Shown here one piece after another: positions 1 to 64,000 of a DNA stretch of 64,000 bases. Location of the stretch: the sequence record OR525698.1; one strand, given 5' to 3'. The notes beneath the pieces are model-generated. The model was not told where the DNA came from, did no database searches, and saw only the letters and a list, made by a program, of their open reading frames with translations. This stretch comes from Escherichia phage vB-Eco-KMB43. Made by a program: the position numbers and the translations under genes. Every line of letters starts with the position of its first letter. Positions within the stretch are counted from its first letter, which is position 1.

Positions 1-119
1 TCTAGATATGTAAACATACCATCAATATTAGGTCTTTGTTCGTAACTCCAACAATCACGCAAAATACGCTTTTCGTATTCGCCAACCAACGCATAGGTCT
101 TACCTTCTTCCCATTTCAT
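1..119 (-). CDS. hypothetical protein, N-terminal part only (gene runs off the left edge)
   Basis: ATG at 119 follows the stop of the upstream ORF (TAATATTATG). The N-terminus MKWEEGKTYAL is paralogous to MKWELGKMYTL of ORF 124..612. Confidence 0.5.
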   Translation of the reverse strand, partial: MKWEEGKTYALVGEYEKRILRDCWSYEQRPNIDGMFTYL

Positions 120-123
120 AATA

Positions 124-612
124 TTATCTCTCATTTTTGATACGTGATTCTAATTGGATCATACGGTCGCGCGTTTGCTTGTATTCACGGATAGCACCGA
201 TCCGGCTAGGCATACCATCTAGGACGCTCTTAATCCCTTCTAGGGTAGTGATTTTAGCAATGCTATTATGTAACCCCATCTTATCGATCAACTGAATGTC
301 GTAGGCTTCCATAAGCAGACCCAGACGTTCTAAGGTTAGATCTGGTTCTTTAACTTCTTTAAAGAATCGACGTTCACCAGCCCAAAACCACGCACCGTGC
401 GCACCAATTGGAGTGTCTCGAACAGAAATACATTTACCATCACTTAACGAGATTTCAAGAACATGACCCTCATTACTCATAACCTCGACTGTAAAAGGAC
501 GTCCATCAAGAAACTCAGCAACTTGACGGTTGATTGACAGTTCAGATTTGGTAAATTCTGCTTTCTTCTCATCACCATCAAGAGTGTACATCTTACCCAA
601 TTCCCATTTCAT
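124..612 (-). CDS. hypothetical protein (162 aa)
   Basis: ORF track gives 124..621. I moved the start to ATG 612, which is preceded by GAGGTGA directly after the nrdG stop. No family recognised. Confidence 0.7.
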   Translation of the reverse strand: MKWELGKMYTLDGDEKKAEFTKSELSINRQVAEFLDGRPFTVEVMSNEGHVLEISLSDGKCISVRDTPIGAHGAWFWAGERRFFKEVKEPDLTLERLGLLMEAYDIQLIDKMGLHNSIAKITTLEGIKSVLDGMPSRIGAIREYKQTRDRMIQLESRIKNER

Positions 613-622
613 AGCAATCACC

Positions 623-1126
623 TCAAATAATTTTTACTGGAATACTATTAACAATCTTGTATTGTACTTGATTGTCAGACCCCCGCCACGGCTTCTTCGT
701 TGGCATATCTTTAATATAACGACCATCGATGAACATGTCAACTGATTCTACAATTTTTCTTTGCTCATCATTCAATTGGTCAAGGGTATAACCAGACCAT
801 AGCCAAATATCTTTATTTGGCATCCATGATTTTACTTCATCGATGATCCGCTGTACACCCTTTAAATTGCGTTTATACAGTGGATCTCCACCTAAGAATG
901 TTAGCCCCTGAATAAAATCAGGTCTAAGCAGATCCAGAATCAATCCCATTGTATCATCGGTGAATGGTTCCCCGTTCTTAGGATTGAGTAGACTAGCATT
1001 AAAGCAACCATCACATGCGTGTGAACATCCGGTAACGTAAAGGGAGACTCTCACTCCCTCACCGTTAACCATATCACAATCTTTAATATCGGCATAGCGT
1101 AATTTGCCGTATGTATCAGAACTCAT
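623..1126 (-). CDS. nrdG: anaerobic ribonucleotide reductase activating protein (radical SAM)
   Basis: CxxxCxxC cluster motif (CSHACDGC). Resembles recalled T4 NrdG (VTGC.H.C.GC.N). Adjacent to nrdD. ATG 1126 preferred over TTG 1132. Confidence 0.9.
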   Translation of the reverse strand: MSSDTYGKLRYADIKDCDMVNGEGVRVSLYVTGCSHACDGCFNASLLNPKNGEPFTDDTMGLILDLLRPDFIQGLTFLGGDPLYKRNLKGVQRIIDEVKSWMPNKDIWLWSGYTLDQLNDEQRKIVESVDMFIDGRYIKDMPTKKPWRGSDNQVQYKIVNSIPVKII

Positions 1127-1268
1127 ATTCAATTACCCCGAACTCGTTTACAATCTGCGCTTTATAGTAACCACCGCGAGATGCTAATAGATAAGCTGGG
1201 CTTAGGTATTCGTATTCGCGGATTTCTACTTGTGCGTTTTCAGTTTCCCAAATCAGTAAAGTCCACAT
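1116..1268 (-). CDS. small hypothetical protein (50 aa)
   Basis: The track ORF 1116..1343 reads through a promoter cassette. The real start is ATG 1268, preceded by AGGAGAATCAAAT. Confidence 0.6.
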   Translation of the reverse strand: MWTLLIWETENAQVEIREYEYLSPAYLLASRGGYYKAQIVNEFGVIEYEF

Positions 1269-1310
1269 ATTTGATTCTCCTGTAAAGTTGTATCTCGTCT
1301 TGATGAATAT

Positions 1311-1339
1311 AGTATAGGGGATCGCGAGATCCCCGTCAA
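1311..1339 (-). promoter_or_regulatory. sigma70-type early promoter cassette
   Basis: Minus strand: TTGACG-17-TATACT. The spacer is the palindrome GGGGATCTCGCGATCCCC. A conserved leader runs to AGGAGAATCAAATATG. Confidence 0.75.
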
Positions 1340-1357
1340 GCATTTATTTTAAAAATC

Positions 1358-1897
1358 TCAAAGTATTCTTTCTAGCCATTCGCGACCAGTCATATGAGTA
1401 CCCGCAATCATAAAATTATGGTCTGGCGAGGACCGAAACATATCTAAAATAAACTTCCGACATTCCTCATAGTCATCACGTTTAAGATAGACCACGTTCT
1501 CGCCAGTGCCAATAACTCCTTTACGATAGCCATGTTCTTTACGCGTAGACCATTGCACAGTATCCTTTTTAACTCGAATCACGATTGGTTCCCAATATCC
1601 AGCACATCCAGCATGACCACACGAACAAGTAAGGAAGTATTGACCCTTTGCTTTGTTCTCATCCCATCCAACATTAATCGGATAACATTCATGAAACAAT
1701 GCTAAAACATCATGTGTCTCGTCAATATCTTTATCGTCAATTCGTGCAGTAAACACCCAAACAGGGATCTTATTACCTATTGGTTCATAATCATCGCCCC
1801 ACTCGTCATAAATAGTTTCTAAGGTCATATCAATATTGATTGATTTTGCCGCGTCAATATGTCGTTGTGCTTTACGTTTACGGTTTAATGATTTCAT
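1358..1897 (-). CDS. hypothetical Cys-rich protein (179 aa)
   Basis: Long ORF. ATG 1897 lies after GAGGTGA. Contains a CSCGHAGCAGYW motif. No family recognised. Confidence 0.7.
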   Translation of the reverse strand: MKSLNRKRKAQRHIDAAKSINIDMTLETIYDEWGDDYEPIGNKIPVWVFTARIDDKDIDETHDVLALFHECYPINVGWDENKAKGQYFLTCSCGHAGCAGYWEPIVIRVKKDTVQWSTRKEHGYRKGVIGTGENVVYLKRDDYEECRKFILDMFRSSPDHNFMIAGTHMTGREWLERIL

Positions 1898-1914
1898 AGT
1901 CACCTCACATTATT

Positions 1915-2454
1915 TCAAAGATCGCGATATTGTACATTATGAAAATGAGAACTTGCATTACCAATATTGTAGATAACAAATTCTTCATCCGGCGCTTGCG
2001 CTACAAATTGAGTATGAGCAACCGCCACAACCTTAAAAATACGATCCGTGATCTTGTGTTTAATTTCTGCCCCTACTTCCATAGGAACATATTCATTTGT
2101 TTCTGTTTCAGTCGCAAAACAGCCATCTTCTTCATAAGCACGAACAAATCGGTCGCAATCAGTACGCTTAACAAATTCAAGAGTATATAATTCTCGTGAA
2201 TTGTCGGTATAGACCAATACAGAATTATTATGATAGCGAATCACATACAGGTTATTATCATCGTCAATTACGCAAAAGCTACGGATTCCTTCGCCTTGAC
2301 TCCAGCAGATATTAACCACCGTTCCTCTAATAAAAAAACTTTCCTTTAAATTAAAACTAGCCAATGTGCTAGCGTGCATTTTAACAACAACGCCATCACC
2401 AATTTCCAGTTTACGAAGTTTAACTTCTTTGCTCAGTACACAAAACATCATCAT
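1915..2454 (-). CDS. hypothetical protein (179 aa)
   Basis: Long ORF directly downstream of promoter cassette 2484..2511. SD is GAGGATAAC. Confidence 0.7.
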   Translation of the reverse strand: MMMFCVLSKEVKLRKLEIGDGVVVKMHASTLASFNLKESFFIRGTVVNICWSQGEGIRSFCVIDDDNNLYVIRYHNNSVLVYTDNSRELYTLEFVKRTDCDRFVRAYEEDGCFATETETNEYVPMEVGAEIKHKITDRIFKVVAVAHTQFVAQAPDEEFVIYNIGNASSHFHNVQYRDL

Positions 2455-2483
2455 GTTATCCTCTCGTTGTTTTCGATGTGAGC

Positions 2484-2511
2484 ATTATACATTAGCTAAT
2501 CAGGTTGTCAA
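2484..2511 (-). promoter_or_regulatory. sigma70-type early promoter cassette
   Basis: TTGACA-16-TATAAT, immediately downstream of terminator 2521..2549. Confidence 0.8.
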
Positions 2512-2520
2512 CACCCCAAA

Positions 2521-2549
2521 ACGAAAAAGCCGACCCTTTCGGATCGGCT
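2521..2549 (-). terminator. intrinsic terminator after nrdD
   Basis: Minus strand: GCCGATCC-GAAA-GGGTCGGC (8-bp stem, GNRA loop) followed by TTTTTCGTTTT. Confidence 0.85.
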
Positions 2550-2554
2550 GAAAA

Positions 2555-4417
2555 TTACATGTGCTTAACGCGGTTTACCATCTCGGAGTGTTTCCCGTGG
2601 TTAAATGGACGCAGATCAACAGATCCAAGATATCCACTAACGCGACGGATAACATTCATCTTTTCCAGATTGTCATTGCCGCAATCAGGGCAAACAAAAC
2701 CAGACTCGGTCGCTCTCATTTCCTTATTAGATCCGCATACATGACATACATCAGAAGGAGTATTAACACCGAAGTAGTGCAATTTATCCATTGCATAGTC
2801 TACTACAGTTTCAAGACCTTTCAGGTTGTTTTTCATGTCTGGGAACTCAACATAAGAGATCATGCCACCGGACGCCAGCCAGTGATAATCTTTCTCAAAG
2901 TCGATTTTCTCAAACGGTGTGACTTTCCGGTCTACGTCAAGGTGGAATGAGTTGGTGTACCAGTCTTTATCGGTAGCACCCTTAACAATACCAAATTGCT
3001 CTCGGTCCAGTCGATTAAATCGATAGCAAAGGCTCTCGGCTGGAGTACCGTAAAGACTAAACCCAAGTCCGGTTTCGTCCTTCCATTTTTCAGTATAATG
3101 ACGCAAGATCTTAAGAATATGTTTACCGTATCGCTGCGCATCTTCCGAATCAAACGGATGAACACCAAACAGGACGCTCAATACCTCATGTAAACCAATA
3201 TATCCAAGAGAGATACTAGCGCGACCATCTTTCAACACTTCCAAAATTTCATCGTTTTGATGAATACGGAAAAACGCACCTTCGGTATACAGTACAGGAG
3301 CAACATTGGCTTTAGCACCTTTTAAAGCGTCTACGCGACTCATGAGCGCATCAAAGCAAATAGGCATACGATTAGCTAGCTCTTGTTCGAATAGCTCAAT
3401 TCTGCGCATTACAGACGCTTTACCAGCACGACGCGCGGCAATAAGGGCAATACGCGGAAGATTCAGAGTCACAACACCTAAGTTATTACGTCCGTCTAAT
3501 ACTTCCTCGCCTTTCTCATTATGCCACACACCCAGGAAGCTACGACAACCCATCGGGCTAACCGGAACACTAGATCCGGTGATACTACGGTTATTCTTCG
3601 CAGAGATATAATCAGGGTAAAGACGCTTACTAGAACATTCCAATGCAAGTTGCTTAATGTCGTAGTTCGGATCTTCCGGTTTAAGGTTTAATCCTTCTTC
3701 TAAGAACATCACCAGCTTAGGAAACACCGGAGTGATACCATCTTTACCTAAACCTTTAGTTCGAACGTTCAGGATCGCTTTCTGAATCAGTTTTTCTTCC
3801 CAGCTAGTCCCCATACCAAATGTTAAAGTCACAAAAGGTGTTTGACCGTTGGTGGAGAACAAAGTGTTGATTTCATATTCCAACGCTTGATACCCGTCTA
3901 GCGTTTCTTTTTCTGTCTTCTCTTGTGCATAGAGAGTATCCGCTTTGATTCCGTAGGTTTCGGCATCAGCAAGGTGTTTATGATATGTTTTCTCAACGTA
4001 TGGCGCTAAAACCTGATCGATGTTTGCAATTGTGGTCCCGCCATATTGATGACTTGCCACCTGTGCGATAATTTGAGCGGTTACAGCACAAGCAACGCCG
4101 ATTGATTTCGGACTTTCGATTTGTGCGCTACCCAATTTAAAACCATTCTCTAACATGTCTTTGAGGTTAACAAGACAGCAGTTAGTAAACGGCATAGCGG
4201 GTGCATAATCCATATCATGATAATGAATGTCACCGTCTACATGCGCTTTATAGATGTGCTCAGGTAACACGGTTTTAGCAATCTGTTTAGACACAGCACC
4301 AGCAATCAGATCTCGACGTGTCGGGAATGTTCGCGCGTCTTTGTTCGCGTTCTCTTTGCTTACTTCGTTTTCTTTACCCGTTGCGATCTCTGTAATGTCT
4401 TTGATTAGTTTTTCCAT
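2555..4417 (-). CDS. nrdD: anaerobic ribonucleoside-triphosphate reductase, class III
   Basis: 620 aa. C-terminal Zn-ribbon (CHVCG...CPDCG) and glycyl-radical motif RRVSGYLG. Uninterrupted, with no intron. Confidence 0.95.
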   Translation of the reverse strand: MEKLIKDITEIATGKENEVSKENANKDARTFPTRRDLIAGAVSKQIAKTVLPEHIYKAHVDGDIHYHDMDYAPAMPFTNCCLVNLKDMLENGFKLGSAQIESPKSIGVACAVTAQIIAQVASHQYGGTTIANIDQVLAPYVEKTYHKHLADAETYGIKADTLYAQEKTEKETLDGYQALEYEINTLFSTNGQTPFVTLTFGMGTSWEEKLIQKAILNVRTKGLGKDGITPVFPKLVMFLEEGLNLKPEDPNYDIKQLALECSSKRLYPDYISAKNNRSITGSSVPVSPMGCRSFLGVWHNEKGEEVLDGRNNLGVVTLNLPRIALIAARRAGKASVMRRIELFEQELANRMPICFDALMSRVDALKGAKANVAPVLYTEGAFFRIHQNDEILEVLKDGRASISLGYIGLHEVLSVLFGVHPFDSEDAQRYGKHILKILRHYTEKWKDETGLGFSLYGTPAESLCYRFNRLDREQFGIVKGATDKDWYTNSFHLDVDRKVTPFEKIDFEKDYHWLASGGMISYVEFPDMKNNLKGLETVVDYAMDKLHYFGVNTPSDVCHVCGSNKEMRATESGFVCPDCGNDNLEKMNVIRRVSGYLGSVDLRPFNHGKHSEMVNRVKHM

Positions 4418-4429
4418 TGTATCACCTAT

Positions 4430-4453
4430 GAAAAAGCGGGATTTCTCCCGCTC
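4430..4453 (-). terminator. hairpin / terminator between ORF 4462..4956 and nrdD
   Basis: AGCGGGA-GAAA-TCCCGCT followed by TTTTC. The nrdD SD (AGGTGA) starts 3 nt later and no promoter intervenes. Confidence 0.6.
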
Positions 4454-4461
4454 GTTGATAG

Positions 4462-4956
4462 TTATTTTACCAGTTCTGCTAATTCTTTTTCCGCCGCTTC
4501 CAGTTCAGCTTTCAGTTGTTTGATCTCTTGTCGCTTCTTATTAGCGGCTTCCTGCTTACTATTTCGGATAATCTGATCTAGATATGAATCCCACTCCTGA
4601 ATATTTTTGATAATGTAACCGTCAACATTAATTGGTCGGAGATTTAGTACAGCTTCCAGTTTAGTTGCAAAAACTTTAATTGCTGGTGTGAAGTATTCAT
4701 ACTCGTTATCTTCAAACCAATAGCCTAGACTTGCATTCTCAATACGAAGACGAAGTTCAAGATCAAGGTCTTTATCTTCGGTGTAAAGATCTTGCACATG
4801 CCCCATCGAACTAACAACAACTTTAAAACGAATTTTATCAACACCACCAAACACACCAGTAAGTATACCAGCAATTGAGCTATTAGCGCAAGATTGGTCG
4901 CTGAATGCGTCAAGGTTTTCTTTAGTTACAGTATACCAAACATCTTGTACCCACAT
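4462..4956 (-). CDS. hypothetical protein, member of the local FKV...NE.YF domain family with a C-terminal coiled coil
   Basis: Has its own promoter cassette. The FKVVVSSMGHV...DNEYEYF segment and the K/E-rich C-terminal helix resemble ORFs 5011..6189 and 6246..6812. Confidence 0.7.
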   Translation of the reverse strand: MWVQDVWYTVTKENLDAFSDQSCANSSIAGILTGVFGGVDKIRFKVVVSSMGHVQDLYTEDKDLDLELRLRIENASLGYWFEDNEYEYFTPAIKVFATKLEAVLNLRPINVDGYIIKNIQEWDSYLDQIIRNSKQEAANKKRQEIKQLKAELEAAEKELAELVK

Positions 4957-4986
4957 AATATAATCCTCTCGTTGTTAAGTGGGAGT

Positions 4987-5014
4987 ATTATAGCATACTC
5001 CCTTCGCATGTCAA
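4987..5014 (-). promoter_or_regulatory. sigma70-type early promoter cassette
   Basis: TTGACA-16-TATAAT. The -35 contains the TGA stop of ORF 5011..6189. Inverted repeat GGGAGTAT/ATACTCCC flanks the -10. Confidence 0.8.
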
Positions 5015-6189
5015 ACACTAACTTTTTTCTTTACTGCTTTCACCTTCTGGCGAATTGCTCGAATCTCTTCGATCTCTTTTTCAGTCTCTTTAACAATTTC
5101 TTTGCGATTCTGAATATCTGTATCTAGATTCTCATCGAGTTTAGGAAGCATGTCGATCAAGAACTTTTTAAGGTCTTTCAGGTTGCGAATAACAGTACCT
5201 TCACCCATTACCGCAACACCCACACCATCCGGCAGATCACCAAACAGCTTAACCAGTTCAGACAGATGATCATGATCTTCTAGTGCTTCTTCCGGTTCAG
5301 ATGGCAGTTCAACAAAGTTATAACGTTCATCATTGCTGATCAAGTGATACCAGCAAAGCCCGAAAGATTTCGGTGTATATTCTACACCATCAATTTCAAC
5401 CGCGTCAACACTTCCATAATCATCTACTTTAGTTACCTTAAATCCTTGTCCCAGCTTTTGAACAATTTCAACAACATGACTTGATACAGTTTCAGCGGTA
5501 AACCAATATGGCAAATTATGCTGATTTGGCTTGTAGCGTTCACCTACTTTAAATCTCTGACCATCCGCTTGCATAGCATGAAATTGTTGTTGCGTGATTT
5601 CCGCGAAGTATTCAAATTCGCTACCGTCAAACAAGCAATTCCATTGATCACAAAAACGATCTGCCTTAACAGTTTCACCTTTCGCGGTGATCATGGTAGC
5701 TGATCCGTGCAATTCTTCTTCAACTAAAAAGCCATATTCGACAAAATCAACAAGTTTCATAGCTTCTTTGTGATCTGGATCATGCTCTCCCCAGAATCGC
5801 TTAAATTCTTGCAAACCTTCTGGGGTAAACGAATAACATTTACCTTTTTCAAAGTAAGTCGGCATTGCATCCTCTTTCTTGTTCATCGCTTCGTATGCCT
5901 CTTTTGAGATACGTTTAAAGTATTTGCGCTCATTGTTCATAATCATAGTAGCCCAATAATCCACAATATCATTAGCGGAATAAACTACATCTCCAGCTTC
6001 AATAGTAATAACATGACCGTGGTCATCTTTTTCTAATACTTTAAAGCCCTTTTCTACGATTTCAGCAACCCGAATATGACCACGGCGCGAAGCATCGGTC
6101 AGAATAATTGAATAGCGAGAAAAGTCTAGAAACTCATCTTTACCGCCTTCACGGAATGCATAGTAATGACCTTCAAAGAATTTAGCCAT
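5011..6189 (-). CDS. hypothetical protein with three tandem copies of a ~90-aa domain plus a coiled-coil tail
   Basis: Internal repeats: GFKVLEKDDHGHV..NERKYFKRI, GFLVEEELHG..SEFEYFAEI, GFKVTKVDDYGSV..NDERYNFVEL. Has its own promoter cassette. Confidence 0.75.
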   Translation of the reverse strand: MAKFFEGHYYAFREGGKDEFLDFSRYSIILTDASRRGHIRVAEIVEKGFKVLEKDDHGHVITIEAGDVVYSANDIVDYWATMIMNNERKYFKRISKEAYEAMNKKEDAMPTYFEKGKCYSFTPEGLQEFKRFWGEHDPDHKEAMKLVDFVEYGFLVEEELHGSATMITAKGETVKADRFCDQWNCLFDGSEFEYFAEITQQQFHAMQADGQRFKVGERYKPNQHNLPYWFTAETVSSHVVEIVQKLGQGFKVTKVDDYGSVDAVEIDGVEYTPKSFGLCWYHLISNDERYNFVELPSEPEEALEDHDHLSELVKLFGDLPDGVGVAVMGEGTVIRNLKDLKKFLIDMLPKLDENLDTDIQNRKEIVKETEKEIEEIRAIRQKVKAVKKKVSV

Positions 6190-6220
6190 AATATAATCCT
6201 CTCGTTGTTTAGATGGGAGT

Positions 6221-6249
6221 ATCTTACTACTCCCGTTTCATCATGTCAA
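6221..6249 (-). promoter_or_regulatory. sigma70-type early promoter cassette
   Basis: TTGACA-17-TAAGAT. The -35 contains the TGA stop of ORF 6246..6812. Inverted repeat GGGAGTA/TACTCCC flanks the -10. Confidence 0.75.
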
Positions 6250-6812
6250 GCGTTAAATGACTTTTGGATCTCTTTCAGTTCAGCTACTTTATCGGCGCTA
6301 TATTTTGCTTGATGTTCCATGCGCTTAAGCTCACCTTTGATATAGGTTTCTAGCTTAGGTTTATTCTCAATCAGAAAATCTTTCAAGTCATCGGCATTTT
6401 TAAAGTATAGCTGATTGTCAAAGCTAAAATCTTCCAGCGTCAATGATACCAAAGAAGACTTCGCAAACAAGTTAATCAGACCTTCCAGAGATTCTTCTTT
6501 CTTAACTGGTTTCATTTCTTCAAACTGCTTTTTAGTGATGCGTTTAAAGTATTTGCGCTCGTTTGCAGCAATCAGAACAGATGCACCTTCATACCCATGA
6601 GTTTCTACCAGATACACACGCCCCATCGCATCAACAGTGAGAACTTTAAAGCCGTTACAAAGCACGTCATACAAGAACTTATTATGTTGCGGACATCGTT
6701 TGATAAATTCTGCGGCTGTTTCTGCACTACGGAAAGTGTAATAACGACCTCGTTCAAAAACAGCATCATTTGAAGACTTAGCCGGATACAATTTATACGT
6801 TTTCTGTACCAT
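6246..6812 (-). CDS. hypothetical protein, one copy of the same domain plus a coiled-coil tail
   Basis: GFKVLTVDAMGRV..NERKYFKRITKKQFEEM. Start moved to ATG 6812 after GAGGATTATATT. Confidence 0.7.
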   Translation of the reverse strand: MVQKTYKLYPAKSSNDAVFERGRYYTFRSAETAAEFIKRCPQHNKFLYDVLCNGFKVLTVDAMGRVYLVETHGYEGASVLIAANERKYFKRITKKQFEEMKPVKKEESLEGLINLFAKSSLVSLTLEDFSFDNQLYFKNADDLKDFLIENKPKLETYIKGELKRMEHQAKYSADKVAELKEIQKSFNA

Positions 6813-6838
6813 AATATAATCCTCTATCATTTCACTAA

Positions 6839-7099
6839 TTAAACAGCACGGAACAGAATGCGCTCACACGGAAGCAGCATAAATTCCCAACGCGGGTCAA
6901 AGTCTTTAGCGGTGTATGTTTTCCCATCAACCGCTATTTCACTTACATAACCAACAGGTGACACTTTAAGAACAGTAAACCCATTCTTGATGACTTCGTA
7001 GGTATCTTTCACCCCTTCGTATTCATCATCTAAGAAGTCTTTATGTGCTTGCTCAGATTTAAAAACATAGGCCACACCGGATTTAAACATCTTACGCAT
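6839..7099 (-). CDS. hypothetical protein, single copy of the same domain (86 aa)
   Basis: GFTVLKVSPVGYVSEIAVDG. The track ORF 6839..7159 reads through the promoter. ATG 7099 follows AAGGAGAATCAACA. Confidence 0.65.
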   Translation of the reverse strand: MRKMFKSGVAYVFKSEQAHKDFLDDEYEGVKDTYEVIKNGFTVLKVSPVGYVSEIAVDGKTYTAKDFDPRWEFMLLPCERILFRAV

Positions 7100-7130
7100 T
7101 GTTGATTCTCCTTCTTGATTAGATGGGAGT

Positions 7131-7159
7131 ATTTTACTACTCCCATTTCTTATTGTCAA
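7131..7159 (-). promoter_or_regulatory. sigma70-type early promoter cassette
   Basis: TTGACA-17-TAAAAT. Inverted repeat TGGGAGTA/TACTCCCA flanks the -10. Confidence 0.75.
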
Positions 7160-7162
7160 CTA

Positions 7163-7636
7163 CTATCTTAATCTTTGTATGAATTGTTTCTTATACTTCT
7201 TCGTGATTTCTTCTCGTGTATCAGCGTCACAGTAATCGAAACCTTCTGCGTCCATAATATCAACCATCTCCGCGCGTGTCAAGCGTGAAAATCGTTTTAC
7301 TTTATCAACGGCATATTGAGGATGTAAATGATTGTTGGTGTAGTCTCCTTTGATGTAATTAACATAGTTTGTAGCCCAAACAACGAAATCAGCACCTAAA
7401 GCACCAACACCAAACCGTTTAAAGTCTCCGGTCAACGATCCTTCTAGGCGGTTGCAACACGAATGAAGCAATCCCCTTACTCGGCCTTGCCCTTTCCCAT
7501 CTAGATCATGATCATGGTCAAGATGGTTTTTGCTCATATCCTCAAAAAGTGGCAATTGACAAAGGGGGCAAATGCCCCCCTGTTTTTCGAATAGTTCTTG
7601 TTTGTACTCTTTAGCACTCTTAGCAGTCAGTAACAT
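7163..7636 (-). CDS. 49: recombination endonuclease VII (Holliday junction resolvase)
   Basis: MLLT.K...C.LC...HLDHDH...G..RGLL...CN..EG matches recalled T4 gp49 in sequence and length (157 aa). Confidence 0.9.
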   Translation of the reverse strand: MLLTAKSAKEYKQELFEKQGGICPLCQLPLFEDMSKNHLDHDHDLDGKGQGRVRGLLHSCCNRLEGSLTGDFKRFGVGALGADFVVWATNYVNYIKGDYTNNHLHPQYAVDKVKRFSRLTRAEMVDIMDAEGFDYCDADTREEITKKYKKQFIQRLR

Positions 7637-7660
7637 AAATTCACCCTCCAAAGAAGGTAT

Positions 7661-7942
7661 TTAACCATTAATCTTGTTTTTGACTACAAAGGATCGGAAC
7701 TCATCAAAACCACCGATATAATCACCGTCATAGAAAATCTGCGGCATGGTGGCAATAACTTCTACCCCTGCGCGATCCTGAATGTCGGCAATGATAGAAT
7801 CAATCTTTACCGGACGACCGTTTTCGTCTACACCATCATTAACCGGAATGTAGATGTAAGGGATCTTACGCGATTCACAAAGGCGCTTTGCATTCTGGCA
7901 ATACTTACAGTTGTAACCTTCAAAACCAAAAATTTCTACCAT
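7661..7942 (-). CDS. nrdC: glutaredoxin/thioredoxin (NrdC-like)
   Basis: CKYCQNAKRL redox motif. The MPQIF..G..IGGFD.. tail is as in T4 NrdC. ATG 7942 follows GAGGTATAAC. Confidence 0.85.
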   Translation of the reverse strand: MVEIFGFEGYNCKYCQNAKRLCESRKIPYIYIPVNDGVDENGRPVKIDSIIADIQDRAGVEVIATMPQIFYDGDYIGGFDEFRSFVVKNKING

Positions 7943-7943
7943 G

Positions 7944-8699
7944 TTATACCTCATTCAGTTCTATATCAAGTTCATTTTCAATAATATAGGCATTAACTGC
8001 CCGTGCCGCATCATCTTCTGTGTCAAATCTTCCTATATACACACCGCGAACTTTAGCACCGTAATTACCTTGTTTTGGTACTTTGTAAACGTATCTATGA
8101 CGGGAACTTGCTGCTTTTTGGAGCTTCTTGCCATATTCAGACTTTGCATATTCTATATCATCAATCTCGTTTATACAAGACCTATCACCAAAATGTTTCA
8201 ACGCGGCAAGATTATATGCATACGCCGCGCCGATCTCGGAGGGAAAATATCCTAAATGTATCGACTTCCCATCCAACATTATTGCACCAGTCCAATAACC
8301 TTTATTCTTATTAAACGACACACCTTTATACTTCGAATATGTTTTGCATTTGGTCTTGCTCATATTCATATTATTTTGTTTGCGTGTCGTCTCTCTAAGG
8401 TTTTCAATGCGGCTATTATAACGATCTCGGTCTTTATGATCTATATACTTAGGACAATGACCATGAAACATATGATAGATAACACGGTGCATACGTTCGT
8501 ATCGCTCGCCAGTCCATACAATACGATACCCATCGGGGGTATCACTTCCAGCTAATCCGTTTATAACACCTTTTCGGTGCGGGTGAATCTTCCACCTAAG
8601 AAAACCATCATCATAATAAAACCGTGAATGATATAAATCATATAAACGTTTATCTTCTGGAGTCTTGTGTATAACCTCATATTTTAACATTGGTGACAT
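7944..8699 (-). CDS. free-standing HNH homing endonuclease with a C-terminal AP2 DNA-binding domain
   Basis: HRVIYHMFHG..IDHKDRDRYNSRIENLRETTRKQN (HNH) followed by YKGVS...W.A.I...GK..HLGYF.....AA.AYN.AA (AP2). The 5' end overlaps the dam 3' end by 23 nt. Confidence 0.85.
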   Translation of the reverse strand: MSPMLKYEVIHKTPEDKRLYDLYHSRFYYDDGFLRWKIHPHRKGVINGLAGSDTPDGYRIVWTGERYERMHRVIYHMFHGHCPKYIDHKDRDRYNSRIENLRETTRKQNNMNMSKTKCKTYSKYKGVSFNKNKGYWTGAIMLDGKSIHLGYFPSEIGAAYAYNLAALKHFGDRSCINEIDDIEYAKSEYGKKLQKAASSRHRYVYKVPKQGNYGAKVRGVYIGRFDTEDDAARAVNAYIIENELDIELNEV

Positions 8700-9492
8700 A
8701 AACTTCCTTAGTATCGGATTTTTTACCCCCGCTACGATCTAAACAATATGTTTTATCCAGTTCAACAACAGAAACATCATTACGTTCGATAAAATCGAGC
8801 AAATGGTTGTTAACTTTCCCTTTGTGGTGAGTAACATTGCTTAATCCAAACTTAGCACCGCTAGACATTAATGATTCTATCCACATGTAGAATTTAATCT
8901 CTTCTTCTTCACTCCAGAACTTATTATATTCTGCCGACGTGATCCAATATGGCGGATCAAGGAAAACGAAATCACCTGGCAAGATCTCGATCTCGTCATA
9001 GCGACCAGACGTAAAACTGATTCGACCGTCTTTGTTTTCTTCCTTAAAATTCAGGACACGCTCTACCGCGTTTTCGTTAAAAGTCCGGCGACCAAAATTA
9101 GCATTAAATTCGCCCTTCCGGTTATGGCGGTTAATGTTGCTAAAACTATGCTGAATCAACACAAACAGCGATAGCGGATCTGGATTCTCATTATACTTCT
9201 TACGGAATGCCATGTAAGCGTCTTTATCTTCGCGAGACAAACCATTTTCGGCAATAATCCGCTTGATCGTAGAAACCGGATCAGGACACTCGTCAATGGC
9301 CTTGTAAGCGTCAATTAAGCGGTGATCATAGTCATTAGCCAGCACATCCCCTTCGACGTACAGAGACACGCTCAAGCCGCCACAAAAGGCATCAACAAAG
9401 CGGTTATAGTGCTTAGGGAAATACTTACTAACACCGGGCAATAACTTTTCCTTATTGCCAGTATAGGGAATTAAACCTAATGCTTTCTTCAT
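8677..9492 (-). CDS. dam: DNA adenine methyltransferase (Dam, GATC type)
   Basis: YTGNK..LLP....FP.....FVD.FCGGLSV N-terminus and a DPPY motif, as in recalled T4 Dam. Confidence 0.9.
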   Translation of the reverse strand: MKKALGLIPYTGNKEKLLPGVSKYFPKHYNRFVDAFCGGLSVSLYVEGDVLANDYDHRLIDAYKAIDECPDPVSTIKRIIAENGLSREDKDAYMAFRKKYNENPDPLSLFVLIQHSFSNINRHNRKGEFNANFGRRTFNENAVERVLNFKEENKDGRISFTSGRYDEIEILPGDFVFLDPPYWITSAEYNKFWSEEEEIKFYMWIESLMSSGAKFGLSNVTHHKGKVNNHLLDFIERNDVSVVELDKTYCLDRSGGKKSDTKEVYVTNVKI

Positions 9493-9923
9493 TATCCCTT
9501 CCTCAAATAAGTTCGCTCAATCTCTACCAGTTCGAAAAATTCATTCCAATCACACGGAAAATTGCAGTTTCCAAAATGGTCTTCGTTATAGAGTTCTTTA
9601 CCGGATGGCAGCTTAATATCTGTTACAGTATACCAACCGCAACAATCGCAATCACCCTCAGCAACAGAAACCTTCGTAGGAATTTGCATCATTGCTAGAT
9701 AGGTCGGTACGTCAGACTGTTCAAAGATCATGTAACCTTCATGGTCAAACGAGACAAAATTGTCATCACCCAAAAAAGGAATGTAATGGTCATAATCGGT
9801 TACAGGTTGACCGTGCAATTCCCATTCTACAATTTTAACATTACCACTAAACTTTATACCCATAATTTCAACAAGAAAATGAGTATCGTCAATGTAAATC
9901 TTACTAGGAGTTGGATAAACCAT
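9492..9923 (-). CDS. hypothetical protein (143 aa)
   Basis: Long ORF. Its stop overlaps the dam start (TAATG). SD variant GAGGATTATATA. Confidence 0.65.
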   Translation of the reverse strand: MVYPTPSKIYIDDTHFLVEIMGIKFSGNVKIVEWELHGQPVTDYDHYIPFLGDDNFVSFDHEGYMIFEQSDVPTYLAMMQIPTKVSVAEGDCDCCGWYTVTDIKLPSGKELYNEDHFGNCNFPCDWNEFFELVEIERTYLRKG

Positions 9924-9933
9924 TATATAATCC

Positions 9934-10227
9934 TCATATCTCAGAGAATAGAATCTCTGTTAGCTTCACTGACTGCTCTCTGAATGTTAGCGTATACTCG
10001 AAAGGAAAGTCAACACCCAACTTCAAAAGAGAATAGCCTACCGCCTCTTTATGCTTATCGGTTAGGGCGATCCTAACCAATTCCCGTTGAATCTCTTTAG
10101 GCGGTGAATGGATAGTAACACGGGTATCATGCAATGTCCAGTCACCATTACGAATTAAGATTAACGGTTTATCGTCATTGAAGATCACCGACCCCTTTCC
10201 GGTCGGTGAGTGTTTTATACTAATCAT
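9934..10227 (-). CDS. hypothetical protein (97 aa)
   Basis: ORF track 9934..10230 starts at TTG. ATG 10227 overlaps the upstream stop. Confidence 0.6.
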   Translation of the reverse strand: MISIKHSPTGKGSVIFNDDKPLILIRNGDWTLHDTRVTIHSPPKEIQRELVRIALTDKHKEAVGYSLLKLGVDFPFEYTLTFREQSVKLTEILFSEI

Positions 10228-10441
10228 CAAATTCTAAGAAATATTCTGGAACGATATAACCGTTAAAGTCATTACACTTATAAAAATGTGGTGCATTTAA
10301 TGCTGGATGAGCATTAGTAAAGAGTTTACCCTCTAGAAACAGAATGTAATTAATAGGTCTAATACCGACAGAATCAGGGTCTAAACCTTTTTCTTTCAGT
10401 TCAGCCAGCGTTAAAACTCGTCCAGATCGTAACTTAGCCAT
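10220..10441 (-). CDS. hypothetical protein (73 aa)
   Basis: ORF with an 8-nt overlap to the upstream gene, suggesting translational coupling. Confidence 0.6.
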   Translation of the reverse strand: MAKLRSGRVLTLAELKEKGLDPDSVGIRPINYILFLEGKLFTNAHPALNAPHFYKCNDFNGYIVPEYFLEFDD

Positions 10442-10727
10442 GATTTACCCCTAATTCATCAAGATTATGTCGCAGCATTTCAGAGTATTTTTCTACTTCC
10501 TTGATCTTAGTGTGGATCTCCACGATCTCATCTTCACTATCAGAAAGTTTAATGGCAATAGCGAGCGTGCTTTTACCCGCTTTCACAGTCTCTTTCAGTT
10601 CAGCCAACAGGTCAGCGTGTTTCAATAGTAATTCTTCACGTCGAACATAAGCGACGGTCAAAGCCTCATCAGCAATTTCTAAAGCGTTTTCAGCGACACC
10701 AACAACCATTTTACGAGTAGACAGCAT
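10434..10727 (-). CDS. hypothetical coiled-coil protein (97 aa)
   Basis: ORF with heptad-like, E/K/L-rich sequence. Confidence 0.6.
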   Translation of the reverse strand: MLSTRKMVVGVAENALEIADEALTVAYVRREELLLKHADLLAELKETVKAGKSTLAIAIKLSDSEDEIVEIHTKIKEVEKYSEMLRHNLDELGVNHG

Positions 10728-10741
10728 AAATTCACCTCACA

Positions 10742-11050
10742 TTATTTCACGTTAACGCCGTCATCAATCCAGCCGACGCTATTTGGTTTAACAGTTTTAC
10801 CATAGGATGCATACTTAATCAAGCATGGTTTAACATCATTATCAAATCTTCCTAAACGTACTCCCAAATCAGGAATATCCATGTATGCGGCTTTATATCC
10901 CCATGTGCCATATTCAGAATCAATCTCAACCGGACGGCCTTTAAAAGCATACACTACACCGTGACGGTCAACGATAACATAACAATAACCAGCCGGAAGA
11001 TACACAGTTTCGCCGTAAACTTTAACTGGAGTAGCAGAAGAGATAAACAT
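10742..11050 (-). CDS. hypothetical protein (102 aa)
   Basis: ORF directly downstream of promoter cassette 11085..11113. SD is GAGGATTATATT. Confidence 0.65.
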   Translation of the reverse strand: MFISSATPVKVYGETVYLPAGYCYVIVDRHGVVYAFKGRPVEIDSEYGTWGYKAAYMDIPDLGVRLGRFDNDVKPCLIKYASYGKTVKPNSVGWIDDGVNVK

Positions 11051-11084
11051 AATATAATCCTCACATCGTTCATTTGATGCGGCT

Positions 11085-11113
11085 ATTATAGATTAACCGC
11101 ATTTTCATGTCAA
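11085..11113 (-). promoter_or_regulatory. sigma70-type early promoter cassette
   Basis: TTGACA-17-TATAAT. Inverted repeat GCGGTTA/TAGCCGC flanks the -10. Confidence 0.8.
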
Positions 11114-11120
11114 ACAGTTT

Positions 11121-11429
11121 TTAAAAATCTTCTTCCGGTTTATATCGACCGTCATCGACTGGTTTTGGACTGAATCCTTTATGCGTGCGCGGCTTCGCTT
11201 CCGGTTTACCAGCAATCATCAAACCAAAACATTTCAGCCCCTTATAACACATAACAATATCAACCACGGTCCACGTTATAGGCCATAAGATTGCAGCAAT
11301 ACAAAATGCTCCTGTATCGACCTCTTTGGTGTCCTTGTCGAATCTGGCGTACAAGCAGAATACTAGATACGAGATCATTGCACCAGTAGTCCAGATATAA
11401 AGCACATTAACAATATCTTGTGTTGTCAC
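11121..11429 (-). CDS. hypothetical membrane protein
   Basis: Two hydrophobic helices (GAMISYLVFCLY, CIAAILWPITWTVVDIVM). GTG 11429 follows TAAGGAGGATAAT. ATG 11459 or 11495 are alternative starts. Confidence 0.55.
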   Translation of the reverse strand: MTTQDIVNVLYIWTTGAMISYLVFCLYARFDKDTKEVDTGAFCIAAILWPITWTVVDIVMCYKGLKCFGLMIAGKPEAKPRTHKGFSPKPVDDGRYKPEEDF

Positions 11430-11439
11430 ATTATCCTCC

Positions 11440-11718
11440 TTACATGTCTTGCAGTGCATAAAAGCATTTTTCTTCGTAGTCATAGAAAATGTCAAAGTAT
11501 GCTTTTTCTACATACTCACCATTGATCCAAGCGGCAGTAACAATCAGAGTGGTCCAGTTAGATCCGCTCTCAACGGTAAAGGTTTTAATACCCAGCTTCA
11601 CAGCAAGGTCACGAGCAAACTGGTCACAACCACGGCAGGAAGTGATATTGGAAGTTTTGATTTTAAAGCCACCGCGAGTTTTAGAAATTTCTACTTTAGC
11701 GAAAGACAGGTTGCTCAT
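11440..11718 (-). CDS. hypothetical protein (92 aa)
   Basis: The track ORF 11440..11775 reads through the promoter. ATG 11718 follows AAGGAGAATCAAA. Confidence 0.65.
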   Translation of the reverse strand: MSNLSFAKVEISKTRGGFKIKTSNITSCRGCDQFARDLAVKLGIKTFTVESGSNWTTLIVTAAWINGEYVEKAYFDIFYDYEEKCFYALQDM

Positions 11719-11760
11719 TTTGATTCTCCTTAAGAAAGTGTGTTTCGTTTTGATGTGTGT

Positions 11761-11789
11761 AGTATAGGGGATCACCGATCCCCTGTCAA
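11761..11789 (-). promoter_or_regulatory. sigma70-type early promoter cassette
   Basis: TTGACA-17-TATACT. Spacer palindrome GGGGATCGGTGATCCCC. Confidence 0.75.
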
Positions 11790-11806
11790 CAACTTTTTTT
11801 ATGATT

Positions 11807-12061
11807 TTAGTGAATTAACTCTACACCAAAATGAGGCACAGAGAACGCCTTACGAAACACATATTCATCATGTTTAGGAATCGCGCCTAACCTCTCTATT
11901 TCGCTCGCTAACACGATAAACTGTTTATCTGGTGCATATGCCTTGTGTGCTTCAACAACGCACGGAAAACGCGTTTTAGAGAGTTCTGGATAGTTTTCTG
12001 AATCCAGAAGGACAATGAATACCCTGTTACATTGATTGTAGAATCCTGTTTTTGATTTCAT
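11807..12061 (-). CDS. hypothetical protein, distant member of the small FP..VE paralog family
   Basis: FPCVVEA...FIVLASEIERLGA...DEYVF. The start is ambiguous (12061, 12103 or 12127) and overlaps the upstream ORF. Confidence 0.5.
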   Translation of the reverse strand: MKSKTGFYNQCNRVFIVLLDSENYPELSKTRFPCVVEAHKAYAPDKQFIVLASEIERLGAIPKHDEYVFRKAFSVPHFGVELIH

Positions 12062-12365
12062 CAAGTTTTCTTCTCTGTACAATTCGTGCAATCTTCCTTT
12101 CATGATTTCGTTGGTTCTTGTCTTCACAGTTTACCCACTCAACAAGATCTTTACCTAACTCGAAAGCCCATTCTCGGTCTTGCTTTACATTTTGTAGGTA
12201 TGGACTTTCCGACACTCGACGAAGTGATCTTGTCGTAACAAGAATGATCCCAGGAATGTTCGGATGTTCCTTTCCATATACAATAGGACGCGAGTCACTA
12301 TCAATACCCTGTAAGAAGGTGTATCCTGAATCACTTAGGATCATATACATTTTCATTTCATACAT
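12027..12365 (-). CDS. hypothetical protein, distant member of the same family
   Basis: RPIVYGK...ILVTTRSLRRV...REWAFELG. ATG 12365 follows GAGGAAACTGTG and overlaps the upstream stop. Confidence 0.55.
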   Translation of the reverse strand: MYEMKMYMILSDSGYTFLQGIDSDSRPIVYGKEHPNIPGIILVTTRSLRRVSESPYLQNVKQDREWAFELGKDLVEWVNCEDKNQRNHERKIARIVQRRKLDEIKNRILQSM

Positions 12366-12622
12366 CACAGTTTCCTCAACCAGTTATTAAAGCGAGTAAA
12401 CCATGATGCTTTTCGTGCTTCTTTTACTTTATATGCACGCAAACCACTGAAACACCATTCATAATCATCACTGAAACATGATTCAACAGGAACACCCGCA
12501 TTTCGTAGTTCTCTGGTCTTTATCATGAATCCTTGACATAAGGGGCGACCTTCAACAATGATAGGAAGTTTAACTTTTTCCATGAAAGTATACCCAGCAC
12601 GGTCAATAATTTCAATCTTCAT
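12365..12622 (-). CDS. hypothetical protein, small paralog family (85 aa)
   Basis: MKIEII...FMEKVKLPIIVEG...TRELRNAGV...YEWCFSG, clearly paralogous to 12633..12845. Confidence 0.65.
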   Translation of the reverse strand: MKIEIIDRAGYTFMEKVKLPIIVEGRPLCQGFMIKTRELRNAGVPVESCFSDDYEWCFSGLRAYKVKEARKASWFTRFNNWLRKL

Positions 12623-12632
12623 AATATAATCC

Positions 12633-12845
12633 TCAATTAGTTATAGCGCGTGCTTCGTTGCCAGTAAAGCACCATTCATACTTACGATTATGAATACCTG
12701 AAACAGATACACCAGCTTTGATCAATTCTCCAGTTGCCACAAGAAACGATCCGCCAAACTTCTTACCTTCTACAACAATTGGTAATTCAACACCTTTCAT
12801 AAAGCTAAATGCAATATCTTCTAAAGTAAAAATTTCAATTTTCAT
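12633..12845 (-). CDS. hypothetical protein, small paralog family (70 aa)
   Basis: MKIEIF...FMKGVELPIVVEG...TGELIKAGV...YEWCFTG. Confidence 0.65.
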   Translation of the reverse strand: MKIEIFTLEDIAFSFMKGVELPIVVEGKKFGGSFLVATGELIKAGVSVSGIHNRKYEWCFTGNEARAITN

Positions 12846-13089
12846 TTACATTATCTCCATAGATCTTTCCAGCAATATCAATTTCACCAGCGCGAACATC
12901 TAGGATAAGATGCGGTAGGTGAATGCAGTTTTCCCACCCTACGCGCTTCATTTCTGAAACAGTGACGTAAGCCCATCCGTTCGCTGTAATAAAGTCTACT
13001 TCAACCTTGAGAGGAAAGCAAGACTTTTCTATGTTTTCAAATCCGATAATGTGTTTTGTCGTTGAATATGGAATATATCCGGTGATCAT
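12835..13089 (-). CDS. hypothetical protein, distant member of the same family (84 aa)
   Basis: FPLKVEVDF...YVTVSEMKRVG pattern. Overlaps its neighbours by 4 to 11 nt. Confidence 0.55.
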   Translation of the reverse strand: MITGYIPYSTTKHIIGFENIEKSCFPLKVEVDFITANGWAYVTVSEMKRVGWENCIHLPHLILDVRAGEIDIAGKIYGDNVNEN

Positions 13090-13520
13090 TTTGTGATCTC
13101 CTTATACTCAACACACCATAAGCGGGTAGCCCATGATAAACGCTCATAACGCTGGCAGAAATCGGACCATAGATATTGTGTACCGTCTTGCATGGTTGAA
13201 ATATGCGTTTTCTCACCTACTTTCACGAAAGAAGTATTCGATTTTGTGATCTCGACCGGAGTATATCCGAAAGCTGGTTCCAAGTCAACATCTGAACTAA
13301 ATGCTAATTTAACAGAATTTGTTTTTCTGACCGCTGTCCGGTTTCCTTCTGGGTATAGCACAGCAGGTTTAGCGCCTAAGCGGATAAACTCAGTGTTTTT
13401 AATAAACAGAATATCATGATAACCGTCATATTCCGACACTTCCATAGTAACAGGAAAATCGACAGGTTCTAAACCTGGTAGATCTCGCATATCATGAAAG
13501 GTCGCCATCAACTTTTTCAT
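13086..13520 (-). CDS. hypothetical protein (144 aa)
   Basis: Start moved to ATG 13520 after GAGGAATATAGA. The FPVTMEV...IKNTEFIRLG segment resembles the family motif. Confidence 0.6.
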   Translation of the reverse strand: MKKLMATFHDMRDLPGLEPVDFPVTMEVSEYDGYHDILFIKNTEFIRLGAKPAVLYPEGNRTAVRKTNSVKLAFSSDVDLEPAFGYTPVEITKSNTSFVKVGEKTHISTMQDGTQYLWSDFCQRYERLSWATRLWCVEYKEITK

Positions 13521-13530
13521 TCTATATTCC

Positions 13531-13728
13531 TCACTCTTCTGTTTCATTTCTTTTATATGGTACTATAACAGGATTAATACAGCAAGCACCAATTACGTTA
13601 TGAGCACCACAATTTAAGCATTTATAATCATGGAACTTATTAAGGAATCGCCCGAACTCATAACCGACCAACGCCGAGTGTACTTGAGTCTCGATCTCAT
13701 CCATATCAGCCAATGTTTTAACCTTCAT
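13531..13728 (-). CDS. small Cys-containing hypothetical protein (65 aa)
   Basis: Start moved to ATG 13728 after GAGGATTATATT. Contains CLNCG...CC. Confidence 0.6.
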   Translation of the reverse strand: MKVKTLADMDEIETQVHSALVGYEFGRFLNKFHDYKCLNCGAHNVIGACCINPVIVPYKRNETEE

Positions 13729-13738
13729 AATATAATCC

Positions 13739-14029
13739 TCAAATACTGGTTTTGCGAAGATGGTCATTACATGCTTTTAATGCATCAGTCGCGGTGTCAT
13801 AGCGAGTATTATCATAGCACCAATAACCATCTGTCAACTGATAAATTAATCCATCCTTTTTAGCGTCGATGAAAGACAATTCTTTGAAAGTTTCTACTTT
13901 CTTTGCTGATACTCCACGGTCACGGCGTTTATAGAGTTTAGCTAAAACGCGTTCAGCTTGTTCCTCTTTATCGCCAGACAGATCCCAGATGACGTTTCTG
14001 ATATGCTTGATTAATTGTTCAGTGGTCAT
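13739..14029 (-). CDS. hypothetical protein (96 aa)
   Basis: ORF downstream of promoter cassette 14060..14087. SD is AAGGAGAATCAAAT. Confidence 0.65.
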   Translation of the reverse strand: MTTEQLIKHIRNVIWDLSGDKEEQAERVLAKLYKRRDRGVSAKKVETFKELSFIDAKKDGLIYQLTDGYWCYDNTRYDTATDALKACNDHLRKTSI

Positions 14030-14059
14030 ATTTGATTCTCCTTAGTTGGTATGGTTATC

Positions 14060-14087
14060 ATTATACGGGGATTTCTCCCCGTGTCAA
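14060..14087 (-). promoter_or_regulatory. sigma70-type early promoter cassette
   Basis: TTGACA-16-TATAAT. The spacer is the hairpin CGGGGA-GAAA-TCCCCG. Confidence 0.8.
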
Positions 14088-14090
14088 CAA

Positions 14091-14312
14091 TTAAATGATC
14101 TCTGCTTCACCGTTAAGGAAGAAAGACCATGTTTTGTTAGGATAGCGAAGCGCCCATGATTCAGCAGTTTTAACACCAGCTTCAAACAATTGACGGCTGG
14201 TTACTTTAGCCATACCATCTTCGATGGCAACGTTTTCAATAATCATCGGGTACTTAGCGCCACGCATGAAACCGAAGCCAGCGGAAGATTTGATAATTTT
14301 AACAGTTGCCAT
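14091..14312 (-). CDS. hypothetical protein, small paralog family (73 aa)
   Basis: FGFMRGAKYPMIIEN...TSRQLFEAGV...WSFFLNG. Has its own promoter cassette. Confidence 0.65.
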   Translation of the reverse strand: MATVKIIKSSAGFGFMRGAKYPMIIENVAIEDGMAKVTSRQLFEAGVKTAESWALRYPNKTWSFFLNGEAEII

Positions 14313-14353
14313 TTTTGATTCTCCTAGAAAGTGTATCTCGTTTCGATGTGTGT

Positions 14354-14382
14354 ATTATGCAATAACACAGGATCGCTGTCAA
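14354..14382 (-). promoter_or_regulatory. sigma70-type early promoter cassette
   Basis: TTGACA-17-CATAAT. Leader ACACACATCGAAACGAGATACAC...AGGAGAATCAAAAATG. Confidence 0.75.
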
Positions 14383-14400
14383 CACTTTCTAAGAAAAATT

Positions 14401-14685
14401 TTAAACTAATCGAATGTAGCCCAGAATTTCAGCACCTTTAGCCAGACCTAAAACTTCCCATTCAAGGTCGCCGTAGTCATAATTTGCAACCATCAACTGA
14501 CCATTTTTCATGCAGCAATCATGAGAGAAAATTTGCCCCGCATAAACTACGATAGTAATAAACTTTCCTGATTCTGGCGGTGTGGAAGACAAAGCGACCA
14601 TATGACCATTCAGCTTAGTCACCAGTGATGGAACAATAAAATTCGGGCTTACCTGAATACCGTTAAATTCGTTTGTGTCTTTCAT
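14401..14685 (-). CDS. hypothetical protein (94 aa)
   Basis: ORF with an ATGA overlap to the upstream gene. Confidence 0.6.
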   Translation of the reverse strand: MKDTNEFNGIQVSPNFIVPSLVTKLNGHMVALSSTPPESGKFITIVVYAGQIFSHDCCMKNGQLMVANYDYGDLEWEVLGLAKGAEILGYIRLV

Positions 14686-15032
14686 GCCATACCCCTTAAA
14701 ACACTAATAGCATAATCATGCTGGTTATTCATAATATCAATTGCATTGTGATAACGAGCTAAACCATCAAGGATAAATTCTTGTTTATCCTGTTTCAGTT
14801 TGGTATCACGCGCAGCCATAAGAGCATCAAGAACAGGTCCAAAGTGATTATCTAATTCATCTTCGGTTGCAATATTTCCTATTGCCTCGTCGATCCGTGA
14901 TTCTAATGCTTGCTTTTCGTTGATCACTTGCTGGGTATATTCCAACACATCAAGAATATCGCGGGTAACGTCGCCATGATAAGGTATTCCCGCATGAAGA
15001 TGATCAATTAATCGCTGAATATCAATGTTCAT
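14682..15032 (-). CDS. hypothetical protein (116 aa)
   Basis: ORF with an ATGA overlap to the upstream gene. Confidence 0.6.
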   Translation of the reverse strand: MNIDIQRLIDHLHAGIPYHGDVTRDILDVLEYTQQVINEKQALESRIDEAIGNIATEDELDNHFGPVLDALMAARDTKLKQDKQEFILDGLARYHNAIDIMNNQHDYAISVLRGMA

Positions 15033-15367
15033 TTGTAACCCTCCTCTGAAAGCACATCCCAGATCGTTGAGTCAAGGTGCATTAAATTCCACATAATAGA
15101 GTCATAACTACCGAAGCCAGAAGTAAAAATTACATCACACTGGCGATATGTCTTATGAAAATCGGTGGCTGTCTCTGCATCAATCGGCATATCGTCACCT
15201 GAAAGCACCAGACATTTAAGAATCATAACTCTGTTAGCCGTTGGCGCTTGCTTAGTCTTTTCAGCATATTTTTCGATGATCCGTTTTGCCTTTTCTTCTT
15301 TGATACGTCCAGACCAAATCCGGTTTCGGTATTGATTCATAATAATTTCAATCACATCATTTTGCAT
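15029..15367 (-). CDS. hypothetical protein (112 aa)
   Basis: ORF that overlaps the upstream gene by 11 nt. Confidence 0.6.
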   Translation of the reverse strand: MQNDVIEIIMNQYRNRIWSGRIKEEKAKRIIEKYAEKTKQAPTANRVMILKCLVLSGDDMPIDAETATDFHKTYRQCDVIFTSGFGSYDSIMWNLMHLDSTIWDVLSEEGYK

Positions 15368-15566
15368 TCTTCACGGTCTCCATAATTGTTTTGTAAGCCA
15401 GTTTAAGATGATCACCGAAAAACTTTGCGGTGTTACCCTTCGGATCGCGGAGCATGGTTTCTACGATCTCATCGGCAGTAACAATTTCTCCTTTCTTTGC
15501 TGCATGTTCTACCATATACTTCAAAGTTTCTTCGGAAGCAAGTGCTGCCGCTACTGGATTAATCAT
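15357..15566 (-). CDS. hypothetical protein (69 aa)
   Basis: First gene behind promoter cassette 15597..15625. SD is AAGGAGAATCAAAA. Confidence 0.6.
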   Translation of the reverse strand: MINPVAAALASEETLKYMVEHAAKKGEIVTADEIVETMLRDPKGNTAKFFGDHLKLAYKTIMETVKNAK

Positions 15567-15596
15567 TTTTGATTCTCCTTTGTTGTCGATGTGTGC

Positions 15597-15625
15597 ATTA
15601 TGCTATACCCTATTCCGGTTGTCAA
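15597..15625 (-). promoter_or_regulatory. sigma70-type early promoter cassette
   Basis: TTGACA-17-CATAAT, directly after terminator 15631..15662. Confidence 0.8.
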
Positions 15626-15630
15626 CACCT

Positions 15631-15662
15631 AAAAACGAAAAAGCCACCCTTTCGGATGGCTT
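15631..15662 (-). terminator. intrinsic terminator
   Basis: GCCATCC-GAAA-GGGTGGC followed by TTTTTCGTTTTT. Confidence 0.85.
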
Positions 15663-15894
15663 TTGATTATATTTTATTCACGTCCATTTGTATAGTAGTG
15701 TTTGAATCGACCTTTGCTAAACTAGTTAAACATAGTAACCAATTCACCATCCCTTTCCAATGATAACCCTTCCTCGTCTTAGACGGGTCTTCCGATTCGG
15801 CAGTAATTGAACACGCGAAAGTATGAGGAAGCCAAATAGTTGTCTTAATGCTAGTATTCTTTTACTTCTGGTATGCATCCCACGGTGACTAACA

Positions 15895-16293
15895 TTAAGA
15901 CAGTCGAGTGAGTTTATAAATTGTTTTAAAACATAGAGCTTTGATATCGTCTAAAACGCTCTGTAACGAGCTATCAACATCATTATAAATCTCACTAGCC
16001 ATTTGCGTTAACTCTTGCAAATAGGCAATTTCGCTAATCTCCTTGCGGACGACCAACGTTGGCTGATAACGACCAGTGATCCCAATATTGGTTTCAGTGA
16101 AATCATCAACCAATTCTTGCATTTCAAGATAGAACTCTTCTAGAGCCTTATGTTTTGCATAAGATCCAGGACCAGTTACCCCAAAATGCGCAGAATGCAT
16201 ATAAGTAACACTCATCAGACATTCACCGATAAAGCGGTCAACTTTATTAGCTTTCCCCTCTTCGGACGTCTTTCGAAAATCACTGAATTTCAT
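15895..16293 (-). CDS. Dps/ferritin-like four-helix-bundle protein (132 aa), tentative
   Basis: HSAHFGVTGPGSYAKHKALEEFYLEMQELVDDFTE fits the Dps pattern H[WF].V.G..F..H...EE.Y......D...E. Start moved to ATG 16293 after GGAGAATCGAGAAC. The track ORF extends spuriously to 16392. Confidence 0.55.
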   Translation of the reverse strand: MKFSDFRKTSEEGKANKVDRFIGECLMSVTYMHSAHFGVTGPGSYAKHKALEEFYLEMQELVDDFTETNIGITGRYQPTLVVRKEISEIAYLQELTQMASEIYNDVDSSLQSVLDDIKALCFKTIYKLTRLS

Positions 16294-16582
16294 GTTCTCG
16301 ATTCTCCATATTATGCAACATAACAAACTGTTGTGCGGCATATTCCCCCATAATAAAACACTGCTTAGAATCCATACATTTACTACGAGCATACATCTTC
16401 ATAATATGGGCATGAAATTTCTGGCTGGTTTCAATGGAAGGAGATATTTTGTTTACATATACTATCATTGCGCCGTCGAAATAATCAGTAAAGTCACCAG
16501 TTGGATCATATTGATCAGCACTGACACTTCCGACCGCAGTCAAGCATATTGCCGCTGTTAGAGTTTTACGAATAAATGACAT
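16280..16582 (-). CDS. small secreted protein (100 aa) with a signal peptide
   Basis: N-terminus MSFIRKTLTAAICLTAVGSVSA/DQ looks like a Sec signal. SD is GGGGGAATGACTT. A late-promoter motif lies upstream. Confidence 0.6.
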   Translation of the reverse strand: MSFIRKTLTAAICLTAVGSVSADQYDPTGDFTDYFDGAMIVYVNKISPSIETSQKFHAHIMKMYARSKCMDSKQCFIMGEYAAQQFVMLHNMENREHEIQ

Positions 16583-16591
16583 AAGTCATTC

Positions 16592-16631
16592 CCCCAGATT
16601 AAAAATATTCAGTTATATTTATAATCTGGGG
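16592..16631 (-). other. 10-bp-stem hairpin after tk that encloses a late-promoter motif
   Basis: Arms CCCCAGATTA / TAATCTGGGG with a 20-nt AT-rich loop. Confidence 0.55.
16616..16623 (-). promoter_or_regulatory. T4-type late promoter motif TATAAATA
   Basis: Exact TATAAATA on the minus strand, 34 nt upstream of ATG 16582. Lies inside hairpin 16592..16631. Confidence 0.55.
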
Positions 16632-16650
16632 CTTTATTTATGATTAACTC

Positions 16651-17247
16651 TTATTTGGTAGTACCGTCAATAAAATGTTTACGACACACAGAAACATATT
16701 TATCCTCTGCACCAACTTCTATTTGAGCACCATCGCGAATAACATTACCATCTTTATCTACGCGAAGGACCATAGTCGCTTTCTTGCCACAATGACAAAT
16801 ACCCTTCATTTCGACCAGTTTATCAGCAAATGCCATTAATGCCGTAGATCCTTCAAATAGATTGCCCTGAAAGTCAGTGCGAAGGCCATAGCACAGTACA
16901 GGGATATTAGCATCATCAACAAGCGCACACAAGCCTAAAACATGCTCTTTAGTCATAAATTGGGCTTCGTCTACAAAAACTGCATCTGGACGCCATCGAT
17001 CCGGTCTACGCTTACCTAACGATTCACGATAAACCAAGTCGAAAAGATCATCCGATTTAGTGAAGGTGATCGCTGGAGCACTTAGGCCAATTCGGGAAAC
17101 GACTTCACTTTCTGAATCTCGATTATCAATCGCTGGCTTAAGAATTAATACTCGCATATCACGTTCGGTATAGTTATAAGCACTTTGTAACAGAGAAGTT
17201 GATTTGCCAGCGTTCATAGATGCATAGTAGAAATATAATTGCGCCAT
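16651..17247 (-). CDS. tk: thymidine kinase
   Basis: MAQLYFYY..MNAGKST.LLQS.YNY P-loop and the C-terminal Zn motif (CHCG...VCRKH) closely match recalled E. coli/T4 Tdk. Confidence 0.95.
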   Translation of the reverse strand: MAQLYFYYASMNAGKSTSLLQSAYNYTERDMRVLILKPAIDNRDSESEVVSRIGLSAPAITFTKSDDLFDLVYRESLGKRRPDRWRPDAVFVDEAQFMTKEHVLGLCALVDDANIPVLCYGLRTDFQGNLFEGSTALMAFADKLVEMKGICHCGKKATMVLRVDKDGNVIRDGAQIEVGAEDKYVSVCRKHFIDGTTK

Positions 17248-17540
17248 TAATTAATCTCCAAAAATCCAACAAGGCCTAAACCGATATAAGTCCAGATACC
17301 AATGAAAAAGATGTTAATGCTCATGGCAAGGATAAACCCTTTCAGAGTTTTGGGATACCCGACCCAATATTCCCGACCATCTTCTAACCGGATCAACTTA
17401 TTGCCTTGCGAGTCCATATCAACTACAACATGTTTATTTCGAGATTGCAATAGATATTGTTTTACAATCTCTACACCCGCCATAATAACAATAACGAAAA
17501 TAAAAGTCCACACAACAAGATTAATGATAGTCTCAAGCAT
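17247..17540 (-). CDS. hypothetical membrane protein (97 aa)
   Basis: Two long hydrophobic segments at the N- and C-termini. Overlaps the tk start by 1 nt. Confidence 0.6.
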   Translation of the reverse strand: MLETIINLVVWTFIFVIVIMAGVEIVKQYLLQSRNKHVVVDMDSQGNKLIRLEDGREYWVGYPKTLKGFILAMSINIFFIGIWTYIGLGLVGFLEIN

Positions 17541-17751
17541 TTTCTATCACCTCCACCCAATCAGGTGTTTCCTGAAAGACTCCTTCACCTTCATGATGGT
17601 CGCAACCTTTATTGCTGCAATACATCCACCAATCCCACATTCCCCACGGTAAACGCTGCATATCGTCGTTACAGCAAGTGAAGATAATAGGCCAACCACA
17701 TCTAACACATCGGCAGTTTTCCTTCATGTGTGCGGTATTAGGCTTCTTCAT
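17533..17751 (-). CDS. small Cys-rich protein (72 aa)
   Basis: ATGA overlap at 17751 after GGAGTCATCT. Contains CRCVRCG...CCNDD...CSNKGCDHHEG. Confidence 0.55.
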   Translation of the reverse strand: MKKPNTAHMKENCRCVRCGWPIIFTCCNDDMQRLPWGMWDWWMYCSNKGCDHHEGEGVFQETPDWVEVIENA

Positions 17752-17942
17752 AGATGACTCCAATATAATCGACATTTACATTTAGGGCAATGCGGTTCTT
17801 TAATATAATACCCGTCTGTCTTTGGAACACTAACAGGAGCGGTTTTTATATTGTATTCAGTGAAACAACGAAAACAAGTTACGTTTTCTACAGACTGACG
17901 TTTCACCCAATCACCGGAATATAGATCATTTTTATTTGTCAT
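17748..17942 (-). CDS. small zinc-ribbon-like protein (64 aa)
   Basis: CFRC...CPKC pairs. ATG 17942 overlaps the end of the macro-domain gene. Confidence 0.55.
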   Translation of the reverse strand: MTNKNDLYSGDWVKRQSVENVTCFRCFTEYNIKTAPVSVPKTDGYYIKEPHCPKCKCRLYWSHL

Positions 17943-18387
17943 ATTCAACCACCACAATGTTAATGTCTGGAGTAGCAATATTAATGATCTCTTCTACACA
18001 TTCCCACTCAAGGCCACCGATACCGCAACCGATTTTAGGAATATAGAAAGGCTGTATAGCACCTTCAAAAACATCATTGATAGTCTCAAATCCTTTCAGG
18101 ATAGCACCATATTCAGCATTTGGACCCGGTCGGAATTGGGTATAGAGATTCACCCCGCACCAGTTATAACCATTAACTTGATGCGTCCAGACACTAAACC
18201 CACCCAGCTTTTCTACCTTACCGCGAGAAGTTTGCTTGTCAATCTCTAACGCTTGCGGGAACTCTTTCGCGATCTTTGCAGCAATACCAGCGCCCATAGT
18301 ATGAAAACAATTACAACCATGAATTAAATGACCGTTTCCTTGTTTAAACAGGGCGATGAGATCGCCCTTTACAGTATCAATAATCAT
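17932..18387 (-). CDS. macro-domain protein (Poa1p/Appr-1''-pase-like ADP-ribose binding or hydrolase fold)
   Basis: GDL...HGCNCFHTMGAGIA...IPKIGCGIGGL matches the H.CNC....G.GIA macro-domain signature. Confidence 0.75.
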   Translation of the reverse strand: MIIDTVKGDLIALFKQGNGHLIHGCNCFHTMGAGIAAKIAKEFPQALEIDKQTSRGKVEKLGGFSVWTHQVNGYNWCGVNLYTQFRPGPNAEYGAILKGFETINDVFEGAIQPFYIPKIGCGIGGLEWECVEEIINIATPDINIVVVEYDK

Positions 18388-18402
18388 AATATAAACCTCT
18401 CA

Positions 18403-18762
18403 TTAGTCACGGGAAGACAACCCAGCCATAAAACGGCTTAACAGTGTGTCGCGATAAGCAAAGCATAATTGCTTATCAGGGGCAGTATCACAAAGGTTGC
18501 GTTTTGTTTTAGCAAAGCTGGCAATACTCAGATCCCATGCTCGATTTTTTCGTTTTTCGTCTCGACCTTGTTTGTATGCTTCGTCGAGTTCAAGTGCGAT
18601 AAAATCACTACACATGTTATCATCATCACAGAAAGTTTTAATGATCTTTTTGTTGATCTCAAATCCTTTGTATTCGAACTTTGGATAAGGGCGCTCATTA
18701 CTAGCAAGCGCACCAGCCGAGAACATCATAGCAATCATAGCAATTATTGTCAACTTTTTCAT
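18403..18762 (-). CDS. secreted or periplasmic hypothetical protein (119 aa)
   Basis: Signal peptide MKKLTIIAMIAMMFSAGALA/SN. Four Cys in the mature part. Confidence 0.6.
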   Translation of the reverse strand: MKKLTIIAMIAMMFSAGALASNERPYPKFEYKGFEINKKIIKTFCDDDNMCSDFIALELDEAYKQGRDEKRKNRAWDLSIASFAKTKRNLCDTAPDKQLCFAYRDTLLSRFMAGLSSRD

Positions 18763-18769
18763 ATATTCC

Positions 18770-19360
18770 TCAATAGCGTTTAGTCTTAAGAATGCCTTTA
18801 CTCTTTAGATGGTTAGCCTTTTTTAGTACGTCATCAGCATAACCTAATCCGGCTTTATAGTTCCATCCAGCATTGTAAGAAGCTAGCGCGAGTCGGATAT
18901 TACCGTTTCGAACATCCAGCCAGTATGCTAACTCATCCATCGCGTAGAATGCAGAAACCTCGCGATTCATGATAAAGTTGATAGTCTGGCGATCACTCAT
19001 TTTAACACCGCGCTTTGCATTTTTCGCTTTCACCGTTTTAAGGTAATTTTGAAATAATCCATAAGCATGATGATTTTTCTTTGGTGCTAAGTTTGCACCC
19101 GCGCTTGATTCTTGCCATGCGATACCCGCCAGGATGTGACCTAAACCCTTTCCGTTATAGCGAATATTCGGATGGTCCTTTTTCAACTTACCGCTTTTCT
19201 CGAATTGCTCGCCGTATTGATAGGCGAAATGTAAATTATCTAGTTGGTGTGCTGTAAAGTTGTCTATCGGCGCTTTTTTGATCGGTGCGCTAGTCGATGC
19301 GTGTGTAGCACCAACGGCTAGTGACAGACTCAATACTATCGCTTTTAGAACTTTTAACAT
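18770..19360 (-). CDS. secreted lytic transglycosylase-like protein (SLT domain)
   Basis: Signal peptide, then GIAWQESSAG (the catalytic E-S motif of SLT) and ASYNAG. Occupies the T4 vs.1 position next to regB. Confidence 0.7.
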   Translation of the reverse strand: MLKVLKAIVLSLSLAVGATHASTSAPIKKAPIDNFTAHQLDNLHFAYQYGEQFEKSGKLKKDHPNIRYNGKGLGHILAGIAWQESSAGANLAPKKNHHAYGLFQNYLKTVKAKNAKRGVKMSDRQTINFIMNREVSAFYAMDELAYWLDVRNGNIRLALASYNAGWNYKAGLGYADDVLKKANHLKSKGILKTKRY

Positions 19361-19394
19361 TAATTTCTCCTGTTTGGCTTAACTTTCTGATTCC

Positions 19395-19423
19395 ATAATA
19401 TAGCCCTATCACCAGAAAGTCAA
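19395..19423 (-). promoter_or_regulatory. sigma70-type promoter (weaker match)
   Basis: TTGACT-17-TATTAT. Inverted repeat CTTTCTG/CAGAAAG flanks the -10. Lies upstream of the SLT-like gene. Confidence 0.55.
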
Positions 19424-19446
19424 GCATTATTTTTAACCAATTTCCA

Positions 19447-19869
19447 TTATTGGTCTACCTTCAAAACAACCGCCGACATTTTACCCGCCAGTCGTTTTGG
19501 ATTCTCTATAATCATTCGACAGCATAGACCGTGATACGGCTTGCCGTCTTCAATTAGGTCTACTGTCATCCCGATCCACATGTTACCGTCAGTAATTTCT
19601 AATCGATTAGGTCGGTCTTCCATTTTCAGGAAGTCGAAGATCTCCGGCAAACGAGTTTCTATCTTATTGAATAGTTCCATTGTCTTATGTTCATCGATAT
19701 GACGATCGGTTAGACGGTCGATCATATGCGGACTAAAGCGAATAAAAATATACTCACCATAACCATCATTCAAACACTTTTCTTTGATCTGCGCATTGGT
19801 TTTGCGCATTTCGGTTTCGAAGAATCTACGCAGCTTACTACGGCGAACATGTACGTTAATTGTTTCCAT
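19447..19869 (-). CDS. regB: RegB endoribonuclease (cleaves GGAG in early mRNA)
   Basis: METINVHVRRSKLRRFFE...NRLEITDGNMW...CRMIIENPKRLAGK aligns with recalled T4 RegB (FIRRNKLRRHFE...GRLEITDGNLW...CRMAIINSRRLPGK). Start moved to ATG 19869. Confidence 0.75.
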   Translation of the reverse strand: METINVHVRRSKLRRFFETEMRKTNAQIKEKCLNDGYGEYIFIRFSPHMIDRLTDRHIDEHKTMELFNKIETRLPEIFDFLKMEDRPNRLEITDGNMWIGMTVDLIEDGKPYHGLCCRMIIENPKRLAGKMSAVVLKVDQ

Positions 19870-19873
19870 TTTA

Positions 19874-20209
19874 TTATCCTTTCTTAAACAAATTGCGAAT
19901 CCAGTATACAAACGGGATTTCTTTAAACTTGAACTTGTCAATAGTTAATTCTTTAGTAGCAAGATGAATACCATAAGCATCATGTGTAACTATATGCCAT
20001 TTTCTATAGTCCAAATGTGAACAACCGTCTGGATCTAGGTTAATAAGAGTTTCTCTCTCACTAGGATTATTTTTCCACAATTTTGTAATAGGATCGCACA
20101 TAATTCGACCTAGCGTACCATGAATAATCTCACAACGGTAAAGTTTTCCAGCAGTGAGATAGGCGCACCCGTCATAGTCGGTATAAACAAACACTTCTTT
20201 AACACTCAT
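19874..20209 (-). CDS. hypothetical protein, member of a 3-gene paralog set (111 aa)
   Basis: The track ORF reads through the promoter. ATG 20209 follows AAAGGAGTATTAAA. Contains LTAGKLY...DPDGCSHLDYRKWHIV. Confidence 0.6.
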   Translation of the reverse strand: MSVKEVFVYTDYDGCAYLTAGKLYRCEIIHGTLGRIMCDPITKLWKNNPSERETLINLDPDGCSHLDYRKWHIVTHDAYGIHLATKELTIDKFKFKEIPFVYWIRNLFKKG

Positions 20210-20240
20210 TTTAATACTCCTTTGTTGTTTCGATGGGGGT

Positions 20241-20269
20241 ATATTACTACCCCCGATCATGTGTGTCAA
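20241..20269 (-). promoter_or_regulatory. sigma70-type early promoter cassette
   Basis: TTGACA-17-TAATAT. Inverted repeat GGGGGTA/TACCCCC flanks the -10. Confidence 0.75.
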
Positions 20270-20515
20270 CTACTTTTTCAAGATTTTTTTGATTGCATTC
20301 CAAAGACCTTTATTTCCAGGTTGTTTTGGTTCTTCGATCAGTGTCCATGTTCGACCGTCTAAGTGTGCACAATTTTTAAGACAAATAAAAATCTGGTGTC
20401 CCTTATCATCACGGATATAACCACTATTCGCAAATCTTTCATGTGGTGTATATTCATACAGTGTATTAGGTGTAATATACTTGCGGTTACTATAAGGTGT
20501 CATCACATACATCAT
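20270..20515 (-). CDS. hypothetical protein, paralog set (81 aa)
   Basis: ITPNTLYEYTP...GYIRDDKGHQI...NCAHLDGRTWTLI. ATGA overlap at 20515. Confidence 0.6.
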   Translation of the reverse strand: MMYVMTPYSNRKYITPNTLYEYTPHERFANSGYIRDDKGHQIFICLKNCAHLDGRTWTLIEEPKQPGNKGLWNAIKKILKK

Positions 20516-20706
20516 GGTACTAACTCCCAATTATCACCGCGAAGATGAGAACATCCACCATCAAGAAGGATCGTAATACGATAACCTATATCATCTTTGA
20601 TGTAACCGATTGTCGGTGGATTTTCGTAGTCTCGTGTCGGGGTAAAATCATACATCTTTCCTGGCGTAATATCTTGTCCTTTATTGCTATTGGTATAAAC
20701 TTTCAT
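20512..20706 (-). CDS. hypothetical protein, paralog set (64 aa)
   Basis: ITPGKMYDFTP...GYIKDDIGYRI...GGCSHLRGDNWELV. Confidence 0.6.
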   Translation of the reverse strand: MKVYTNSNKGQDITPGKMYDFTPTRDYENPPTIGYIKDDIGYRITILLDGGCSHLRGDNWELVP

Positions 20707-20727
20707 TTTCTTAATCTCCTATATTAA

Positions 20728-21426
20728 CTAACCACGGGTATAGTGTTCCAGAACAACTGTCAGATGAATATATTCTAATAAATCTTTCCAAAAGTCAACA
20801 TCTGGTTCTTCCGGCATACCGTTTTTCTTTGCCTCTTCACGAGCGAGTTTAACACGCTCGTAGAGATCTTTCAATTCTTCCCGCACATTATCAAAGGTTC
20901 TTTCTCCTAACTTACACGCTAAAATAGAAGAACGTCGCGCGAGCGGGAATTGTAGATCACCTGTCTGATAGATTTCAAGTAGCTGATAACCAACACGCAG
21001 AGCATGAGAAAGATCTTTCCAGTTACTGAAATACTTTTCAGATTTGGCTACCTGCTTTTTGAGATAGCCAGACAAACCCCACATACCAACATGATAGAAT
21101 TTATCTCGATGTGTTCGGATGTATTCCCATTCTCTGGAGGATTCAATCAACATGTTACTAGGAGCGTGCACCATGTCAATAGCGCCGATATCGCCTTTAC
21201 ATGCCAGATTGATAAACCGTTTTAGACTGAACATATTAACATCAATATCGTCTTTGGTGTTCTTGATACCTTGACCGCTAGTGCTTTGGTCATAGTGTTC
21301 TTTCATCGATCCTAAGATAATTTCTTTCGCAGTCGGAACAAAGATACCACGATAATCTTTATCGGAATTTTCAGTATCAAGGCCGTATAAGTGAGATCCG
21401 AAGACCATTTTAACCATTGTATGCAT
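20728..21426 (-). CDS. predicted nucleotidyltransferase (pol-beta superfamily, RlaP/PF10127-like)
   Basis: The N-terminal FGSHLYGLDTENSDKDYRGIF matches the GS.LYG...SD.D..G signature of this family. Assigned from memory. Confidence 0.65.
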   Translation of the reverse strand: MHTMVKMVFGSHLYGLDTENSDKDYRGIFVPTAKEIILGSMKEHYDQSTSGQGIKNTKDDIDVNMFSLKRFINLACKGDIGAIDMVHAPSNMLIESSREWEYIRTHRDKFYHVGMWGLSGYLKKQVAKSEKYFSNWKDLSHALRVGYQLLEIYQTGDLQFPLARRSSILACKLGERTFDNVREELKDLYERVKLAREEAKKNGMPEEPDVDFWKDLLEYIHLTVVLEHYTRG

Positions 21427-21470
21427 AATTAAACCCTCAGTTGATTAAGAGATTGCATCATATCATCATA

Positions 21471-21503
21471 AAACGAAAAAGCCAACCCTTTTCGGATTGG
21501 CTT
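21471..21503 (-). terminator. intrinsic terminator after the grcA-like gene
   Basis: GCCAATCC-GAAAA-GGGTTGGC followed by TTTTTCGTTTT. Unlike the other copies, it is not followed by a TTGACA promoter. Confidence 0.8.
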
Positions 21504-21512
21504 GATGAAAAA

Positions 21513-21929
21513 TTAGAGAGATTCGGTAAAGGTACGAGCGATAACATCACGTTGCTGGTCTGGAGTCAGACTATTGAAGCGCACTGCGTAACCAGAAACG
21601 CGAATTGTAAGCTGCGGGTACTTCTCAGGATGTTCAACAGCGTCCAGCAACATTTCTCGTAACAATACGTTAACATTCAAATGCTGACCACCTTCGACAA
21701 CCGGAGCACCATTATCTACAATCACCGGACGGAAGCTAGTTGTGTGCAGTGCCAGCGAATCGACGTCTTCTGCGGTGATCACATGGTCTTCTGCGAAAGT
21801 TTTACTAACAATTACTTTAGCGCCGATCAGTGCTTTCGGTTCGGATACCAGAATCATAGGCGCGAAGTGTCCACCAATAATAGTACCTTTATGTTCACCT
21901 TTCATGATTTGAATTGCTTTAAATTCCAT
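21513..21929 (-). CDS. grcA: autonomous glycyl-radical cofactor (GrcA/YfiD-like, T4 Y06I-type)
   Basis: The C-terminal ~60 aa ([12 protein letters not shown]...[35 protein letters not shown]) are almost identical to E. coli GrcA as I recall it. The N-terminal half has diverged. Confidence 0.9.
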
Positions 21930-21939
21930 AATTCACCTC

Positions 21940-22065
21940 TTATAGATCAGGACGTTCGTCATTAATTTTACCAACCAAAACACCATAGAGTTTATCAGGT
22001 TGGACTTTACGATTCTTATTGATTTTAGCACGGAATCGACGAGCTACGCTATCTTTATTTTTCAT
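21940..22065 (-). CDS. small basic peptide (41 aa), not in the ORF track
   Basis: ATG 22065 overlaps the upstream TAA (TAATG). Sequence MKNKDSVARRFRAKINKNRKVQPDKLYGVLVGKINDERPDL. Its stop is followed by AAGAGGTGAATT and the grcA-like ATG. Confidence 0.4.
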   Translation of the reverse strand: MKNKDSVARRFRAKINKNRKVQPDKLYGVLVGKINDERPDL

Positions 22066-22556
22066 TAGTTGATACCTAAGCCAATGAAAATAGGTTGGTC
22101 TTCTACATTACCCATCCCAACACTAAGTCGATTTACTTCTAAAAACTGCAATACGCTGTCAGTAAATCCGCGCATGGTAGTATCTAGGATAAAAATTGTT
22201 TTGTCAAGACTACGACCTCGCCATGTGATCGGATTCAGGAAAGTTCGGATCGACGTACAATCTACATTTGAAATATTTACATTTTCACCGCGACCGCGAT
22301 CTCGGATCGTTTTGGCATGTCCCCGCGTCGTTGAAACGATAAAGACACTATAGCCTTTTCTCGTATAATGGTCATATAACTTGATTGTAGCGTCTGTATG
22401 CCCTGTCTGACGGCCTAAATTGATTGAGACAATGGAATCTAGGTCATCAGCAAAATTGCGTCGCTTACGGCGTTCTATGATGCAATTTACGGCAGAAATA
22501 CACGCAGCATAAATCAAATCTTTACTTTCTAATTCTAAATCAATGTCAATATTCAT
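22065..22556 (-). CDS. hypothetical protein (163 aa), possible degenerate P-loop fold
   Basis: NLGRQTGHT (Walker-A-like but lacking Lys) and TIFILD (Walker-B-like). Weak and unverified. Confidence 0.6.
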   Translation of the reverse strand: MNIDIDLELESKDLIYAACISAVNCIIERRKRRNFADDLDSIVSINLGRQTGHTDATIKLYDHYTRKGYSVFIVSTTRGHAKTIRDRGRGENVNISNVDCTSIRTFLNPITWRGRSLDKTIFILDTTMRGFTDSVLQFLEVNRLSVGMGNVEDQPIFIGLGIN

Positions 22557-22618
22557 GGTAAAGTCTCCAGTGAACGGGGAGAGATCCTTAGATTGTCTCC
22601 CCGTTGATGGTTAATATT

Positions 22619-23194
22619 TTATTTTGGATCTGGGAAATTCAATAGAGCATATTCTCCATAAAATTTCCTAGCTGCATTATCATAAGCGATTGCAGCTTCG
22701 ATTTCTGTGTCATATTGTCCAAGAACATGTCTTTGTAGGTTGACCATTATACTAGCTCTCCATTTCTTACGCAAATCCTTCCTGTTACACTTACTAACAC
22801 CCTTATACACACTAGAAAACTTTTTAGACTTCTTCTTTCTATTATGTTGATTTTGCGCGTCGGTTGCCTCCCTAAGATTTGGAGGATTGTTATTAGCAGG
22901 ATTACCGTCAATATGATCAATTAATCTAACTTGCGTCCCATGTTCTAGAAACCAAACAACCCTATGCACGAATAAATGAACTCTAGGAAGACCGTCATCT
23001 CTACTATGCCAAAATCGAAGATGACCATCTTTATTTGTTCTGACTTTAACTAAATCGCCGTGTTTATATCTACTCCCTAATGGTCGTCCTTTGATAGCTT
23101 TACTATCGACTCTATAATATAAGATACCCTCTATATGAGCATATCTAAGTTTTATCTCGTTTTGTAGGGATTCATCCCAATATTTAAAAGCCAT
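22619..23194 (-). CDS. free-standing HNH homing endonuclease with an AP2 domain (second copy)
   Basis: HRVVWFLEHG...IDHIDGNPANNNPPNLREATDAQN (HNH) and YKGVS...WRASI...LGQYDTEIEAAIAYDNAA (AP2). Visibly more AT-rich than its neighbours. Confidence 0.85.
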   Translation of the reverse strand: MAFKYWDESLQNEIKLRYAHIEGILYYRVDSKAIKGRPLGSRYKHGDLVKVRTNKDGHLRFWHSRDDGLPRVHLFVHRVVWFLEHGTQVRLIDHIDGNPANNNPPNLREATDAQNQHNRKKKSKKFSSVYKGVSKCNRKDLRKKWRASIMVNLQRHVLGQYDTEIEAAIAYDNAARKFYGEYALLNFPDPK

Positions 23195-23209
23195 TTTATA
23201 ATCCTCACA

Positions 23210-23231
23210 AAGCCAGCGATTAAGCTGGCTT
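23210..23231 (-). terminator. hairpin after the endolysin gene (weak U-run)
   Basis: AAGCCAGC-TTAATC-GCTGGCTT followed by TGTGAGG. It may be an RNA-stability hairpin rather than a terminator. Confidence 0.45.
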
Positions 23232-23239
23232 GATTTTAG

Positions 23240-23629
23240 TTATACCGGGTCTGGATATACCTTTTTATCGAGTTCCATATGCGGTCCGTCTTTAAAAGTA
23301 ACCCAATCAACACCGCAGATAACAGGAACACCCAATTCTCGACCAGCTTGTTTAAATGCATCCGCGATCATGCGGTAGTATTTCATGTTCCATGTATCCT
23401 TATCTTTCGGATACGCTACAACGTCAACCGCGAAACCGTGAAGATGACGAGATTTCATAGTCTTAGATTTACCTTCCGCAACATATTTCTTTTGCGTTTC
23501 TAGACTACGTACACCTTCCGTAATACCAAAATCGACCGGAGTCAGTTCTAACGCACGATGAACGACTTTTACCAGGTCAGGATGCACACCAACAAGCCGA
23601 TCTTTGCTTCTTTGAGATAATTTAAACAT
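23240..23629 (-). CDS. endolysin, L-alanyl-D-glutamate peptidase (T5 Lys / peptidase M15 type)
   Basis: V.P.L.KV..RALELTP.DF.I.EG.R......KSRH..G.A.D...Y...GPHMELD aligns with recalled T5 endolysin. This type is known for RB49 and RB43. Confidence 0.9.
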   Translation of the reverse strand: MFKLSQRSKDRLVGVHPDLVKVVHRALELTPVDFGITEGVRSLETQKKYVAEGKSKTMKSRHLHGFAVDVVAYPKDKDTWNMKYYRMIADAFKQAGRELGVPVICGVDWVTFKDGPHMELDKKVYPDPV

Positions 23630-23657
23630 TATTCACCCCCTTTGTGAGTGATAATAT

Positions 23658-23849
23658 TTAGATTCCGGCGATCCTGCATAGAGTTCTTGTATTAGCACCA
23701 ATAAGGATAGCATTAACGACAACCATTCCCCAATCAACCCACGGATTATTATAAATGCTAAATCCGTTTGCTAGGCCAAATACAAGCATTCCGGTACACA
23801 TACTCAGAGCAATAATCAACATCACGGTAAAACCAAATGCAAATCTCAT
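23658..23849 (-). CDS. small membrane protein (63 aa, 2 TM)
   Basis: Hydrophobic helices. Immediately upstream of the endolysin. Confidence 0.55.
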   Translation of the reverse strand: MRFAFGFTVMLIIALSMCTGMLVFGLANGFSIYNNPWVDWGMVVVNAILIGANTRTLCRIAGI

Positions 23850-23850
23850 A

Positions 23851-24066
23851 TTATTTTCCTTTTCTCTGTTTACGTTTATAAAAGTAATACATTACCTCAT
23901 CGCGTCCGGTGATCCAACATGCTAGGGCGGTAAACAGGTTTACAATTCCCAACACACCTACGGATGCGGCGCTGTCAACAGACATAGGAACAGTAAAGGC
24001 CATAGCTAACATAGCAACGCCACAAATGACATTAAGCACCATTATAATAAGACCGAAGAAAACCAT
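23851..24066 (-). CDS. small membrane protein (71 aa) with a basic C-tail
   Basis: Start moved to ATG 24066 after GGAGGATTGACA. Two TM helices and a KRKQRKGK tail. Confidence 0.55.
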   Translation of the reverse strand: MVFFGLIIMVLNVICGVAMLAMAFTVPMSVDSAASVGVLGIVNLFTALACWITGRDEVMYYFYKRKQRKGK

Positions 24067-24068
24067 TG

Positions 24069-24248
24069 TCAATCCTCCGACACAAGAAAACCAACAATCA
24101 CGCCAGTGATAAGACATGATGCGCCGCTAATCAGACAACCCGCACCAAGTGATTCCCACCAGATCAGAGAAGCGACAATAACACAGAATCCCCACACTAC
24201 CGCAATCACAACATAGGCAAGGGTCGCCCAAAACATATATTTGTTCAT
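24069..24248 (-). CDS. small membrane protein (59 aa)
   Basis: ATGA overlap at 24248. Two TM helices. Confidence 0.55.
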   Translation of the reverse strand: MNKYMFWATLAYVVIAVVWGFCVIVASLIWWESLGAGCLISGASCLITGVIVGFLVSED

Positions 24249-24433
24249 AATAAATCCCATTCACCAAACAAATAAGAAAAAAGCCATATCAACAGAAACG
24301 AGGCAATTGATCCGACAAGCAAAATGATATTAGAGAATCCGCCGTCTATCCAGGCGACAAAACAGAATACACCAGTATAGAAGCATAAACCCATTACAAA
24401 ACATACTATAAGCAACCATAGACAAAACGCCAT
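24245..24433 (-). CDS. small membrane protein (62 aa)
   Basis: SD GGAGGGCTTTCT. Two TM helices. Confidence 0.55.
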   Translation of the reverse strand: MAFCLWLLIVCFVMGLCFYTGVFCFVAWIDGGFSNIILLVGSIASFLLIWLFSYLFGEWDLL

Positions 24434-24494
24434 AGAAAGCCCTCCAGTGAGCTAATTTAGTGCGGGTAGTACATTACCCTACCCGTATTGTTAA

Positions 24495-24653
24495 TCATCG
24501 CAGAGCTTCTTCTAGCGCGATCCCAAACCATCCACAAACAACGCCCATACAGACAGCTACAAGAAGATTCATTCTCTCTTTAGGGATCATTGCAATCATA
24601 ACAACAACCATACAGAAAGCCATTACCATTGAAGTTAACATTTGTTCAACCAT
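24495..24653 (-). CDS. small membrane protein (52 aa), not in the ORF track
   Basis: MVEQMLTSMVMAFCMVVVMIAMIPKERMNLLVAVCMGVVCGWFGIALEEALR. ATG lies 3 nt after the upstream stop (TGATAAATG). Confidence 0.45.
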   Translation of the reverse strand: MVEQMLTSMVMAFCMVVVMIAMIPKERMNLLVAVCMGVVCGWFGIALEEALR

Positions 24654-24656
24654 TTA

Positions 24657-24971
24657 TCACACCTTTAAAGTCATAGACGCATAAACATTAATGCCAGGCC
24701 AGTTAGGATCGCAATTATACTCAACATCCCACAAATAAAGCGGTTTAGATGTATCAGCCAAGTTTTTAAAATCTTCTACCCACATTTCAAGGCTATATGA
24801 TGGATAAACTAGGCTATCATATCCGCCGTAACGTTGGCCTACTGGTCGGTCAGTAAAAACTACCTCAAGATCCGGTAATTCTTTTTCAAGGATAACCGCC
24901 AGCGCATAAATCAGACGGTCTTCCTTGTTACGCTGCCGAAGGACCGTTGTCAGTTGGTTTTTCTGGTTCAC
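24657..24971 (-). CDS. hypothetical protein (~104 aa)
   Basis: The ORF track starts at 24995. GTG 24971 follows GGAGGTGCTTGCTA. The start is uncertain and the gene overlaps the upstream gene. Confidence 0.55.
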   Translation of the reverse strand: MNQKNQLTTVLRQRNKEDRLIYALAVILEKELPDLEVVFTDRPVGQRYGGYDSLVYPSYSLEMWVEDFKNLADTSKPLYLWDVEYNCDPNWPGINVYASMTLKV

Positions 24972-25248
24972 TAGCAAGCACCTCCACATTTTCACAGAAT
25001 GAAATTTTCACAGACACAATTTTACCATAAGTGAAGAATGAATATACATTATCGAGATATTCAACGTCACCTACAATCACATCAAACTGCGGATCAGCAA
25101 CCACCGCAACATATTCTACCAGTTCATCAAGAGAATGCAACTTAATTTCATCAATTCGGCTGTATTTGGTCGCATCTTTAATTTTAAAACCAAGTTCTTT
25201 CAGCTTGTCAATCAGAATTTCACGCGGAGTTTCAAACAGTTTGCTCAT
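24928..25248 (-). CDS. hypothetical protein (106 aa)
   Basis: ORF with SD GAGGATTATATT. Confidence 0.6.
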   Translation of the reverse strand: MSKLFETPREILIDKLKELGFKIKDATKYSRIDEIKLHSLDELVEYVAVVADPQFDVIVGDVEYLDNVYSFFTYGKIVSVKISFCENVEVLASEPEKPTDNGPSAA

Positions 25249-25269
25249 AATATAATCCTCACATTAAAT

Positions 25270-25467
25270 CTAAAATTTGTTAACGACGAATTGCATAATT
25301 AGACTAATCACAAACATTGCAAACCAAGTATAAATGCAACAGATAAAAGCTACATACAATTCAATCTGGTCAGAGAATACACCGGGTAAAAGCATTAGCA
25401 AAATAACAACAGTAAAGACGCTAGCGATACCCGCAACAAAACCAATATCATTTTTACTAATCGTCAT
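25270..25467 (-). CDS. small membrane protein (65 aa)
   Basis: ATG 25467 overlaps the upstream TGA. Two TM helices. Confidence 0.55.
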   Translation of the reverse strand: MTISKNDIGFVAGIASVFTVVILLMLLPGVFSDQIELYVAFICCIYTWFAMFVISLIMQFVVNKF

Positions 25468-25664
25468 CAAGTCACCGTTTTGTAAAGAAACACAATAAAA
25501 TCCCAGACAAAAAAGACAGTGAAAATAATCATCGTCAAGACAATAAACACTGTCAGATTTTCATCGTTAGTTAATTCATGACCGTCCATCCATATAATCA
25601 CCAGATAAAACATCGAAATCAAGGAGGCGAATACCAAATTATAAAACTCTTCCTTTAATGACAT
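25467..25664 (-). CDS. small membrane protein (65 aa)
   Basis: Two TM helices. Tightly packed against its neighbours. Confidence 0.55.
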   Translation of the reverse strand: MSLKEEFYNLVFASLISMFYLVIIWMDGHELTNDENLTVFIVLTMIIFTVFFVWDFIVFLYKTVT

Positions 25665-25665
25665 A

Positions 25666-25848
25666 CTACACCTCGTCGCGGCTTAAGTCAACAGCAATTG
25701 CATACAGCATAATTAATATGCTAGCAGATCCGAGAATCAATGCACCCTCACATTTTGAAACTCGCTCATCAAAATGTAACATTATCCATCCGAGGATGTT
25801 AAAGGCGCAGACCGCGCCTATGTTCGCTAACCAATTAATCTTTTTCAT
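25666..25848 (-). CDS. small membrane protein (60 aa)
   Basis: Two TM helices. Confidence 0.55.
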   Translation of the reverse strand: MKKINWLANIGAVCAFNILGWIMLHFDERVSKCEGALILGSASILIMLYAIAVDLSRDEV

Positions 25849-25856
25849 AATATACC

Positions 25857-26183
25857 TTAGAAAGAAACAGTTTTCAAGAAATCCAGATTTTTAGTACCGA
25901 AAACAGAAAAGTAGTGTTCTCCTTTTTCGGTTTTAGAGAAAGCGATTGTCTTCTCTACATGGTGACGGAAGCCAGACAGACGATCACCCAGGTCAAGGCG
26001 GCAAGCGTAAGTAGTGCCGTTTTCGAAAGTAACCTCGATTTGAGTTTTGTCATATTCGCTTTCATAGGCTTTTGCTGCTGCGTCCTGTGCTTTACGCTCG
26101 AAGTCTTCGAAGTGGAATACTTCGTTTGCGTTAGCGAATACAGAAGATTCAGAGAAGATAACTTTAACAGATACTGGTTTCAT
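25857..26183 (-). CDS. hypothetical protein (108 aa)
   Basis: First gene behind promoter cassette 26226..26254. Confidence 0.65.
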   Translation of the reverse strand: MKPVSVKVIFSESSVFANANEVFHFEDFERKAQDAAAKAYESEYDKTQIEVTFENGTTYACRLDLGDRLSGFRHHVEKTIAFSKTEKGEHYFSVFGTKNLDFLKTVSF

Positions 26184-26203
26184 TTTGATACTCCTTAGTA
26201 GTT

Positions 26204-26236
26204 CGTGTTTCGTTTCGATGGGTGTATTATGCTATA
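26204..26236 (-). repeat. 33-bp perfect direct repeat, copy 1 (cassette leader plus -10)
   Basis: cgtgtttcgtttcgatgggtgtattatgctata is identical to 27182..27214. Confidence 0.9.
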
Positions 26237-26254
26237 CACCCTCTCTCGTGTCAA
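26226..26254 (-). promoter_or_regulatory. sigma70-type early promoter cassette
   Basis: TTGACA-17-CATAAT. Leader ACACCCATCGAAACGAAACACG. Confidence 0.8.
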
Positions 26255-26262
26255 CAACTTTT

Positions 26263-26451
26263 TTAGTCTTTTTTCATAATTTCTAGAGCTGTTTCTACAG
26301 CACCTTTCCAACCCTCCCACATAATGGACATAGTAAGGAAGTTAAAGCACCCGCAGGAATCAACCTTTTTAGAGATAAACCATTCTACAAACGCTTCGCT
26401 CATACCATGCTCTTTAGCGGATTCGCGTAATTGTTCAATTTGGTCTTCCAT
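26263..26451 (-). CDS. hypothetical protein (62 aa)
   Basis: ORF whose stop sits right before the -35 of the next cassette. Confidence 0.55.
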   Translation of the reverse strand: MEDQIEQLRESAKEHGMSEAFVEWFISKKVDSCGCFNFLTMSIMWEGWKGAVETALEIMKKD

Positions 26452-26473
26452 AGTATCACCTCAACACTTAACG

Positions 26474-26668
26474 TTATTCAAACTCAAACGGTCTATTCAA
26501 CCTATTGTAAAAGTACATATAACAAGCAAAATTATGCTTTGGCTGTACCGTATCAGATAGACACGCTTTTACAGCCTCGCGGTCCGATGGGTCTACACCC
26601 TCAGCTTTAAGTAATGCTAAAATCTGGTTATAGCGTACTCTTAGTTGTACTAATGGTTTATCCCCCAT
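26474..26668 (-). CDS. hypothetical protein (64 aa)
   Basis: ORF in the same operon. Confidence 0.55.
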   Translation of the reverse strand: MGDKPLVQLRVRYNQILALLKAEGVDPSDREAVKACLSDTVQPKHNFACYMYFYNRLNRPFEFE

Positions 26669-26677
26669 ATTACCCCC

Positions 26678-26905
26678 TTATAGTTGATCAGCAATGTATG
26701 CGGTGCATTTGCGGAGTTTAGCCATAGCACCACCTTTCATGTCGCTTGCGCCTACAATGTTCATGATCTCTAAGCGATCAGCCGGATTCAGTCTAGTAGC
26801 CCAGATCTGGTTAGCCAGTTCCATTTTACCCATCTGCGGTTCCATCTCAAACATTTCACGCTCAAAGTCGATAATTTCTTTTGCTGCGTCTTTAAAGTTA
26901 ATCAT
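26678..26905 (-). CDS. hypothetical protein (75 aa)
   Basis: First gene behind promoter cassette 26935..26963. Confidence 0.6.
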   Translation of the reverse strand: MINFKDAAKEIIDFEREMFEMEPQMGKMELANQIWATRLNPADRLEIMNIVGASDMKGGAMAKLRKCTAYIADQL

Positions 26906-26934
26906 TTTGGTCCTCCCGTTTCGTTGATGGTTGT

Positions 26935-26963
26935 ATTGTAGGGGAGTTATCCTCCCATGTCAA
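26935..26963 (-). promoter_or_regulatory. sigma70-type early promoter cassette
   Basis: TTGACA-17-TACAAT. Spacer hairpin GGGAG-GATAA-CTCCC. Confidence 0.7.
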
Positions 26964-26971
26964 CACTTTTA

Positions 26972-27157
26972 TCAGAAATATGCAATATAGTTTGCCAGTC
27001 CTACAGAGTCATCATTCGGCATTGCTTTTACCGCCAGTTCAAACCCTGCTTCAACTTTCTGTTTAGCGGATTCTTCGTTATAACCCCAGATGACCAGAAT
27101 AGCTACTACGTTTTCTTTGCTTACTGCTTTCAGTGCTTTAGTGATGCGACGTGCCAT
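26972..27157 (-). CDS. hypothetical protein (61 aa)
   Basis: Single gene behind promoter cassette 27204..27232. Confidence 0.6.
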   Translation of the reverse strand: MARRITKALKAVSKENVVAILVIWGYNEESAKQKVEAGFELAVKAMPNDDSVGLANYIAYF

Positions 27158-27181
27158 AATTTGATTCTCCGTTTAAGAAAG

Positions 27182-27214
27182 CGTGTTTCGTTTCGATGGG
27201 TGTATTATGCTATA
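27182..27214 (-). repeat. 33-bp perfect direct repeat, copy 2
   Basis: Identical to 26204..26236, 978 bp away. Confidence 0.9.
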
Positions 27215-27232
27215 GGCGTGATCTGGTGTCAA
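27204..27232 (-). promoter_or_regulatory. sigma70-type early promoter cassette
   Basis: TTGACA-17-CATAAT, directly after terminator 27259..27286. The leader is identical over 33 nt to cassette 26226..26254. Confidence 0.8.
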
Positions 27233-27258
27233 CAACTTTTTTAAAAAAATTTTAGGCA

Positions 27259-27286
27259 ATAAAAAAGCCACTCCGAAGAGTGGCTT
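27259..27286 (-). terminator. intrinsic terminator with a C(UUCG)G tetraloop
   Basis: GCCACTC-TTCG-GAGTGGC followed by TTTTTTATT. Confidence 0.85.
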
Positions 27287-27430
27287 ATAGGGAAGGTAGC
27301 GAATCTTCCTTGTCTCCAACCTGCTAGCGGCCTAGCAAGTGAATGCTTTAGCGTACCGGATCACCCCATACGCTGTAATAAATGCGGCTAGGTGACGTCC
27401 AAATCATTCTAACCGCGCTGTCTTTAGTTC
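27259..27430 (-). ncRNA. candidate late-expressed structured small RNA (~170 nt)
   Basis: TATAAATA (27436..27443, minus strand) lies upstream. Four consecutive hairpins follow and the region ends in a C(UUCG)G intrinsic terminator plus U-run. There is no convincing ORF or SD. Confidence 0.35.
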
Positions 27431-27434
27431 ACTA

Positions 27435-27653
27435 TTATTTATATCGCTTTCTCTCGCGACGTTTTTGATCTTCTTCCTTGATAGAGTTAAACGCATCAAA
27501 AAGACACATGACACTGATAATGAACATAACCGTATTTTCTACGATATCCCACGGCTTCGCATCAGTACAGATCCCCCAAACGGTAAGAAATGCAAATAGT
27601 GCAGAAGAGATCACAAGCATGATACTTGCTAAGATATAAAAAGTCATTTTCAT
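27435..27653 (-). CDS. small membrane protein (72 aa) with a basic tail
   Basis: Two TM helices and a QKRRERKRYK tail. ATGA overlap with the upstream gene. Confidence 0.55.
   Translation of the reverse strand: MKMTFYILASIMLVISSALFAFLTVWGICTDAKPWDIVENTVMFIISVMCLFDAFNSIKEEDQKRRERKRYK
27436..27443 (-). promoter_or_regulatory. T4-type late promoter motif TATAAATA
   Basis: Exact TATAAATA on the minus strand. Overlaps the stop codon of ORF 27435..27653 and faces the ORF-free structured region. Confidence 0.5.
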
Positions 27654-27832
27654 GGTTTTACCTCAATTCTTCGATATTCATCACACATCCACGCAGTAAG
27701 CAAGAATCCCAGCACATAAGCAACAAAATACGTTAATGCTTCTTCTGGTTCGGTGCTATGCGCCATCATCAGACCAGCGAGAAAGGTCTTAACAATTACA
27801 TTTAAAATAATTAGCCACGCAAATAATTTCAT
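27650..27832 (-). CDS. small membrane protein (60 aa)
   Basis: ATGA overlap at 27832. Two TM helices. Confidence 0.55.
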   Translation of the reverse strand: MKLFAWLIILNVIVKTFLAGLMMAHSTEPEEALTYFVAYVLGFLLTAWMCDEYRRIEVKP

Positions 27833-28053
27833 CGTTTGCCCCATTTCGGTCGAGTCTTTTCAAACTTATACATCCCGTAACAATCTCGAATCATCCACGT
27901 AACAAGAGCACCAGTCAACACAGACAATACACAGAAGAAGTAAAACGGTCCGGTTGCATTATCAACATGAGCAAGCCAGGTAAAGAAAACACATGCTAAG
28001 AATGTGAAGAACATCATAAAACACAAGAAAGCAAAATATTTTATGCTACTCAT
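27829..28053 (-). CDS. small membrane protein (74 aa)
   Basis: ATG 28053 follows GGTGGCGCT. Two TM helices. Confidence 0.55.
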   Translation of the reverse strand: MSSIKYFAFLCFMMFFTFLACVFFTWLAHVDNATGPFYFFCVLSVLTGALVTWMIRDCYGMYKFEKTRPKWGKR

Positions 28054-28160
28054 AGCGCCACCATACAACAGATCATAAGAAAACCCAACGCAATAAGAAT
28101 TGCATCAAATTTAGTGAACTCCGGTCCACATATCAACATCATTCGTTCCTGTTCATTCAT
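28050..28160 (-). CDS. micro membrane protein (36 aa), not in the ORF track
   Basis: MNEQERMMLICGPEFTKFDAILIALGFLMICCMVAL. ATGA overlaps at both ends (28157..28160 and 28050..28053). Confidence 0.4.
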   Translation of the reverse strand: MNEQERMMLICGPEFTKFDAILIALGFLMICCMVAL

Positions 28161-28354
28161 AGATCACAGAGCCATCTTAAAGCACCACATAAAGCGAGCA
28201 GAATACTAGGTATAAACGAGATCAAAACAAGTTTGCAAAAATCATCTAAGGTAATACCGGAATAGATACCAACTGTAACAACACCGATCATCAGACACAG
28301 AAAGAAAACAAATGCAATCAGAAACAAAGTATTGCTAAACAGTTTAGTGATCAT
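28157..28354 (-). CDS. small membrane protein (65 aa; 80 aa if ATG 28399 is used)
   Basis: Two TM helices. ATG 28354 follows GGGGTG, which gives an 11-nt rather than a 56-nt overlap with the upstream ORF. Confidence 0.5.
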   Translation of the reverse strand: MITKLFSNTLFLIAFVFFLCLMIGVVTVGIYSGITLDDFCKLVLISFIPSILLALCGALRWLCDL

Positions 28355-28547
28355 TAGACACCCCACGACGATCAATTTCAAAAACTTTTTTATCATCAAC
28401 GAAGCATGTCACAACTGCCTCGTTGACTTCCGCAAATTGTTGTGTTACCCACTTAAGGTCAGAGCGAAACAATGTTCTATTAATAACAAATGTTTTACCT
28501 TTCTTATCCATACCCATAAATTTTGCTTTAACCATATCCAATTCCAT
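28344..28547 (-). CDS. hypothetical protein (67 aa)
   Basis: ORF with SD AAGGTGATAAT. Confidence 0.55.
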   Translation of the reverse strand: MELDMVKAKFMGMDKKGKTFVINRTLFRSDLKWVTQQFAEVNEAVVTCFVDDKKVFEIDRRGVSNDH

Positions 28548-28556
28548 ATTATCACC

Positions 28557-28715
28557 TTATTTGCTAATCGCTAAACCCAATCCGAAGAGAGCACCCGATG
28601 CTACAGTATACCCGAAAGTTTCAAAGGCAGTAAAGATATCTAAGCCGCCAGCTAACAGAGTTGCAGTAAACAGAGTACCAGCTACGAACATAAAAGTTTT
28701 ACCGATAAATTTCAT
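28557..28715 (-). CDS. small membrane protein (52 aa), not in the ORF track
   Basis: MKFIGKTFMFVAGTLFTATLLAGGLDIFTAFETFGYTVASGALFGLGLAISK. ATG 28715 follows AAGGAGAATCAAA and sits behind cassette 28738..28766. Confidence 0.5.
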   Translation of the reverse strand: MKFIGKTFMFVAGTLFTATLLAGGLDIFTAFETFGYTVASGALFGLGLAISK

Positions 28716-28737
28716 TTTGATTCTCCTTTCGTTTGTT

Positions 28738-28766
28738 TGTGGGGGGTATCTTACTACCCCCGTTTC
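28738..28766 (-). promoter_or_regulatory. sigma70-type early promoter cassette
   Basis: TTGACA-17-TAAGAT. Inverted repeat GGGGGTA/TACCCCC flanks the -10. Confidence 0.75.
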
Positions 28767-28782
28767 ATGTTGTCAACTGTTT

Positions 28783-29157
28783 TTAAGAAAATTTTACTTC
28801 GTCTACAATGTCTTTCATGACATTGATTTCCATTCCGGTCAGAACACGTTGGAACATGTGCTGCACATACGCTTTCAGGTATTCATTTGATGGCTTGCTA
28901 TCGAAAGTCTTTTTAGTGTAGTAGTCATCACCGAAAGCTACTGTAATTACATTTTCGTCGTCGTTCCAAGCGATATAAGCAAATTTGCCGTTATCCCAGA
29001 AGCGAGCACTAATTGCTACTTTTGTTGAATCGAATCCTACTTCGCTGTGAGATTCAAGAACTACTTGCGTGCCAGTTTCTTTATGAATGTAGTAGCGGGA
29101 TACTAAGTCAAAGTTACGGGTGTAGTGACATTCGAATTTATCTTTAAACATCATCAT
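28783..29157 (-). CDS. hypothetical protein (124 aa)
   Basis: Single gene behind promoter cassette 29196..29224. Confidence 0.65.
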   Translation of the reverse strand: MMMFKDKFECHYTRNFDLVSRYYIHKETGTQVVLESHSEVGFDSTKVAISARFWDNGKFAYIAWNDDENVITVAFGDDYYTKKTFDSKPSNEYLKAYVQHMFQRVLTGMEINVMKDIVDEVKFS

Positions 29158-29195
29158 TTTTGATTCTCCTAAGTGTGTTTCGTTTCGATATGTGC

Positions 29196-29224
29196 ATTAT
29201 GCTATAGTCGTTTATGGTTGTCAA
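29196..29224 (-). promoter_or_regulatory. sigma70-type early promoter cassette
   Basis: TTGACA-17-CATAAT, directly after terminator 29231..29262. Confidence 0.8.
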
Positions 29225-29230
29225 CACCTA

Positions 29231-29262
29231 AAAACAAAAAACCCCGAAAAATTTTTCGGGGT
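29231..29262 (-). terminator. intrinsic terminator after 57B
   Basis: 20-nt perfect palindrome CCCCGAAAAATTTTTCGGGG followed by TTTTTTGTTTTT. Confidence 0.85.
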
Positions 29263-29268
29263 ATAGAA

Positions 29269-29733
29269 TTACAGTTTGGTCGTCCACTCCAGGTCTAGAT
29301 CTTCGACATACTCATGAGATCGGACAATCTCTAAATCGAACTCAAGGTCAGTGCCAAATTTACGCGCACCAACATCATAAGAAAGCGTGATATGCGGTAC
29401 ATATTCAGGATAATCCCACGTCGCACCTAAAGCAGTGCCGATATCGTGTCTGAATTGCATGTAGTCGCTTTCAAATGCCAGCACAAGCGCATTAGTACCG
29501 GATTGAGTTTCAAACACTTTCAGATGGCATAGAGAGCCTAAGAACTTCTCCCCTTCTTCTGGGATAAACGGAACATAGACACGAGAATATAAGATAGTGC
29601 TATGCAGTTTATCACGAGGAACGGCATTAGGCAGATCGTAGAACTCCTGCAATTTTTCAATGCGGTCTAGTGTATCCTCAGTGAATTTAACCGCCGCATA
29701 TGTACCTTTAACGGATTCTCTAAACGGGGTCAT
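29269..29733 (-). CDS. 57B: 2H phosphoesterase, T4 57B / Acb1-type (anti-CBASS cyclic-oligonucleotide phosphodiesterase)
   Basis: Two H-x-T/S-x motifs (HSTILYS, HITLSY), about 154 aa, positioned immediately after 57A as in T4. ATG 29733 follows GGAGG. Confidence 0.75.
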   Translation of the reverse strand: MTPFRESVKGTYAAVKFTEDTLDRIEKLQEFYDLPNAVPRDKLHSTILYSRVYVPFIPEEGEKFLGSLCHLKVFETQSGTNALVLAFESDYMQFRHDIGTALGATWDYPEYVPHITLSYDVGARKFGTDLEFDLEIVRSHEYVEDLDLEWTTKL

Positions 29734-29735
29734 AA

Positions 29736-29996
29736 TCAAGCCTCCGTGATCAGTTCTACTTCCTCTTCTGCTTCTTCTGCGGCTTCGTCTTTAGGGAGAA
29801 GTGCTTTCACTTCTTCGACGATAGCATCAAGGGAAACAGTCCCGTTTTCGTCTGGCTGAATACCCAGAATGCGTACCAGTTCCATCAATACACGCTCACG
29901 ATCTTTCAGTTGGCCTTCTAAGAATGCGGCCTTTTCTTGAGTGTCAAACAGACGTACTTTCAGGACATTAATCATTTGTTCATGCTGATTGGACAT
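29736..29996 (-). CDS. 57A: tail-fibre assembly chaperone gp57A
   Basis: Helical protein with an acidic C-terminus. L...L..R..DTQ..AA.L...IVE.VK.L resembles recalled T4 gp57A. Sits upstream of 57B and downstream of gene 1. Confidence 0.8.
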   Translation of the reverse strand: MSNQHEQMINVLKVRLFDTQEKAAFLEGQLKDRERVLMELVRILGIQPDENGTVSLDAIVEEVKALLPKDEAAEEAEEEVELITEA

Positions 29997-30028
29997 ATTC
30001 ACATCTCCTACTTGTTGATAACTTTTTA

Positions 30029-30685
30029 TTAAATGTTCGCGAGAATCGCGCTTTCAAATTCTTCTAATGTACCATTATTTATGATAATGGTTTCACTGTC
30101 AATAGGCAAAATTCCTTTTTCGGTGGAGTGAGTCGATACAATACCAGTATCACGCTGAATATGCAACACCTTAGCACCCATAGCACGCACGAGAGCAATT
30201 TCAATAGGCTGACGCACATCAACCACTACAAAATAACCTTCTTCATTTTTGCGCTTCATAAACTCATTAACGAAGAGATTACACCAATAAAGCGGATTGA
30301 TCAAGTTAACCATTATATCAGTACCGAGAGTGGTTAACATGAGACGAATAGACCAGACGTTATTATGTTTTTCGCCAATCTCATTAACGACCTTGTAAAT
30401 CTCAGCCAGACGATCACAAGTAAAGGAACTACCTCCATACTTCGAATCTAGCATAAGCAGACACTGAATAAACCACTTATGCGCGGTATAGGTATCAATA
30501 CCTAGATCGGATTCTCTGTCACGCCCTAACCCGTCAAAGTCAAGATAAGTCAGACCTAAGTCTGGTTGACATTCGCACAATATTTCTTTGATCGGTGCTG
30601 CCAGTTGATAACTATGTCCATCAATGATTAACGCGGCAGTGTCTTTTCCTACTCGCTTTTTACCACAAAGTGCAATCAATTTCAT
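30029..30685 (-). CDS. 1: deoxynucleoside monophosphate kinase
   Basis: P-loop LCGKKRVGKDT at the N-terminus. Size and position (between 57A and 3) match T4 gene 1. Confidence 0.85.
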   Translation of the reverse strand: MKLIALCGKKRVGKDTAALIIDGHSYQLAAPIKEILCECQPDLGLTYLDFDGLGRDRESDLGIDTYTAHKWFIQCLLMLDSKYGGSSFTCDRLAEIYKVVNEIGEKHNNVWSIRLMLTTLGTDIMVNLINPLYWCNLFVNEFMKRKNEEGYFVVVDVRQPIEIALVRAMGAKVLHIQRDTGIVSTHSTEKGILPIDSETIIINNGTLEEFESAILANI

Positions 30686-30700
30686 TATATAAGCCTCTTA

Positions 30701-31291
30701 TTACTTTCTAAAAGCAGGGTGCATAGCTTTAATACCTTCCACCCGCTGACGATCCGCCGCCTGAATTGCTGGGCGAGGAACGATCAGTTGACCATCACGT
30801 TCAATGCTCATTGTTTTAAAGGGAAGAATTGCAGTACACACCAGAGATTCATGCATATCATCGGTGTATGTTAACTCAAGTTCCCCCAATTGTGAACACC
30901 AACAACCATAAAAGTTAAAAGTGCACACAATGTTACGTCGTTCGTTGTCCATCATGTGAACTTGAACGGCTTCCGGCATTGAATCCTTCCACGCAGTGGA
31001 GTTACCGTTATTGTAGTCTACTATAGAAAGCATCCATGTGTAAAGGTTTAGATAACTTTCCAAATGCTCATCGACAATAAACCGGACTACCAACGGGTCA
31101 AACTCCACATGACTAGAAGGATAATCAGCAACCGCCAAACCATATTGACCAGCAACTTGCTTAGTCGGTGGAATGGTTATAGCCGGAAGTGTAACACCTT
31201 GAGCATTTAAAGTAAAGCCTTTTGTTAGTTGTCCATCTGGAATATTGATCTGCCAGTTGCTGGGGTTAGCATAGTTAAAGAGATTGGACAT
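30701..31291 (-). CDS. 3: tail completion / sheath stabiliser gp3
   Basis: ANPSNW.I.IP...FDPLVVRFIVDE resembles recalled T4 gp3. Position supports the call. Confidence 0.75.
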   Translation of the reverse strand: MSNLFNYANPSNWQINIPDGQLTKGFTLNAQGVTLPAITIPPTKQVAGQYGLAVADYPSSHVEFDPLVVRFIVDEHLESYLNLYTWMLSIVDYNNGNSTAWKDSMPEAVQVHMMDNERRNIVCTFNFYGCWCSQLGELELTYTDDMHESLVCTAILPFKTMSIERDGQLIVPRPAIQAADRQRVEGIKAMHPAFRK

Positions 31292-31480
31292 TTTCGATTC
31301 CTCAAATGAAAATATTTATTAACAATTGTCGCTTTGCGACGTGCCGGAGGCACTGACTACTTTTTAACCGAAACAAATTTCTATTATTCTAAAGATCTTT
31401 CTTCGTTTTGGTTATGTTTTAACCAATAACTATATTTTTATACAGTAATAAATAAAACGGGTACTATACGAGGACTTCTT

Positions 31481-31735
31481 ATGACAGAAGACATTTTGTT
31501 AAAACTCTATGATCGTTTGGATAACGAATTAGCAACATTGCGGGGTGAAGTTCTCTATTTGTCTAAATGCAATACAGATCTGCTTAAGCAGATTGCAGAA
31601 AGGGATGATCAAATAAAATCCCTTTCAGGTGCATTACGTGATCGCGACAAGGCATTAGAGATTTTACAGCGTGTTACCAATAAGGAAGAATTAAAAGACT
31701 TCTTACATGGTTATGCTCATGCTATCGATCTATAA
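31481..31735 (+). CDS. hypothetical coiled-coil protein (84 aa) on the opposite strand between genes 3 and 2
   Basis: ORF with SD AGGA 6 nt upstream. Heptad-rich. Followed by hairpin 31736..31762. Confidence 0.5.
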   Translation: MTEDILLKLYDRLDNELATLRGEVLYLSKCNTDLLKQIAERDDQIKSLSGALRDRDKALEILQRVTNKEELKDFLHGYAHAIDL

Positions 31736-31762
31736 TAAAAAAAAGCCCGTCAATGACGGGCT
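31736..31762. terminator. hairpin shared by convergent gene 2 (-) and ORF 31481..31735 (+)
   Basis: GCCCGTC-AAT-GACGGGC. There are eight T on the minus-strand side (strong) and only TT on the plus-strand side. Confidence 0.7.
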
Positions 31763-31767
31763 TAATG

Positions 31768-32589
31768 TTATGCATCCTTCCAAACTTTCCTTGCGTCGTA
31801 TTTCTTGCCTTTTGACATAAACTGATATGTCGGCATATAGATAATATTGCTCCAGTCTTTCGGGCTAATCTCAACAAGTTTTGTTTTAATGTGTCCCGGT
31901 AGATATGCTTTGATCATGTGGTCACTACCACGCATACCTTTTACATCGCTCCATTTGATTTTTAAGCGTGTTTTATTGCTCAAGGTAGGAGTAGATGCAT
32001 ATTGCTTTAAAAGTGCTTCCAGAAACTGCTGACGGGCTTTAGGCGTTACATAGTGTAAGTTAAGACCCAGCATTACAGTATTACCCGCCTTTGTCTTAGA
32101 ATCACCCAGACAAATGATCAGCGGGAAAACATCCCAATATGGCAAAGTGTCTTTATACTTCGCATCATACATAAAGGTATAGATTCGCCCTACTTGCGGT
32201 TTTACAATCTGGTGTCCCTTTATTCCCGCTTTTATTGTTTTAGTAAACCACTCCTGTGATTTTTCTTTAGGACGACTCTTTGATACAGCACGCATAGACG
32301 CACGAAAATCATTAATCATCATCATTGCGCGTTGCTGCTTATTGAGACCCTTTGCGCCTTTCCCTTTTAGTTTTTCAACTTCTATTGCTGTTTTAATTTC
32401 GCTTGCATAACGAGACATACTTTTAGTGAAAGTCGCATAGGCTATTCCCTTAGAATCTGCAAATGCTTTAGCTGTCATGCCTTTGGCTTTTGCTTTCGCA
32501 AATTCTACACCCAATTCGACCCACTGTTTAGACTTTCTTTTTTGGGGAGACGGCTTTTCGTCTTCTGTGATTATTTCAAATACGCTCAT
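31768..32589 (-). CDS. 2: DNA end protector protein gp2
   Basis: 273 aa, basic, positioned between genes 4 and 3 as in T4 (gp2 is 274 aa). Confidence 0.8.
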   Translation of the reverse strand: MSVFEIITEDEKPSPQKRKSKQWVELGVEFAKAKAKGMTAKAFADSKGIAYATFTKSMSRYASEIKTAIEVEKLKGKGAKGLNKQQRAMMMINDFRASMRAVSKSRPKEKSQEWFTKTIKAGIKGHQIVKPQVGRIYTFMYDAKYKDTLPYWDVFPLIICLGDSKTKAGNTVMLGLNLHYVTPKARQQFLEALLKQYASTPTLSNKTRLKIKWSDVKGMRGSDHMIKAYLPGHIKTKLVEISPKDWSNIIYMPTYQFMSKGKKYDARKVWKDA

Positions 32590-32600
32590 AATATTATCCT

Positions 32601-33077
32601 CTATTTGTTAAGCCCTTTAAAGCCAAACACTTTCTTTAATGCATGTTCGGTGATGATCTTAAACTCCATGTTATGCTTTTGGCACAAATCAACCGCAGCT
32701 TTCCACTTTTCCGTGTTTACAGTATATGTGTAACACTCTTGCATGTATCTTTGCTTAGTCTTAGTGGTTATTCTTTTTGGCCTTTCCGGTGGCCGTGTCT
32801 CTTTTGCCGGTTTAACTTCCCATAAGAACTCTTTACCATCTACAAATTTCACCCAAAAATCCATATGATACTTTCTGGATCGTTTATCTGCGCTAGACCA
32901 GTAAGGTATAATCACACACTCAGAGTTCCATTTAGACACGCTAGGACTACGGTCCAAAAATTTCATTATGTGCAATTCCCAGCTTGATCTATAAGTGATT
33001 TTATGCAAGTTGTTTCCTTTGTACTTCTCAGGATTTTCTGGCTTGAACTTGCCCTTATAAGTGTTAGATCCTCCCAT
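32601..33077 (-). CDS. 4: head completion protein gp4
   Basis: 158 aa. Divergent from gene 53 as in T4. Contains the motif SSWE......D....V..W..E...IPY. Confidence 0.85.
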   Translation of the reverse strand: MGGSNTYKGKFKPENPEKYKGNNLHKITYRSSWELHIMKFLDRSPSVSKWNSECVIIPYWSSADKRSRKYHMDFWVKFVDGKEFLWEVKPAKETRPPERPKRITTKTKQRYMQECYTYTVNTEKWKAAVDLCQKHNMEFKIITEHALKKVFGFKGLNK

Positions 33078-33135
33078 TTTAGCACCCTTTATTATAAATA
33101 CATAATACTATTTATCAATTGAGGGTGCTAAAATG
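33075..33135. repeat. 14-bp perfect inverted repeat containing the SD and ATG of divergent genes 4 and 53
   Basis: cattttagcaccct (33075..33088) is the reverse complement of agggtgctaaaatg (33122..33135). Confidence 0.9.
33093..33100 (+). promoter_or_regulatory. late promoter TATAAATA for gene 53
   Basis: Exact motif 33 nt upstream of ATG 33133, in the divergent 4/53 gap. Confidence 0.75.
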
Positions 33136-33687
33136 CTCTTTTCTTTCTTCCCTGCCATTGAATACAACGGCAAGATGATTACTGACATTGTGCGCAATTA
33201 CCGCGCCTATTTCAACGCAATAATTTCTGATTATAACATACAAACATATTACATTCAAGGTAGTCCACGACCGGAACAAGTTGCATATGAAGTATACGGA
33301 AACCAACAACTTTATTGGATCTTGCTGATGCTTAATGACGTATACGATCCGTTCCATGACTGGATCACCGATCAAGAGACAGCATATGAATCAGCCGAAC
33401 AGCGATATGCAAATGTAGGAGGAAATCAAGTATTATACCACGTTGATATTGACGGAAACAAGTATTGGAATCTTACCGAATATCCGAAAGGATCAAGCAA
33501 TTGGTATGATAAAGGGGATATTCATCATCGTCATTTGCAGTTTCAAGGTGCACTATCGGCAGTAGACACACTGGAAGATGCGATCCTCCGTAATGAGGAA
33601 CGACGCAAGATCAAGATCATAGATCCTACACAAATTAAACAATTTATTAACGCATTCATTCGAGAAATGGAAAAGGCTGATGTGTAA
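33133..33687 (+). CDS. 53: baseplate wedge protein gp53
   Basis: MLF.FF..IEY...YYI.GSPRPE......YGN.QLYW.LLM.ND.YDP matches recalled T4 gp53. Confidence 0.9.
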   Translation: MLFSFFPAIEYNGKMITDIVRNYRAYFNAIISDYNIQTYYIQGSPRPEQVAYEVYGNQQLYWILLMLNDVYDPFHDWITDQETAYESAEQRYANVGGNQVLYHVDIDGNKYWNLTEYPKGSSNWYDKGDIHHRHLQFQGALSAVDTLEDAILRNEERRKIKIIDPTQIKQFINAFIREMEKADV

Positions 33688-33698
33688 GGTGATTAATT

Positions 33699-35498
33699 AT
33701 GCTAATGTTTAATAACTCCGTTAAATGGTTTACCGGAATTGTAGAAAACAGGGAAGACCCATTAATGCTGGGGCGTGTTCAGGTTAGGATTCATGGTATA
33801 CATCCCTCGCTATCCGCACACGGTGACATTCAAGGTCTCCCAACCGAAGATCTATTATGGATTACGCCAGTACAAGATATTACAAGCGCGGCGATCTCCG
33901 GTATAGGTCAAAGCCCTACTGGTATTGTTGAAGGTTCAATGGTATTTGGTTTGGCTTTAGATGAACGTTATTTAAACTGCGTTATTCTGGGTACTATTGC
34001 CGGACAATATACAGAGAAACCACTCACTACAGAAGGTTTTTGCGACCCTTCTGGTGCATATCCTCGTTATATTGGTAATGATGTTAATATTCTTGCTCGT
34101 GGCGGTATTAACCCAGAAACCGGACAAACAACAAAACCTGATAGTGTCTATATTCGAGATGAAAACACTGGAGTTGCAGTAAATCCAGACGACGAGCCAT
34201 TAGACCAAATTCCGGTTGATGATAATCCTGATTTTACAATAGAAAAAATGCTGCGGGGCGATGAGGGATATCGCGAGAAATGGTATCTTGATTCAGAAGG
34301 ATATCCGACAATAGGCATCGGGCATTTGATCATTTATAAGAAAACCAGTGATCTGGGTATTATCAATAATGAACTTTCTAAGCTGGTAGGGCGTGAAGTT
34401 ACAAACGGAAGACTTACCGCCGAAGAAGTTAGTAAAGTATTTGCCGACGATATAGAAAAGACTCGTCGTGATATGCGCAAACATCCACGAATTGCACCTG
34501 TCTATAATAAATGTAATGCTTCTCGTCGTATGGCATTAGAAAATATGGCGTTTCAAATGGGTGTTGGTGGATTGGGTAAATTTAAGAATAGTCTTGCTGC
34601 GATGTTAGCGGAAGAATGGAAACAAGCCTATGATGGATTACGTCAATCTGTATGGGCTAACCAAACTCCAGGACGATCCAGCCGTGTTTCTAAAATTATT
34701 TTAACTGGTAACTTAGAATCATATGGCGTAATTGCTCCAAAGAAAGATGAATCTGTTTCTGATGATCCGCGAGCACGTTTGAGAAATGCCCGTATTGCTG
34801 CCTATAAGACGCAGAGAGCAGAAGAAGACCCAGAAGCACCGTTTACCCCACAAGACACACGAATCATGTTTAAAGAGCCTAAGAGTTCGTATTCTGCGAG
34901 GTATCCTTATAACCATGTGTACGAGTCAGAGAGCGGTCATATTATCGAGATTGATGATACTCCTTCTCACGAACGTTATCACCGCAAACATCCTTCTGGT
35001 ACATTTGAAGAAACCAGACCGGACGGAACGAGGGTAGAAAAGATTGAGGGTGATGATTATCTGATCGTTAAGCAAGGCCGGAAAGTCAACGTTAAGGGTA
35101 ATTTGCAAGTTGTTGTTGAAGGTGACGCGCAAGTTTATTATATGGGTAATGTAATGCAAACCGTTGATGGTAACGTCACTGAATTTATTCGTGGCAATGT
35201 TAATCAGACCGTTGAAGGTACTGCTAACATGCATGTTGTAGGTGATGTTACCGCTCAGCTTGACGCTAATTTAACGGCTAATGTCAAGGGTAATGCTGAA
35301 TTAATGATCGAGGGTAACACTACCGAAACAATTAAAGGTAACTATGATTTAACCGTTGAGGGTAATTTTAATATGACCGTCAATGGCACTAAATCAGATC
35401 AGGTTAATGGTGACTGGTCCCGTAATTGTGGTGCAAGCGTTAAAGATATTGCATCTGGTACAGTTAAAATTGATGGTAGCCGTATTGATCTTGGGTGA
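33699..35498 (+). CDS. 5: baseplate hub / tail lysozyme / cell-puncturing device gp5
   Basis: OB-fold N-terminus, T4-lysozyme-like core (YLDSEGYPTIGIGHLI) and C-terminal V.G octapeptide beta-helix repeats. Confidence 0.95.
   Translation: MLMFNNSVKWFTGIVENREDPLMLGRVQVRIHGIHPSLSAHGDIQGLPTEDLLWITPVQDITSAAISGIGQSPTGIVEGSMVFGLALDERYLNCVILGTIAGQYTEKPLTTEGFCDPSGAYPRYIGNDVNILARGGINPETGQTTKPDSVYIRDENTGVAVNPDDEPLDQIPVDDNPDFTIEKMLRGDEGYREKWYLDSEGYPTIGIGHLIIYKKTSDLGIINNELSKLVGREVTNGRLTAEEVSKVFADDIEKTRRDMRKHPRIAPVYNKCNASRRMALENMAFQMGVGGLGKFKNSLAAMLAEEWKQAYDGLRQSVWANQTPGRSSRVSKIILTGNLESYGVIAPKKDESVSDDPRARLRNARIAAYKTQRAEEDPEAPFTPQDTRIMFKEPKSSYSARYPYNHVYESESGHIIEIDDTPSHERYHRKHPSGTFEETRPDGTRVEKIEGDDYLIVKQGRKVNVKGNLQVVVEGDAQVYYMGNVMQTVDGNVTEFIRGNVNQTVEGTANMHVVGDVTAQLDANLTANVKGNAELMIEGNTTETIKGNYDLTVEGNFNMTVNGTKSDQVNGDWSRNCGASVKDIASGTVKIDGSRIDLG
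35097..35495 (+). repeat. gp5 triple-stranded beta-helix octapeptide repeats (coding repeat)
   Basis: Recurrent V.G.....(V/I).G units: VVEGDAQV, VDGNVTEF, VEGTANMH, VKGNAELM, IKGNYDLT, VEGNFNMT. Confidence 0.85.
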
Positions 35499-35506
35499 GG
35501 TAACTA

Positions 35507-36073
35507 ATGGTTGAAATTCTTCCGATGAGTTCAAAATTGGAGGATATCAGCGAGCGAGAAATCTTTGAGGTGGTGTTCTCTTATAAAGCAACGCCACCGG
35601 ATGCAAATACCACATACACGATTAAAGAGTTTAAGATCAGCGAGTATCGCCCTAATAAGGGCGTTACCGTTGAAGAAACTAAAATATCTGGTGAGTATCG
35701 GGATAGTTTTTCGCTTGGCGCGGATTCTCTTAAATATATAACGAAAGATAGAATTAAAAAATCTGCCGGAAGTTTTGATGATTTACCAGATCCAACTACC
35801 GCAGATCTATATTATTTTAACGCTCCTACACGTCTACAGGAGGTTTATACTTATAAAGTAACCCTAACCTATATCCAATCTGTTTCAGAGTCTTCTGGTG
35901 GTTCTGATGAAGGAAATAGTGGTGGTTCCAATAGCCGAGAGGGTGCTGGTGAAACTAATCCGCCTCCGGTAGTAACCGAGCACACAATAGAGAAAGTTTA
36001 TACTCAAACCGTTTTTGGAAATTGGGATGTGTGGGCGCAGCAACTAAGAGATTATGTACATAGGGGTGTTTAA
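35507..36073 (+). CDS. 5.1: gp5.1-position protein (188 aa)
   Basis: Called by position between 5 and 5.4. Contains a low-complexity [13 protein letters not shown] segment. Confidence 0.6.
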
Positions 36074-36366
36074 TGGCTGGATTATCCTACGATAAAGCTA
36101 AAACTACAGGGCACGGAAACTACCCACCTACGGTAATTAATGCAACTCAATCTAAGGTATTTGTTGAGGGTATCCCTGTATTAGTCGAAGGAGACCCAAT
36201 TACACCACATACAAAAACAACAAAGCCTTATGATACACACGGGGGAACTACGGTCGCCAGTACCCCGAAAGTATTTGTTACCGGAAAGAAAGCAATTCAA
36301 ATGGCAGATCGTATTAGCTGTGGCGATACCGTCGCTATGGCATCACCGAAGGTATTCATAAAATGA
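36073..36366 (+). CDS. 5.4: PAAR-repeat spike tip protein gp5.4
   Basis: 97 aa, the same length as T4 gp5.4. PAAR-like (GDP.TPH, CGD) motifs. Confidence 0.85.
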
Positions 36367-38267
36367 CAAAGCAAAAGATTACACAAATTCCTGATATTTT
36401 TAATGCTGCTACATTCGATGAAATTAAAAGCGCATTAACAGACTGGATGAGAAACCAGGAAGAATTTAAAGATTTTGATTTTAATGGTGCTGGTATTAAC
36501 GTATTGATGGACTTGCTCGCATATAATACCCTTTATATTCAGCAATTCGCCAACGCCGCGCTATATGAATCTTTTATCAGAACGGCAATTAAGCGTAGTT
36601 CAGTTGTTCAAGCCGCGCAAGATTTAGGATATTTGCCAGCAAGTAAAACTAGTGCATCGACTACAATTATGTTGCACGTATCCCATCCGCGAAATCCGGC
36701 AAGTATTCGAATCCCACGAGGAACTAAATTTATTGCAAGTGTGGATCGCCAGACGTCTTACCCGTTTGTGACTACAGAAGACGTTGTGAGCGTTTTAGGT
36801 TCAAATGGTTTATATACGCCCATGCTTAAAGTCGCACAAGGTCGTATTGTTCGTACAGAAATGTTATTTGATCCGAAGAAACAAATTCTGATCCGTGATC
36901 CTGATATTGACCGCGCTCAGGTTAAGTTGTGGGTAGACGGTGCTGAATGGAAAGACTGGACGCGAGAAAGCATTGTTAATGCAACTGGCGCTAGTAATAT
37001 TTTCTATATGCGTGAAACCGTAGACGGACATACTGAAATTTTCTTTGGTGAGGGCGAATCAACTTTATCTGCTGCTGGTGGGGCGCTGGAAGCAAATTAT
37101 ATTGGTGGACTTAAGCCGTCAACTGGTGCTAATATTGTTATCGAATATATCAGCACTAAGGGCGCGGAAGCAAACGGTTCAGTTAATTTCACATACGCGG
37201 ATACCCTTGCATCTATCTCTATTGTTAAAATTATTGAGAATCCGACAAATGATCGTGATTATGTCGGTGCAGATGGTGGTGGTGATCCTGAATCAATCGA
37301 ACGTATCCGTGAACTTGCTCCGGTAATGCGTGAATCTCAGCGTCGTTGTGTAACTGCTTCCGACTACGAGGCTTTTGTATCTAGCCGTTTTGGTAGTATT
37401 GTTCAGGCGGTACAATGTTTCACCGACCGAGAAAAACCAGGTTATGCTTTTGTTGCTGTTAAGCCTAAATCTGGCTTGCGCTTGACAACTGTTCAAAAAG
37501 AAGATATGCGGGATTATCTGGCAAAATATAACCTTGCCCCTATCACGCCGAGCATCATTGACCCTAACTATCTGTATATTAAACAGAATATTAAAGTTTC
37601 CTATTCAATCAATGACTTGTCAGAATCAGAGCAGTGGTTGCGAGGTGCGGTTATTGATCAGATTGATGCATATTATACCGACGAAGTGGAAATTTTTAAC
37701 CAGACATTTAGTAAGTCTAAAATGCTTGCTCGTATTGACAAAGCTGATGTATCTGTGATAGGTTCTAGTGCAGAAATCGAGATGGTGCGAGAGATCGACA
37801 ACTTCTATAAAGCACCGATGGCGGGAATCAAGTTTTTAAACCAGTATAAGAGCGGAATCAAGTCTAGTTCATTCAACTTCGAAAAGGACGACAAGCAATA
37901 TCCGATCCATTATGTAAGTACAGAAATGAACAAAGAATCCGGTTTAGCTAAATTGTTGGTTGGACCTTTCCCTGTTGATTCTACAATCGCTTTACCGCAC
38001 TATTCCGGCACTGATTTTGATAAAGAGGTTATTGACGGGGCGGACCTATACTTTGAGGTTGGAGAGGTTCAGCATTATGACGACCTTATTTCATGGGATC
38101 TGGGTAAACTGAATATCAATAGCGATCGCTTTACTGGTTCATATATTGAGTTGACAGCTAAACCGATTGCTGATAACATCTTTACTAAAGACGGTTCTTT
38201 GATCGTGTTTGAAAACGATCTCCGTCCTCAGTACACAACTATTAGTCTGGAGGCAATTGCTCAATGA
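36363..38267 (+). CDS. 6: baseplate wedge protein gp6
   Basis: 634 aa. Called by position. ATGA coupling to 5.4. Confidence 0.9.
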
Positions 38268-41200
38268 TTAAAGCGCCTAGTGTAACTAGCTTGACAATAG
38301 AAAAATTGTCTGCTAATCAGGCGTATATCACATGGGATGACGTAGGCGAAAACTTCTTTTATTTTGTGGAGTTAGCCGAAACCAGAACACGAGACGGGGA
38401 GATCATCCCCGTCGATGAGTTAAGCTGGGTAAACCTGGGATATACTGCCGACCAAAACTGGTTTGAGGATAAAAACCTTTTTCCAGAATATTATTACAAA
38501 TTTCGTGTAGCAGTAGCCGCAGAAGGATTTGAACAAAGTAAATGGATTGAAACCGAAGAGTTTCAGACATTTAAAACAAACGCATATAATTTTTCTATGA
38601 TGCGAGAGTTCAACCTTGCAAACGAGTTTATAAAGGAAAAATTTACATACGATAATCGAGAGTATGTCAAGTTTAATACCGACCTTATTCAAGCATCATT
38701 GATGAAGGAAGATTTTGTCTTTAGTCCTGAATATGCAAACATGACAAATATCTCAAACTACATTGTAGTTGATGAGAACTTTCATGAAATACAGGATCAC
38801 ATAGAAAAAGTTTGTATTGATATAAACCGCACTATGTTAGCGGAAATGAACGGTGTTTTGTACCTTTTCGAACGGTTCCAGCCGATTGTGAAAGTGTCAA
38901 ATGATAAAGGTCAATCATGGAAAGCATACAAGGCTTTTAATGACCGTGTAGGAAATCCGGTTTCCCGCACATGCGTTTATCAGTCTAAAACCACTACTTA
39001 CGTTTTAGGATATGACCGAATCTTTTACGGACGACAAGCTAGCGATACTCGATGGAGCGCGGACGATGTTCGATTTAGTGATGATACGATCACTTTTGCA
39101 AAGGTTGGTGACGAGAACGATTTAGGCTTTGACGTTGAGGTCTTTGGTGTATTTTCCAGATTAACAGGGGACACCACAAAATACGCCGAAGCTATGGCGT
39201 GCAGTGATGACTATTTGTGGGTTGGTGCTAAAGATGTTATTCGCCGGATTCGTCTTAAGAATACTCCAGTTGATACCGTACAGGGTTCGCCTACGTTTGG
39301 AGAAAAAATATTCGATCCTGATGTTATCCGAGTAACAGGAAATGATAAAGCTGTCATTCAGAAAATGGATGTGATCGACGGTAAATTGCTTGTATTTGTT
39401 ACTGGTGAAGTTAAACAGCGTTATCAAGATCCAACCAAACCAGAAAACGTTGTTCCGTCAGATGATGCGGGTGTATACTTAATAGGGAGTGATGGTCTGT
39501 CTTTTCAGAGAGTATTTGGCAACACTCCGCAGGAAAGGGAATATATTCAGCATGGGTTCAGTAATATGTCAACCAATGGTGATGAGGTGTTCATAAGCCA
39601 TTATAATCATCACTTCGAAAGCATTTTACCTGATCCAGAAACTGCCGAGAAATATGAATTGGGCGAAGCTGTAAAATATTCTCAGGAGCCAACTTATCTA
39701 ACTGATAAGAAAATACATCAAACGACTTTCAGAGCAAGTTATGATGATTTGCGTATTTGGGAATTAGGACCGCAAGCGTATTATAATGAGGCTGATTATA
39801 CATGGATGCGTCGAAACGGTGTTCGTGTATGGATCACAAATGATAATCGCCCGTTGGTTGTTTATCCAGAGGTTATCTATACTCAAGAAGTTGATACTTC
39901 CGGCATTCTTGATAAAAACAGAATTAACCGTGAAGTTTATGATAAAGGGACCGTGACCTGTTATCTTAACAATGTTAAATTTGAAGGATTTAAACAATAT
40001 GCATCCGGTGTAATGTTCCATAAAAACACGGGAGAGATCATAGGATTCTATCAATTTAACTATCGCGTTCGTGATCAGGTTGGTGTATATTGGAAACCTA
40101 CAAATGTAGCATTTGTTGCTGAATTGCAAAATCAGGTTCGAGAGGTTCCCTGGGTTCCGGTTCACTACGATCGAGAACAAGACCCAGATTTGCGACCTTT
40201 ACTGAATAAGATGACACCTGATAGCTTTTTACTTGAGAACGAAAATTTCAGAAAATTCTCTGAATATTATCTGCAATTCTTAAGTGATGGTTCAGGAACA
40301 TATTATAATAAACTAAAAAATCTGATTAAAAACAAATATCCACGCGAGCAAGATGCATATGAGTATCTTTGGTCAGAGATGAACAAACGAAACATCTATG
40401 CAGATAAAAACAAGCGAGATGCGGTCGTAAGATTCTTTGAATCCCGCAAATCAGATTTTTATTCCACTAAGGGCGTGGAGGCTTCTTATAAGTTCTTGTT
40501 TAAGTTACTTTATAATGAAGATGTGGAAATTGAGGTTGAATCACAAGCCGGACTAGAGTATGATATTGTTGTTAGTTCAACGAACATTGACGAGGATATC
40601 GTAGGTCGCACGATTTATACCACGACCGGACGGGCTAACGTGACTTATCTTGAAAGGGAATATGAAGGTGGACGTCTACGCTGGCGAGTAACCATTCATA
40701 ACCTGATCGGGCGGTTCGAAGAAGGTCAAGTGATCAAATCAGAGAAAACAGCGTTTGAAGGGATGATCCTTGTTGGTGTACGTGGTAAAGAGTTGCTGAG
40801 TAGTTCAATCGACTATATCAACCGATCACGAAGCCAATACACCATGAAGATTAAAAGTGCATTGCCAGTTTCGCGCTATGCAAATGATGTAATGCGATTC
40901 GTTCATCCTGTCGGCTTTGGGTTTATCGGTGTTACCCTGCTTACGATGTTCATTAACAGCGGGTTGAGCATGAAGCACACCGAGACTATAATTCAATCTC
41001 TGAAAAATTATAAGTTTGACAGCGGATTGCCTAGCGTGTATCCTGATCGGGTGGCAGACCTTGATGTTGATGGAAATATTAAGATTGACCCACTAACAGG
41101 GAAACCATTATACTTAACGTCACCGACAATTGGCGAAGAGTTCCCTGTTCCTCCTGAATATGATCAGGAGAACAGCGAATTGTTCCACGGACTTAAAGCA

Positions 41201-41350
41201 AGCGAACGAAGATTTGCAATGAGTCCACTGTTTGACCAGTCGGCGGTAACATTCTCTATGTTCCGTGAACTTGTAGATAAAAGGTTGAAGGATAATATAG
41301 GGAATCCACGCGATCCGAAGAATCCGACACAGAGGAAAATTAATGGCTAA
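38264..41350 (+). CDS. 7: baseplate wedge protein gp7
   Basis: 1028 aa (T4 gp7 is 1032 aa). Called by position. Confidence 0.9.
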   Translation: MIKAPSVTSLTIEKLSANQAYITWDDVGENFFYFVELAETRTRDGEIIPVDELSWVNLGYTADQNWFEDKNLFPEYYYKFRVAVAAEGFEQSKWIETEEFQTFKTNAYNFSMMREFNLANEFIKEKFTYDNREYVKFNTDLIQASLMKEDFVFSPEYANMTNISNYIVVDENFHEIQDHIEKVCIDINRTMLAEMNGVLYLFERFQPIVKVSNDKGQSWKAYKAFNDRVGNPVSRTCVYQSKTTTYVLGYDRIFYGRQASDTRWSADDVRFSDDTITFAKVGDENDLGFDVEVFGVFSRLTGDTTKYAEAMACSDDYLWVGAKDVIRRIRLKNTPVDTVQGSPTFGEKIFDPDVIRVTGNDKAVIQKMDVIDGKLLVFVTGEVKQRYQDPTKPENVVPSDDAGVYLIGSDGLSFQRVFGNTPQEREYIQHGFSNMSTNGDEVFISHYNHHFESILPDPETAEKYELGEAVKYSQEPTYLTDKKIHQTTFRASYDDLRIWELGPQAYYNEADYTWMRRNGVRVWITNDNRPLVVYPEVIYTQEVDTSGILDKNRINREVYDKGTVTCYLNNVKFEGFKQYASGVMFHKNTGEIIGFYQFNYRVRDQVGVYWKPTNVAFVAELQNQVREVPWVPVHYDREQDPDLRPLLNKMTPDSFLLENENFRKFSEYYLQFLSDGSGTYYNKLKNLIKNKYPREQDAYEYLWSEMNKRNIYADKNKRDAVVRFFESRKSDFYSTKGVEASYKFLFKLLYNEDVEIEVESQAGLEYDIVVSSTNIDEDIVGRTIYTTTGRANVTYLEREYEGGRLRWRVTIHNLIGRFEEGQVIKSEKTAFEGMILVGVRGKELLSSSIDYINRSRSQYTMKIKSALPVSRYANDVMRFVHPVGFGFIGVTLLTMFINSGLSMKHTETIIQSLKNYKFDSGLPSVYPDRVADLDVDGNIKIDPLTGKPLYLTSPTIGEEFPVPPEYDQENSELFHGLKASERRFAMSPLFDQSAVTFSMFRELVDKRLKDNIGNPRDPKNPTQRKING

Positions 41351-42338
41351 TGAAAATAGTGTGATCTATCGCTCAATCATTACTAGCAAATTCAGAACAG
41401 AAAAACTTCTGAACTTCTATAATTCTGTAGGCGATGGAGCAAATCAAATTACAATTTATGGAACGTTTGGACGTTCGGAGCCGTGGTCAGAAAACGAAAA
41501 AGAGGTGGGCTTTGCCCCACCTTATCCGACCGATTCAACGGCTGGTGTTGTTGACATGTGGACCCATATGATGGGGGCGGTTAAGATTAACAAATCACTT
41601 CTTGATGCGGTTATCCCTCGTAAAGATTGGGGTGATACCGGACAGGATAACCCGCGCACGTTCTTTATCAATGACATTGTTGTCGTAAACTCAGCACCAT
41701 ATAACCGTACAGATGTTGGTAGCGGCTGGATGGTTTACCGTGTAACTGATGTTCCTGATCGCGGTTACTGCTCGATTTCAAGCATTGACGCTAAAGTAGA
41801 GTGTTTGAAGTTGGGCGGAAAGTGGACACCTACCCATGAATCAATTGCGCCACCTGTAGGAAAGGGCGATTCTATTGATATGGGTGATGGGTATCGTTGG
41901 GAATATCTGTACACAATTCCGCCTGATGCGGCGATCAACCGTTGCACCAATGAACATATTGTTGTACCGTTCCCCGATGAACTGCGACAAGATCCGGCGC
42001 GTTGGGGCTATGACAATGTGATCACCTGGTATAATGACTATAATCTGCTTTATCGGCTGAAAGTAGTAACTTTGCGTTTTCAGGCTTATATGGACTCTGC
42101 GCAATTCCCAACTACCGCGTTAGTGGGTAATACTGGTTTCCGTCAGTTAAGCATTATCCTTAACCCATTGGAAAAGAAAGCACGCCCTAGCGATCCAGAC
42201 GTTAAAGCGGTTAAATATAAGTACCGACCGCAAGACTTAGAGCCACACTCAGGAGAAATGATCTACATGGAAAACCGACAACCTATCGTTCGGTCATTAG
42301 ACCAAACAGAACTTGTTTCTGTATTGTTTGAGTTCTAA
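41343..42338 (+). CDS. 8: baseplate wedge protein gp8
   Basis: SVIYR.I.TSKFRTEK.LNFYNS...FGRSEPWS.NE.EVGFAPPYPTDS is nearly collinear with recalled T4 gp8. Confidence 0.95.
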   Translation: MANENSVIYRSIITSKFRTEKLLNFYNSVGDGANQITIYGTFGRSEPWSENEKEVGFAPPYPTDSTAGVVDMWTHMMGAVKINKSLLDAVIPRKDWGDTGQDNPRTFFINDIVVVNSAPYNRTDVGSGWMVYRVTDVPDRGYCSISSIDAKVECLKLGGKWTPTHESIAPPVGKGDSIDMGDGYRWEYLYTIPPDAAINRCTNEHIVVPFPDELRQDPARWGYDNVITWYNDYNLLYRLKVVTLRFQAYMDSAQFPTTALVGNTGFRQLSIILNPLEKKARPSDPDVKAVKYKYRPQDLEPHSGEMIYMENRQPIVRSLDQTELVSVLFEF

Positions 42339-42350
42339 GTGTATGATTTT

Positions 42351-42379
42351 AAAAGCCAATTCGAGAGAGTTGGCTTTTT
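42351..42379 (+). terminator. intrinsic terminator after gene 8
   Basis: AGCCAA-TTCGAGAGAG-TTGGCT followed by TTTTCCATTTTT. Confidence 0.75.
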
Positions 42380-42391
42380 CCATTTTTGGTG

Positions 42392-42419
42392 TTGACAATA
42401 TTATTTGGTAAGGTATAAT
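42392..42419 (+). promoter_or_regulatory. sigma70-type early promoter cassette on the plus strand inside the late baseplate module
   Basis: TTGACA-16-TATAAT. The leader GCTCACATCTAAACAACGGAGGATAAATTATG closely resembles the minus-strand cassettes at 2484 and 6221. Confidence 0.8.
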
Positions 42420-42448
42420 GCTCACATCTAAACAACGGAGGATAAATT

Positions 42449-42706
42449 ATGGCACGTCGTAAATTTACAGATAATTGTGAAGCAATTCAGGTATCCCCTT
42501 GCGGTTGGTATGTGATCGCGAACGGTGAAAAGATCGGAGAGATCATCGATCATACTCATTCATCACTAGCCGATTACACCGATGAACTATGGGAGGGTAT
42601 CAACTTCATGAATGACACTAAACGATTCAAGACTATCGACGAAGCTATCTATTTTGTGTATAATCCAACTTTCGGTATGTGGGGAACTAGAAAATGGCAC
42701 GCGTAA
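42449..42706 (+). CDS. hypothetical protein (85 aa), first gene of an inserted early cassette
   Basis: ATG follows GGAGGATAAATT, behind sigma70 promoter 42392..42419. Confidence 0.55.
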   Translation: MARRKFTDNCEAIQVSPCGWYVIANGEKIGEIIDHTHSSLADYTDELWEGINFMNDTKRFKTIDEAIYFVYNPTFGMWGTRKWHA

Positions 42707-43023
42707 ATATTAAACTGCATTATACAATGGGTAAACCAAAACATCCAATGCATAAAGTGTTTTGGGGCTTGCATCTTCAAGAAAAATGGCATGATAACTA
42801 TTGGTTTTGTGACCATGATAAGAAGTGGCATTCTCAAGATGAAGTTAATGCGATGATGGAACATGGTATAAAATTTAATTACTCTAATTATGACCATAGC
42901 ATTACTTGTATTCGAAAATTGAAACGGTTTATTCGAAAGAATCCGCAATTTAAAAACTTTGTGTTCTTTATGTCTCATGTTTATTTGGGGCATAGCGTTA
43001 CCGTAACAGCAAAGGTTAAATAA
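42694..43023 (+). CDS. hypothetical His/Trp-rich protein (109 aa)
   Basis: Overlaps the upstream gene by 13 nt and the downstream gene by 1 nt. Confidence 0.55.
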   Translation: MARVNIKLHYTMGKPKHPMHKVFWGLHLQEKWHDNYWFCDHDKKWHSQDEVNAMMEHGIKFNYSNYDHSITCIRKLKRFIRKNPQFKNFVFFMSHVYLGHSVTVTAKVK

Positions 43024-43862
43024 TGGCACGACTTTCTAAACAAGAGCAAAAATTACACGATCGGGCGATGGAGCTAATCAATTCAGATCGCCCATTGACC
43101 TATGAAGAAAAAGAATTTTGCTATAACAACTATCATGGCGATGGGCTAGGTGGTTCCGGTGCATTCTTTACCCCAGAAGGGCTTGCCTGGGATTTTACCA
43201 TTGATGCACACTGCACCGGAAAAGTATTGGACCTTTGTGCTGGGATCGGTCGTTTATCTTTTTGTATGTTGCATCGCTGTAAGCCAGAAAAGATCGTATG
43301 CGTCGAACTCAATCCAGAATTTGCGAGGATTGGCAAGCGACTATTACCGGAGGCAGAATGGATCACCAGCGATGTATTCGAATTTGAGTCAAACGAGAAA
43401 TTCGATGTTGTAATTAGCAATCCACCTTTCGGGAAAATCAATACAACCGACACAAAGGATGTATTTGAGTACACTGGCGGCGAATTTGAATTTAAGGTTA
43501 TGACATTAGGCCAGAAGTTTGCCGATGTAGGTTATTTTATTGTTCCTACTGGTTCCGCTGGTTTTGCCTATTCCGGTAGACCTTATTATGATGGATCAGT
43601 GAAGTCTAATAAATATCTAAAATGGAGCAAACAAACTGGTTTGGTGACTTATGCCGGATGTGGGATCGATACATCAATCTATCGCGATGAATGGCACAGT
43701 ACCAACGTTTTAACAGAAGTGGTTGAGGTTCGGTATTACGAGAAAGAAGCCGTAGAAGCGCCTAAATCGCGTCCTAACGAACAAATAGAAGAAAGTAAGG
43801 AGATTACCTTACCGGAACAAGAAACAGCGTCTGGGACGCTCTCAGACTTGTTTGACATTTAA
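43023..43862 (+). CDS. SAM-dependent methyltransferase with an NPPF motif (probable N6-adenine DNA MTase, gamma-type order)
   Basis: Motif I VLDLCAGIGRLSF is followed by motif IV DVVISNPPFGK. Acidic C-terminal tail. Confidence 0.7.
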   Translation: MARLSKQEQKLHDRAMELINSDRPLTYEEKEFCYNNYHGDGLGGSGAFFTPEGLAWDFTIDAHCTGKVLDLCAGIGRLSFCMLHRCKPEKIVCVELNPEFARIGKRLLPEAEWITSDVFEFESNEKFDVVISNPPFGKINTTDTKDVFEYTGGEFEFKVMTLGQKFADVGYFIVPTGSAGFAYSGRPYYDGSVKSNKYLKWSKQTGLVTYAGCGIDTSIYRDEWHSTNVLTEVVEVRYYEKEAVEAPKSRPNEQIEESKEITLPEQETASGTLSDLFDI

Positions 43863-43866
43863 TTAT

Positions 43867-43892
43867 AAGCCGTCCTCGTGGGCGGCTTTTTT
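43867..43892 (+). terminator. intrinsic terminator after the methyltransferase cassette
   Basis: AAGCCGTCC-TCGTG-GGCGGCTT followed by TTTTGT. Confidence 0.75.
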
Positions 43893-43902
43893 GTATGTAT
43901 TT

Positions 43903-43910
43903 TATAAATA
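43903..43910 (+). promoter_or_regulatory. late promoter TATAAATA for gene 9
   Basis: Exact motif 28 nt upstream of ATG 43938, just after terminator 43867..43892. Confidence 0.75.
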
Positions 43911-43937
43911 ATACATCATAACATGAGGAATTAAACA

Positions 43938-44792
43938 ATGGCACAAGTTCCAAAGAAAAGAATAGACACAGGTACGGTCGGCAATCCATCGACTGGCGAT
44001 ATCTTATATGATGGCGGTAATAAAATTAACGATAACTTTGATTCAATATATGACGCATTTGCTGATCAACGTCTAAAAGAGATTGATCATGGTGCTGGTC
44101 GAATGATTATTCATGCCACGGGATACTATCAGAAACACCCACGACAAAGCTATGCAGGATCGGCGGTAGAGATTGGTAGCTTACATGATATTGACACAAC
44201 TCAAGGCGCATTAATAGCAATTCTTCCTAAAGCTAAAGTTGGTGAGGGTGTTGTGTTCATAAATAGTAACGGTAGCTTTTCGGCAACAACACCACTAAAC
44301 ATTAGAACTCAAGCAGGAGATTCTATTAGCGGGTATTCCGGTGACGCGGTAATAACTCAACCTTTCTCAAAAGTCACCGTCTGGTGTACTGCCGTCGAAG
44401 GTAGTAGAGTTACCTGGCGGCTGGGCATCGAAAGTATGTTTACCGACACAACCACACCACTAGATAGGACAGTTAATGTAACTGGAGTTGCAACCAACGT
44501 TGCTATTGCAGCAAAAACAGAATATGTATCAATTAAACTATTAACAACCGCTAGCAATACGACGGGTTCAAAAATGCGCTCAAGCGAAACTCTATTGATG
44601 ATTGATGCCAGAGCCGGAAAAGTTTACGCGACAGAATATGCGGTTTTACAGAAAACAGAAGACGAATTATACACGGTTCGTTATTTCATTGGTTCCGGCG
44701 ATAAAGTATATGCAGAGTATAAGGCTACTGGCGAAAATATTCGTTTAGCAGTTAAAGCCACAGACACTATTAAAATCGGGGTTGCTACATGA
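43938..44792 (+). CDS. 9: baseplate wedge / long-tail-fibre socket gp9
   Basis: IDTG..GN.STGDIL.DGGNKIN..F..IY.AF.DQR and the IGVA. C-terminus match recalled T4 gp9. Confidence 0.9.
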   Translation: MAQVPKKRIDTGTVGNPSTGDILYDGGNKINDNFDSIYDAFADQRLKEIDHGAGRMIIHATGYYQKHPRQSYAGSAVEIGSLHDIDTTQGALIAILPKAKVGEGVVFINSNGSFSATTPLNIRTQAGDSISGYSGDAVITQPFSKVTVWCTAVEGSRVTWRLGIESMFTDTTTPLDRTVNVTGVATNVAIAAKTEYVSIKLLTTASNTTGSKMRSSETLLMIDARAGKVYATEYAVLQKTEDELYTVRYFIGSGDKVYAEYKATGENIRLAVKATDTIKIGVAT

Positions 44793-46591
44793 AACAATTA
44801 ATTAATATCGGTAACGTTGTTGATGACGGTACTGGTGATTATCTAAGAAAAGGCGGTCAAAAGATCAACGACAACTTTTCTGAACTTTATACTAAGCTGG
44901 GGGACGGCGATACCCCCCACGCATCCGGTGCATGGAAAACGCATACAGCGCCATTATTAAAGCCTAATTTTGGGGATGCGTGGGCTATCAATACAACAAA
45001 CAACGCGGTGTCGGTAGAGCTTCCTAAAGGTGGAGTTGGTGATTATAACAAGACAATTAAACTTCGTGATGTTTGGCGCTCGTGGGCGTCTCATAACGTA
45101 ACACTTAAGCCAGCACAAGGCGATACAATTAAAGGATCACCAATTGACCGAGAATTGTATAAAGATTTTATGGATGTTGAACTGGTTTATTGTGCGCCTG
45201 GGCGCTGGGAATATATCGAAAACAAGCGAGTTGACACGATCACCACGTCTGACCTAAGCACAGTAGCTAAGGAAGTTTATATTGCCACAGAAGGGCAAAC
45301 AGATTTCCCTAATGTATTTGGTTCTAACACATATAACACTCGAAATGTTGAAGTATATTATCGAGGAAACCTTTTATATTATGGTAAGTCTTTTAGTAAT
45401 GACTCTAACTACGGTTCAATTGGTGAGGATGGATCACTTGTTGAACTTGATGGCAAAAGCATAAAACTTCGTTTTCCTTGTTCGGCTGGGGACACCGTTC
45501 AAATTATTACATACATGGACGGAATTGCATCATTCCGATCTAGTTATATCACACACACAATTAGAGTGTATGATACCGGAATGACAGCACTAGAAACTAT
45601 TCCGGGTGAAGTGTGGGTAGGTGATTTATCGACGAAAAAAGAATTTACCAATGCTGATTTGGGAGTTAGTAAACGTGATATAATTAACCCAAATTCATTT
45701 GAGTTATTAATAAATGGTACTCAAATGATTAAAGCTGGTGATGCTGATCTTCCTTCGTTTGTCTGTGAAGGTGCTGACGGAGAAACCGAAGAGAGTTGCG
45801 CACTTGCTGGCGGTCAGTGGGTACAGTCTGGAGAAGATTATTCACTGGTATTTGATGAGAATAGCATTGTAACAGGGATTAAATTAGCTAAAGCGTTGGA
45901 CAATAGAGATACTATAACAATTCGTTGGTTTAATAACGATATCGGAACTCTATTAGAATGGGATGGTGTCGGCGGAATTAAAGAAAAAGCAGACAAGATT
46001 TATCTCAATAACGAAGACGAAGTTAATTTAACAAAACAAATTGAATATACAGACTTCCAGAATCCTAGTCAGAAAAACACTCGTCCGGCAGAAGAGTATT
46101 CAGGTCGAATTATGGATATATATTCACTGTTTGATATTTTTCATCCGGTCGGCACGATATACGAAAACGCACATAACCCAGCTAACCCAGCGACCTATAT
46201 GGGGTTTGGTATCTGGGTTCGGTATGCGGAAGGAGAATTTCTTGCTGGTTGGTCTTCCGATGCCAGCGACCAGAATTTTGCATTAAACAATAACGATCTT
46301 GATATTCATGGACAACCTACACACACCGCTGGTGGTACTGGTGGTGAAGTTGCCTATCAAATCAAGAAAGATATGATTCCTGAATTACAATCCAGCGATC
46401 GTGTTTTGGTGAAAGACGATACAGGGTCAATTATCATTGGTGGCTGTCAAGTTGATCCTGATGCGGCAGGTCCAGCGTTTACGAAATATAGAGAGGATAT
46501 CGTAAAAGTTAATTCTGGAAATGCCGATCCATCAATGATGGGTATTCTTCCTCCATATCGCACCGTTCATCGCTGGTTAAGGGTAGGTTAA
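44789..46591 (+). CDS. 10: baseplate wedge / tail pin gp10
   Basis: 600 aa (T4 gp10 is 602 aa). GDYLRKGGQKINDNF N-terminal motif. Position supports the call. Confidence 0.9.
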   Translation: MKQLINIGNVVDDGTGDYLRKGGQKINDNFSELYTKLGDGDTPHASGAWKTHTAPLLKPNFGDAWAINTTNNAVSVELPKGGVGDYNKTIKLRDVWRSWASHNVTLKPAQGDTIKGSPIDRELYKDFMDVELVYCAPGRWEYIENKRVDTITTSDLSTVAKEVYIATEGQTDFPNVFGSNTYNTRNVEVYYRGNLLYYGKSFSNDSNYGSIGEDGSLVELDGKSIKLRFPCSAGDTVQIITYMDGIASFRSSYITHTIRVYDTGMTALETIPGEVWVGDLSTKKEFTNADLGVSKRDIINPNSFELLINGTQMIKAGDADLPSFVCEGADGETEESCALAGGQWVQSGEDYSLVFDENSIVTGIKLAKALDNRDTITIRWFNNDIGTLLEWDGVGGIKEKADKIYLNNEDEVNLTKQIEYTDFQNPSQKNTRPAEEYSGRIMDIYSLFDIFHPVGTIYENAHNPANPATYMGFGIWVRYAEGEFLAGWSSDASDQNFALNNNDLDIHGQPTHTAGGTGGEVAYQIKKDMIPELQSSDRVLVKDDTGSIIIGGCQVDPDAAGPAFTKYREDIVKVNSGNADPSMMGILPPYRTVHRWLRVG

Positions 46592-46592
46592 T

Positions 46593-47237
46593 ATGATTTC
46601 TAAAACACGTTCTAAAGCAAGCGTATTTTCTAGCGACGCAGCATTCATTTCATACGATCCGGGGTCGAAAGACCCCATTATTGGTGACATTCGCCCAATT
46701 GGTGGATTAAACGTAGACCAATCTCGCAAAGGTTCTTTTATTAACAACGTACAATCAGCCATTGATGATTTGTATAGCATTTCTATGCTTAATGTCGGTG
46801 ATGTATTGGTAACTACAAATTCAACTCCACCGGAAGCGGCGGGACAAATAGAAACTCTTTCTTTCACTGGAACGGTAACAAATAAACACGATCCAGCCGC
46901 GACAAAAGTTGTAATTGAAGTTTTGGGTTATCCATTTGTTGTTAATGTTGGAACATCGAATGTTGCATTATGCGAAATGGTCACAACAAAATTTACTGAA
47001 TTGAAAGACAAAAGTATCTTATTCTCTAGAGTTGAGAGGAAAGGTACTGGCAACGATAAAATAGAGATTCAGTATATTGATTCAAATGCACACGAAGCAA
47101 CGGTCGTAGAAAAATATGGTATTAGCGTTCGTGGGGAAATAAATTCCCCTGCTCGTTATGGTTATGGTGCATGGTCCAGAATGGGAACGGAAGAAAAATT
47201 TGGTTCAACACTATTTTATTTTAAGCGTATTGCGTAA
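46593..47237 (+). CDS. 11: baseplate wedge / short-tail-fibre interface gp11
   Basis: 214 aa. C-terminal YGYGAW...FYFKRIA resembles T4 PGYGTW...FYHFERTA. Confidence 0.85.
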   Translation: MISKTRSKASVFSSDAAFISYDPGSKDPIIGDIRPIGGLNVDQSRKGSFINNVQSAIDDLYSISMLNVGDVLVTTNSTPPEAAGQIETLSFTGTVTNKHDPAATKVVIEVLGYPFVVNVGTSNVALCEMVTTKFTELKDKSILFSRVERKGTGNDKIEIQYIDSNAHEATVVEKYGISVRGEINSPARYGYGAWSRMGTEEKFGSTLFYFKRIA

Positions 47238-47247
47238 GGTGTAAATT

Positions 47248-48651
47248 ATGAATAACACTATTAATCACGTAAAAGACGATGCACAGTATGTTAAGTTTGA
47301 CCCTACCGGAAATTGGCCTAGCAATATAAAAAACGTACAAGCGGCATTAGCCGCTATTCAGGGGTTTGCTATTGCAGGTCTTCCAACGGCAACCGAAGAA
47401 ACAGCGGGTATTGCTGAAATTGCTACTCAAAAAGAAGTAGATGATGGGTTGGATGGAACTAAAATTGTTACCCCAAAAACATTGGCTGTTAAGCTGTCAA
47501 GACCGGACGCAACAAAACTTGTCAAAGGGATCACTCGCTATGCTAATAACGATGAAGCTATGGGCGATACTCCAAATATTGCAATTGGTCCTGATACATT
47601 AACCCATGTATTCGAGAAGAAGAAGGCAACGGAAACCGTACAGGGTACAATTAAAATTTGTTCTATGGATGCGGCAAAAATAGGTAGCGATGACACTATG
47701 GCAGTAACGCCTAAAAAGATGCACGCTGCGATTGCTCAGATTGTTCCTGGATTGATCCCAGAGCAAAATACCGCTTCCGAATCCCGTGAGGGTCTAGTTA
47801 GGCTGGCAACAAGCCAACAAACGCTTGCTGGTACTATCAGAGAAGGATTTGCCGTTAGCCCATATGCATTTTCCAACGCAAGAGCCAATGAAAATCAGGC
47901 GGGTACTGTTAAAATTGCGTCATCCCAACAAATGATTGACGGTAATGACAACACAGTAGTAGTATCAGCACAAAAATTTGCGAACACTAAAGCAACCACT
48001 GGACAATTCGGTGTTGTTAAGCTAACAGATAATCCCGGTTCCGGTGAAGCAAATGCTGCGTTATCTGCAAATGCTCGTGTATTGCCTCTAAGCGGTGGTG
48101 TCGTTACTGGTGATGTGTATCGTCATAGTGGAGGTGACGGAAACCAGTTTACCACTAAAAACGAAATGGATGCATGGTGTATGCCAATTGGTGCAATTAT
48201 TCTAACTGCATTCAATAGCAATGATCACGGTGCATTTAAAATTTGTAACGGGCAATGGTTGAATAAACACCAATATCCTACGCTATTTGCTCGCATCGGA
48301 TTTACATATGGTGGTGACGGTGGAGATCATTTCGCTGTTCCAGATATGCGCGGTCTTGTTGCTCGTGGGTGCGATTGGGGAAGAGGTTTAGACCCAGGTC
48401 GTGGATTTGGTACTTATCAAGACGACACCATGCAACATATGACAGGTAACTTCCCTGTAGCTAACCGTTGGCGCGGTTGGACTGGTGGTGCATTTGCTAT
48501 CACAGGTGGTCAATGGAGCACGAACTATAAAAACGGTGGTGGTGATGATTGGGGTAGTATTGTTAACTTTGACAGCGCAAGACAGGTTAGAACGTCTGGC
48601 GAAACTCGCGTTAAAAGCCTTGCATTAAACTACGTTATAAGGGTACAATAA
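47248..48651 (+). CDS. 12: short tail fibre gp12
   Basis: Six ~33-aa phage-fibre repeats followed by a tail-collar-type domain (C.GQ.L.K..YP.LF..IG..YGGDG...F.VPDMRG). Confidence 0.9.
   Translation: MNNTINHVKDDAQYVKFDPTGNWPSNIKNVQAALAAIQGFAIAGLPTATEETAGIAEIATQKEVDDGLDGTKIVTPKTLAVKLSRPDATKLVKGITRYANNDEAMGDTPNIAIGPDTLTHVFEKKKATETVQGTIKICSMDAAKIGSDDTMAVTPKKMHAAIAQIVPGLIPEQNTASESREGLVRLATSQQTLAGTIREGFAVSPYAFSNARANENQAGTVKIASSQQMIDGNDNTVVVSAQKFANTKATTGQFGVVKLTDNPGSGEANAALSANARVLPLSGGVVTGDVYRHSGGDGNQFTTKNEMDAWCMPIGAIILTAFNSNDHGAFKICNGQWLNKHQYPTLFARIGFTYGGDGGDHFAVPDMRGLVARGCDWGRGLDPGRGFGTYQDDTMQHMTGNFPVANRWRGWTGGAFAITGGQWSTNYKNGGGDDWGSIVNFDSARQVRTSGETRVKSLALNYVIRVQ
47389..48058 (+). repeat. tandem ~33-aa tail-fibre repeats inside gp12 (coding repeat)
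   Basis: Units beginning ATEETAGIAEIAT, ATKLVKGITRYAN, ATETVQGTIKICS, ASESREGLVRLAT, ANENQAGTVKIAS, ATTGQFGVVKLTD. Confidence 0.8.
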
Positions 48652-50420
48652 TGATCGAACAATTAAACATTCGAAAGATCCCTAACGTCGATGGTGTCCC
48701 TGGAGAGGGACAACATTCTATTAGCTGGATTAAAAATGGTGAATGTCTAAGCGCAGCAACCACAGAAACAGGACACGAGGGGACGCTTAACCGCGCCCCT
48801 TATGCGATTCAAGAAAATATTGTTCGTTTGGATGAAAATTCTAAGACAACGGTAACAAAAGTTAACGAAGTTGTTACAGCAGTTAATGATATTAAAACTA
48901 CTTTAGGCGCGGTTGCTGATGGTAGTATTATTGATATTGTCAATCAAACTATTGCAAAGGTTGAGTCTGTAGAAGAAAATTTAGGAGAAACTTCAAGGAC
49001 ATTACAAACCACAGTAGATGAACTGGCGGAGACAGGAAAGAAAATTGGTGTTCGTCCGGCAGCAGATCCGAGTACACGAACAATATATGATGATATTTCT
49101 TTCATCAAACAAGAATTGGGCGCTTTCCCTAACTTCAATATCAACGGTTATCCAGATCCAGGTAGTTCCGGTTCCGGTATCAAATATCGAGTTATCCAGA
49201 ATACGGAAGCATTAAACAACCACGGTCAGCGAATCCGCCAACTAGAAAACGACTGGCAAGATTCTGACGTTGGAGAGCTAACAGAACAAGTTAACAAAAT
49301 GCGAAGCGAGCTAGGAGACACATCACTAGCAACACAGGACAATGTTTATCTTCGTCTTCGCACAAACACTCGCAATATCGCTAGTATATCAAACGAAGTT
49401 CAGGAAGTAAAGAAAGCGATTCTATTTGAATCAATTCCCGATATCGGGACTAAAGTAACTAAGCTACAATCTGATTATACACAGCTTAATGATGAAGTCA
49501 ACGGCTTTGACGCTGGTATCCGTCCTCGTTTAACTCTTCTGGAAAATAAGATCGGCAATCCTCAAGCCGCTGGAAGTATTGATTATCGATTGACCAATCA
49601 AGAACTGGAATTTGTAGATCTTAAATCTATTGTCGGTGTCAGTGGTGCTGATGGCCTACGTGGTGAGGTTGCACGAATCTCTAACACAGTTGGTACTGAC
49701 AGTGAGCGTCATACTATCGCAGGTCGTCTAAAAATTGTAGAAAACACACAGGGACGACTAGAAGCTAGCGTACAGGATATCGAGCAAATGATCGGCGATC
49801 GAGATTCCGGTCTAACCGCCGGGGTTATTAAGCTGTCAAGCGACATGTACGGCAATCCAGAAGGAAGCACGCAGCTTGAACAAGATGGGATCGTGAAAAC
49901 TGTTAAGGAATTGAGCACATCAAATGCAAGCAAGGTAACAGACGTTCCTGATGATGGTTTCCATTATCTACGTAAGCACGGGGAATGGGTTCAGGTCGCA
50001 TGGGCGGCTGGTGCATTTAAAAACACCGCTCAGATTGATATTACTCTCGACGGACAAGATCAATACAAAGGAATCCCGCTAAACGATATGACCGAAGAAG
50101 TTCCTGCGCGTGGAATGGTTAAGAGCGAATCTCTTGTTACGGTTAACGACAAAGGCTTATTCCGTTGTGTTTTCCGTTGTTCTGTAAATGCGGCACATAA
50201 CGCTACTTTCGTAGTCGGTATTGCTAAAAATGGTCAGATTGTACATGAGGTACGACATGGTCATTATGGAACTGATGATTTAATTAGCTATTCTACCAGT
50301 GCTTTCCTAAATATTGAAAAGGGCGACCGGATCGATATTCGCATTAAGGGCGTATCCGAAGAAGCATTAGCGCAACAGCTACAAATTAAAGAGTTCCTCT
50401 TTGGGATTTCTCCGGTATAA
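48651..50420 (+). CDS. wac: fibritin (whisker/neck fibre), with an extra C-terminal globular domain
   Basis: The N-terminus VDG.P.EGQ..ISWIKNGE matches T4 Wac. Long coiled coil, a foldon-like DDGFHYLRKHGEWVQV segment, then ~140 further residues. Confidence 0.9.
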   Translation: MIEQLNIRKIPNVDGVPGEGQHSISWIKNGECLSAATTETGHEGTLNRAPYAIQENIVRLDENSKTTVTKVNEVVTAVNDIKTTLGAVADGSIIDIVNQTIAKVESVEENLGETSRTLQTTVDELAETGKKIGVRPAADPSTRTIYDDISFIKQELGAFPNFNINGYPDPGSSGSGIKYRVIQNTEALNNHGQRIRQLENDWQDSDVGELTEQVNKMRSELGDTSLATQDNVYLRLRTNTRNIASISNEVQEVKKAILFESIPDIGTKVTKLQSDYTQLNDEVNGFDAGIRPRLTLLENKIGNPQAAGSIDYRLTNQELEFVDLKSIVGVSGADGLRGEVARISNTVGTDSERHTIAGRLKIVENTQGRLEASVQDIEQMIGDRDSGLTAGVIKLSSDMYGNPEGSTQLEQDGIVKTVKELSTSNASKVTDVPDDGFHYLRKHGEWVQVAWAAGAFKNTAQIDITLDGQDQYKGIPLNDMTEEVPARGMVKSESLVTVNDKGLFRCVFRCSVNAAHNATFVVGIAKNGQIVHEVRHGHYGTDDLISYSTSAFLNIEKGDRIDIRIKGVSEEALAQQLQIKEFLFGISPV

Positions 50421-50426
50421 GAAATT

Positions 50427-50449
50427 AAAGGGGCGTTAAGCCCCTTTTC
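50427..50449 (+). terminator. intrinsic terminator after wac
   Basis: GGGGC-GTTAA-GCCCC flanked by AAA and TTTT. Confidence 0.7.
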
Positions 50450-50466
50450 CGTTTATAGGTGATATT

Positions 50467-51399
50467 ATGTCAGGATATGTAACCAATAACCCAAGAGAAT
50501 TAAAAGACGCTATTCTGCGTCGTTTAGGCGCACCAGTAATTAACGTAGAAGTCACAGAAGACCAGATTTACGATTGTATTCAGAGAGCACTAGAACTCTA
50601 TGGGGAATATCATTTCGATGGTGTGAATAAAGGATATAAAGTATTTCGTGTTAGTGCAGAGCAAGCGCAACACGGGGTATTTGATTTAAGCGATTCTGGA
50701 GTATTCGCAGTAACTAAAATAATTCGAACAAACGTAGGTAGCGCGGCTACGATGGATGGCACTGCCGTTTATCCGTGGTTTACTGACTTTCTGTTGGGTT
50801 TAGCGGGTGTAAATGGCGGTTTAGGATCTGGCTGTAGTAAATTTTATGGTCCAAATGCAATGGGTGGTGATCTAGGATATTTCGAACAGCTTATGAGCTA
50901 TCGAGCCACTATGCAAAATATGCTCAATCCGCTGCCAGACTATTGGTATAATAGCGCAAACGGACAACTTAAGATTACAGGAAACTTCCGAGAAGGTGAT
51001 CTCATTGTTGTTGAATTATATGTTAAAAGCTATATAGACGTTCCTGACATGATCGGCGCGGTTGCTGGTTATGCTCATGCAGGAGGATGTTCTACCGCTG
51101 GCGGGATTAGCGCCGTTTATGATAATCCAACTGCTGGTTTAAGCGGGATTGTTGCTGGAATGGGACCGATCCGTGATAACAAGCAGGGCGCATATAATAA
51201 CCGTTGGGTTAAAGACATGGCAACCGCTTTCACTAAGGAGGTGTGGGGGTCCATCATGGCTAAACATCAAGGTCTGCAATTACCCGGCGGTGTCACTGTT
51301 GATGGTATCCGAATCATTGAAGAAGCACGCGCCGACATTGAGAAATTGCGACAAGAACTAGAATTATTAGATCCTCCGTTCGGCATCCTCATGATTTGA
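50467..51399 (+). CDS. 13: neck protein gp13
   Basis: [44 protein letters not shown] is near-identical to recalled T4 gp13. Confidence 0.92.
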
Positions 51400-51405
51400 T
51401 TTATT

Positions 51406-51421
51406 GGGGGAGTATTCCCCC
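51406..51421 (+). other. intercistronic RNA hairpin between genes 13 and 14
   Basis: GGGGGA-GTAT-TCCCCC. No U-run. Confidence 0.5.
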
Positions 51422-51435
51422 ATTTGGAGTAACAT

Positions 51436-52176
51436 ATGTTTAACAACACTCTTTTTGCTCGCCTTGAATCGCAGAAGGACTACGAGAATACACGACAAAC
51501 AGAGATTCTTAATCCTTATGTGAACTTTCACAAATATACAAATACTCAGACGTTAGCCGACGTTATGGTCGCCGAAGCTATTCAGATGCGAGGTGTAGAA
51601 TTATATTACATCCCTCGTGAATTTGTCAAACCAGATATGATCTTTGGTGAGGATGTTCAAAGCAAATTTACTAAAGCATGGAAATTTGCGGCTTATATTA
51701 ACTCATTTGATGGGTATGAAGGAGCGGGTAATTTCTTCTCTAGTTTCGGGTATCAAGCTAATGATGAACTAACTTTTACGGTTAACCCCAACCTATTCAA
51801 GCATCAAGTAGATGATCAAGAGCCAAAATCAGGTGACTTAATTTATATTCCTATGAGCAATGATTTATTTGAAATCTCATATGTAGAGCCATATCAGCCG
51901 TTTTTTCAGGCTGGCAAAAATGCCATGCGTAAAATTATTGCAGAGAAATTCGTGTATAGCGGTGAGGAATTGCGACCAGAATTACAACGCAATGAGGGAA
52001 TTAATGTTGATGAGTTTGCGGATCTGGATCTTGCACCGATCACTAATCTGGACGGGTTAACAGATATCAACTTAGATCAGTACAAAGAAGATAAGCAATT
52101 CAGAAGCGAAGGACAAGATTTTATTGATCCGTTTGATCCTATTAATGGCAAGGGTTCACCTTTCGCCGATTTTTGA
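51436..52176 (+). CDS. 14: neck protein gp14
   Basis: LFA.LE......EILNPYVN...Y.N.Q.LAD..VAE.IQMRGVE.YY.PRE matches T4 gp14. Confidence 0.92.
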
Positions 52177-52202
52177 TAAATACTCATAAACAAGGGGGTC
52201 AA

Positions 52203-53036
52203 ATGTTCGGTTGGCACTATAATTCGTCAATTAGAAGGTATATTGTATTGCTGGGTAATTTATTCTCCGGCGTACAAATTAAAAGGGTGCGTAGTGACGG
52301 TGAGCGTTTTATTAAAGTTCCTATCACCTACGCAAAGAAAGAAAAATTCATGATGAGTCTGGACAAATATAACAATATCTTAAGCGAGGAAGACGTAGCA
52401 AAGGTAGAAACTATTTTACCTCGTATGTGTCTTTCTTTGATTGATATGACATACGCCCAGAACTTTAAAACCAATATTGCAAATAAGACAGTACCAAAAT
52501 ATACAGAGGATGGAATCAGGAGCGTAACACAATATAATCCTGTACCATATAAGTTTACTTTCGAGTTAGGGATTTATACGCGTAACGAAGATGATATGTT
52601 TCAGATAATTGAACAGATTCTTCCTTACTTCCAGCCTCATTTTAACTGTAAGATTAAAGAACTACACGGTAATGATGTATGGATTGATCGAGATATTCAG
52701 GTCACAATTAGTTCTATTACTCCAGATGAACAGGTAGGCGAAGATAAGTTTTCTCGTCGTCGTCTTGAGTGGACCATTATGTTCGAATTTATCGGGTTTA
52801 TATATCCTCCAGCTACCGACGTTAAGGGGGAAATCAGAACGATTTATCTTGATTTTCATGCTAATTCTCGTGAATTGAATCCTAGCGGTAATTTTGAATC
52901 AGTGGATCACGAGGTCGTTAAACGTGACGTCGAGCAAGAAGATTGGGACGGAACTATCAAAGAATCATATTCTAGTGATATTCCAATACCAGTTGCACCG
53001 ACTCCACCGGGTCCACGTAGTGTAAGAGAATTTTAA
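52203..53036 (+). CDS. 15: tail sheath stabiliser / tail completion gp15
   Basis: Start moved from TTG 52173 to ATG 52203 after GGGGGTCAA. MFG..YNSS.RRY..L.G.LFS..QIKR matches the T4 gp15 N-terminus. Confidence 0.9.
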   Translation: MFGWHYNSSIRRYIVLLGNLFSGVQIKRVRSDGERFIKVPITYAKKEKFMMSLDKYNNILSEEDVAKVETILPRMCLSLIDMTYAQNFKTNIANKTVPKYTEDGIRSVTQYNPVPYKFTFELGIYTRNEDDMFQIIEQILPYFQPHFNCKIKELHGNDVWIDRDIQVTISSITPDEQVGEDKFSRRRLEWTIMFEFIGFIYPPATDVKGEIRTIYLDFHANSRELNPSGNFESVDHEVVKRDVEQEDWDGTIKESYSSDIPIPVAPTPPGPRSVREF

Positions 53037-53049
53037 GAGGTAATTTATT

Positions 53050-55370
<2,321 letters not shown>

Positions 55371-55401
55371 CGATAATGCATAAAAAGATGAGGAAATTCT
55401 A

Positions 55402-57402
55402 ATGACTCTATTATCACCGGGTTTCGAAACGAAAGAAACTACTCTCTCCACTACCATTGTGCAATCTGCGACTGGTCGCGCGGCGCTGGTAGGTAAATTT
55501 CAATGGGGTCCAGCTTTCCAGATTGTTCAAGTAACTAATGAAGTTGAATTAGTTAATAAATTTGGTCAGCCGGATAATAACACCGCAGACTATTTCATGA
55601 GCGGGGCTAACTTCCTCCAGTATGGCAATGACCTGCGTGTTGTTCGTGTACTCAATAAAGAAAAAGCAAAAAACGCAACCGCACTGGCTGGTAACGTCGA
55701 GTTTGAAATCACAAACGAAGGTTCAAACTATGAAGTAGGCGATACCATCAAGATTAAACATAACCGTCAAGATATTGAAACGGCAGGTAAAGTAACTAAA
55801 GTTGATGGTGATGGTAAAGTTAAGGGAGTATTTATCCCAACTGGTAAAATTATCGCTCACGCTAAAGCAATTGGTGTTTATCCAGAACTTGATGGCGATT
55901 GGACGGCAGAGTTCACTTCTTCGTCAGGTAACGGCAGTGCGGCGCTGTCAGTAACTAAAATTGTTACTGATTCCGGTCTTCTGTTAACGGATCTGGAAAC
56001 TTCCCGCGCCAATATCACAAATCAAACTTTCTTGACTAAACTCCAGAAGTATGATATGCCAGCGGTAAGCGCGATCTATGCTGGTGAGATTGGCAACTCG
56101 CTGGAAGTGGAAATTCTGGCGCGTAGTGCGTTTAAGAACACTGCACCGGATCTGACCATATATCCTTATGGTGGCGAGCGCACCGCAGCACGCAACCTGA
56201 TTCCATATGCACCGCAGAATGATAATCAATATGCGTTTATTGTTCGTCGTGATGGTGTTGTGGTAGAATCCTATGTACTGTCTACTCTGAAAGGGGATAA
56301 AGACGTATACGGCAATTCTATCTATATGGACGACTTCTTTGCTCGTGGTTCTAGCCAGTACATCTATGCAACCGCTCAGGGCTGGGTAGATGGTTTCAGT
56401 GGCATTATCTCTCTTGCTGGTGGCGTTTCTGCTAACGAATCCGCAACTGCTGGTGTTGGTGCTGATCCGTTCATCGGTGCGATGATGCAAGGATGGGATC
56501 TGTTTGCTGAACGTGAATCTATTCACGTAAACCTGTTGATTGCTGGTGCATGTGCTGGCGAAGGCGATGCGTTCTCTACCGTACAGAAACATGCTGTTTC
56601 CATCGGTGACGAGCGTCAGGATTGCTTAGTAATGGTTTCTCCGCCGCGTAGCACTGTTGTTAATATTCCGGTGACTACCGCAATTGATAACCTGATTGCA
56701 TGGCGCGAAGGTTCAGGAAACTATAATGAAAACAACATGAACATTAATACCACTTACGCGGTTATTGATGGTAACTACAAATATCAGTATGACAAATACA
56801 ACGACGTAAACCGTTGGGTTCCGTTGGCTGCTGATATTGCTGGTTTATGTGCTCGAACTGATGTGGTATCTCAACCGTGGATGAGTCCGGCAGGTTATAA
56901 CCGTGGTCAGGTCATGAACGTGGTTAAACTGGCAATTGAGCCTCGCAAGGCGCACCGCGATCGTCTGTATCAGGCCGCAATTAACCCGGTAATCGGTGCT
57001 GGTGGTGAAGGGTTTATCCTGATGGGTGATAAAACCGCTACGACTGTTCCTAGCCCGTTTGACCGCATTAACGTTCGTCGTCTGTTTAACATGCTGAAAA
57101 AGAATATCGGCGATTCAAGCAAATACAAACTGTTTGAAAACAACGATAACTTTACTCGCGCTTCCTTCCGTATGGAGGTTTCGCAATATCTCAGCACGAT
57201 TCGCTCTCTTGGTGGCATTTATGACTTCCGAGTACAATGCGACACCACGAACAACACGCCTGATGTAATTGATCGTAATGAATTTGTTGCTAGCATGTTC
57301 ATCAAACCGGCAAAATCGATCAACTATATCATGCTCAATTTCACTGCTGTTGCAACTGGTGCTGATTTTGACGAAATTATCGGTCCAGCTAACCAGGCAT
57401 AA
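55402..57402 (+). CDS. 18: tail sheath protein gp18
   Basis: 666 aa. MTLLSPG.E.KE N-terminus. Called by position. Confidence 0.95.
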   Translation: MTLLSPGFETKETTLSTTIVQSATGRAALVGKFQWGPAFQIVQVTNEVELVNKFGQPDNNTADYFMSGANFLQYGNDLRVVRVLNKEKAKNATALAGNVEFEITNEGSNYEVGDTIKIKHNRQDIETAGKVTKVDGDGKVKGVFIPTGKIIAHAKAIGVYPELDGDWTAEFTSSSGNGSAALSVTKIVTDSGLLLTDLETSRANITNQTFLTKLQKYDMPAVSAIYAGEIGNSLEVEILARSAFKNTAPDLTIYPYGGERTAARNLIPYAPQNDNQYAFIVRRDGVVVESYVLSTLKGDKDVYGNSIYMDDFFARGSSQYIYATAQGWVDGFSGIISLAGGVSANESATAGVGADPFIGAMMQGWDLFAERESIHVNLLIAGACAGEGDAFSTVQKHAVSIGDERQDCLVMVSPPRSTVVNIPVTTAIDNLIAWREGSGNYNENNMNINTTYAVIDGNYKYQYDKYNDVNRWVPLAADIAGLCARTDVVSQPWMSPAGYNRGQVMNVVKLAIEPRKAHRDRLYQAAINPVIGAGGEGFILMGDKTATTVPSPFDRINVRRLFNMLKKNIGDSSKYKLFENNDNFTRASFRMEVSQYLSTIRSLGGIYDFRVQCDTTNNTPDVIDRNEFVASMFIKPAKSINYIMLNFTAVATGADFDEIIGPANQA

Positions 57403-57435
57403 TCAGTAAATTAGCATAGATTAAAAGTTAAATCA

Positions 57436-57456
57436 AGCGGGGAGAAAATCCCCGCT
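57436..57456 (+). other. intercistronic RNA hairpin between genes 18 and 19
   Basis: AGCGGGGA-GAAAA-TCCCCGCT. No U-run. Confidence 0.55.
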
Positions 57457-57475
57457 CTATTAAGGAATATCAATT

Positions 57476-57970
57476 ATGGCACTCGATTTGAATGATATTA
57501 CACGCGGTTTCGAGTCTGGCGATTTTGCTCGTCCTAACCTGTTTGAAGTTGAGATCCCGTATCTGGGGCAAAACTTTAAGCTGATGTGTAAGGCTGCGAC
57601 CGTCCCGGCTGCGACCGTAGAAAAAATTGCTATAGGTTATCAAAACCGTAAAATTAACATCGCTGGCGACCGTGTATACGACGACTGGACCATCACTGTA
57701 TTCAACGATGACGCACACAAGATCCGTGATGCTATCGTTGCATGGAGCGATCAGACACACGGCACTGGTTCGGCGATCACTGGCGCAACTCCTGCACAGT
57801 ATAAGAAACAAGCTATTGTTCGTCAACTTAACCGTAACACCGAATCAACTAGCGAAAAAACATTGTACGGTATTTTCCCGACCAACGTAGGTGAAGTAAC
57901 CCTCGATTGGGAACAAAACAACGAAGTTGAAACGTTTGAAGTTACTTTTGCTATCGATTGGGTAGAATAA
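57476..57970 (+). CDS. 19: tail tube protein gp19
   Basis: 164 aa (T4 gp19 is 163 aa). Position between 18 and 20. Confidence 0.93.
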   Translation: MALDLNDITRGFESGDFARPNLFEVEIPYLGQNFKLMCKAATVPAATVEKIAIGYQNRKINIAGDRVYDDWTITVFNDDAHKIRDAIVAWSDQTHGTGSAITGATPAQYKKQAIVRQLNRNTESTSEKTLYGIFPTNVGEVTLDWEQNNEVETFEVTFAIDWVE

Positions 57971-57982
57971 ATATATTATCAT

Positions 57983-58001
57983 GCGGGGAGAAGTTCCCCG
58001 C
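57983..58001 (+). other. intercistronic RNA hairpin between genes 19 and 20
   Basis: GCGGGGA-GAAGT-TCCCCGC. No U-run. Confidence 0.55.
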
Positions 58002-58028
58002 CTAATTTCTCCCAATTCGAGGTGAATA

Positions 58029-59594
58029 ATGTTTAGTAGATTAAAAATGCTTGCGCGTTGGGCTGATTTTGACAACGACAAATACGAAGAACAAATTAAA
58101 GATAAAGCAGAGTCTATCGCCGCACCTAAAAACAATGATGGTGCTACGGAAGTAGAAATTAATGATAATTTACCTGCTAGCGCGTGGAACTCTCTTACCC
58201 AGCAATTTTACAGCACCGACCAGAAAATCAGCACAACTAAGCAATTAGTTAACACATATCGCGGTTTGATGAATAACCATGAAGTCGAAAACGCTGTACA
58301 AAATATCGTTAACGATGCGATTGTATTTGAAGAAGGTCATGAAGTTGTTTCATTAAATCTTGAGGCGACTGGTTTTAGTGAATCTGTAAAAGAGCGCATT
58401 CATGAAGAATTTAAAGATCTTTTAAACACTATCCAGTTTGATAAGCGTGGTCAGGATATGTTCCGTCGCTGGTATGTCGATTCGCGTATTTTCTTCCATA
58501 AGATCATCGGTAAAAATCCAAAAGATGGTATCGTAGAATTACGCCAGCTTGATCCACGAAATCTTGAATATGTTCGCGAGATCATTACAGAAGACACCCC
58601 GGAAGGTAAAATTTATAAAGCAACGAAAGAATATTTCATTTACACCGTAGGCAATAGTTCTTATTGCGCGGGCGGTCAAGTATTCTCTCCTAATAGTCGC
58701 GTTAAAATCCCGCGTAGTGCTATTACATACGCTCACAGCGGCTTGATGGATTGCGATGATAAATATATCATTGGTTATTTGCATCGGGCTGTTAAGCCAG
58801 CAAACCAGCTTAAATTGTTGGAAGACGCAATGGTCGTTTATCGTATCACGCGTGCACCGGAACGCCGAGTGTTCTTTATTGATACCGGAAACATGAACAA
58901 CCGCAAGGCTGCACAGCACATGAACTCAGTGGCACAGTCTTTTAAAAACCGCGTTGTTTATGATGCATCGACTGGTAAACTTAAAAACCAGCAAGCAAAC
59001 CTATCAATGACAGAGGACTACTGGTTACAGCGTAGAGATGGTAAAGCAATCACCGATGTTACTACTTTACCCGGTGCATCCGGTATGAGTGATATCGATG
59101 ATATTCGCTACTTTAACCGTAAATTGTATGAAGCGTTGCGTGTGCCATTGTCACGTAGCAATCTCTCCGATGCTAATATGGTGATCGGTGGTGACGGTTC
59201 AGAAATTACTCGCGATGAGTTGGAATTTTCGAAATTCATTAGAACTCTGCAATCACAGTTTTCGGAAGTATTGCGCGATCCGCTTAAATATAATCTGATT
59301 CTCAAAAATGTAATTACGGAAGACGATTGGGATCGTGAAATAAATAATATCAAGGTGGTTTTCCATCGGGACTCTTACTATACAGAAGTTAAAGACGCGG
59401 AAATTTTAGAACGTCGAATCGGTCTAATCGAACGTATTACACCTTACATTGGTAAATATTTCTCTAACCAGACAGTGATGCGTGACATTCTGAAATATAC
59501 CGATGACCAGATGGACACCGAGAAGAAACAGATCGAAGAAGAAGCGAACGATCCGCGCTTTAAACAAACTCCCGATGAAATAGAGGATTTTTAA
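58029..59594 (+). CDS. 20: portal vertex protein gp20
   Basis: FRRWYVDSRIFFHKII, IGYLHRAVKPANQLKLLEDA.V.YRITRAP.RRV and MTEDYWLQRRDGKA match T4 gp20. Confidence 0.97.
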   Translation: MFSRLKMLARWADFDNDKYEEQIKDKAESIAAPKNNDGATEVEINDNLPASAWNSLTQQFYSTDQKISTTKQLVNTYRGLMNNHEVENAVQNIVNDAIVFEEGHEVVSLNLEATGFSESVKERIHEEFKDLLNTIQFDKRGQDMFRRWYVDSRIFFHKIIGKNPKDGIVELRQLDPRNLEYVREIITEDTPEGKIYKATKEYFIYTVGNSSYCAGGQVFSPNSRVKIPRSAITYAHSGLMDCDDKYIIGYLHRAVKPANQLKLLEDAMVVYRITRAPERRVFFIDTGNMNNRKAAQHMNSVAQSFKNRVVYDASTGKLKNQQANLSMTEDYWLQRRDGKAITDVTTLPGASGMSDIDDIRYFNRKLYEALRVPLSRSNLSDANMVIGGDGSEITRDELEFSKFIRTLQSQFSEVLRDPLKYNLILKNVITEDDWDREINNIKVVFHRDSYYTEVKDAEILERRIGLIERITPYIGKYFSNQTVMRDILKYTDDQMDTEKKQIEEEANDPRFKQTPDEIEDF

Positions 59595-59828
59595 ATGAAA
59601 CAATTTATCGAAGCAATTAAAACTCGCGATCTAACGCTGATCGAAAAAGAATTTGATAAGATCATGGAGGCTAAAAAAGCCCAGATCATCGAATCCCAGC
59701 GTGTCGAAATCGCATCCAGTATCATGATCGAAGGTGAAGAAGAAAAAGACCGCGATGATGAAGATATGGAAGATGAGGACGACGAAGATCGCAAAGACGA
59801 TAAAAAAGACAAAGAAGACGACGAATAA
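59595..59828 (+). CDS. 67: prohead core protein gp67
   Basis: 77 aa with a highly acidic C-terminus. Position after gene 20. Confidence 0.8.
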   Translation: MKQFIEAIKTRDLTLIEKEFDKIMEAKKAQIIESQRVEIASSIMIEGEEEKDRDDEDMEDEDDEDRKDDKKDKEDDE

Positions 59829-59840
59829 TAGGAAGCCAAC

Positions 59841-60248
59841 ATGATTAAAGATTTTACTCCTAAAGCTGACTTAGAAACTTTTCTGCCGGAAGCACAGGAA
59901 AAATTGGACATGTTGGCTATGTTTGAGTCAGAAGAACTATTGAAAATCGTTGAAGGTATCTCCGAGGATGAGCCGGAACTGGCGGTAGCAATGCTGTCTA
60001 TCATCGACGGAATTACTGTAAATGAAGCAATGGTTAAACATGTAAACGCACGCGGGGAAGTTGCACGTAAGAAAGATCGCAAAACCCGTGAGCGTAATGC
60101 TTACATGACTACTGGCCTAAGCAAAGCTAAACGCCGTCAAATTGCCCGTCGTGCTGCAAAAACCAAACGTGCAAATCCATCTATAGAACGTCATGCGGAA
60201 CGTAAGCGCAAAAAAGCAATGCGTAAACGTAAGGCGTTAGGATTATAA
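59841..60248 (+). CDS. 68: prohead core protein gp68
   Basis: 135 aa with a basic C-terminus. Position before gene 21. Confidence 0.8.
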   Translation: MIKDFTPKADLETFLPEAQEKLDMLAMFESEELLKIVEGISEDEPELAVAMLSIIDGITVNEAMVKHVNARGEVARKKDRKTRERNAYMTTGLSKAKRRQIARRAAKTKRANPSIERHAERKRKKAMRKRKALGL

Positions 60249-60259
60249 CAGGAAACAAC

Positions 60260-60955
60260 ATGGAAAAGAACGAATTACTGATCGAACAATGGGGCGTTCC
60301 TTGTGCTCGCGGTAGTTCGTCATTGCTTGAATCATTTGATGATAAGGCTACAGGAAATCTCTATATTCAAGGGATTTTCCTGCAAGCCGAAACGGTAAAC
60401 CGCAATAAACGCTGGTATCCTCGCAGTGTTCTAGAAAATGCGGTTACTAAATACATACATGAACAAGTTGAGACACATCAAGCTCTAGGCGAACTTAATC
60501 ACCCAGCAAGAGCAATGCCAGATCCATCTAATGCTTGCATCATAATTGAAAAATTATGGTGGGAAGGTAATAACGTGATGGGTAAAGCCCGTGTTATTGA
60601 AGGGGATAAAGGCGCAGGTGATAAACTTGCTGCACTGATTCGCGCTGGCTGGATTCCTGGCGTTTCCTCCCGTGGGTTGGGTCGTTTGAAAGACTCAGGT
60701 CGCGGATACAATATTGTACAGGAAGGTTTTGTGTTGACGGTTGGTGTTGATGTTGTATGGGGTCCGAGCGCACCTGATGCGTGGGTAACTCCGGTGGTTG
60801 AGTCAACGGATAGCGATTCTAGCGCGTCAGACGCACCAGAAAGCGATAAAACCGAAAAAGTGACTAACCCTACAGCCTCGCAACAAAACATCGTAGAATC
60901 GAATAATAGCGCGTTTATGGCGCTCGCAGAAGCGTTATCTAAACGCTATAAATAA
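60260..60955 (+). CDS. 21: prohead core scaffold protease gp21
   Basis: LLIE.WG.....QAE.VNRNKR.YP...LE.AV..YI.EQV....ALGELNHP and GDKLAA.IRAGWIPGVSSRGLG match T4 gp21. Confidence 0.96.
   Translation: MEKNELLIEQWGVPCARGSSSLLESFDDKATGNLYIQGIFLQAETVNRNKRWYPRSVLENAVTKYIHEQVETHQALGELNHPARAMPDPSNACIIIEKLWWEGNNVMGKARVIEGDKGAGDKLAALIRAGWIPGVSSRGLGRLKDSGRGYNIVQEGFVLTVGVDVVWGPSAPDAWVTPVVESTDSDSSASDAPESDKTEKVTNPTASQQNIVESNNSAFMALAEALSKRYK
60947..60954 (+). promoter_or_regulatory. late promoter TATAAATA for gene 22
   Basis: Exact motif overlapping the gene 21 stop codon, 33 nt upstream of ATG 60987. Confidence 0.75.
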
Positions 60956-60986
60956 TAACGTCGTTATCAACAAGAAGGTTATAACC

Positions 60987-61781
60987 ATGCTTAAAGAAAT
61001 GCTGCTCGAAGAAGCAAAACAGATCACCGTAGACCTTGCTCTCGATGACCTGTTTGAATCCGTCGAACTGTCGCCGGAAGTAAAAGAAAATTTTGGTACT
61101 ATCTACGCTCAGGCGGTAAAAGCTAATGCTGTTGCACTGGCAGAAAGCCACATTGAAAAAATCGCCGCTAAAGCCGATGAACTGGTAGAATCAAAGGTCG
61201 AAGAAGCACGCACCGAGATTGAAACCAAACTGTACGAAGATGCAGATAAATTCCTGAATCACTTAGGCGCTAAATGGCTGGCAGAAAATAAAGAAGCCGT
61301 TACCCGTAATATTAAAGCGGATCTGTGCGAATCCCTGATTGGTTCTCTGAAAGATGTTTTCGTTACTCACAATGTTGTAGTACCGGAAGAATCTGTAGAC
61401 GTTGTTGCTGAACTTGACGAAGCACTCAAAGAAGAAAAAGAAAAAACCTCCGAACTCTTTGATGCCAAACTGCAACTTGAAAGCGAAATTCGTGGCATGA
61501 AGCGCGAACAAGCGATCAATGAAAGCACTCGTGATCTTTCCGATACTCAGAAAGAAAAAGTAACCGCGCTGATTGAAGGTCTGGAATATAGCGAAACTTT
61601 CGATAAGAAATTAACTGCAATTGTCGAAATGGTTGCTAAGAAAGAAGACAAACCAGCGAAGATTGAAGAATCACTAAATACTGATGCCGACAAGCTGAAT
61701 GTTATTGCAGAAGCTGTCGAAGAATCAGAGAAAAAGGCAACTGTAGATTCCGGCGTATCCCGCTACCTGAATTTCATCTAA
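60987..61781 (+). CDS. 22: prohead core scaffold protein gp22
   Basis: 264 aa, E/K/A-rich and helical. Position before gene 23. Confidence 0.9.
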   Translation: MLKEMLLEEAKQITVDLALDDLFESVELSPEVKENFGTIYAQAVKANAVALAESHIEKIAAKADELVESKVEEARTEIETKLYEDADKFLNHLGAKWLAENKEAVTRNIKADLCESLIGSLKDVFVTHNVVVPEESVDVVAELDEALKEEKEKTSELFDAKLQLESEIRGMKREQAINESTRDLSDTQKEKVTALIEGLEYSETFDKKLTAIVEMVAKKEDKPAKIEESLNTDADKLNVIAEAVEESEKKATVDSGVSRYLNFI

Positions 61782-61799
61782 TGTAATTCAAATCTACTT

Positions 61800-61807
61800 T
61801 ATAAATA
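61800..61807 (+). promoter_or_regulatory. late promoter TATAAATA for gene 23
   Basis: Exact motif 34 nt upstream of ATG 61841. Confidence 0.8.
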
Positions 61808-61840
61808 CTTTAGGTTAACAACAAACAAGGTTTAAAGAAC

Positions 61841-63439
61841 ATGAAAACTACCAAAGAACTGATGGAAAAATGGTCCCCGCTGCTGGAGAACGAAAAACTG
61901 CCGGAAATCGCAACTGCGTCTAAGCAGAAACTGGTTGCTAAAATTCTGGAATCTCAGGAAGCGGATTTTGCTGTAGACCCGATCTATAAGGATGAAAAAG
62001 TTGTTGAAGCATTCGGTGGCTTTATCGTAGAAGCCGAAGTTGCTGGCGACCACGGTTATGACGCATCTCAGATCGCGGCTGGTCAGACTACTGGTGCAAT
62101 CACTAACGTAGGTCCGGCTGTTATCGGTATGGTTCGCCGTGCTATCCCTAACCTGATCGCATTTGATATTTGTGGTGTTCAGCCGATGAGCACTCCGACT
62201 AGCCAGATCTTTGCAATCCGTTCTGTATACGGTCCAGATCCGCTGGCAGGTGGCAATGCTCAGAATGTTCGTGAAGCATTCCATCCGATGTATGCACCTG
62301 ATGCGTTCCATAGCTCTCTTGCTGCTAAAGGTGCAACTGTAGGTTCACCAACTGGTACTGCATTCGCTAAACTAACTCTCAGTACTCCGATTGCTGCAGG
62401 TGATATTGTACACCACACCTTCGCAGAAACTGGCATTGCATATCTGCAAAACGTTACCTCAGGACAAGTAACCCCGACCAAATCTGGCAGCGAGTCAGAT
62501 GATGAAGTTGTCATGAAGCTGATTGAAGAAGGTAAACTGGCTGAAATCGCTTTCGGTATGGCGACTTCCATTGCCGAAATTCAGGAAGGATTTAACGGTT
62601 CCAGCAATAACCCGTGGGCTGAAATGTCAATGCGTATTGACAAACAGGTTGTTGAAGCGAAATCTCGCCAACTGAAAGCCCGTTACTCTATCGAAGTTGC
62701 GCAGGATCTGCGTGCTGTACACGGTATGGATGCTGACGCTGAACTGAATGCTATCCTGGCTAACGAAGTTCTGCTGGAAATCAACCGTGAAATCGTTGAC
62801 GTCATCAACTTTACCGCTCAGGTTGGTAAGACTGGTATGACTCAGACCGTTGGTTCTAAAGCTGGTGTATTTGACCTGCAAGACCCGATCGATACTCGCG
62901 GTGCTCGTTGGGCTGGTGAATCCTTCAAATCTCTGATCTACCAGATCGACAAAGAAGCTGCTGAAATCGCTCGTCAGACTGGTCGCGGTGCTGGTAACTT
63001 TGTTATCGCTTCCCGTAACGTTGTAAACATTCTGGCTTCTGCTGATCAGGGTATCAGTCTTGCTATGCAGGGTGCTGCAAAAGGTCTGAACACCGACACC
63101 ACTAAAGCTGTTTTCGCTGGTGTTCTGGCTGGTAAGTACAAAGTGTTCATCGACCAGTATGCTCGTCAAGACTACTTCACCGTAGGTTACAAAGGCGACA
63201 ACGAAATGGATGCTGGTATCTACTATGCTCCGTATGTTGCTCTGACTCCGCTGCGTGCAACTGACCCGCAGTCTTTCCACCCGGTTCTGGGCTTCAAGAC
63301 TCGCTATGGCATCGGCATTAACCCGTTTGCAGACAGCAAATCCCAGGCACCGTCCGCTCGCATCACCTCCGGTATGTTGAGCAAAGACAGCGTAGGTAAA
63401 AACGCATACTTCCGTCGTGTATGGGTTAAGGGTTGCTAA
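61841..63439 (+). CDS. 23: major capsid protein gp23
   Basis: GPAV.GMVRRAIPNLIAFDICGVQPM, ELQEGFNGS..NPW.EM..RIDKQV.EAKSRQLKA.YSIE.AQDLRAVHGMDADAEL are collinear with recalled T4 gp23. Confidence 0.98.
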   Translation: MKTTKELMEKWSPLLENEKLPEIATASKQKLVAKILESQEADFAVDPIYKDEKVVEAFGGFIVEAEVAGDHGYDASQIAAGQTTGAITNVGPAVIGMVRRAIPNLIAFDICGVQPMSTPTSQIFAIRSVYGPDPLAGGNAQNVREAFHPMYAPDAFHSSLAAKGATVGSPTGTAFAKLTLSTPIAAGDIVHHTFAETGIAYLQNVTSGQVTPTKSGSESDDEVVMKLIEEGKLAEIAFGMATSIAEIQEGFNGSSNNPWAEMSMRIDKQVVEAKSRQLKARYSIEVAQDLRAVHGMDADAELNAILANEVLLEINREIVDVINFTAQVGKTGMTQTVGSKAGVFDLQDPIDTRGARWAGESFKSLIYQIDKEAAEIARQTGRGAGNFVIASRNVVNILASADQGISLAMQGAAKGLNTDTTKAVFAGVLAGKYKVFIDQYARQDYFTVGYKGDNEMDAGIYYAPYVALTPLRATDPQSFHPVLGFKTRYGIGINPFADSKSQAPSARITSGMLSKDSVGKNAYFRRVWVKGC

Positions 63440-63521
63440 TATAAGCCAATTCCTGAAAACTCCGGTCGGGTGCAATACCCGACTTATCATAAACCTTATG
63501 ACAGTGTAAAGTGTTAATTCC

Positions 63522-63553
63522 AAAGGGAAGACTCGAAAGGGTCTTCCCTTTTT
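63522..63553 (+). terminator. intrinsic terminator after gene 23
   Basis: GGGAAGACTC-GAAA-GGGTCTTCCC followed by TTTTT. Confidence 0.85.
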
Positions 63554-63569
63554 GCGTATTATAACCAGT

Positions 63570-63577
63570 TATAAATA
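63570..63577 (+). promoter_or_regulatory. late promoter TATAAATA downstream of the gene 23 terminator
   Basis: Exact motif 17 nt after the terminator U-run. A ~175-nt leader precedes the next ORF. Confidence 0.6.
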
Positions 63578-63753
63578 AGGTTGCAAGCCTATATTCTATT
63601 GGGAGCGAAAATAGATACACACAACAAAGACAGGAAGATGCAGAACATCGGTGGGTTGCTAGCCTAAATCCGGTGGCTATGATATGTGATTGATTTTGAT
63701 GCTGGATTTATTAAAACACAACAAACAATTCCACCAATTTTCGTAGTAACTGC

Positions 63754-63942
63754 ATGGCAAAGGGACCAATGAATGAAATGAGCGTTCATGTTGATATTGG
63801 GTCGGATAGATTTGGTAGATATACAGATCTGGTGTCTGCCGACCTTGTTATGACATTCCAGTGTGACGCTAGCGGTAATTTTTGGTTTTGGTACGCTGTT
63901 CCCCGAATTAACCCAAAATTCTCCATAAGGAGGAATGCATGA
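63754..63942 (+). CDS. small hypothetical protein (62 aa; start uncertain, 63769 possible)
   Basis: ORF whose stop overlaps the next ATG (ATGA). No good SD at 63754. Its end contains AAGGAGG, which serves the next gene. Confidence 0.35.
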   Translation: MAKGPMNEMSVHVDIGSDRFGRYTDLVSADLVMTFQCDASGNFWFWYAVPRINPKFSIRRNA

Positions 63943-64000
63943 GTAAGAAAGAAAACAGCTATGTTATGACTCGTAAGGAATACAACGAATTGATGTTAGC
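63939..64000 (+). CDS. hypothetical protein, N-terminal part only (not gp24-like)
   Basis: ATG follows AAGGAGGAATGC. MSKKENSYVMTRKEYNELML does not resemble the recalled T4 gp24 N-terminus. Confidence 0.45.
   Translation, partial: MSKKENSYVMTRKEYNELML

Follow-up and report, generated by a model that had tools for sequence, protein, structure and literature searches.

Eighteen copies of a promoter cassette, 17 on the minus strand and one on the plus strand, are present in the window (the whole stretch of DNA analysed, 64,000 nucleotides). They are very probably promoter-early stem-loops (PeSLs), orthologous to the RB49/Phi1 set and acting as promoters. The window belongs to a Krischvirus (RB49-like T4-type coliphage), is approximately 96-97% identical to RB49, Phi1 and GEC-3S, and has no exact match to any deposited genome (best, 96.5%). 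PeSLs are defined as elements of ~100 bp overall, located in ORFan-rich hyperplastic regions, which comprise an AT-rich upstream region, a sigma70-consensus promoter and a stem-loop in any of five positions, followed by an SD and an ATG (PMC2839356). The copies in the window agree with this definition: each promoter lies in an intergenic gap, with an AT-rich upstream region, a stem-loop, an SD and an ATG. The PeSL class has already been published for RB49-like T4-type coliphages, and the present set is an instance of it in a new close relative; since the cassettes are real but match published elements, the finding is correct yet ordinary. The first-pass annotation had likened the copies to the PeSLs reported for RB49/phi1 (Arbiol et al. 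2010), a class which it considered probably already described, and both statements hold: the published definition applies, relatives carry orthologs, and 17 of the 18 RB49 orthologs are found in the list of 51 predicted early promoters of Nolan et al. 2006 (PMC1524935), 51 being the genome-wide total of such elements in RB49. That the cassettes organise the whole early region was overstated: 17 copies do head 17 units, but among 77 minus-strand genes and in one block.

The claimed architecture was found in all 18 copies, with 16 TTGACA, one TTGACG (1339) and one TTGACT (19423) as -35 hexamers, and with a spacer of 17 nt in 14 copies and of 16 nt in four. The -10 hexamers already listed were right but incomplete (TAAAAT, TAATAT, TACAAT and TATTAT also occur), and 17 coordinate pairs were exact, whereas TTGACA is not found at the start of 28738..28766; the correct pair is 28748..28776, 10 nt away. 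In the window, 24 sites, of which 22 are minus-strand, match at least 11 of the 12 consensus positions; at the same threshold, 100 dinucleotide shuffles gave 2.35 +/- 1.53 sites (maximum 7). The suggested check of motif frequency in shuffled and coding sequence thus came out in favour of the cassettes, near-consensus sigma70 sites being approximately 10 times commoner than in shuffles and concentrated in non-coding sequence. The block 124..29733 holds 32 minus-strand sites that match at 10 or more of the 12 positions, and for 18 of them the -10 falls in non-coding sequence, which is 8.6% of the block (binomial P = 9e-12); 17 of these 18 are cassettes and the remaining one (25849..25877) overlaps the ribosome-binding region of ORF112c. 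Of 23 intergenic gaps that are 45 nt or longer, 17 contain a cassette, and the AT content of the region upstream of the cassettes is 0.71 vs 0.59. The SD and ATG of an RB49-orthologous gene follow directly downstream of each of the 17 minus-strand copies (Table 1). The correction of at least seven over-extended ORFs, announced earlier, was not reproduced: in a mechanical longest-ORF list, just four downstream genes enter their own promoter, namely ORF053c (1343 vs 1268), ORF060c (7159 vs 7099), ORF070c (11775 vs 11718) and ORF095c (20269 vs 20209).

Table 1. Cassettes and related loci in the window.
Feature	Position	Strand	Context	Stem-loop	Promoter, leader, ribosome-binding block	Basis
PeSL, class A	1266..1358	-	upstream of ORF053c ortholog	GGGGATC-tcgc-GATCCCC in -35/-10 spacer	TTGACG-17-TATACT, then GGAGAATCAAAT ATG	z = -3.76; profile E 3e-10; RB49 ortholog Pe:33349
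PeSL, class C	2449..2549	-	upstream of ORF055c	canonical terminator 2528-2549 + T-run	TTGACA-16-TATAAT, GAGAGGATAAC ATG	RB49 Pe:34495
PeSL, class B	4954..5024	-	upstream of ORF057c	GGGAGTAT/ATACTCCC across -10	TTGACA-16-TATAAT; block GAGGATTATATT	z = -3.77; RB49 Pe:36999
PeSL, class B	6187..6260	-	upstream of frd.2	GGGAGTA-gtaaga-TACTCCC	TTGACA-17-TAAGAT	z = -3.06; RB49 Pe:38234
PeSL, class B	7097..7173	-	upstream of ORF060c	ATGGGAGTA/TACTCCCAT	TTGACA-17-TAAAAT, then GGAGAATCAAC	z = -4.36; RB49 Pe:39144
PeSL, class B	11048..11128	-	upstream of ORF068c	ATGCGGTTA/TAGCCGCAT	TTGACA-17-TATAAT	z = -3.60; RB49 Pe:42369
PeSL, class A	11716..11804	-	upstream of ORF070c	AGGGGATC-ggt-GATCCCCT	TTGACA-17-TATACT; long leader CATCAAAACGAAACAC, then GGAGAATCAAA	z = -2.98; RB49 Pe:43045
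PeSL, class A	14027..14098	-	upstream of ORF078c	ACGGGGA-gaaa-TCCCCGT	TTGACA-16-TATAAT	z = -3.79
PeSL, weak class B	14310..14400	-	upstream of ORF080c	TGTGTTAT/ATAATACA	TTGACA-17-CATAAT, then GGAGAATCAAAA	z = -1.34 (not significant); profile E 3e-14; RB49 Pe:46502
PeSL, class C	15564..15664	-	upstream of ORF084c	terminator 15639-15664	TTGACA-17-CATAAT, GGAGAATCAAAA	best profile match, E 6e-16; RB49 Pe:47746
Atypical copy	19358..19441	-	upstream of vs.1	long-range stem CTTTCTGGT...ATCAGAAAG	TTGACT-17-TATTAT; divergent leader, GGAGAAATTA	z = -1.72; weakest profile match, E 1.4e-4
PeSL, class B	20207..20285	-	upstream of ORF095c (regB next downstream)	GGGGGTA/TACCCCC	TTGACA-17-TAATAT, then GGAGTATTAAA	z = -3.42; RB49 Pe:52389
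PeSL, class B	26181..26267	-	upstream of ORF113c	GGGTGTAT/ATACACCC	TTGACA-17-CATAAT; leader CATCGAAACGAAACAC, then GGAGTATCAAA	z = -4.60; RB49 Pe:57746
PeSL, class A	26903..26981	-	upstream of ORF116c	short stem GGGAG/CTCCC	TTGACA-17-TACAAT, then GGAGGACCAAA	z = -1.95; RB49 Pe:58430
PeSL, class C	27155..27286	-	upstream of ORF117c	terminator 27265-27286	A/T tract, TTGACA-17-CATAAT; long leader, then GGAGAATCAAATT	RB49 Pe:58699
PeSL, class B	28713..28794	-	upstream of ORF124c	GGGGGTA/TACCCCC	TTGACA-17-TAAGAT at 28748..28776	z = -3.05; RB49 Pe:60244
PeSL, class C	29155..29262	-	upstream of ORF125c	terminator 29241-29262	TTGACA-17-CATAAT, GGAGAATCAAAA	RB49 Pe:60694
PeSL, class C (sole plus-strand copy)	42351..42451	+	between late genes 8 and 9	terminator 42351-42378		RB49 Pe:73830
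Promoter-less 'half cassette'	21427..21512	-	upstream of nrdC.11		without TTGACA	
regB with own SD	19450..19879	-	gene 19450-19869		SD GGATAATAAAA at 19869-19879	

An nhmmer profile built from the 18 cassettes returned exactly these 18 (E 6e-16 to 1.4e-4; next match, E = 2), and with an independent repeat finder the direct-repeat families that dominate, D1-D7, correspond to the cassette (reference copy of D1, the PeSL at 26181..26267). It is very improbable that these are independent early promoters alike only through the sigma70 consensus, with no wider cassette, shared ancestry or exchange, even though most invariant columns lie in the two hexamers and approximately 10 further near-consensus sites without a leader are located inside genes. 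The profile search argues against a leader/SD similarity at the level of random phage 5' UTRs, and the likeness extends beyond the hexamers to an rGTG motif before the -35, to CATCGAAAC(GAAACAC) after the -10 and to the GGAGAATCAAA block, with some pairs of copies 82-89% identical across 62-67 nt (89% between the PeSL at 27155..27286 and the copy at 26204-26265). Of the two ribosome-binding blocks put forward by the first-pass annotation, GGAGAATCAAA is cassette-specific and GAGGATTATAT is generic, the promoter being missing at 8 of its 11 occurrences, which would suit independent promoters. On the gene strand, however, GGAG[AT]AT[CT]AA is found only behind cassette promoters in all three regions considered (34/34: window 11/11, RB49 11/11, an independent Phi1 region 12/12). 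A stem-loop in every copy and the swap of an entire cassette at the ORF078c site, both described below, also speak for a true cassette.

Each of the 18 copies has a same-site ortholog in RB49, Phi1, GEC-3S, kvi and JSE; in the four of these genomes that carry gene 38 (all but kvi), a different cassette is the ortholog at the ORF078c site. Promoter and terminator features are annotated in GEC-3S at 16 of the 18 sites, including both at 2449..2549, and the vs.1 copy (19358..19441) is annotated there as a promoter but is missing from the Nolan 2006 list. At the half cassette (21427..21512), which shares its terminator and a TTTTCGTTTT block with class C copies and contains a member of family D5 (21448-21490), GEC-3S has a terminator alone and JSE carries an insertion of a homing-endonuclease gene. 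The window and the PeSLs of Arbiol (PMC2839356) share genus, loci and architecture (AT-rich region, sigma70-consensus promoter, G-run/C-run stem-loop of variable position, SD, ATG), and the commonest reported stem positions (spacer, over the -10) are also the commonest here (12/18); essentially nothing differs, except that the ORF078c site is class A in the window and gene 38 plus class C in RB49 and Phi1. The promoter consensus of Nolan et al. 2006 (T or C at -12, C-rich from -3 to -1) is recognizable here in CATAAT and ...CCCA, although these sites were viewed there as promoters only, without a stem-loop or cassette concept (PMC1524935); RB49 early promoters are also treated in Desplats et al. 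2002, as cited in PMC1524935. Comeau et al. 2014 (PMC4122927) described PeSL/PmSL elements in T4/PST and KVP40/nt-1 which are likewise composite terminator/promoter cassettes, indel-associated and located in hyperplastic regions, but their promoter consensus (TTTACW...TAYWAT or TTGYVH...TAWWAT) and their stems (AGNA/TCNT or A3-4G3/C3T3-4, chiefly upstream of the promoter) are different, and they are analogs, not homologs, of the window copies. The plus-strand PeSL heads an inserted ORF140w-143w unit that ends at a terminator (43867-43888), and this unit (42351-43888) looks moron-like. As cited in PMC2839356, lambdoid morons (Hendrix et al. 2000) are self-contained expression units (promoter, gene and terminator) among other genes; their regulatory sequences are neither conserved between units nor thought to mediate exchange, in contrast to the window, where the conserved cassette itself is the crossover site.

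A stem-loop is present in every copy: four in the -35/-10 spacer (class A), eight spanning the -10 (class B), five canonical upstream terminators (class C) and one atypical. The first-pass annotation had recognized the five terminators, all confirmed, but had overlooked 12 further copies with a stem-loop inside the promoter. Compared with shuffles, z is <= -2.98 for ten of these 12 class A/B copies; in the copies at 14354-14382 and 19395-19423, stem stability is no better than in shuffles. The stems vary in sequence and register with pairing kept (GGGAGT/ACTCCC, GGGGGT/ACCCCC, GGGTGT/ACACCC), and in the RB49 ortholog of the 11048..11128 stem, changes in the 3' arm and loop swap the positions of G-U and A-U pairs while the stem is kept. 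Class A and B stems have no U-tract after them (tails such as AUCGAAAC and AUCUAAAC) and therefore are not canonical intrinsic terminators. The experimentally tested stem-loop is of class A (PMC2839356): in Phi1, the stem-loop of PeSL211/210 lowered lacZ like rrnB T1, and PeSL206/205 gave ~13,000 Miller units; both belong to class A, and the copy at 11761-11789 in the window is nearly identical to them. For class B stems, a role as insulators between units has about an even chance of being right. It is unlikely that they instead serve other transcripts, by terminating antisense (plus-strand) transcription or as 3'-end hairpins stabilising processed upstream mRNA. Several class B stems do precede T-rich runs when read on the plus strand, a terminator scan marks 7121-7148 and 28742-28761 on that strand, and the sense-strand tails are U-poor; however, a T-rich antisense tail is not universal (20241-20269 gives GATCATGT), plus-strand promoters were not identified in the block and just 2 of the 24 near-consensus sites lie on the plus strand, and the RB49 ortholog of the frd.2 class B stem (6187..6260) is called a minus-strand terminator by TransTerm.

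Cassette-mediated exchange is seen in one clean case. At 14054..14090 (cassette 14060-14087), the window lacks the gene 38 module (in RB49, 909 bp), and 14027..14098 is the junction of this presence/absence polymorphism: RB49, Phi1, GEC-3S and JSE have g38, a terminator and a different class C promoter at the ORF078c site, and homology starts again at CATACCAACTAAGGAGAATCAAA in the leader, past the -10 and before the SD. Mini-circle crossovers were mapped by PCR to this same interval in the PeSL literature. The junction is common to 12 of 58 relatives. Among ~12 indel or replacement events relative to five genomes, g38 alone lies inside a cassette and ORF054c adjoins one (the RB49/window homology block ends at 1353, within the PeSL at 1266..1358); others, namely an HNH gene (7954-8775), ORF074c (12623-12830), a 191-aa ORF (22635-23278) and ORF111c (25265-25675), are located away from cassettes. 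The association of cassettes with rearrangements in this genome is thus modest. These data also bear on a DNA-level function, in which class A/B stems would act mainly as hairpin/cruciform targets or as sites for recombination or regulatory proteins, making the cassettes recombination hot spots or enabling early-promoter shut-off. The stems overlap the promoter core itself and lack U-tracts, the g38 exchange is located at such a cassette, and the PeSL authors reported a block to sequencing polymerases at the stems in single-stranded DNA and speculated that a recombination protein may bind GGGG...CCCC (PMC2839356). Such a function is improbable, if a little less so than a role in other transcripts: arms that differ in sequence and register with pairing kept speak for a structural role rather than a site for a sequence-specific protein, a class A stem on its own cut downstream lacZ like a strong terminator (PMC2839356), and most indels in the window map outside cassettes. 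Least probable of all is that a dedicated transposase or integrase moves the cassettes as mobile elements, autonomous or not, of a MITE-like or integron attC-like kind. They are repeated, ~100 bp, intergenic and provided with inverted repeats, and have been likened to integron cassettes by the PeSL authors, but they have no flanking terminal inverted repeats or target-site duplications, their positions are orthologous and stable over five genomes, the sole exchange seen is a homologous crossover within the leader, and, according to the same authors, no integrase or recombinase was identified in RB49 and Phi1 apart from the common T4-type machinery (PMC2839356).

The ribosome-binding block may have a further function. 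The T4 RegB/S1 site is an 11-nt, single-stranded GGAGRAYARAA, which in most cases is an early-gene SD (Durand et al. 2006, PMC1702504). The GGAGAATCAAA block matches this consensus at 10 of 11 positions, the cassette leaders are nearly unstructured and regB is present, its product sharing 98.6% amino-acid identity with RB49 RegB, one of the divergent RegB proteins (PMC3014915). The GGAU site of regB itself also fits the pattern, and in RB49 this SD is cleaved in vivo (PMC3014915). On the other hand, position 8 of the cassette block is C, whereas T4 strongly prefers A (PMC1702504). The GGAGAAUCAAA block is proposed only tentatively as a putative target of phage RegB, an endoribonuclease, together with ribosomal protein S1. 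Neither PeSL paper (PMC2839356, PMC4122927) comments on the resemblance of the SD block to a RegB site; this cassette-specific block and the class B stems without a U-tract are possible small additions to the published description.

In summary, a cassette (~70-130 bp) consists of an A/T-rich UP-like region, preceded in five copies by the terminator; a near-consensus host sigma70 promoter, TTGACA-N16/17-(T/C)AnnAT; a G-run/C-run stem-loop in the spacer (A), around the -10 (B) or as the upstream terminator (C); a conserved predicted start region, C-A-T-C, ~7 nt past the -10; a leader of 23-40 nt that is short, rich in A/C and nearly free of structure (AUCGAAAC(GAAACAC)...); and, before the ATG, a standard ribosome-binding block that is mostly GGAGAATCAAA. 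Right after infection, unmodified host RNA polymerase would fire from the cassettes and, from each, transcribe about one to ten of the small early genes that follow, as has been shown by others with near-identical paralogs. Judging by its position, the stem-loop precedes the start site of its own cassette and is thus present only in read-through RNA from the upstream unit, where it may terminate or attenuate transcription and so insulate the units. Since ~60-100 bp are common to the copies, the cassettes most likely also serve as crossover points for the phage recombination system, at which gene modules are inserted, deleted or swapped between cassettes, as shown here in the g38 case and elsewhere by mini-circle PCR. 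If RegB cuts GGAGAAUCAAA, each cassette would also bear a post-transcriptional off-switch for its first cistron.

The module that the first-pass annotation had proposed for 18 positions (17 on the minus strand and one on the plus strand) was found at each of the 18 extracted sites, although one coordinate pair, 28738..28766, was shifted by 10 nt with respect to the real site (28748..28776). All 18 copies match the sigma70 consensus (TTGACA-N17-TATAAT) at 10 or more of its 12 positions, and 13 of them at 11 or more, with a spacer of 16 or 17 nt; all are sited in gaps (the 17 minus-strand ones being intergenic), with a Shine-Dalgarno sequence (SD) and an ATG directly downstream. The genes that follow are unnamed hypothetical ORFs in 16 of 18 cases, the other two being frd.2 and vs.1, and one of the 18 copies is located in the virion module. 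Sites of the form TTGACA-N16-18-TATAAT with at least 11/12 matches number 24 in the window, 22 of them on the minus strand, against 2.35 +/- 1.53 in 100 dinucleotide shuffles. On the minus strand of the early block (124..29733), 32 sites match at 10/12 positions or more; 18 of them fall in the non-coding fraction, which makes up 8.6% (P = 9e-12), and 17 of these 18 are cassettes. Of the 23 gaps that measure 45 nt or more, 17 hold a cassette. A search with a profile HMM of the 18 cassettes retrieves precisely those 18 (E <= 1.4e-4) and then falls to E >= 2, so that the list can be considered complete for the window. The main families of direct repeats delimited by an independent repeat finder also correspond to the cassette, some pairs being 82-89% identical over 62-67 nt. 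The 30 nt upstream of the promoters have a mean AT content of 0.71, versus 0.59 +/- 0.09 for random 30-mers, the lowest values (0.47-0.57) occurring where a GC-rich terminator stem fills those 30 nt. A lenient promoter scan (9/12 matches) gave weak enrichment only (75 vs 60 and 71 vs 56); the promoter signal resides in the sites with at least 11/12 matches. Taken by itself and allowing two mismatches at most, the leader motif CATCGAAACGA is not enriched in the window (29 vs 23), and is informative only in context. The correction of at least seven over-extended ORF calls could not be reproduced: only four downstream genes overrun their own promoter in a mechanical ORF list.

Other sigma70 matches were recorded apart from the cassettes. 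Six minus-strand 11/12 matches in coding sequence (713-741; 7254-7282; 13808-13837; 18725-18753; 24044-24072; 30074-30102) are on the sense strand and have no hairpin, leader or SD. The coding-sequence matches exceed the shuffle prediction after removal of the cassettes, and these six could be internal promoters or chance occurrences. A perfect 12/12 match with an 18-nt spacer is located on the minus strand at 51600-51629, and further 11/12 matches at 49474-49501 and 53755-53782. The annotated genes mapped near the perfect match reach only about 44.5 kb and are late plus-strand genes; if late genes extend that far, these three sites could be early antisense transcription starts. Furthermore, in the gap upstream of rI (16583-16650, minus strand), a late promoter motif of the T4 type, TATAAATA, takes the place of a cassette, and its RB49 counterpart is listed as late promoter Pl:48756.

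Five upstream terminators had been reported previously and were confirmed, but a stem-loop, missed by the first-pass annotation, is in fact present in every copy. The stems were classified by their position relative to the promoter.

Stem-loop classes of the cassettes (copies designated by their -35-side end) and events, relative to five related phages, that lie off the cassettes
Feature	Position	Strand	Description
Class A, 4 copies	1339, 11789, 14087, 26963	minus	stem inside the -35/-10 spacer, e.g. GGGGATC-tcgc-GATCCCC
Class B, 8 copies	5014, 6249, 7159, 11113, 14382, 20269, 26254, 28776	minus	stem around the -10, e.g. GGGAGTA-gtaaga-TACTCCC
Class C, 5 copies			stem upstream, a canonical terminator with T-run
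vs.1 copy	19395-19423		atypical long-range stem
HNH homing-endonuclease gene	7954-8775 (251-aa ORF, 7944-8699)	minus	event off cassettes
191-aa ORF	22635-23278 (ORF, 22619-23194)	minus	event off cassettes
ORF074c			event off cassettes
ORF111c			event off cassettes
Two JSE homing-endonuclease insertions			events off cassettes

Among the internal stems (classes A and B), 10 of 12 have z-scores of -2.98 to -4.60 against 200 shuffles and two are weak. The stems of the copies at 14354-14382 and 19395-19423 are weak. The arms vary from copy to copy yet remain complementary, as read directly from the sequences, and their registers relative to the -10 vary too; the recurring feature is the structure, not a single sequence. 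Since the registers differ, MAFFT aligns class B by the -10 and the 3' arm and not by structure. A weak U/A tail may be supplied to the class A stems by the -10 hexamer directly after them (UAUAAU or UAUACU), and the class C copies conform to the intrinsic-terminator pattern. In class B, the -10 hexamer is mostly within the loop and the tail is U-poor (AUCGAAAC), with no U-tract, so that canonical intrinsic termination is doubtful for this class. The stem reported to be active as a terminator/attenuator, that of Phi1 PeSL211/210, belongs to class A (PMC2839356).

Several structural observations concern individual sites. In the plus-strand reading, the class B stems at 7121-7148 and 28742-28761 have T-rich runs behind them and are flagged by a terminator scan, and might thus act on antisense transcripts. 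The gap upstream of nrdC.11 (21427-21512, minus strand) contains a class C terminator and a TTTTCGTTTT block without a -35 box, and represents either a degenerated cassette or a half with the terminator alone; in JSE, a homing-endonuclease gene is inserted exactly at this gap. The 177-nt GC-rich gap at 27258-27434 (minus strand), which extends from the ORF118c stop to the class C cassette of ORF117c and has no ORF, folds into several stems (-63.6 kcal/mol; z = -5.06 vs 200 shuffles), ends in an intrinsic terminator (27265-27286) and is contained in a 97%-identity block common to RB49. With neither an Rfam family nor a tRNA, it may represent a structured small RNA or a 3' UTR. Over the whole window, no Rfam match reached the gathering threshold and no tRNAs were found; in 27150-27500, the Rfam matches were all sub-threshold and terminator-driven.

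Megablast queries of 12 kb and 25 kb from the window matched 63 deposited phage genome records, all of them, bar five weak matches (60-80% identity), from RB49-like T4-type coliphages (genus Krischvirus). The top matches are at 96.5-97%, identity to each of RB49, Phi1 and GEC-3S is about 96%, and no record identical to the window was retrieved among the deposited phage genomes with these queries. A gene map was obtained by carrying RB49 genes over by tblastn, and every intergenic gap was tabulated. The cassette region is a minus-strand early block, rich in ORFans, that extends from nrdG/nrdD via regB and dmd to 57B and is followed by plus-strand baseplate genes. ORF051c, ORF057c, frd.2 and probably ORF059c (124-6830) are apparent paralogs, the first three having one common pVOG in the kvi annotation and being linked by direct repeats D9 and D10. 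Amino-acid identity to RB49 is low for the strongly diverged ORF051c (66%) and ORF054c (55%).

The earlier suggestion that the cassettes resemble promoter-early stem-loops (PeSLs), a class thought to be probably already described, is borne out: they correspond to the PeSLs published for RB49/Phi1 and partly annotated in GEC-3S. As published, a PeSL spans about 100 bp: a promoter of sigma70 consensus has AT-rich sequence upstream, a stem-loop occupies one of five positions, most commonly the spacer or over the -10, and an SD and ATG come next. Each genome has 51-52 copies, which cluster upstream of ORFans in the hyperplastic regions (PMC2839356). The window cassettes have this promoter, AT-rich upstream sequence, stem-loop and SD with ATG. 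Each of them has an ortholog at the matching position in RB49, Phi1, GEC-3S, kvi and JSE. When coordinates were computed for the -35 boxes of the RB49 orthologs, 17 of 18 had a counterpart, at a steady distance of 14-15 nt, among the 51 early promoters predicted for RB49 in a 2006 list (PMC1524935 Additional File 3). In the GEC-3S GenBank record, features (promoter, -10, -35 and terminator) are annotated at 16 of the 18 sites, including the vs.1 copy, which is missing from the 2006 list. Phi1 PeSL206/205 and PeSL211/210 are class A and almost identical to the copy at 11761-11789, from which the core of PeSL206/205 departs only in the stem loop; PeSL206/205 gave about 13,000 Miller units as a promoter in vivo, and the PeSL211/210 stem-loop was comparable to rrnB T1 as a terminator (PMC2839356). 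A mobile-element reading of the repeats was rejected given the lack of target-site duplications and the stable, orthologous positions. The cassettes are orthologs of elements already known from the genus and here found in a new isolate. This content repeats the RB49/Phi1 publications of 2002 to 2010 and by itself raises no new question; its value for annotation is that 18 early transcription units are defined and the start codons of their first genes fixed.

The cassettes may also account for the gain and loss of gene modules, such as the gene 38 adhesin cassette, at their positions. The early block was compared with the five relatives for indel and replacement events. Between ORF080c and ORF078c, RB49, Phi1, GEC-3S and JSE have the gene 38 module (long-tail-fiber adhesin / assembly) together with a terminator and a promoter of class C, whereas the window and kvi have a single class A cassette instead. 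At this junction (14054-14090), homology ends at the ORF080c stop codon and restarts in the leader at CATACCAACTAAGGAGAATCAAA; the mini-circle crossovers of Arbiol et al. were mapped to the same -10-to-SD interval (PMC2839356). The junction lacking gene 38 is common to 12 of 58 relatives, and no gp38 homolog was detected by tblastn in the 64-kb window. In addition, the boundary of the ORF054c replacement (1353) is 14 nt away from the -35 of the cassette at 1311-1339, on its upstream side. About ten other events touch no cassette. In total, cassettes coincide with only 2 to 3 of the roughly 24 block boundaries in the comparison with the five relatives, too few events for a meaningful enrichment test; a shuffling role is illustrated by the gene 38 case, not statistically demonstrated. 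As to the genes off the cassettes, the 251-aa ORF between nrdC and dam is a putative HNH homing endonuclease according to the GEC-3S annotation, is absent from RB49, Phi1, kvi and JSE, and has boundaries free of cassettes. The 191-aa ORF, between vs.8 and ORF102c, is present among the five relatives only in JSE (EpJSE_00105) and is flanked by short hairpins, not cassettes.

With regard to function, near-identical paralogs show strong sigma70-dependent initiation and attenuation by the class A stem (PMC2839356). A conserved C-A-T-C is situated 6-9 nt after the -10, and transcription would start at its A. With +1 at this position, the stems would precede the start of their own cassette's transcript and would occur only in read-through RNA of the preceding unit. 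From this anatomy, the stem-loop could serve as an insulator between units, acting on read-through RNA. The predicted leaders are 23-40 nt long, A/C-rich and almost without structure.

Slightly beyond the literature consulted, the only points are the class B stems and a possible link to the RegB endoribonuclease, which acts with ribosomal protein S1 and is not mentioned in either PeSL paper (PMC2839356, PMC4122927). The regB gene is located at 19450-19869 and its product is 98.6% identical to RB49 RegB. The experimentally derived RegB/S1 target is GGAGRAYARAA (PMC1702504), and the cassette block GGAGAATCAAA agrees with it at 10 of 11 positions, with a C at position 8. On the gene strand, GGAG[AT]AT[CT]AA occurs solely behind these promoters, in 34 of 34 cases over three regions (window, 11/11; RB49 30.5-76 kb, 11/11; an independent Phi1 region, 12/12). 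The sequence GAGGATTATAT is a generic ribosome-binding region, with 11 occurrences of which just 3 are behind cassettes. Matches to the target with at most one mismatch number 17, versus 9.67 +/- 2.95 expected; 10 are in cassettes and one is the regB SD, GGATAATAAAA, whose RB49 version (GGAU) was reported to be cleaved in vivo (PMC3014915). The leaders fold at 0 to -5.8 kcal/mol, and the predicted mean unpaired probability of the 11-mer, for the inferred +1 position, is mostly 0.55-0.9. Because the block matches the target and is exclusive to the promoters, and because regB is present, we infer that the cassette may carry a RegB off-switch for the first cistron. The GGAGAAUCAAA block would be a dedicated RegB/S1 cleavage site in the SD of that cistron, with the cut falling between GG and AG. 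We tentatively propose, with some doubt, that each PeSL could be a three-function module, with a sigma70 on-switch, a stem-loop insulator and a timed RegB off-switch in the GGAGAAUCAAA SD. As a corollary, class B stems may be RNA 3'-end or DNA-level elements and not terminators.

The commonest stem class, around the -10 and without a U-tract, differs from the class tested as a terminator, which could interest T4 specialists. The RegB link, if true, would likewise be of interest to them, as it would connect modular shuffling with the shut-off of early genes at the post-transcriptional level, every module being delivered together with an on-switch, an insulator and an off-switch.

Follow-up and report, generated by a model that had tools for sequence, protein, structure and literature searches.

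An array of predicted GoF/Frd.2-type small β-barrel genes around nrdD in the RB49-like coliphage vB-Eco-KMB43

Gene organisation and promoters

The window, the whole 64,000-nucleotide stretch of Escherichia phage vB-Eco-KMB43 (OR525698.1) that was analysed, belongs to a Krischvirus, an RB49-like T4-type coliphage. Four genes, here A to D, fill the interval between gene 49 and nrdD on the minus strand and carry one, three, one and one copies respectively of a module of about 90 amino acids (Table 1). All four reading frames reported in the initial annotation are present on that strand, and their start codons are backed by Shine-Dalgarno sequences and the gene models of relatives; AAGGAG, for instance, stands 8 nt before the ATG of gene D. 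The four-gene, six-module family proposed at the outset is confirmed, and the array proves to be larger. Gene E, beyond the coordinates originally noted, provides a seventh module (E = 3.4e-19 with the external profile described below, 0.005 in a separate search) and an eighth family gene is cut by the left edge of the window. The fragment of this last gene, which starts at about position 119, occupies the position of gp051 in phage ECD7 and is too short to reach significance alone (E = 1.4 with the external profile). ORFs 1358-1903 and 1915-2454, between nrdD and nrdG, are not family members. Gene A has a further, weaker match to phrog_3710, common to A, B and E.

Table 1. Features of the array and their positions in the window
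Feature	Position	Strand	Description
Gene D	6839..7099	-	86 aa; one bare GoF/Frd.2-type module; PHROG match phrog_16115
Gene C	6246..6812	-	188 aa, basic, pI 9.0; phrog_8944 'goF' 7e-97
Gene C module	nt 6504-6764	-	About residues 17-103; single copy
Gene B	5011..6189	-	392 aa, acidic, net charge -21; phrog_8944 1e-211
Gene B modules	B1 5875-6189, B2 5563-5868, B3 5281-5562	-	Three in tandem
Gene B C-terminus	5014-5280	-	Disordered linker, helix-hairpin C-terminal domain, ~55-residue helix
Gene A	4462..4956	-	164 aa, acidic; phrog_15067
Gene A module	~nt 4687-4953	-	One copy, strongly diverged; helical, coiled-coil-like tail behind
Gene E	124..612	-	162 aa; phrog_5347; downstream of nrdG
Gene E module	~nt 349-606	-	Single; helical tail
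Eighth family gene, partial	1..119	-	N-terminal 39 residues MKWEEGKTYALVGEYEK..., cut by left edge of window
Hairpin GCGGGA-GAAA-TCCCGC + T5	4431..4451	-	Putative terminator or attenuator, between A stop and nrdD start (4417); read directly from sequence
PeSL-type cassette before D (and C)	7131..7159	-	-35 TTGACA 7159-7154; -10 TAAAAT 7136-7131; 11/12 consensus positions
D-cassette hairpin GGGAGTA/TACTCCC	7125-7144	-	Spans -10; -13.8 kcal/mol
PeSL-type cassette before B	6221..6249	-	-35 TTGACA 6249-6244; -10 TAAGAT 6226-6221; hairpin 6215-6234
PeSL-type cassette before A	4987..5014	-	-35 TTGACA, 16-nt spacer, -10 TATAAT with TG ahead; 12/12
A-cassette hairpin	4981-5002	-	-13.3 kcal/mol

Genes A, B and D, as had been claimed, each have their own promoter cassette of a GGGAGTA/TACTCCC subtype, in which a near-consensus σ70 site (TTGACA-N16/17-TATAAT-like, 10-12 of 12 positions matching) is combined with a hairpin of 7-9 bp (-11.9 to -13.8 kcal/mol). 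The 64 kb contain exactly three copies of this hairpin, each at one of these promoters, where chance predicts 0. Reading of the sequence finds no T-run 3′ of any of the three. The features identify the promoters as PeSL (promoter-early stem-loop) cassettes, which are known from RB49 and phi1 (Arbiol et al. 2010, PMC2839356; Comeau et al. 2014, PMC4122927). Gene C lacks its own promoter and would be co-transcribed with D. The hairpin between A and nrdD is absent from the list produced by the promoter and hairpin scan; it resembles a terminator or attenuator, and terminators are annotated in that interval in relatives. An Rfam search of positions 4000-7700 returned zero RNA families.

The repeated module and its relatives

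The proposal of a repeated module was examined by pairwise alignment, with Smith-Waterman scores set against 300 shuffles to give z values. The listed pairs from B, C and D score 16.6 (B1-B2), 17.2 (B1-B3), 15.7 (B1-C), 11.0 (B1-D), 11.3 (B3-D) and 10.6 (C-D). An external profile, built from 40 module segments of other phages only and run against a database of 2,536 sequences, detects B1 (5.6e-11), B2 (7.2e-9), B3 (8.1e-12), C (2.4e-11) and D (7.7e-18), the best shuffled decoys lying at 0.02-0.07. Since each segment of B scores in its own right, B holds three tandem copies, and phrog_622 likewise matches B in three stretches; intragenic triplication and gene duplication are thus both upheld. 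The module of A, described at first as a diverged copy, does not reach significance pairwise (z ≤ 3.6) although it does so against the family profile, at 8.9e-8 before its own inclusion and 4.7e-7 with the external profile.

The same profiles lead to T4. One made from the six window modules only finds T4 GoF end to end at 1.1e-7 and Frd.2 at 2.5e-4 (best decoy 0.12), and the external profile gives 8.4e-13 and 1.5e-7 for these proteins and 4.7e-7 to 3.4e-19 for the seven window modules. Shuffle z values are 10.4 for B3-Frd.2 and 9.1 for C-GoF. In a scan of all T4 proteins GoF and Frd.2 are recovered, followed in third place by MotB.1, whose E of 0.02 is not significant; across the profile tests MotB.1 is borderline (0.016-0.047). 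These are the three members of a family of Tevenvirinae early proteins with an 'LSm-like fold', namely GoF (ComC-alpha), Frd.2 and MotB.1 (Kim et al. 2025, PMC12152347). Early expression is indicated here by sequence: the phage is T4-type and consensus σ70 promoters lie directly upstream. Both B and C are labelled 'goF' in PHROGs and RefSeq, and B is labelled frd.2 in the records of RB49, Phi1 and JSE. On the profile evidence the module is the small β-barrel domain that is N-terminal in the T4 early proteins GoF and Frd.2. It is not, then, the novel domain family that the initial annotation took it for, given these matches, the existing labels and a fold described in 2025 (PMC12152347).

Could the likeness be a matter of low-complexity β-strand patterns that resemble each other by chance, with no real homology? 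Thirteen long VCBS-like repeat proteins were also caught, through an FTV..VDG..V..I.G strand pattern, but their matches span only profile positions ~15-60 and rest on many repeats; on inspection they were dismissed as false positives. The module-module and module-GoF matches, by contrast, are end-to-end alignments of 80-95 residues that reach z = 17 and E = 1e-19, and decoys never fall below 0.02. Window-only profile, external profile and shuffle scores together refute a chance resemblance, to which we give a vanishingly small probability.

Standard resources say little about the family. NCBIfam has no model for it, T4 GoF included, and a Pfam scan of A to E at E ≤ 1 brings none of the LSM, Hfq or SH3-type families above threshold. 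Matches to RecT in B (19.4 bits, cut-off 24) and to Complex1_LYR in C (19.6 bits, cut-off 24.8) are treated as due to chance because they miss the curated cut-offs and disagree with the domain boundaries. A word-indexed homologue search returned close orthologues only, even with a 49-sequence profile; the family members were supplied by an exhaustive search of representatives.

Past its module, gene C encodes a helix-hairpin-helix with a DLKxFLI motif and a coiled-coil tail. Such a C-terminus had been assigned to three genes. It is solid for two, with B residues 246-385 aligning to C 51-188 in BLAST and a tail profile in agreement; the tail of A is suggestive only, at a non-significant E of 0.21. 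The tail profile (B, C and the protein P0037) gives no significant detection of A, E, GoF or Frd.2, so a C-terminal domain common to the whole family is not established.

Predicted fold

An AlphaFold2 model of B3 plus tail, based on a 53-row alignment, has a mean pLDDT of 83; full-length B modelled with no alignment gives 45.7. In the former, strands at residues 11-14, 43-48, 54-59, 62-64 and 85-88 and a helix at 30-40 are followed by a disordered linker (89-98, pLDDT < 50), then a helix, a hairpin and a long helix. The module is accordingly predicted to be a bent five-stranded antiparallel SH3/LSm-like barrel, as described for the GoF family in 2025. Foldseek against viral models yields 35 matches at E ≤ 1e-3, from phages that include those of Krischvirus, Aeromonas, Proteus, Klebsiella, Citrobacter and Acinetobacter, and all of the named ones are uncharacterised. 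The search with the module model, suggested in the initial annotation, places FeoA proteins (e.g. PDB 6e55) as the best PDB neighbours, weakly, with E of 0.56 or worse; FeoA proteins and Hfq are among the reported structural neighbours of the GoF domain (PMC12152347).

Distribution, age and selection

Phage ECD7 has 10 family genes with 12 modules, nine of the genes flanking nrdD-nrdG, and T4 has three, counts which are fair between genomes yet not fully independent since the profile was assembled from matches to the window's own modules. ECD7 gp050 carries two modules. In T4 gene 49 abuts nrdD. The exhaustive search of representatives shows that two- and three-module proteins turn up repeatedly in other T4-like phages: a metagenomic phage has an array of two- and three-module genes beside an EndoVII-like gene and NrdD, and another phage has a two-module protein at the position of T4 goF. 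The family, whose distribution had been flagged for study, is conserved across distant T4-like phages, with multi-module proteins recurrent. A tblastn search of GenBank phages with the metagenomic three-module protein P0046 found nothing, and we found no description in the literature of the scale of the array or of the multi-module architecture.

The initial annotation saw in the array a recent expansion under selection. The paralogous modules are only 23-36% identical, no long DNA repeats linking them were found, and residual DNA similarity is confined to the promoter/RBS cassettes and one 53-nt patch. Of 58 Krischvirus records 56 have all of A to D, and the other two are of one and the same phage; B is in all 58 at 90-98% identity. 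Gene-wide dN/dS of 0.14-0.41 in five genes indicates purifying selection. These values contradict a recent origin. The GoF/Frd.2 array is very probably a lineage-specific, old and stable expansion in a plastic region around the anaerobic ribonucleotide reductase genes, and the placing of the locus in a plastic, accessory part of the genome is upheld.

The one phage that departs from this pattern, KFS-EC, is without C and D. Its junction between gene 49 and B is a single chimeric cassette, with the left side of the D cassette and the loop and right side of the B cassette, the B promoter cassette being the right-hand partner. The loss is a recombination between two PeSLs. Genes A, C and E also occur as strongly divergent alleles (61-74% amino-acid identity, dS 0.6-0.9, where nearby nrdD has dS ~0.09) that look like recombinational replacement and not rapid change in place.

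Is this a fast-evolving host-interaction or anti-defence locus, its copies amplified and diversified in an arms race with host immunity? We think it rather unlikely. The duplications are old, their DNA similarity gone, copy number is fixed and B well conserved; no gene-wide positive selection was found, and a literature search gave no experimental or database tie of GoF-family proteins to any defence system. Against these points stand the early σ70 promoters, the hyperplastic surroundings with their many accessory genes (PMC2839356), dN/dS above the 0-0.1 of neighbouring core genes, the natural dispensability of C and D in KFS-EC and the divergent alleles next to low-dS nrdD, although these last resemble replacement.

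At the other extreme the genes might be functionless cargo, ORFs kept solely through the recombinational mobility of the PeSL cassettes around them. PeSL-flanked ORFans can leave as mini-circles (PMC2839356), C and D are missing in KFS-EC and the T4 homologues are non-essential (PMC12152347). However, all five genes have dN/dS well under 1, reading frames are intact in all relatives examined, the genes persist in 56 of the 58 records and the family is conserved across distant T4-like phages, all of which makes cargo a very improbable reading of what we take to be an old and stable array.

Possible function

The conserved positions of the module map to its structural core only, and the proteins are probably non-enzymatic binding modules that act in early host takeover. 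Each carries one to three predicted SH3/LSm-like five-stranded barrels of about 85-95 residues, and A, B, C and E continue through a flexible linker into a helical tail that probably dimerises. Transcription by the host σ70 RNA polymerase from the PeSL cassettes would begin right after infection, and the cassettes could double as recombination sites at which gene modules are added, deleted or swapped. Several barrels per chain together with a coiled coil may allow multivalent binding. By analogy with GoF(D25Y), which stabilises gene 41 mRNA post-transcriptionally (PMC12152347), the proteins may affect the fate of mRNA, directly or through host RNA-handling proteins, with the caveat that the effect on mRNA stability is known for the mutant only. 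The acidity of A, B, GoF and Frd.2 (pI 4.4-5.1) does not favour direct RNA binding.

That acidity, shared by most members, also bears on whether the barrels are true Hfq/LSm-type RNA chaperones that form RNA-binding rings like classical Sm/LSm proteins. The predicted bent five-stranded sheet, mRNA stabilisation by GoF(D25Y), the place of Hfq among the neighbours of the GoF domain (PMC12152347) and the arithmetic by which three B barrels in a dimer make six, the Hfq ring number, would fit. Pfam, however, yields no match at E ≤ 1 to LSM, Hfq or any other model, the helix lies between strands 1 and 2 instead of at the N-terminus, and the nearest solved folds are FeoA-type SH3 domains, which typically bind proteins. 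In addition, AlphaFold3 did not predict homo-oligomers of GoF or MotB.1 with confidence, and the reporter showed no activity of wild-type GoF (PMC12152347). We judge RNA-binding rings improbable. A bolder scheme would have B form a six-barrel Hfq-like assembly from its three barrels and a coiled-coil dimer, with the ten paralogues a toolkit of multivalent LSm-like adaptors, each with its own RNA or host RNA-handling protein to capture in the minutes just after infection, and with arrays beside nrdD reflecting a functional link and not a shared plastic spot; this we regard as a long shot.

Comparison with known systems

The T4 gene for GoF has stayed unsolved ever since the rho/nusD suppressor studies; only in 2025 was its family recognised, on the basis of three single-domain T4 proteins that lack a wild-type phenotype. 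In the RB49-like phages the paralogues number about ten, among them fusions of two and three barrels with coiled-coil tails, an architecture repeated in other T4-like phages. These phages offer the field natural variants: multivalent forms, which may bind tighter, a basic C beside acidic members, the divergent A, C and E alleles and the C/D deletion of KFS-EC. PeSL-mediated gene loss, too, is cleanly illustrated by the locus, which does not amount to a new kind of system.

[quoted passage not shown] There are differences. T4 has three dispersed single-domain genes whereas this phage lineage has about ten, nine of them in two blocks flanking nrdD-nrdG, and the T4 goF and frd.2 positions are vacant or otherwise filled in ECD7. 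Each T4 member has one barrel; B has three and the neighbour beyond the window (ECD7 gp050) two, and the helix-hairpin and long coiled coil of B and C are undetectable in GoF or Frd.2 with the tail profile. The multi-barrel proteins mark a variant architecture within the GoF family and give no ground for exclusion from it.

FeoA-type SH3-like domains, and the SH3-like domain of the SloR/ScaR/IdeR regulators, are the top, if weak, neighbours of known structure, as reported for the GoF domain, but the module has neither a sequence or Pfam match to them nor their metal-binding histidine pattern, and the resemblance is one of fold alone. Hfq and the Sm/LSm proteins have in common with the module a small bent five-stranded antiparallel sheet and a possible tie to mRNA stability via GoF(D25Y); they differ in that the module lacks Sm1/Sm2 motifs and a Pfam match, has its helix elsewhere and belongs to acidic proteins. 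Finally, the promoters resemble PeSLs in the near-perfect TTGACA-N17-TATAAT promoter with a G-run/C-run hairpin, in the intergenic site ahead of accessory ORFs in a hyperplastic region and in the indel that cassette-by-cassette recombination produced in KFS-EC. What sets them apart is the GGGAGTA/TACTCCC subtype with its hairpin across the -10 box, private within the 64-kb window to three genes of the GoF family.

Organization of the locus

The locus (3 kb) shares 96% identity with genomes of Krischvirus, the RB49-like T4-type coliphages. The 58 phage records that match it all come from phages of Escherichia or Shigella or from Krischvirus phages. In T4 gene 49 directly adjoins nrdD, therefore the four genes A to D, which fill this gap as the initial annotation described, are an insertion relative to T4. 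The array reaches further, to gene E beyond nrdG and a family member cut by the window edge.

Coordinates of the features discussed (in the window unless another record is named)
Feature	Position	Strand	Remarks
HNH_3 + AP2 ORF, 251 aa	7944-8699	-	between glutaredoxin-like gene and dam
Glutaredoxin-like gene	7661-7942	-	first in transcription order
Gene 49	7163-7636	-	endonuclease VII (Pfam)
Promoter	7159->7131	-	near-consensus sigma-70
D	6839-7099	-	
C	6246-6812	-	
Promoter	6249->6221	-	near-consensus sigma-70
B	5011-6189	-	
Promoter	5014->4987	-	near-consensus sigma-70
A	4462-4956	-	
Hairpin GCGGGA-GAAA-TCCCGC, then T5	4431-4451	-	between A and nrdD, 14 nt before nrdD start codon
nrdD	2555-4417	-	followed by two unrelated ORFs
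ORF, phrog_8242	1358-1903	-	between nrdD and nrdG
nrdG	623-1132	-	
E	124-612	-	last in transcription order before the edge gene
GoF-family gene, cut by left edge	1-119	-	begins MKWEEGKTYALVGEYEK, 5 nt after E stop; position of ECD7 gp051
53-nt patch	5882-5934; 6511-6563		in B1 and C, respectively
GGGGGTA/TACCCCC hairpins	20269; 28776		related subtype
ECD7 (NC_041936), Dc2 (gp022)	12749-13384		just upstream of gene 41 helicase
ECD7 (NC_041936), gp049-gp052	31611-33948		downstream of nrdG; gp052 = E
KFS-EC (NC_055757), junction	5889-5967		single cassette
SRR14300940_297, P0046 array	3887-9566		five family genes
SRR7532938_219428, P0070	1483-2235		two modules, 250 aa

Two neighbouring ORFs differ among relatives. 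The HNH_3 + AP2 ORF looks like a homing endonuclease. In ECD7, RB49, KFS-EC, Brandy and JK32 dam directly follows the glutaredoxin-like gene, so this ORF is an insertion specific to vB-Eco-KMB43 or its close kin. The phrog_8242 ORF occurs in two allelic forms, sharing 58% identity with ECD7, RB49, Brandy and JK32 and 76% with KFS-EC; it has a Cys-rich stretch, CSCGHAGCAGYW, and is outside the GoF family.

The repeated module

Pairwise and profile comparisons confirm the earlier proposal of a module of approximately 90 residues repeated across the four genes, with three copies in B (B1 to B3) and one each in C and D. Smith-Waterman z-scores (300 shuffles) are 16.6, 17.2 and 15.7 for B1 against B2, B3 and C, and 11.0, 11.3 and 10.6 for D against B1, B3 and C, respectively. 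An external profile of 40 module segments, drawn only from other phages and excluding the window sequences, their orthologues and T4 proteins, gives E values of 5.6e-11 (B1), 7.2e-9 (B2), 8.1e-12 (B3), 2.4e-11 (C), 7.7e-18 (D) and 3.4e-19 (E); the best shuffled decoys score 0.02-0.07. The diverged copy placed in A is also recovered by profiles (8.9e-8 with the family profile before inclusion of A, 4.7e-7 with the external one) though its strong divergence leaves no detectable pairwise similarity (z ≤ 3.6). A tail with a DLKxFLI motif and coiled coil, previously ascribed to three genes, is clearly common to B and C; the match for A is only suggestive (E = 0.21).

Identity and fold

The domain had been considered unrecognised. 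Neither Pfam nor NCBIfam holds a model for it, but PHROGs assigns B and C to phrog_8944, "goF mRNA metabolism modulator" (1e-211 and 7e-97), with weaker matches common to all of A to E (phrog_622, 5347, 3710 and 5804). RefSeq labels B and C goF, and the original RB49, Phi1 and JSE records label B frd.2. A profile built solely from the six window modules gives end-to-end alignments with T4 GoF (1.1e-7) and Frd.2 (2.5e-4). Scanned against every T4 ORF, the external profile finds GoF (4e-13) and Frd.2 (1e-7), with MotB.1 next at a non-significant 0.02. Precisely these three make up the family that Kim et al. 2025 (PMC12152347) defined, in which the N-terminal domain is an "LSm-like" five-stranded barrel with FeoA-type SH3 domains and Hfq as the nearest solved relatives.

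An AlphaFold2 model of B3 plus tail (53-row alignment, mean pLDDT 83) predicts five strands with a helix between the first two, then a disordered linker, followed by a helix, a hairpin and finally a second helix, about 55 residues long. Foldseek against viral models returned 35 matches at E ≤ 1e-3, including Krischvirus, Aeromonas, Proteus, Klebsiella, Citrobacter and Acinetobacter phages, the named ones all uncharacterised. The PDB search gave nothing significant; FeoA proteins and ScaR head the list, in agreement with the published neighbours. The predicted SH3/LSm-like barrel is that of a published family rather than a new one, and we consider the GoF/Frd.2 assignment, together with the architecture, highly probable.

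Promoter cassettes

A GGGAGTA...TACTCCC hairpin spans the -10 box of each of the three promoters, a subtype that the initial annotation had recognised. The hairpin occurs exactly three times in 64 kb where chance predicts none. In RB49 and phi1 the promoter-early stem-loop (PeSL) combines TTGACA-N17-TATAAT with a G-run/C-run stem-loop and is concentrated in hyperplastic regions (PMC2839356, PMC4122927); the three elements are cassettes of this kind. C has no promoter and starts 26 nt after D. A ribosome-binding segment common to A, B and C, AGAGGATTATATTATG, has 12 near-copies in the window and is a general early-gene motif. The hairpin preceding nrdD, absent from the list of the automatic scan, would be a putative terminator or attenuator directly before an essential-pathway gene.

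Two records lack part of the locus and both represent one phage, KFS-EC, in which B directly follows gene 49 and D and C are absent. At the junction the sequence agrees with the D cassette in the upstream flank and at the end of the spacer, and with the B cassette in the loop, downstream flank and RBS. This chimera indicates that C and D were lost by recombination between the two cassettes of GGGAGTA type, as has been proposed for PeSLs (PMC2839356), and provides direct comparative evidence for such a deletion.

Age and selection

Is the expansion recent and under selection, as had been suggested? The modules are only 23-36% identical to B1, and apart from the promoter/RBS cassettes 4400-7200 has a single DNA repeat, a 53-nt patch that is the sole coding DNA similarity remaining between paralogues. 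The patch is 77% identical between B1 and C, with a core of 26/29 nt encoding NERKYFKRI in both and identical at synonymous positions; gene conversion or codon constraint could be responsible. A to D are present in 56 of the 58 records and B in all, at 90-98% identity. Estimated by the Nei-Gojobori method in comparison with five relatives, dN/dS is 0.16-0.41 for A, 0.14-0.26 for B, 0.19-0.26 for C, 0.18-0.39 for D and 0.28-0.36 for E; nrdD, nrdG and gene 49 have 0-0.1. The family genes are under purifying selection, more relaxed than that on core genes. Of the earlier interpretation, the repeat and cassette promoters stand, the novel domain and recent expansion do not.

Among Krischviruses the alleles of A, C and E diverge sharply, with 61-74% amino-acid identity and dS of 0.6-0.9. 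Identity is 98-100% in nrdD, nrdG and gene 49 beside them (dS about 0.05-0.12; nrdD about 0.09). This points to recombinational replacement rather than rapid change in place.

Possible function

The A to E proteins are predicted to be driven by early promoters and appear non-enzymatic. Aromatic, glycine and glutamate residues of the core occupy the invariant positions of the module, and the architecture combines one to three small barrels with a helical tail. In a GoF D25Y mutant gene 41 mRNA is stabilised post-transcriptionally; the wild-type forms of GoF and MotB.1 have little effect in that assay (PMC12152347). The proteins are probably binding modules for early host takeover. They could be directed at RNA, but host proteins are perhaps the likelier targets in view of the FeoA-like fold and of the acidic nature of A, B, GoF and Frd.2 (pI 4.4-5.1). 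Binding would gain avidity from tandem barrels and a coiled coil. An RNA-directed mechanism we regard as rather unlikely. The strongest candidate for binding nucleic acid is C, which is basic (pI 9.0).

Comparison with T4 and other phages

Domain and cassettes are both of known kinds. In the literature searched we found no description of an expansion to ten genes, of multi-barrel fusions sharing a coiled-coil tail, of the repeated nrdD neighbourhood or of the KFS-EC deletion, and domain multiplication and arraying are absent from PMC12152347.

With the same profiles the complete ECD7 genome, 95.5% identical at the locus, has 10 family genes and 12 modules, among them A (1), B (3), C (1) and D (1) between gene 49 and nrdD, gp049 (1), gp050 (2), gp051 (1) and gp052 (1) downstream of nrdG, and the weaker member Dc2. 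The place of Dc2 beside gene 41 recalls the effect of GoF D25Y on gene 41 mRNA but may be coincidence. In ECD7 nothing occupies the T4 goF position. Krischviruses thus carry roughly 3-4 times the modules of T4, and nearly all of them lie near the anaerobic reductase genes.

When 1.84 billion representative proteins were searched exhaustively by profile, 50 clusters reached E ≤ 1e-3. Thirteen, long VCBS-like repeat proteins, are false positives; such bacterial proteins (P0035, P0038, P0040, P0042, P0049, P0079 and others) score up to 3.5e-20 by matching parts of the FTV..VDG..V..I.G strand pattern many times over, a trap when building a family model. Approximately 37 are small phage-type proteins, five with two modules and two, the cluster of B and P0046, with three. 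P0046 belongs to a metagenomic T4-like contig with five consecutive multi-module genes (259, 250, 354, 354 and 269 aa) immediately upstream of NrdD and a SegE_GIY-YIG/EndoVII-dimerisation gene, the same neighbourhood in a distant T4-like phage. The two-module P0057 is at the position of ECD7 gp050. P0070, also on a metagenomic contig, occupies the exact T4 goF position (motB.2 - motB - cef - P0070 - ... - 39.2), so duplication has also affected the goF orthologue itself. Together these contexts indicate that domain multiplication and arraying are recurrent in the GoF family.

What the first reader, a model, noticed from the sequence alone, without database searches (positions are those of the whole stretch)
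17932..18387. Phage macro-domain protein flanked by two small Cys-rich proteins: candidate ADP-ribosylation or ADPR-signal antagonist
The H-G-C-N-C-x-x-x-M-G-A-G-I-A and G-C-G-I-G-G motifs are characteristic of Poa1p/Appr-1''-pase-type macro domains.

In a phage, such an enzyme could do one of three things:
- reverse host defensive ADP-ribosylation (for example, DarT-type DNA modification);
- degrade ADP-ribose-derived immune signals;
- balance the phage's own Alt/Mod-type ADP-ribosyltransferases.

Its 3' end overlaps a 64-aa zinc-ribbon-like ORF (17748..17942). That ORF is coupled by ATGA to a 72-aa Cys/His/Trp-rich ORF (17533..17751). This suggests a three-gene unit.
Basis: partly seen in the sequence, partly recalled or inferred. 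Interest (0 to 1): 0.5.

Follow-up and report, generated by a model that had tools for sequence, protein, structure and literature searches.

The report
Phage macrodomain that likely undoes DarT damage
This gene is the RB49/JSE-type phage copy of phage T4 tk.4 (AdfM), a small enzyme that most likely strips ADP-ribose marks which the bacterial DarTG2 defence puts on phage DNA, so it is a real but already explained counter-defence gene, and the two small zinc-binding genes next to it are not a required part of it.

Summary
The ORF at 17932..18387 (- strand, 151 aa) is real, and so are the quoted motifs and the gene overlaps.

**What the window is.** It comes from a Krischvirus, a T4-like E. coli phage. 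It is 99.3% identical to phage JSE over window 17200-19400.

**What the gene is.**
- It is the positional and sequence ortholog of T4 tk.4: 44% identity over the full length, E 9e-45, between vs and tk.
- A 2025 preprint showed that T4 tk.4 (renamed adfM) is the single gene T4 needs to resist DarTG2.
- The AlphaFold model is very confident (pLDDT 97.5). It matches TARG1, Poa1p and DarG macrodomains.
- PADLOC and NCBIfam DarG profiles match only its macrodomain part.
- The family has Gln (85 of 86 sequences) where DarG, TARG1 and PhiKZ AdfM have the catalytic Lys. SCO6735, a proven thymidine-ADP-ribose DNA glycohydrolase, also has Gln there.

**Most likely function.** It hydrolyses DarT2-made ADP-ribosyl-thymidine on phage DNA.

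**The "three-gene unit" does not hold.**
- Seven genes in a row are tightly packed, not three.
- T4 has unrelated small genes at those positions.
- Most phages with this macrodomain lack both zinc proteins.
- One oddity remains: the macro gene and the 64-aa zinc-ribbon gene are shared as a pair with unrelated rV5-like phages.

**Verdict.** New member of a known kind; low interest.

The parts
17932..18387 (-). tk.4/adfM ortholog: 151-aa stand-alone macrodomain, the predicted ADP-ribosyl-DNA glycohydrolase
   Evidence: ORF and sequence. Pfam Macro. 44% identity to T4 Tk.4, E 9e-45. PADLOC DarG E 3.9e-14, macro part only. AF2 pLDDT 97.5. Foldseek matches TARG1, Poa1p and DarG.
18396..18401 (-). 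GAGAGG ribosome-binding site, 8 nt upstream of the macro ATG, in the 15-nt gap after vs
   Evidence: Read directly from the sequence.
18280..18321 (-). Codons 23-36, HGCNCFHTMGAGIA: the first ADP-ribose-binding loop. Asn26 is invariant and His23 nearly invariant.
   Evidence: N26 in 86/86 and H23 in 83/86 family members. Aligns with Poa1p H23...S30. Asn26 aligns with the Asn in SCO6735 'AHVCND'; I assign this by motif position to the Asn27 that the SCO6735 paper shows is needed for activity.
18136..18150 (-). Codons 80-84, N-L-Y-T-Q. Gln84 occupies the position of the catalytic Lys of TARG1 (K84) and DarG (K80), and of Gln85 in SCO6735.
   Evidence: Q84 in 85/86 members, N80 and Y82 in 86/86. 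Alignments to Mtb DarG 'PTKK', TARG1 'ITKK', BT1257 and SCO6735 'NMIGQH'. PhiKZ AdfM K78 aligns with the same position.
18013..18039 (-). Codons 117-125, P-K-I-G-C-G-I-G-G: the second, diphosphate-binding glycine-rich loop. Gly124/Gly125 stand where TARG1 has Asp125.
   Evidence: P117, G120 and G122 in 86/86 members. Alignment to TARG1 'PRIGCGLDRLQW'.
17748..17942 (-). 64-aa four-Cys zinc-ribbon protein (Pfam Phage_zn_bind_2). It is a neighbour and is co-transferred with the macro gene in rV5-like phages, but it is not shown to belong to the function.
   Evidence: Pfam E 1e-23. Invariant C23, C26, C52, C55. Adjacent to a macro gene only in Krischvirus and Vequintavirus. Other neighbours elsewhere.
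17533..17751 (-). 72-aa Cys/His/Trp-rich protein (Pfam Phage_zn_bind). It is a neighbour and an optional occupant of the tk.4-tk gap in T4-like phages.
   Evidence: Pfam E 4e-34. Invariant C15, C18, C45, C50, H53. 773 of 785 records that carry it have it next to the macro gene; every listed record was a 160-180 kb T4-type phage. Absent from T4.
17247..17540 (-). 97-aa hydrophobic protein of unknown function (PHROG 16027), context only. It overlaps the 72-aa ORF by 8 nt and tk by 1 nt.
   Evidence: Found only in Krischvirus among the loci examined.
18403..18762 (-). vs (valyl-tRNA synthetase modifier), the upstream synteny anchor
   Evidence: PHROG 1256, E 1.8e-33. JSE annotation.
16651..17247 (-). 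tk (thymidine kinase), the downstream synteny anchor
   Evidence: Pfam TK, E 8.7e-52. JSE and T4 annotation.

Best explanation
The gene is the Krischvirus ortholog of T4 tk.4, now called adfM (anti-DarT factor, macrodomain).

**Proposed mechanism.**
1. On infection, the host toxin DarT2 uses NAD+ to ADP-ribosylate thymidines in single-stranded phage DNA, which blocks replication.
2. The 151-aa macrodomain binds the ADP-ribose in its canonical cleft. The cleft is formed by the loops HGCNC..MGAGIA and PKIGCGIGG.
3. It hydrolyses the ribose-thymine bond, releasing ADP-ribose and restoring the base.
4. Catalysis is most likely of the SCO6735 type. Asn26 positions Gln84, which holds the distal ribose for water attack. 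It is probably not the Lys-dependent chemistry of DarG and TARG1.
5. The protein lacks DarG's C-terminal DarT-binding domain, so it probably acts only enzymatically.

**Shown here.** Orthology and synteny with T4 tk.4, the macro fold, and the conserved active-site residues.

**Shown elsewhere.**
- T4 tk.4 is needed against DarTG2.
- The Gln-type macrodomain SCO6735 cleaves dT-ADP-ribose DNA.
- PhiKZ AdfM removes DarT2 marks in vitro.

**Inferred.** That this particular protein has the same activity and the same role.
For: **Orthology.**
- 44% identity over 151/155 residues to T4 Tk.4, E 9e-45.
- Same position between vs and tk in T4, JSE and the window.

**Function of the ortholog.**
- tk.4 was the single significant hit of a T4 transposon screen on a DarTG2 host, and a clean knockout sensitised T4.
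- T4 lacking adfA and adfN stays DarTG2-resistant, which had predicted a further factor.

**Family assignment.**
- PADLOC DarG E 3.9e-14 over profile positions 3-141 of 329. NCBIfam DarG also matches the macro part.
- PDB sequence hits include Mtb DarG, BT1257, SCO6735, TARG1 and Poa1p.
- AF2 pLDDT 97.5, pTM 0.92. Foldseek: TARG1 at TM 0.78-0.84, DarG at 0.76-0.78.

**Active site.**
- N26 in 86/86 and Q84 in 85/86 family members.
- Q84 aligns with SCO6735 Gln85. Mutating Gln85 abolishes dT-ADPr DNA hydrolysis, and SCO6735 rescues cells from DarT.

**Related phage protein.** PhiKZ AdfM removes DarT2 ADP-ribose from DNA in vitro.
Against: - No experiment exists on any Krischvirus protein. No paper in the searched library links DarTG to RB49, JSE or Krischvirus.
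- The T4 result is a preprint, and its mechanism (enzymatic removal) is inferred there, not assayed.
- Identity to T4 Tk.4 is only 44%. The allele is closer to rV5-like phage macrodomains, whose function is untested.
- The catalytic Lys of DarG is absent. By sequence alignment, the protein also lacks the 5-residue-longer loop that follows the Gln in SCO6735. Activity on DNA is therefore not guaranteed.
- SCO6735 and TARG1 also act on proteins, so other substrates are possible.
Confidence: 0.72

Rival explanations
1. It is a small-molecule ADP-ribose metabolite hydrolase: an ADP-ribose-1''-phosphate phosphatase or O-acetyl-ADP-ribose deacetylase, as in yeast Poa1p. This is the database label 'phosphatase / A1pp motif'. 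It would be clearing by-products rather than repairing DNA.
For: - The N-terminal motif aligns with Poa1p, including H23 and the S30 position.
- Poa1p structures are among the best fold matches, TM about 0.7.
- RefSeq and PHROG call the family 'phosphatase'.
Against: - The annotation is motif-based and has not been tested.
- The T4 ortholog has a specific DarTG2 phenotype.
- TARG1 and DarG match the fold better than Poa1p does: rmsd 2.6-2.9 against 4.4-5.1.
- Many macrodomains hydrolyse these metabolites as side activities (own knowledge).
Confidence: 0.08
2. It is a protein de-ADP-ribosylase. It would either reverse ADP-ribosylation of phage or host proteins by host defence transferases, or tune the phage's own Alt/ModA/ModB-type enzymes.
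For: - TARG1 is the best structural match.
- SCO6735, the closest active-site analogue, also removes ADP-ribose from auto-modified PARP1.
Against: - TARG1's Lys84/Asp125 dyad is replaced by Gln84 and Gly124/Gly125.
- T4 Alt, ModA and ModB are arginine-specific, and characterised macrodomains do not cleave Arg-ADP-ribose (own knowledge, not tested here).
- I did not check whether this phage encodes Alt or Mod.
- The T4 ortholog was non-essential except on DarTG2.
Confidence: 0.08
3. It degrades or sequesters ADP-ribose-derived immune signals, such as Thoeris gcADPR or His-ADPR.
For: Only the general ability of macrodomains to bind ADP-ribose. The window also carries another signal-degrading counter-defence gene, Acb1.
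Against: - No macrodomain is known to do this (own knowledge).
- The nearest characterised relatives all cleave ADP-ribose from macromolecules.
- No supporting genomic context was found.
Confidence: 0.02
4. The macro gene and the two zinc-binding genes act together as a three-gene functional unit. For example, the small proteins could bind DarT2, or target or regulate the macrodomain.
For: - The genes are translationally coupled by overlaps of 11 nt and 4 nt.
- The macro gene and the 64-aa gene are shared as a pair with unrelated rV5-like phages: 65% and 74% DNA identity confined to the two ORFs.
- 773 of 785 phage records with the 72-aa family have it beside the macro gene.
- Small DarT-binding anti-DarT proteins do exist, e.g. 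ICP1 AdfB, 77 aa.
Against: - T4 lacks both families, and tk.4 alone was the hit.
- Of the 20 T4-like IMG/VR loci with tk, 13 lack the 72-aa gene, including close relatives of carriers.
- The 64-aa family follows an Acb1-like gene, an HD-domain gene or unknown genes in other phages.
- One rV5-like contig has the macro gene without it.
- Neither small protein hits a DarG or any other PADLOC/NCBIfam profile.
- The same tight packing extends over seven genes.
Confidence: 0.07

Closest known systems
Phage T4 Tk.4 = AdfM (anti-DarT factor macrodomain; HIDEN-SEQ preprint, bioRxiv 10.1101/2025.11.20.689424)
   Same: - Full-length homolog: 44% identity, E 9e-45.
- Same length class (151 vs 155 aa) and same locus between vs and tk.
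- Same motifs, including NLYTQ with Gln at the catalytic-Lys position.
   Different: - It is a diverged allele.
- The downstream small genes differ: T4 has DUF7202 and two DUF7438 proteins, whereas here there are two zinc-binding families and a membrane protein.
- Its function has not been tested in any Krischvirus.
PhiKZ gp104 AdfM (Morgan et al., Cell Rep 2026, PMC13309987)
   Same: A stand-alone phage macrodomain that counters DarTG2. It removes DarT2 ADP-ribose from DNA in vitro, and it has the conserved Asn (N23).
   Different: - Only 26% identity, 38 bits against the family profile.
- It is Lys-type (K78), like DarG.
- It is imported into the phage nucleus.
DarG2 antitoxin macrodomain (Mtb 5M3I, T. 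aquaticus 5M31/5M3E)
   Same: - Same fold, TM 0.76-0.78.
- It is the best single-sequence PDB hit, E 4.8e-8.
- The PADLOC and NCBIfam DarG profiles match.
   Different: - No C-terminal DarT-binding domain.
- No adjacent darT gene.
- The catalytic Lys80 is replaced by Gln.
- The NCBIfam score of 48 is far below the cut-off of 250.
Streptomyces coelicolor SCO6735 (5E3B) and Bacteroides BT1257 (2FG1): stand-alone Gln-type ALC1-like macrodomains
   Same: - Stand-alone proteins of about 150-180 aa.
- Gln at the catalytic position and a conserved Asn.
- SCO6735 cleaves dT-ADPr DNA and protects against DarT.
- A cellular relative of the phage family is likewise stand-alone, with no DarT nearby.
   Different: - Only about 25% identity.
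- By sequence alignment, the phage protein lacks the 5-residue-longer loop after the Gln.
- The motif is YTQ rather than IGQ.
Human TARG1/OARD1 (4J5R/4J5S) and yeast Poa1p (6LFR)
   Same: - They are the best fold matches: TARG1 TM 0.78-0.84, Poa1p about 0.7.
- The Poa1p N-terminal motif aligns residue for residue.
   Different: - The TARG1 Lys84/Asp125 dyad is absent.
- They are eukaryotic protein or metabolite hydrolases, not phage counter-defence proteins.
AdfN (T4 30.3, NADAR; Johannesman et al. 2025, PMC11825919)
   Same: The same strategy: an orphan, antitoxin-like ADP-ribosylglycohydrolase carried by T4-like phages to undo DarT marks on DNA.
   Different: It has an unrelated fold (NADAR). 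It is specific for guanine marks made by DarT1 and is inactive against DarTG2.

Membership tests
T4 Tk.4 / AdfM family (T4-type) | Full-length sequence homology to T4 Tk.4 | tested here: met
   BLASTP: 44% identity, 65% positives, E 9e-45 over residues 1-150.
T4 Tk.4 / AdfM family (T4-type) | Conserved position between vs and tk in a T4-like genome | tested here: met
   Same gene order vs.1-vs-tk.4-...-tk in T4, JSE and the window. The same order is seen in 20 IMG/VR T4-like loci.
T4 Tk.4 / AdfM family (T4-type) | Macro fold with intact ADP-ribose-binding loops | tested here: met
   AF2 pLDDT 97.5. Foldseek probability 1.00 to ADP-ribose-bound TARG1, Poa1p and DarG. Invariant G24, N26, G34, G120 and G122.
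T4 Tk.4 / AdfM family (T4-type) | Confers resistance to DarTG2 | not testable with these tools
   Known only for T4. It needs a phage knockout and plaque assays.
DarG2 antitoxin (type II TA, NCBIfam NF048014) | N-terminal macrodomain | tested here: met
   PADLOC DarG E 3.9e-14, profile positions 3-141 of 329.
DarG2 antitoxin (type II TA, NCBIfam NF048014) | C-terminal DarT-binding domain (full-length protein of about 330-350 aa) | tested here: not met
   The protein is 151 aa. Only the first 141 profile positions match, and the score of 48.4 is below the curated cut-off of 250.
DarG2 antitoxin (type II TA, NCBIfam NF048014) | Adjacent darT toxin gene | tested here: not met
   The neighbours are vs and small zinc-binding or membrane proteins. 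The three downstream neighbours have no PADLOC hit.
DarG2 antitoxin (type II TA, NCBIfam NF048014) | Catalytic lysine (T. aquaticus K80) | tested here: not met
   The aligned residue is Gln84, in 85 of 86 family members.
SCO6735-type (Gln) subclass of ALC1-like macrodomains | Gln at the position of the TARG1/DarG catalytic Lys, plus a conserved Asn that positions it | tested here: met
   Q84 aligns with the Gln in SCO6735 'NMIGQH', and N26 with the Asn in 'AHVCND'. Their roles are described in PMC9411070.
SCO6735-type (Gln) subclass of ALC1-like macrodomains | Mobile loop five residues longer than in DarG/TARG1 | tested here: not met
   The HMMER alignment puts a 5-residue gap in the phage protein directly after Gln84, opposite SCO6735 'GMKTG'. 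This rests on sequence alignment only. The identification of that segment as the mobile loop is my inference from the residues named.
TARG1 (terminal ADP-ribose glycohydrolase) | Lys84/Asp125 catalytic dyad | tested here: not met
   Gln84 and Gly124/Gly125 stand at the aligned positions.
Poa1p / ADP-ribose-1''-phosphate phosphatase | H-x-C-N-C ... G-x-G-I-A N-terminal motif, with His23 and residue 30 hydroxyl | tested here: met
   Alignment to 6LFU/6LFQ: LIHSCNCNGSWGGGIA against LIHGCNCFHTMGAGIA.
Poa1p / ADP-ribose-1''-phosphate phosphatase | ADPr-1''-phosphatase activity | not testable with these tools
   This needs an enzyme assay.

The most novel reading that the evidence does not exclude
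The macro gene and the 64-aa zinc-ribbon gene just downstream form a mobile two-gene counter-defence cassette. The cassette has moved between Krischvirus and rV5-like phages.

In this reading, the zinc ribbon (and perhaps the 72-aa zinc protein) supplies a second, non-enzymatic activity. One possibility is binding DarT2 in trans, in place of the missing DarG C-terminal domain, as the 77-aa AdfB of ICP1 does. Another is neutralising a different defence.

The zinc-ribbon family also sits directly after an Acb1-like enzyme in jumbo phages. That would fit a general helper of small counter-defence enzymes.
Probability: 0.07. Interest if true: 0.55.

Novelty: new member of a known kind. Interest (0 to 1): 0.22.

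Why it matters
**Known part.** The gene adds the RB49/JSE group, and by similarity the large rV5-like group, to the phages predicted to carry a macrodomain answer to DarTG2. This is useful when choosing therapeutic E. coli phages against DarTG-bearing strains, but the principle is already published for T4 and PhiKZ.

**Two smaller points that are new here.**
- T4-type AdfM has Gln, not Lys, at the catalytic position. It resembles SCO6735 but has the short loop. This suggests that phages recruited a stand-alone DNA-repair-type macrodomain rather than a truncated DarG, and that two mechanistically different proteins now share the name AdfM.
- The family is very common: 2784 of 50,697 phage records. 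Thymidine ADP-ribosylation therefore appears to be a widespread pressure on phages.

Tried and rejected
**A macro-zinc-ribbon fusion.** tblastn with the concatenated query gave one single-piece match covering both parts in Erwinia Kolesnikvirus. The 260-aa protein there has a C-terminal extension with no similarity to the zinc ribbon. It is not a fusion. About 49 of the 235 'adjacent' records are probably this artefact.

**T4 Tk.3, Tk.2 and Tk.1 as homologs of the small ORFs.** There is no similarity. They belong to DUF7202 and DUF7438.

**A conserved partner for the 64-aa zinc ribbon.** Its neighbours differ from phage to phage:
- macro
- Acb1-like
- HD_4
- a weak P-loop match
- unknown proteins

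**Solved structures for the two small proteins.** Only non-significant hits were found: PSV ORF126 at E 0.59 and Crl at E 0.24.

**Large protein database search with the 64-aa protein.** It returned a single hit, so no alignment-based structure prediction was attempted. The second structure job and the last homology search were left unused because the result would not change the verdict.

**Promoters and terminators.** Promoter-like and terminator-like sites are not more frequent than in shuffles: 20 against 16.6, and 4 against 2.9. No transcription unit can be defined from consensus scans.

**Other searches that found nothing.**
- No tRNA or Rfam family in the window.
- No literature on DarTG with RB49 or Krischvirus, and none on the two Pfam zinc families.

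**Not checked.**
- Whether this phage encodes Alt/ModA/ModB, AdfA or AdfN.
Full report
**1. The observation**

The 456-nt ORF at 17932..18387 on the - strand exists. It starts with ATG, preceded by GAGAGG 8 nt upstream, and encodes 151 aa. Both quoted motifs are there: HGCNCFHTMGAGIA at residues 23-36 and GCGIGG at residues 120-125.

The overlaps are also as described. The stop codon overlaps the start of a 64-aa ORF (17748..17942) by 11 nt. That ORF overlaps a 72-aa ORF (17533..17751) by ATGA.

One qualification applies. The next gene, a 97-aa hydrophobic protein (17247..17540), overlaps by 8 nt, and thymidine kinase overlaps that by 1 nt. Upstream, vs and vs.1 are 15 and 7 nt away. So seven genes are packed head to tail, not three.

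**2. Where the window comes from**

Window 17200-19400 is 99.3% identical to Escherichia phage JSE. It is 98-99% identical to Phi1, RB49 and about 55 other Krischvirus genomes, which are T4-like Straboviridae of E. coli. In those records the ORF is annotated 'tk.4; phosphatase; contains A1pp phosphatase motif'.

The order on the - strand is:
- vs.1 (SLT domain)
- vs
- tk.4
- the 64-aa ORF
- the 72-aa ORF
- the 97-aa ORF
- tk

**3. What the protein is**

Sequence profiles:
- Pfam Macro scores 28.7 bits against a cut-off of 22.
- PHROG 335 'phosphatase' gives E 1e-61.
- PADLOC's DarG profile gives E 3.9e-14, but only over profile positions 3-141 of 329.
- NCBIfam's DarG equivalog gives 48 bits against a cut-off of 250. 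So this is the DarG-like macrodomain without the rest of DarG.

PDB sequence hits fall in one branch:
- M. tuberculosis DarG macrodomain (5M3I)
- BT1257
- SCO6735
- human TARG1
- yeast Poa1p

Structure. An AlphaFold2 model built on 86 homologs has mean pLDDT 97.5 and pTM 0.92. Foldseek ranks the matches as follows:
- TARG1 first, TM 0.78-0.84, rmsd 2.6-2.7
- then Poa1p
- then the DarG macrodomains, TM 0.76-0.78
- then BT1257

The N-terminal motif aligns residue for residue with Poa1p LIHSCNCNGSWGGGIA.

**4. Link to a known function**

T4 Tk.4 aligns over its whole length: 44% identity, 65% positives, E 9e-45. It sits in the same place, between vs and tk.

The HIDEN-SEQ preprint (bioRxiv 10.1101/2025.11.20.689424) reports three things:
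- tk.4 was the single significant hit when a T4 transposon library was grown on a DarTG2-expressing host.
- A clean knockout sensitised T4 to DarTG2.
- The authors renamed the gene adfM (anti-DarT factor macrodomain).

They infer enzymatic removal of ADP-ribose from DNA, but they do not assay it.

This fits earlier work. T4 lacking adfA and adfN remained DarTG2-resistant, which predicted another factor (PMC11825919).

Independently, PhiKZ gp104 was also named AdfM. It was shown in vitro to remove DarT2-made ADP-ribose from DNA and to protect PhiKZ (PMC13309987). The window protein is only 26% identical to PhiKZ gp104.

**5. Active site**

In 86 family members:
- N26, G24, C27, M31, G34, A36, D50, N80, Y82, P117, G120 and G122 are invariant.
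- Q84 is present in 85 (one has K).
- H23 is present in 83.

Gln84 aligns with the catalytic Lys of TARG1 (K84, 'ITKK') and DarG ('PTKK'), and with K78 of PhiKZ AdfM. It also aligns with the Gln of BT1257 and SCO6735 ('NMIGQH'). TARG1's Asp125 corresponds to Gly. T4 Tk.4 has the same NLYTQ motif.

For SCO6735 the literature shows (PMC9411070):
- Gln85 is essential.
- Asn27 positions it.
- The enzyme efficiently cleaves thymidine-linked ADP-ribose on DNA.
- It rescues cells from DarT.
- A water-mediated, Lys-independent mechanism is proposed.

So the T4-type AdfM family most likely works like SCO6735 rather than like DarG. One difference appears in the sequence alignment. The phage protein lacks the five extra residues that follow the Gln in SCO6735. 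I take these to be the 'mobile loop' credited with SCO6735's processivity, which is an inference.

A cellular relative in Pelagimonas stands alone among housekeeping genes, with no DarT nearby. This agrees with an origin from free-standing macrodomains rather than from a truncated DarG.

**6. The two Cys-rich neighbours**

Both belong to curated but uncharacterised Pfam families:
- The 64-aa protein matches Phage_zn_bind_2 (E 1e-23). CxxC...CPxC is invariant (C23, C26, C52, C55).
- The 72-aa protein matches Phage_zn_bind (E 4e-34). C15, C18, C45, C50 and H53 are invariant.

They have no significant PDB, PADLOC or NCBIfam match.

They are not homologs of T4 Tk.3, Tk.2 or Tk.1, which are DUF7202 and DUF7438 proteins. 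Since T4 tk.4 alone was the DarTG2 hit, neither zinc protein is needed for the T4 function.

*Distribution.* The three genes differ widely in how many phage records carry them.

| Gene | Phage records |
|---|---|
| macro | 2784 |
| 64-aa protein | 233 |
| 72-aa protein | 785 |

Among 80 IMG/VR loci with a macro relative and 4-kb flanks:
- 7 carry the 72-aa gene. All 7 are T4-like, out of 20 T4-like loci, and near-identical phages differ in having it.
- 5 carry the 64-aa gene. One of these is rV5-like. In the other four, which are T4-like, it lies beyond tk.

A concatenated-query tblastn shows the 72-aa gene lies next to the macro gene in 773 of its 785 records. Every listed record was a 160-180 kb T4-type phage, so shared ancestry and synteny explain the adjacency.

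The 64-aa gene is next to a macro gene only in Krischvirus and in rV5-like Vequintavirus. Elsewhere its context differs:
- In Mimasvirus GAP32 and CBB it follows an Acb1-like phosphoesterase inside an NAD-salvage/Sir2/Nudix cluster.
- In Mydovirus KB57 it follows an HD-domain gene.
- In other phages it follows unknown genes.

An apparent macro-zinc fusion in Erwinia Kolesnikvirus was an alignment artefact.

*One real curiosity.* The Krischvirus macro allele is closer to the rV5-like one (67-70% aa) than to any other Straboviridae tk.4 (at most 52%). The 64-aa gene is likewise shared (74-83% aa). DNA similarity is confined to these two ORFs, and the spacer and flanks are unrelated. That looks like one horizontal transfer of a two-gene piece. 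It amounts to a single event, and one rV5-like contig has the macro gene without the zinc gene.

**7. Mechanism proposed**

I put confidence in this mechanism at about 0.7.
1. The gene is expressed as part of the tightly packed vs.1-to-tk gene string.
2. The macrodomain binds ADP-ribosyl-thymidine made by host DarT2 on single-stranded phage DNA.
3. It hydrolyses the ribose-base bond using the Asn26/Gln84 arrangement.
4. Replication can then proceed.

Orthology, fold and residues are shown here. The DarTG2 phenotype (T4) and the chemistry (SCO6735, PhiKZ AdfM) are shown elsewhere. Activity of this particular protein is inferred.

Rivals:
- Metabolite phosphatase or deacetylase, the old annotation.
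- Protein de-ADP-ribosylation.
- Degradation of ADPR-derived signals.
- A true three-gene module.

None is excluded by experiment, but each has less support.

**8. Novelty and verdict**

The gene is an uncharacterised member of a family whose function was reported in 2025-2026.

Residual novelty is modest. It consists of the Gln-type active site of T4-type AdfM compared with the Lys-type of PhiKZ AdfM and DarG, and the macro plus zinc-ribbon pair shared with rV5-like phages.

Interest is low, about 0.2.

Noticed in passing
window 29269-29739 (-) and 28344-28547 (-): Two other known T4-type counter-defence genes lie about 10 kb away on the same strand: Acb1/57B (anti-CBASS, Pfam E 1.5e-51) and Dmd (Pfam E 8.7e-16), the latter known (own knowledge) as the antitoxin against RnlA/LsoA. 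This long early region is rich in anti-defence genes.
   Followed up: partly
window 2555-4417 (-): nrdD (anaerobic ribonucleotide reductase) is one intact 620-aa ORF here. In the 99%-identical phage JSE it is annotated as two pieces split by a homing endonuclease gene.
   Followed up: partly
window 18725-18753 (-): A near-consensus sigma-70-like promoter (TTGACA, 17 nt, TG-TATGAT; 11 of 12 positions) lies inside the first codons of vs, pointing towards tk.4. A 10-of-12 site lies at 19395-19423 in the regB-vs.1 gap. Overall, promoter-like sites are not enriched over shuffles.
   Followed up: no
L089 3515-5909 (Cronobacter phage GAP32) and L090 3471-5890 (Pectobacterium phage CBB): In these jumbo phages the 64-aa zinc-ribbon family sits between an Acb1-like 2H phosphoesterase and Sir2-like plus Nudix genes, next to NAMPT (and in GAP32 also NMNAT/ADP-ribose pyrophosphatase) genes. 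This looks like an NAD/ADP-ribose-centred counter-defence island.
   Followed up: partly
L080 4001-4783 and L093 2501-3283 (Erwinia Kolesnikvirus phages): The macro homolog is 260 aa. It has a C-terminal extension of about 110 aa that has no detectable similarity to the zinc ribbon (no alignment at E <= 100). I did not scan the extension against any family library.
   Followed up: partly
L003 3001-3904, L004, L085, L086 (rV5-like Vequintavirus) compared with window 17748-18387: The macro gene and the 64-aa zinc-ribbon gene are shared between Krischvirus and rV5-like phages at 65-76% DNA identity. The similarity is confined to the two ORFs, and the flanks are unrelated. This suggests horizontal transfer of the pair.
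   Followed up: yes
GenBank MG065646, MG065659, MG065690: Records labelled 'Campylobacter phage' carry a 64-aa zinc-ribbon gene at 78.1% identity to the query, the same value as the listed E. coli rV5-like phages, and two of the three have rV5-like genome sizes (137 and 143 kb; the third is 76 kb). They may be mislabelled or contaminant records.
   Followed up: no
L096 4001-4459 (Pelagimonas phthalicica chromosome): A cellular member of the same Gln-type macro family stands alone among housekeeping-type genes, with no DarT nearby.
   Followed up: partly
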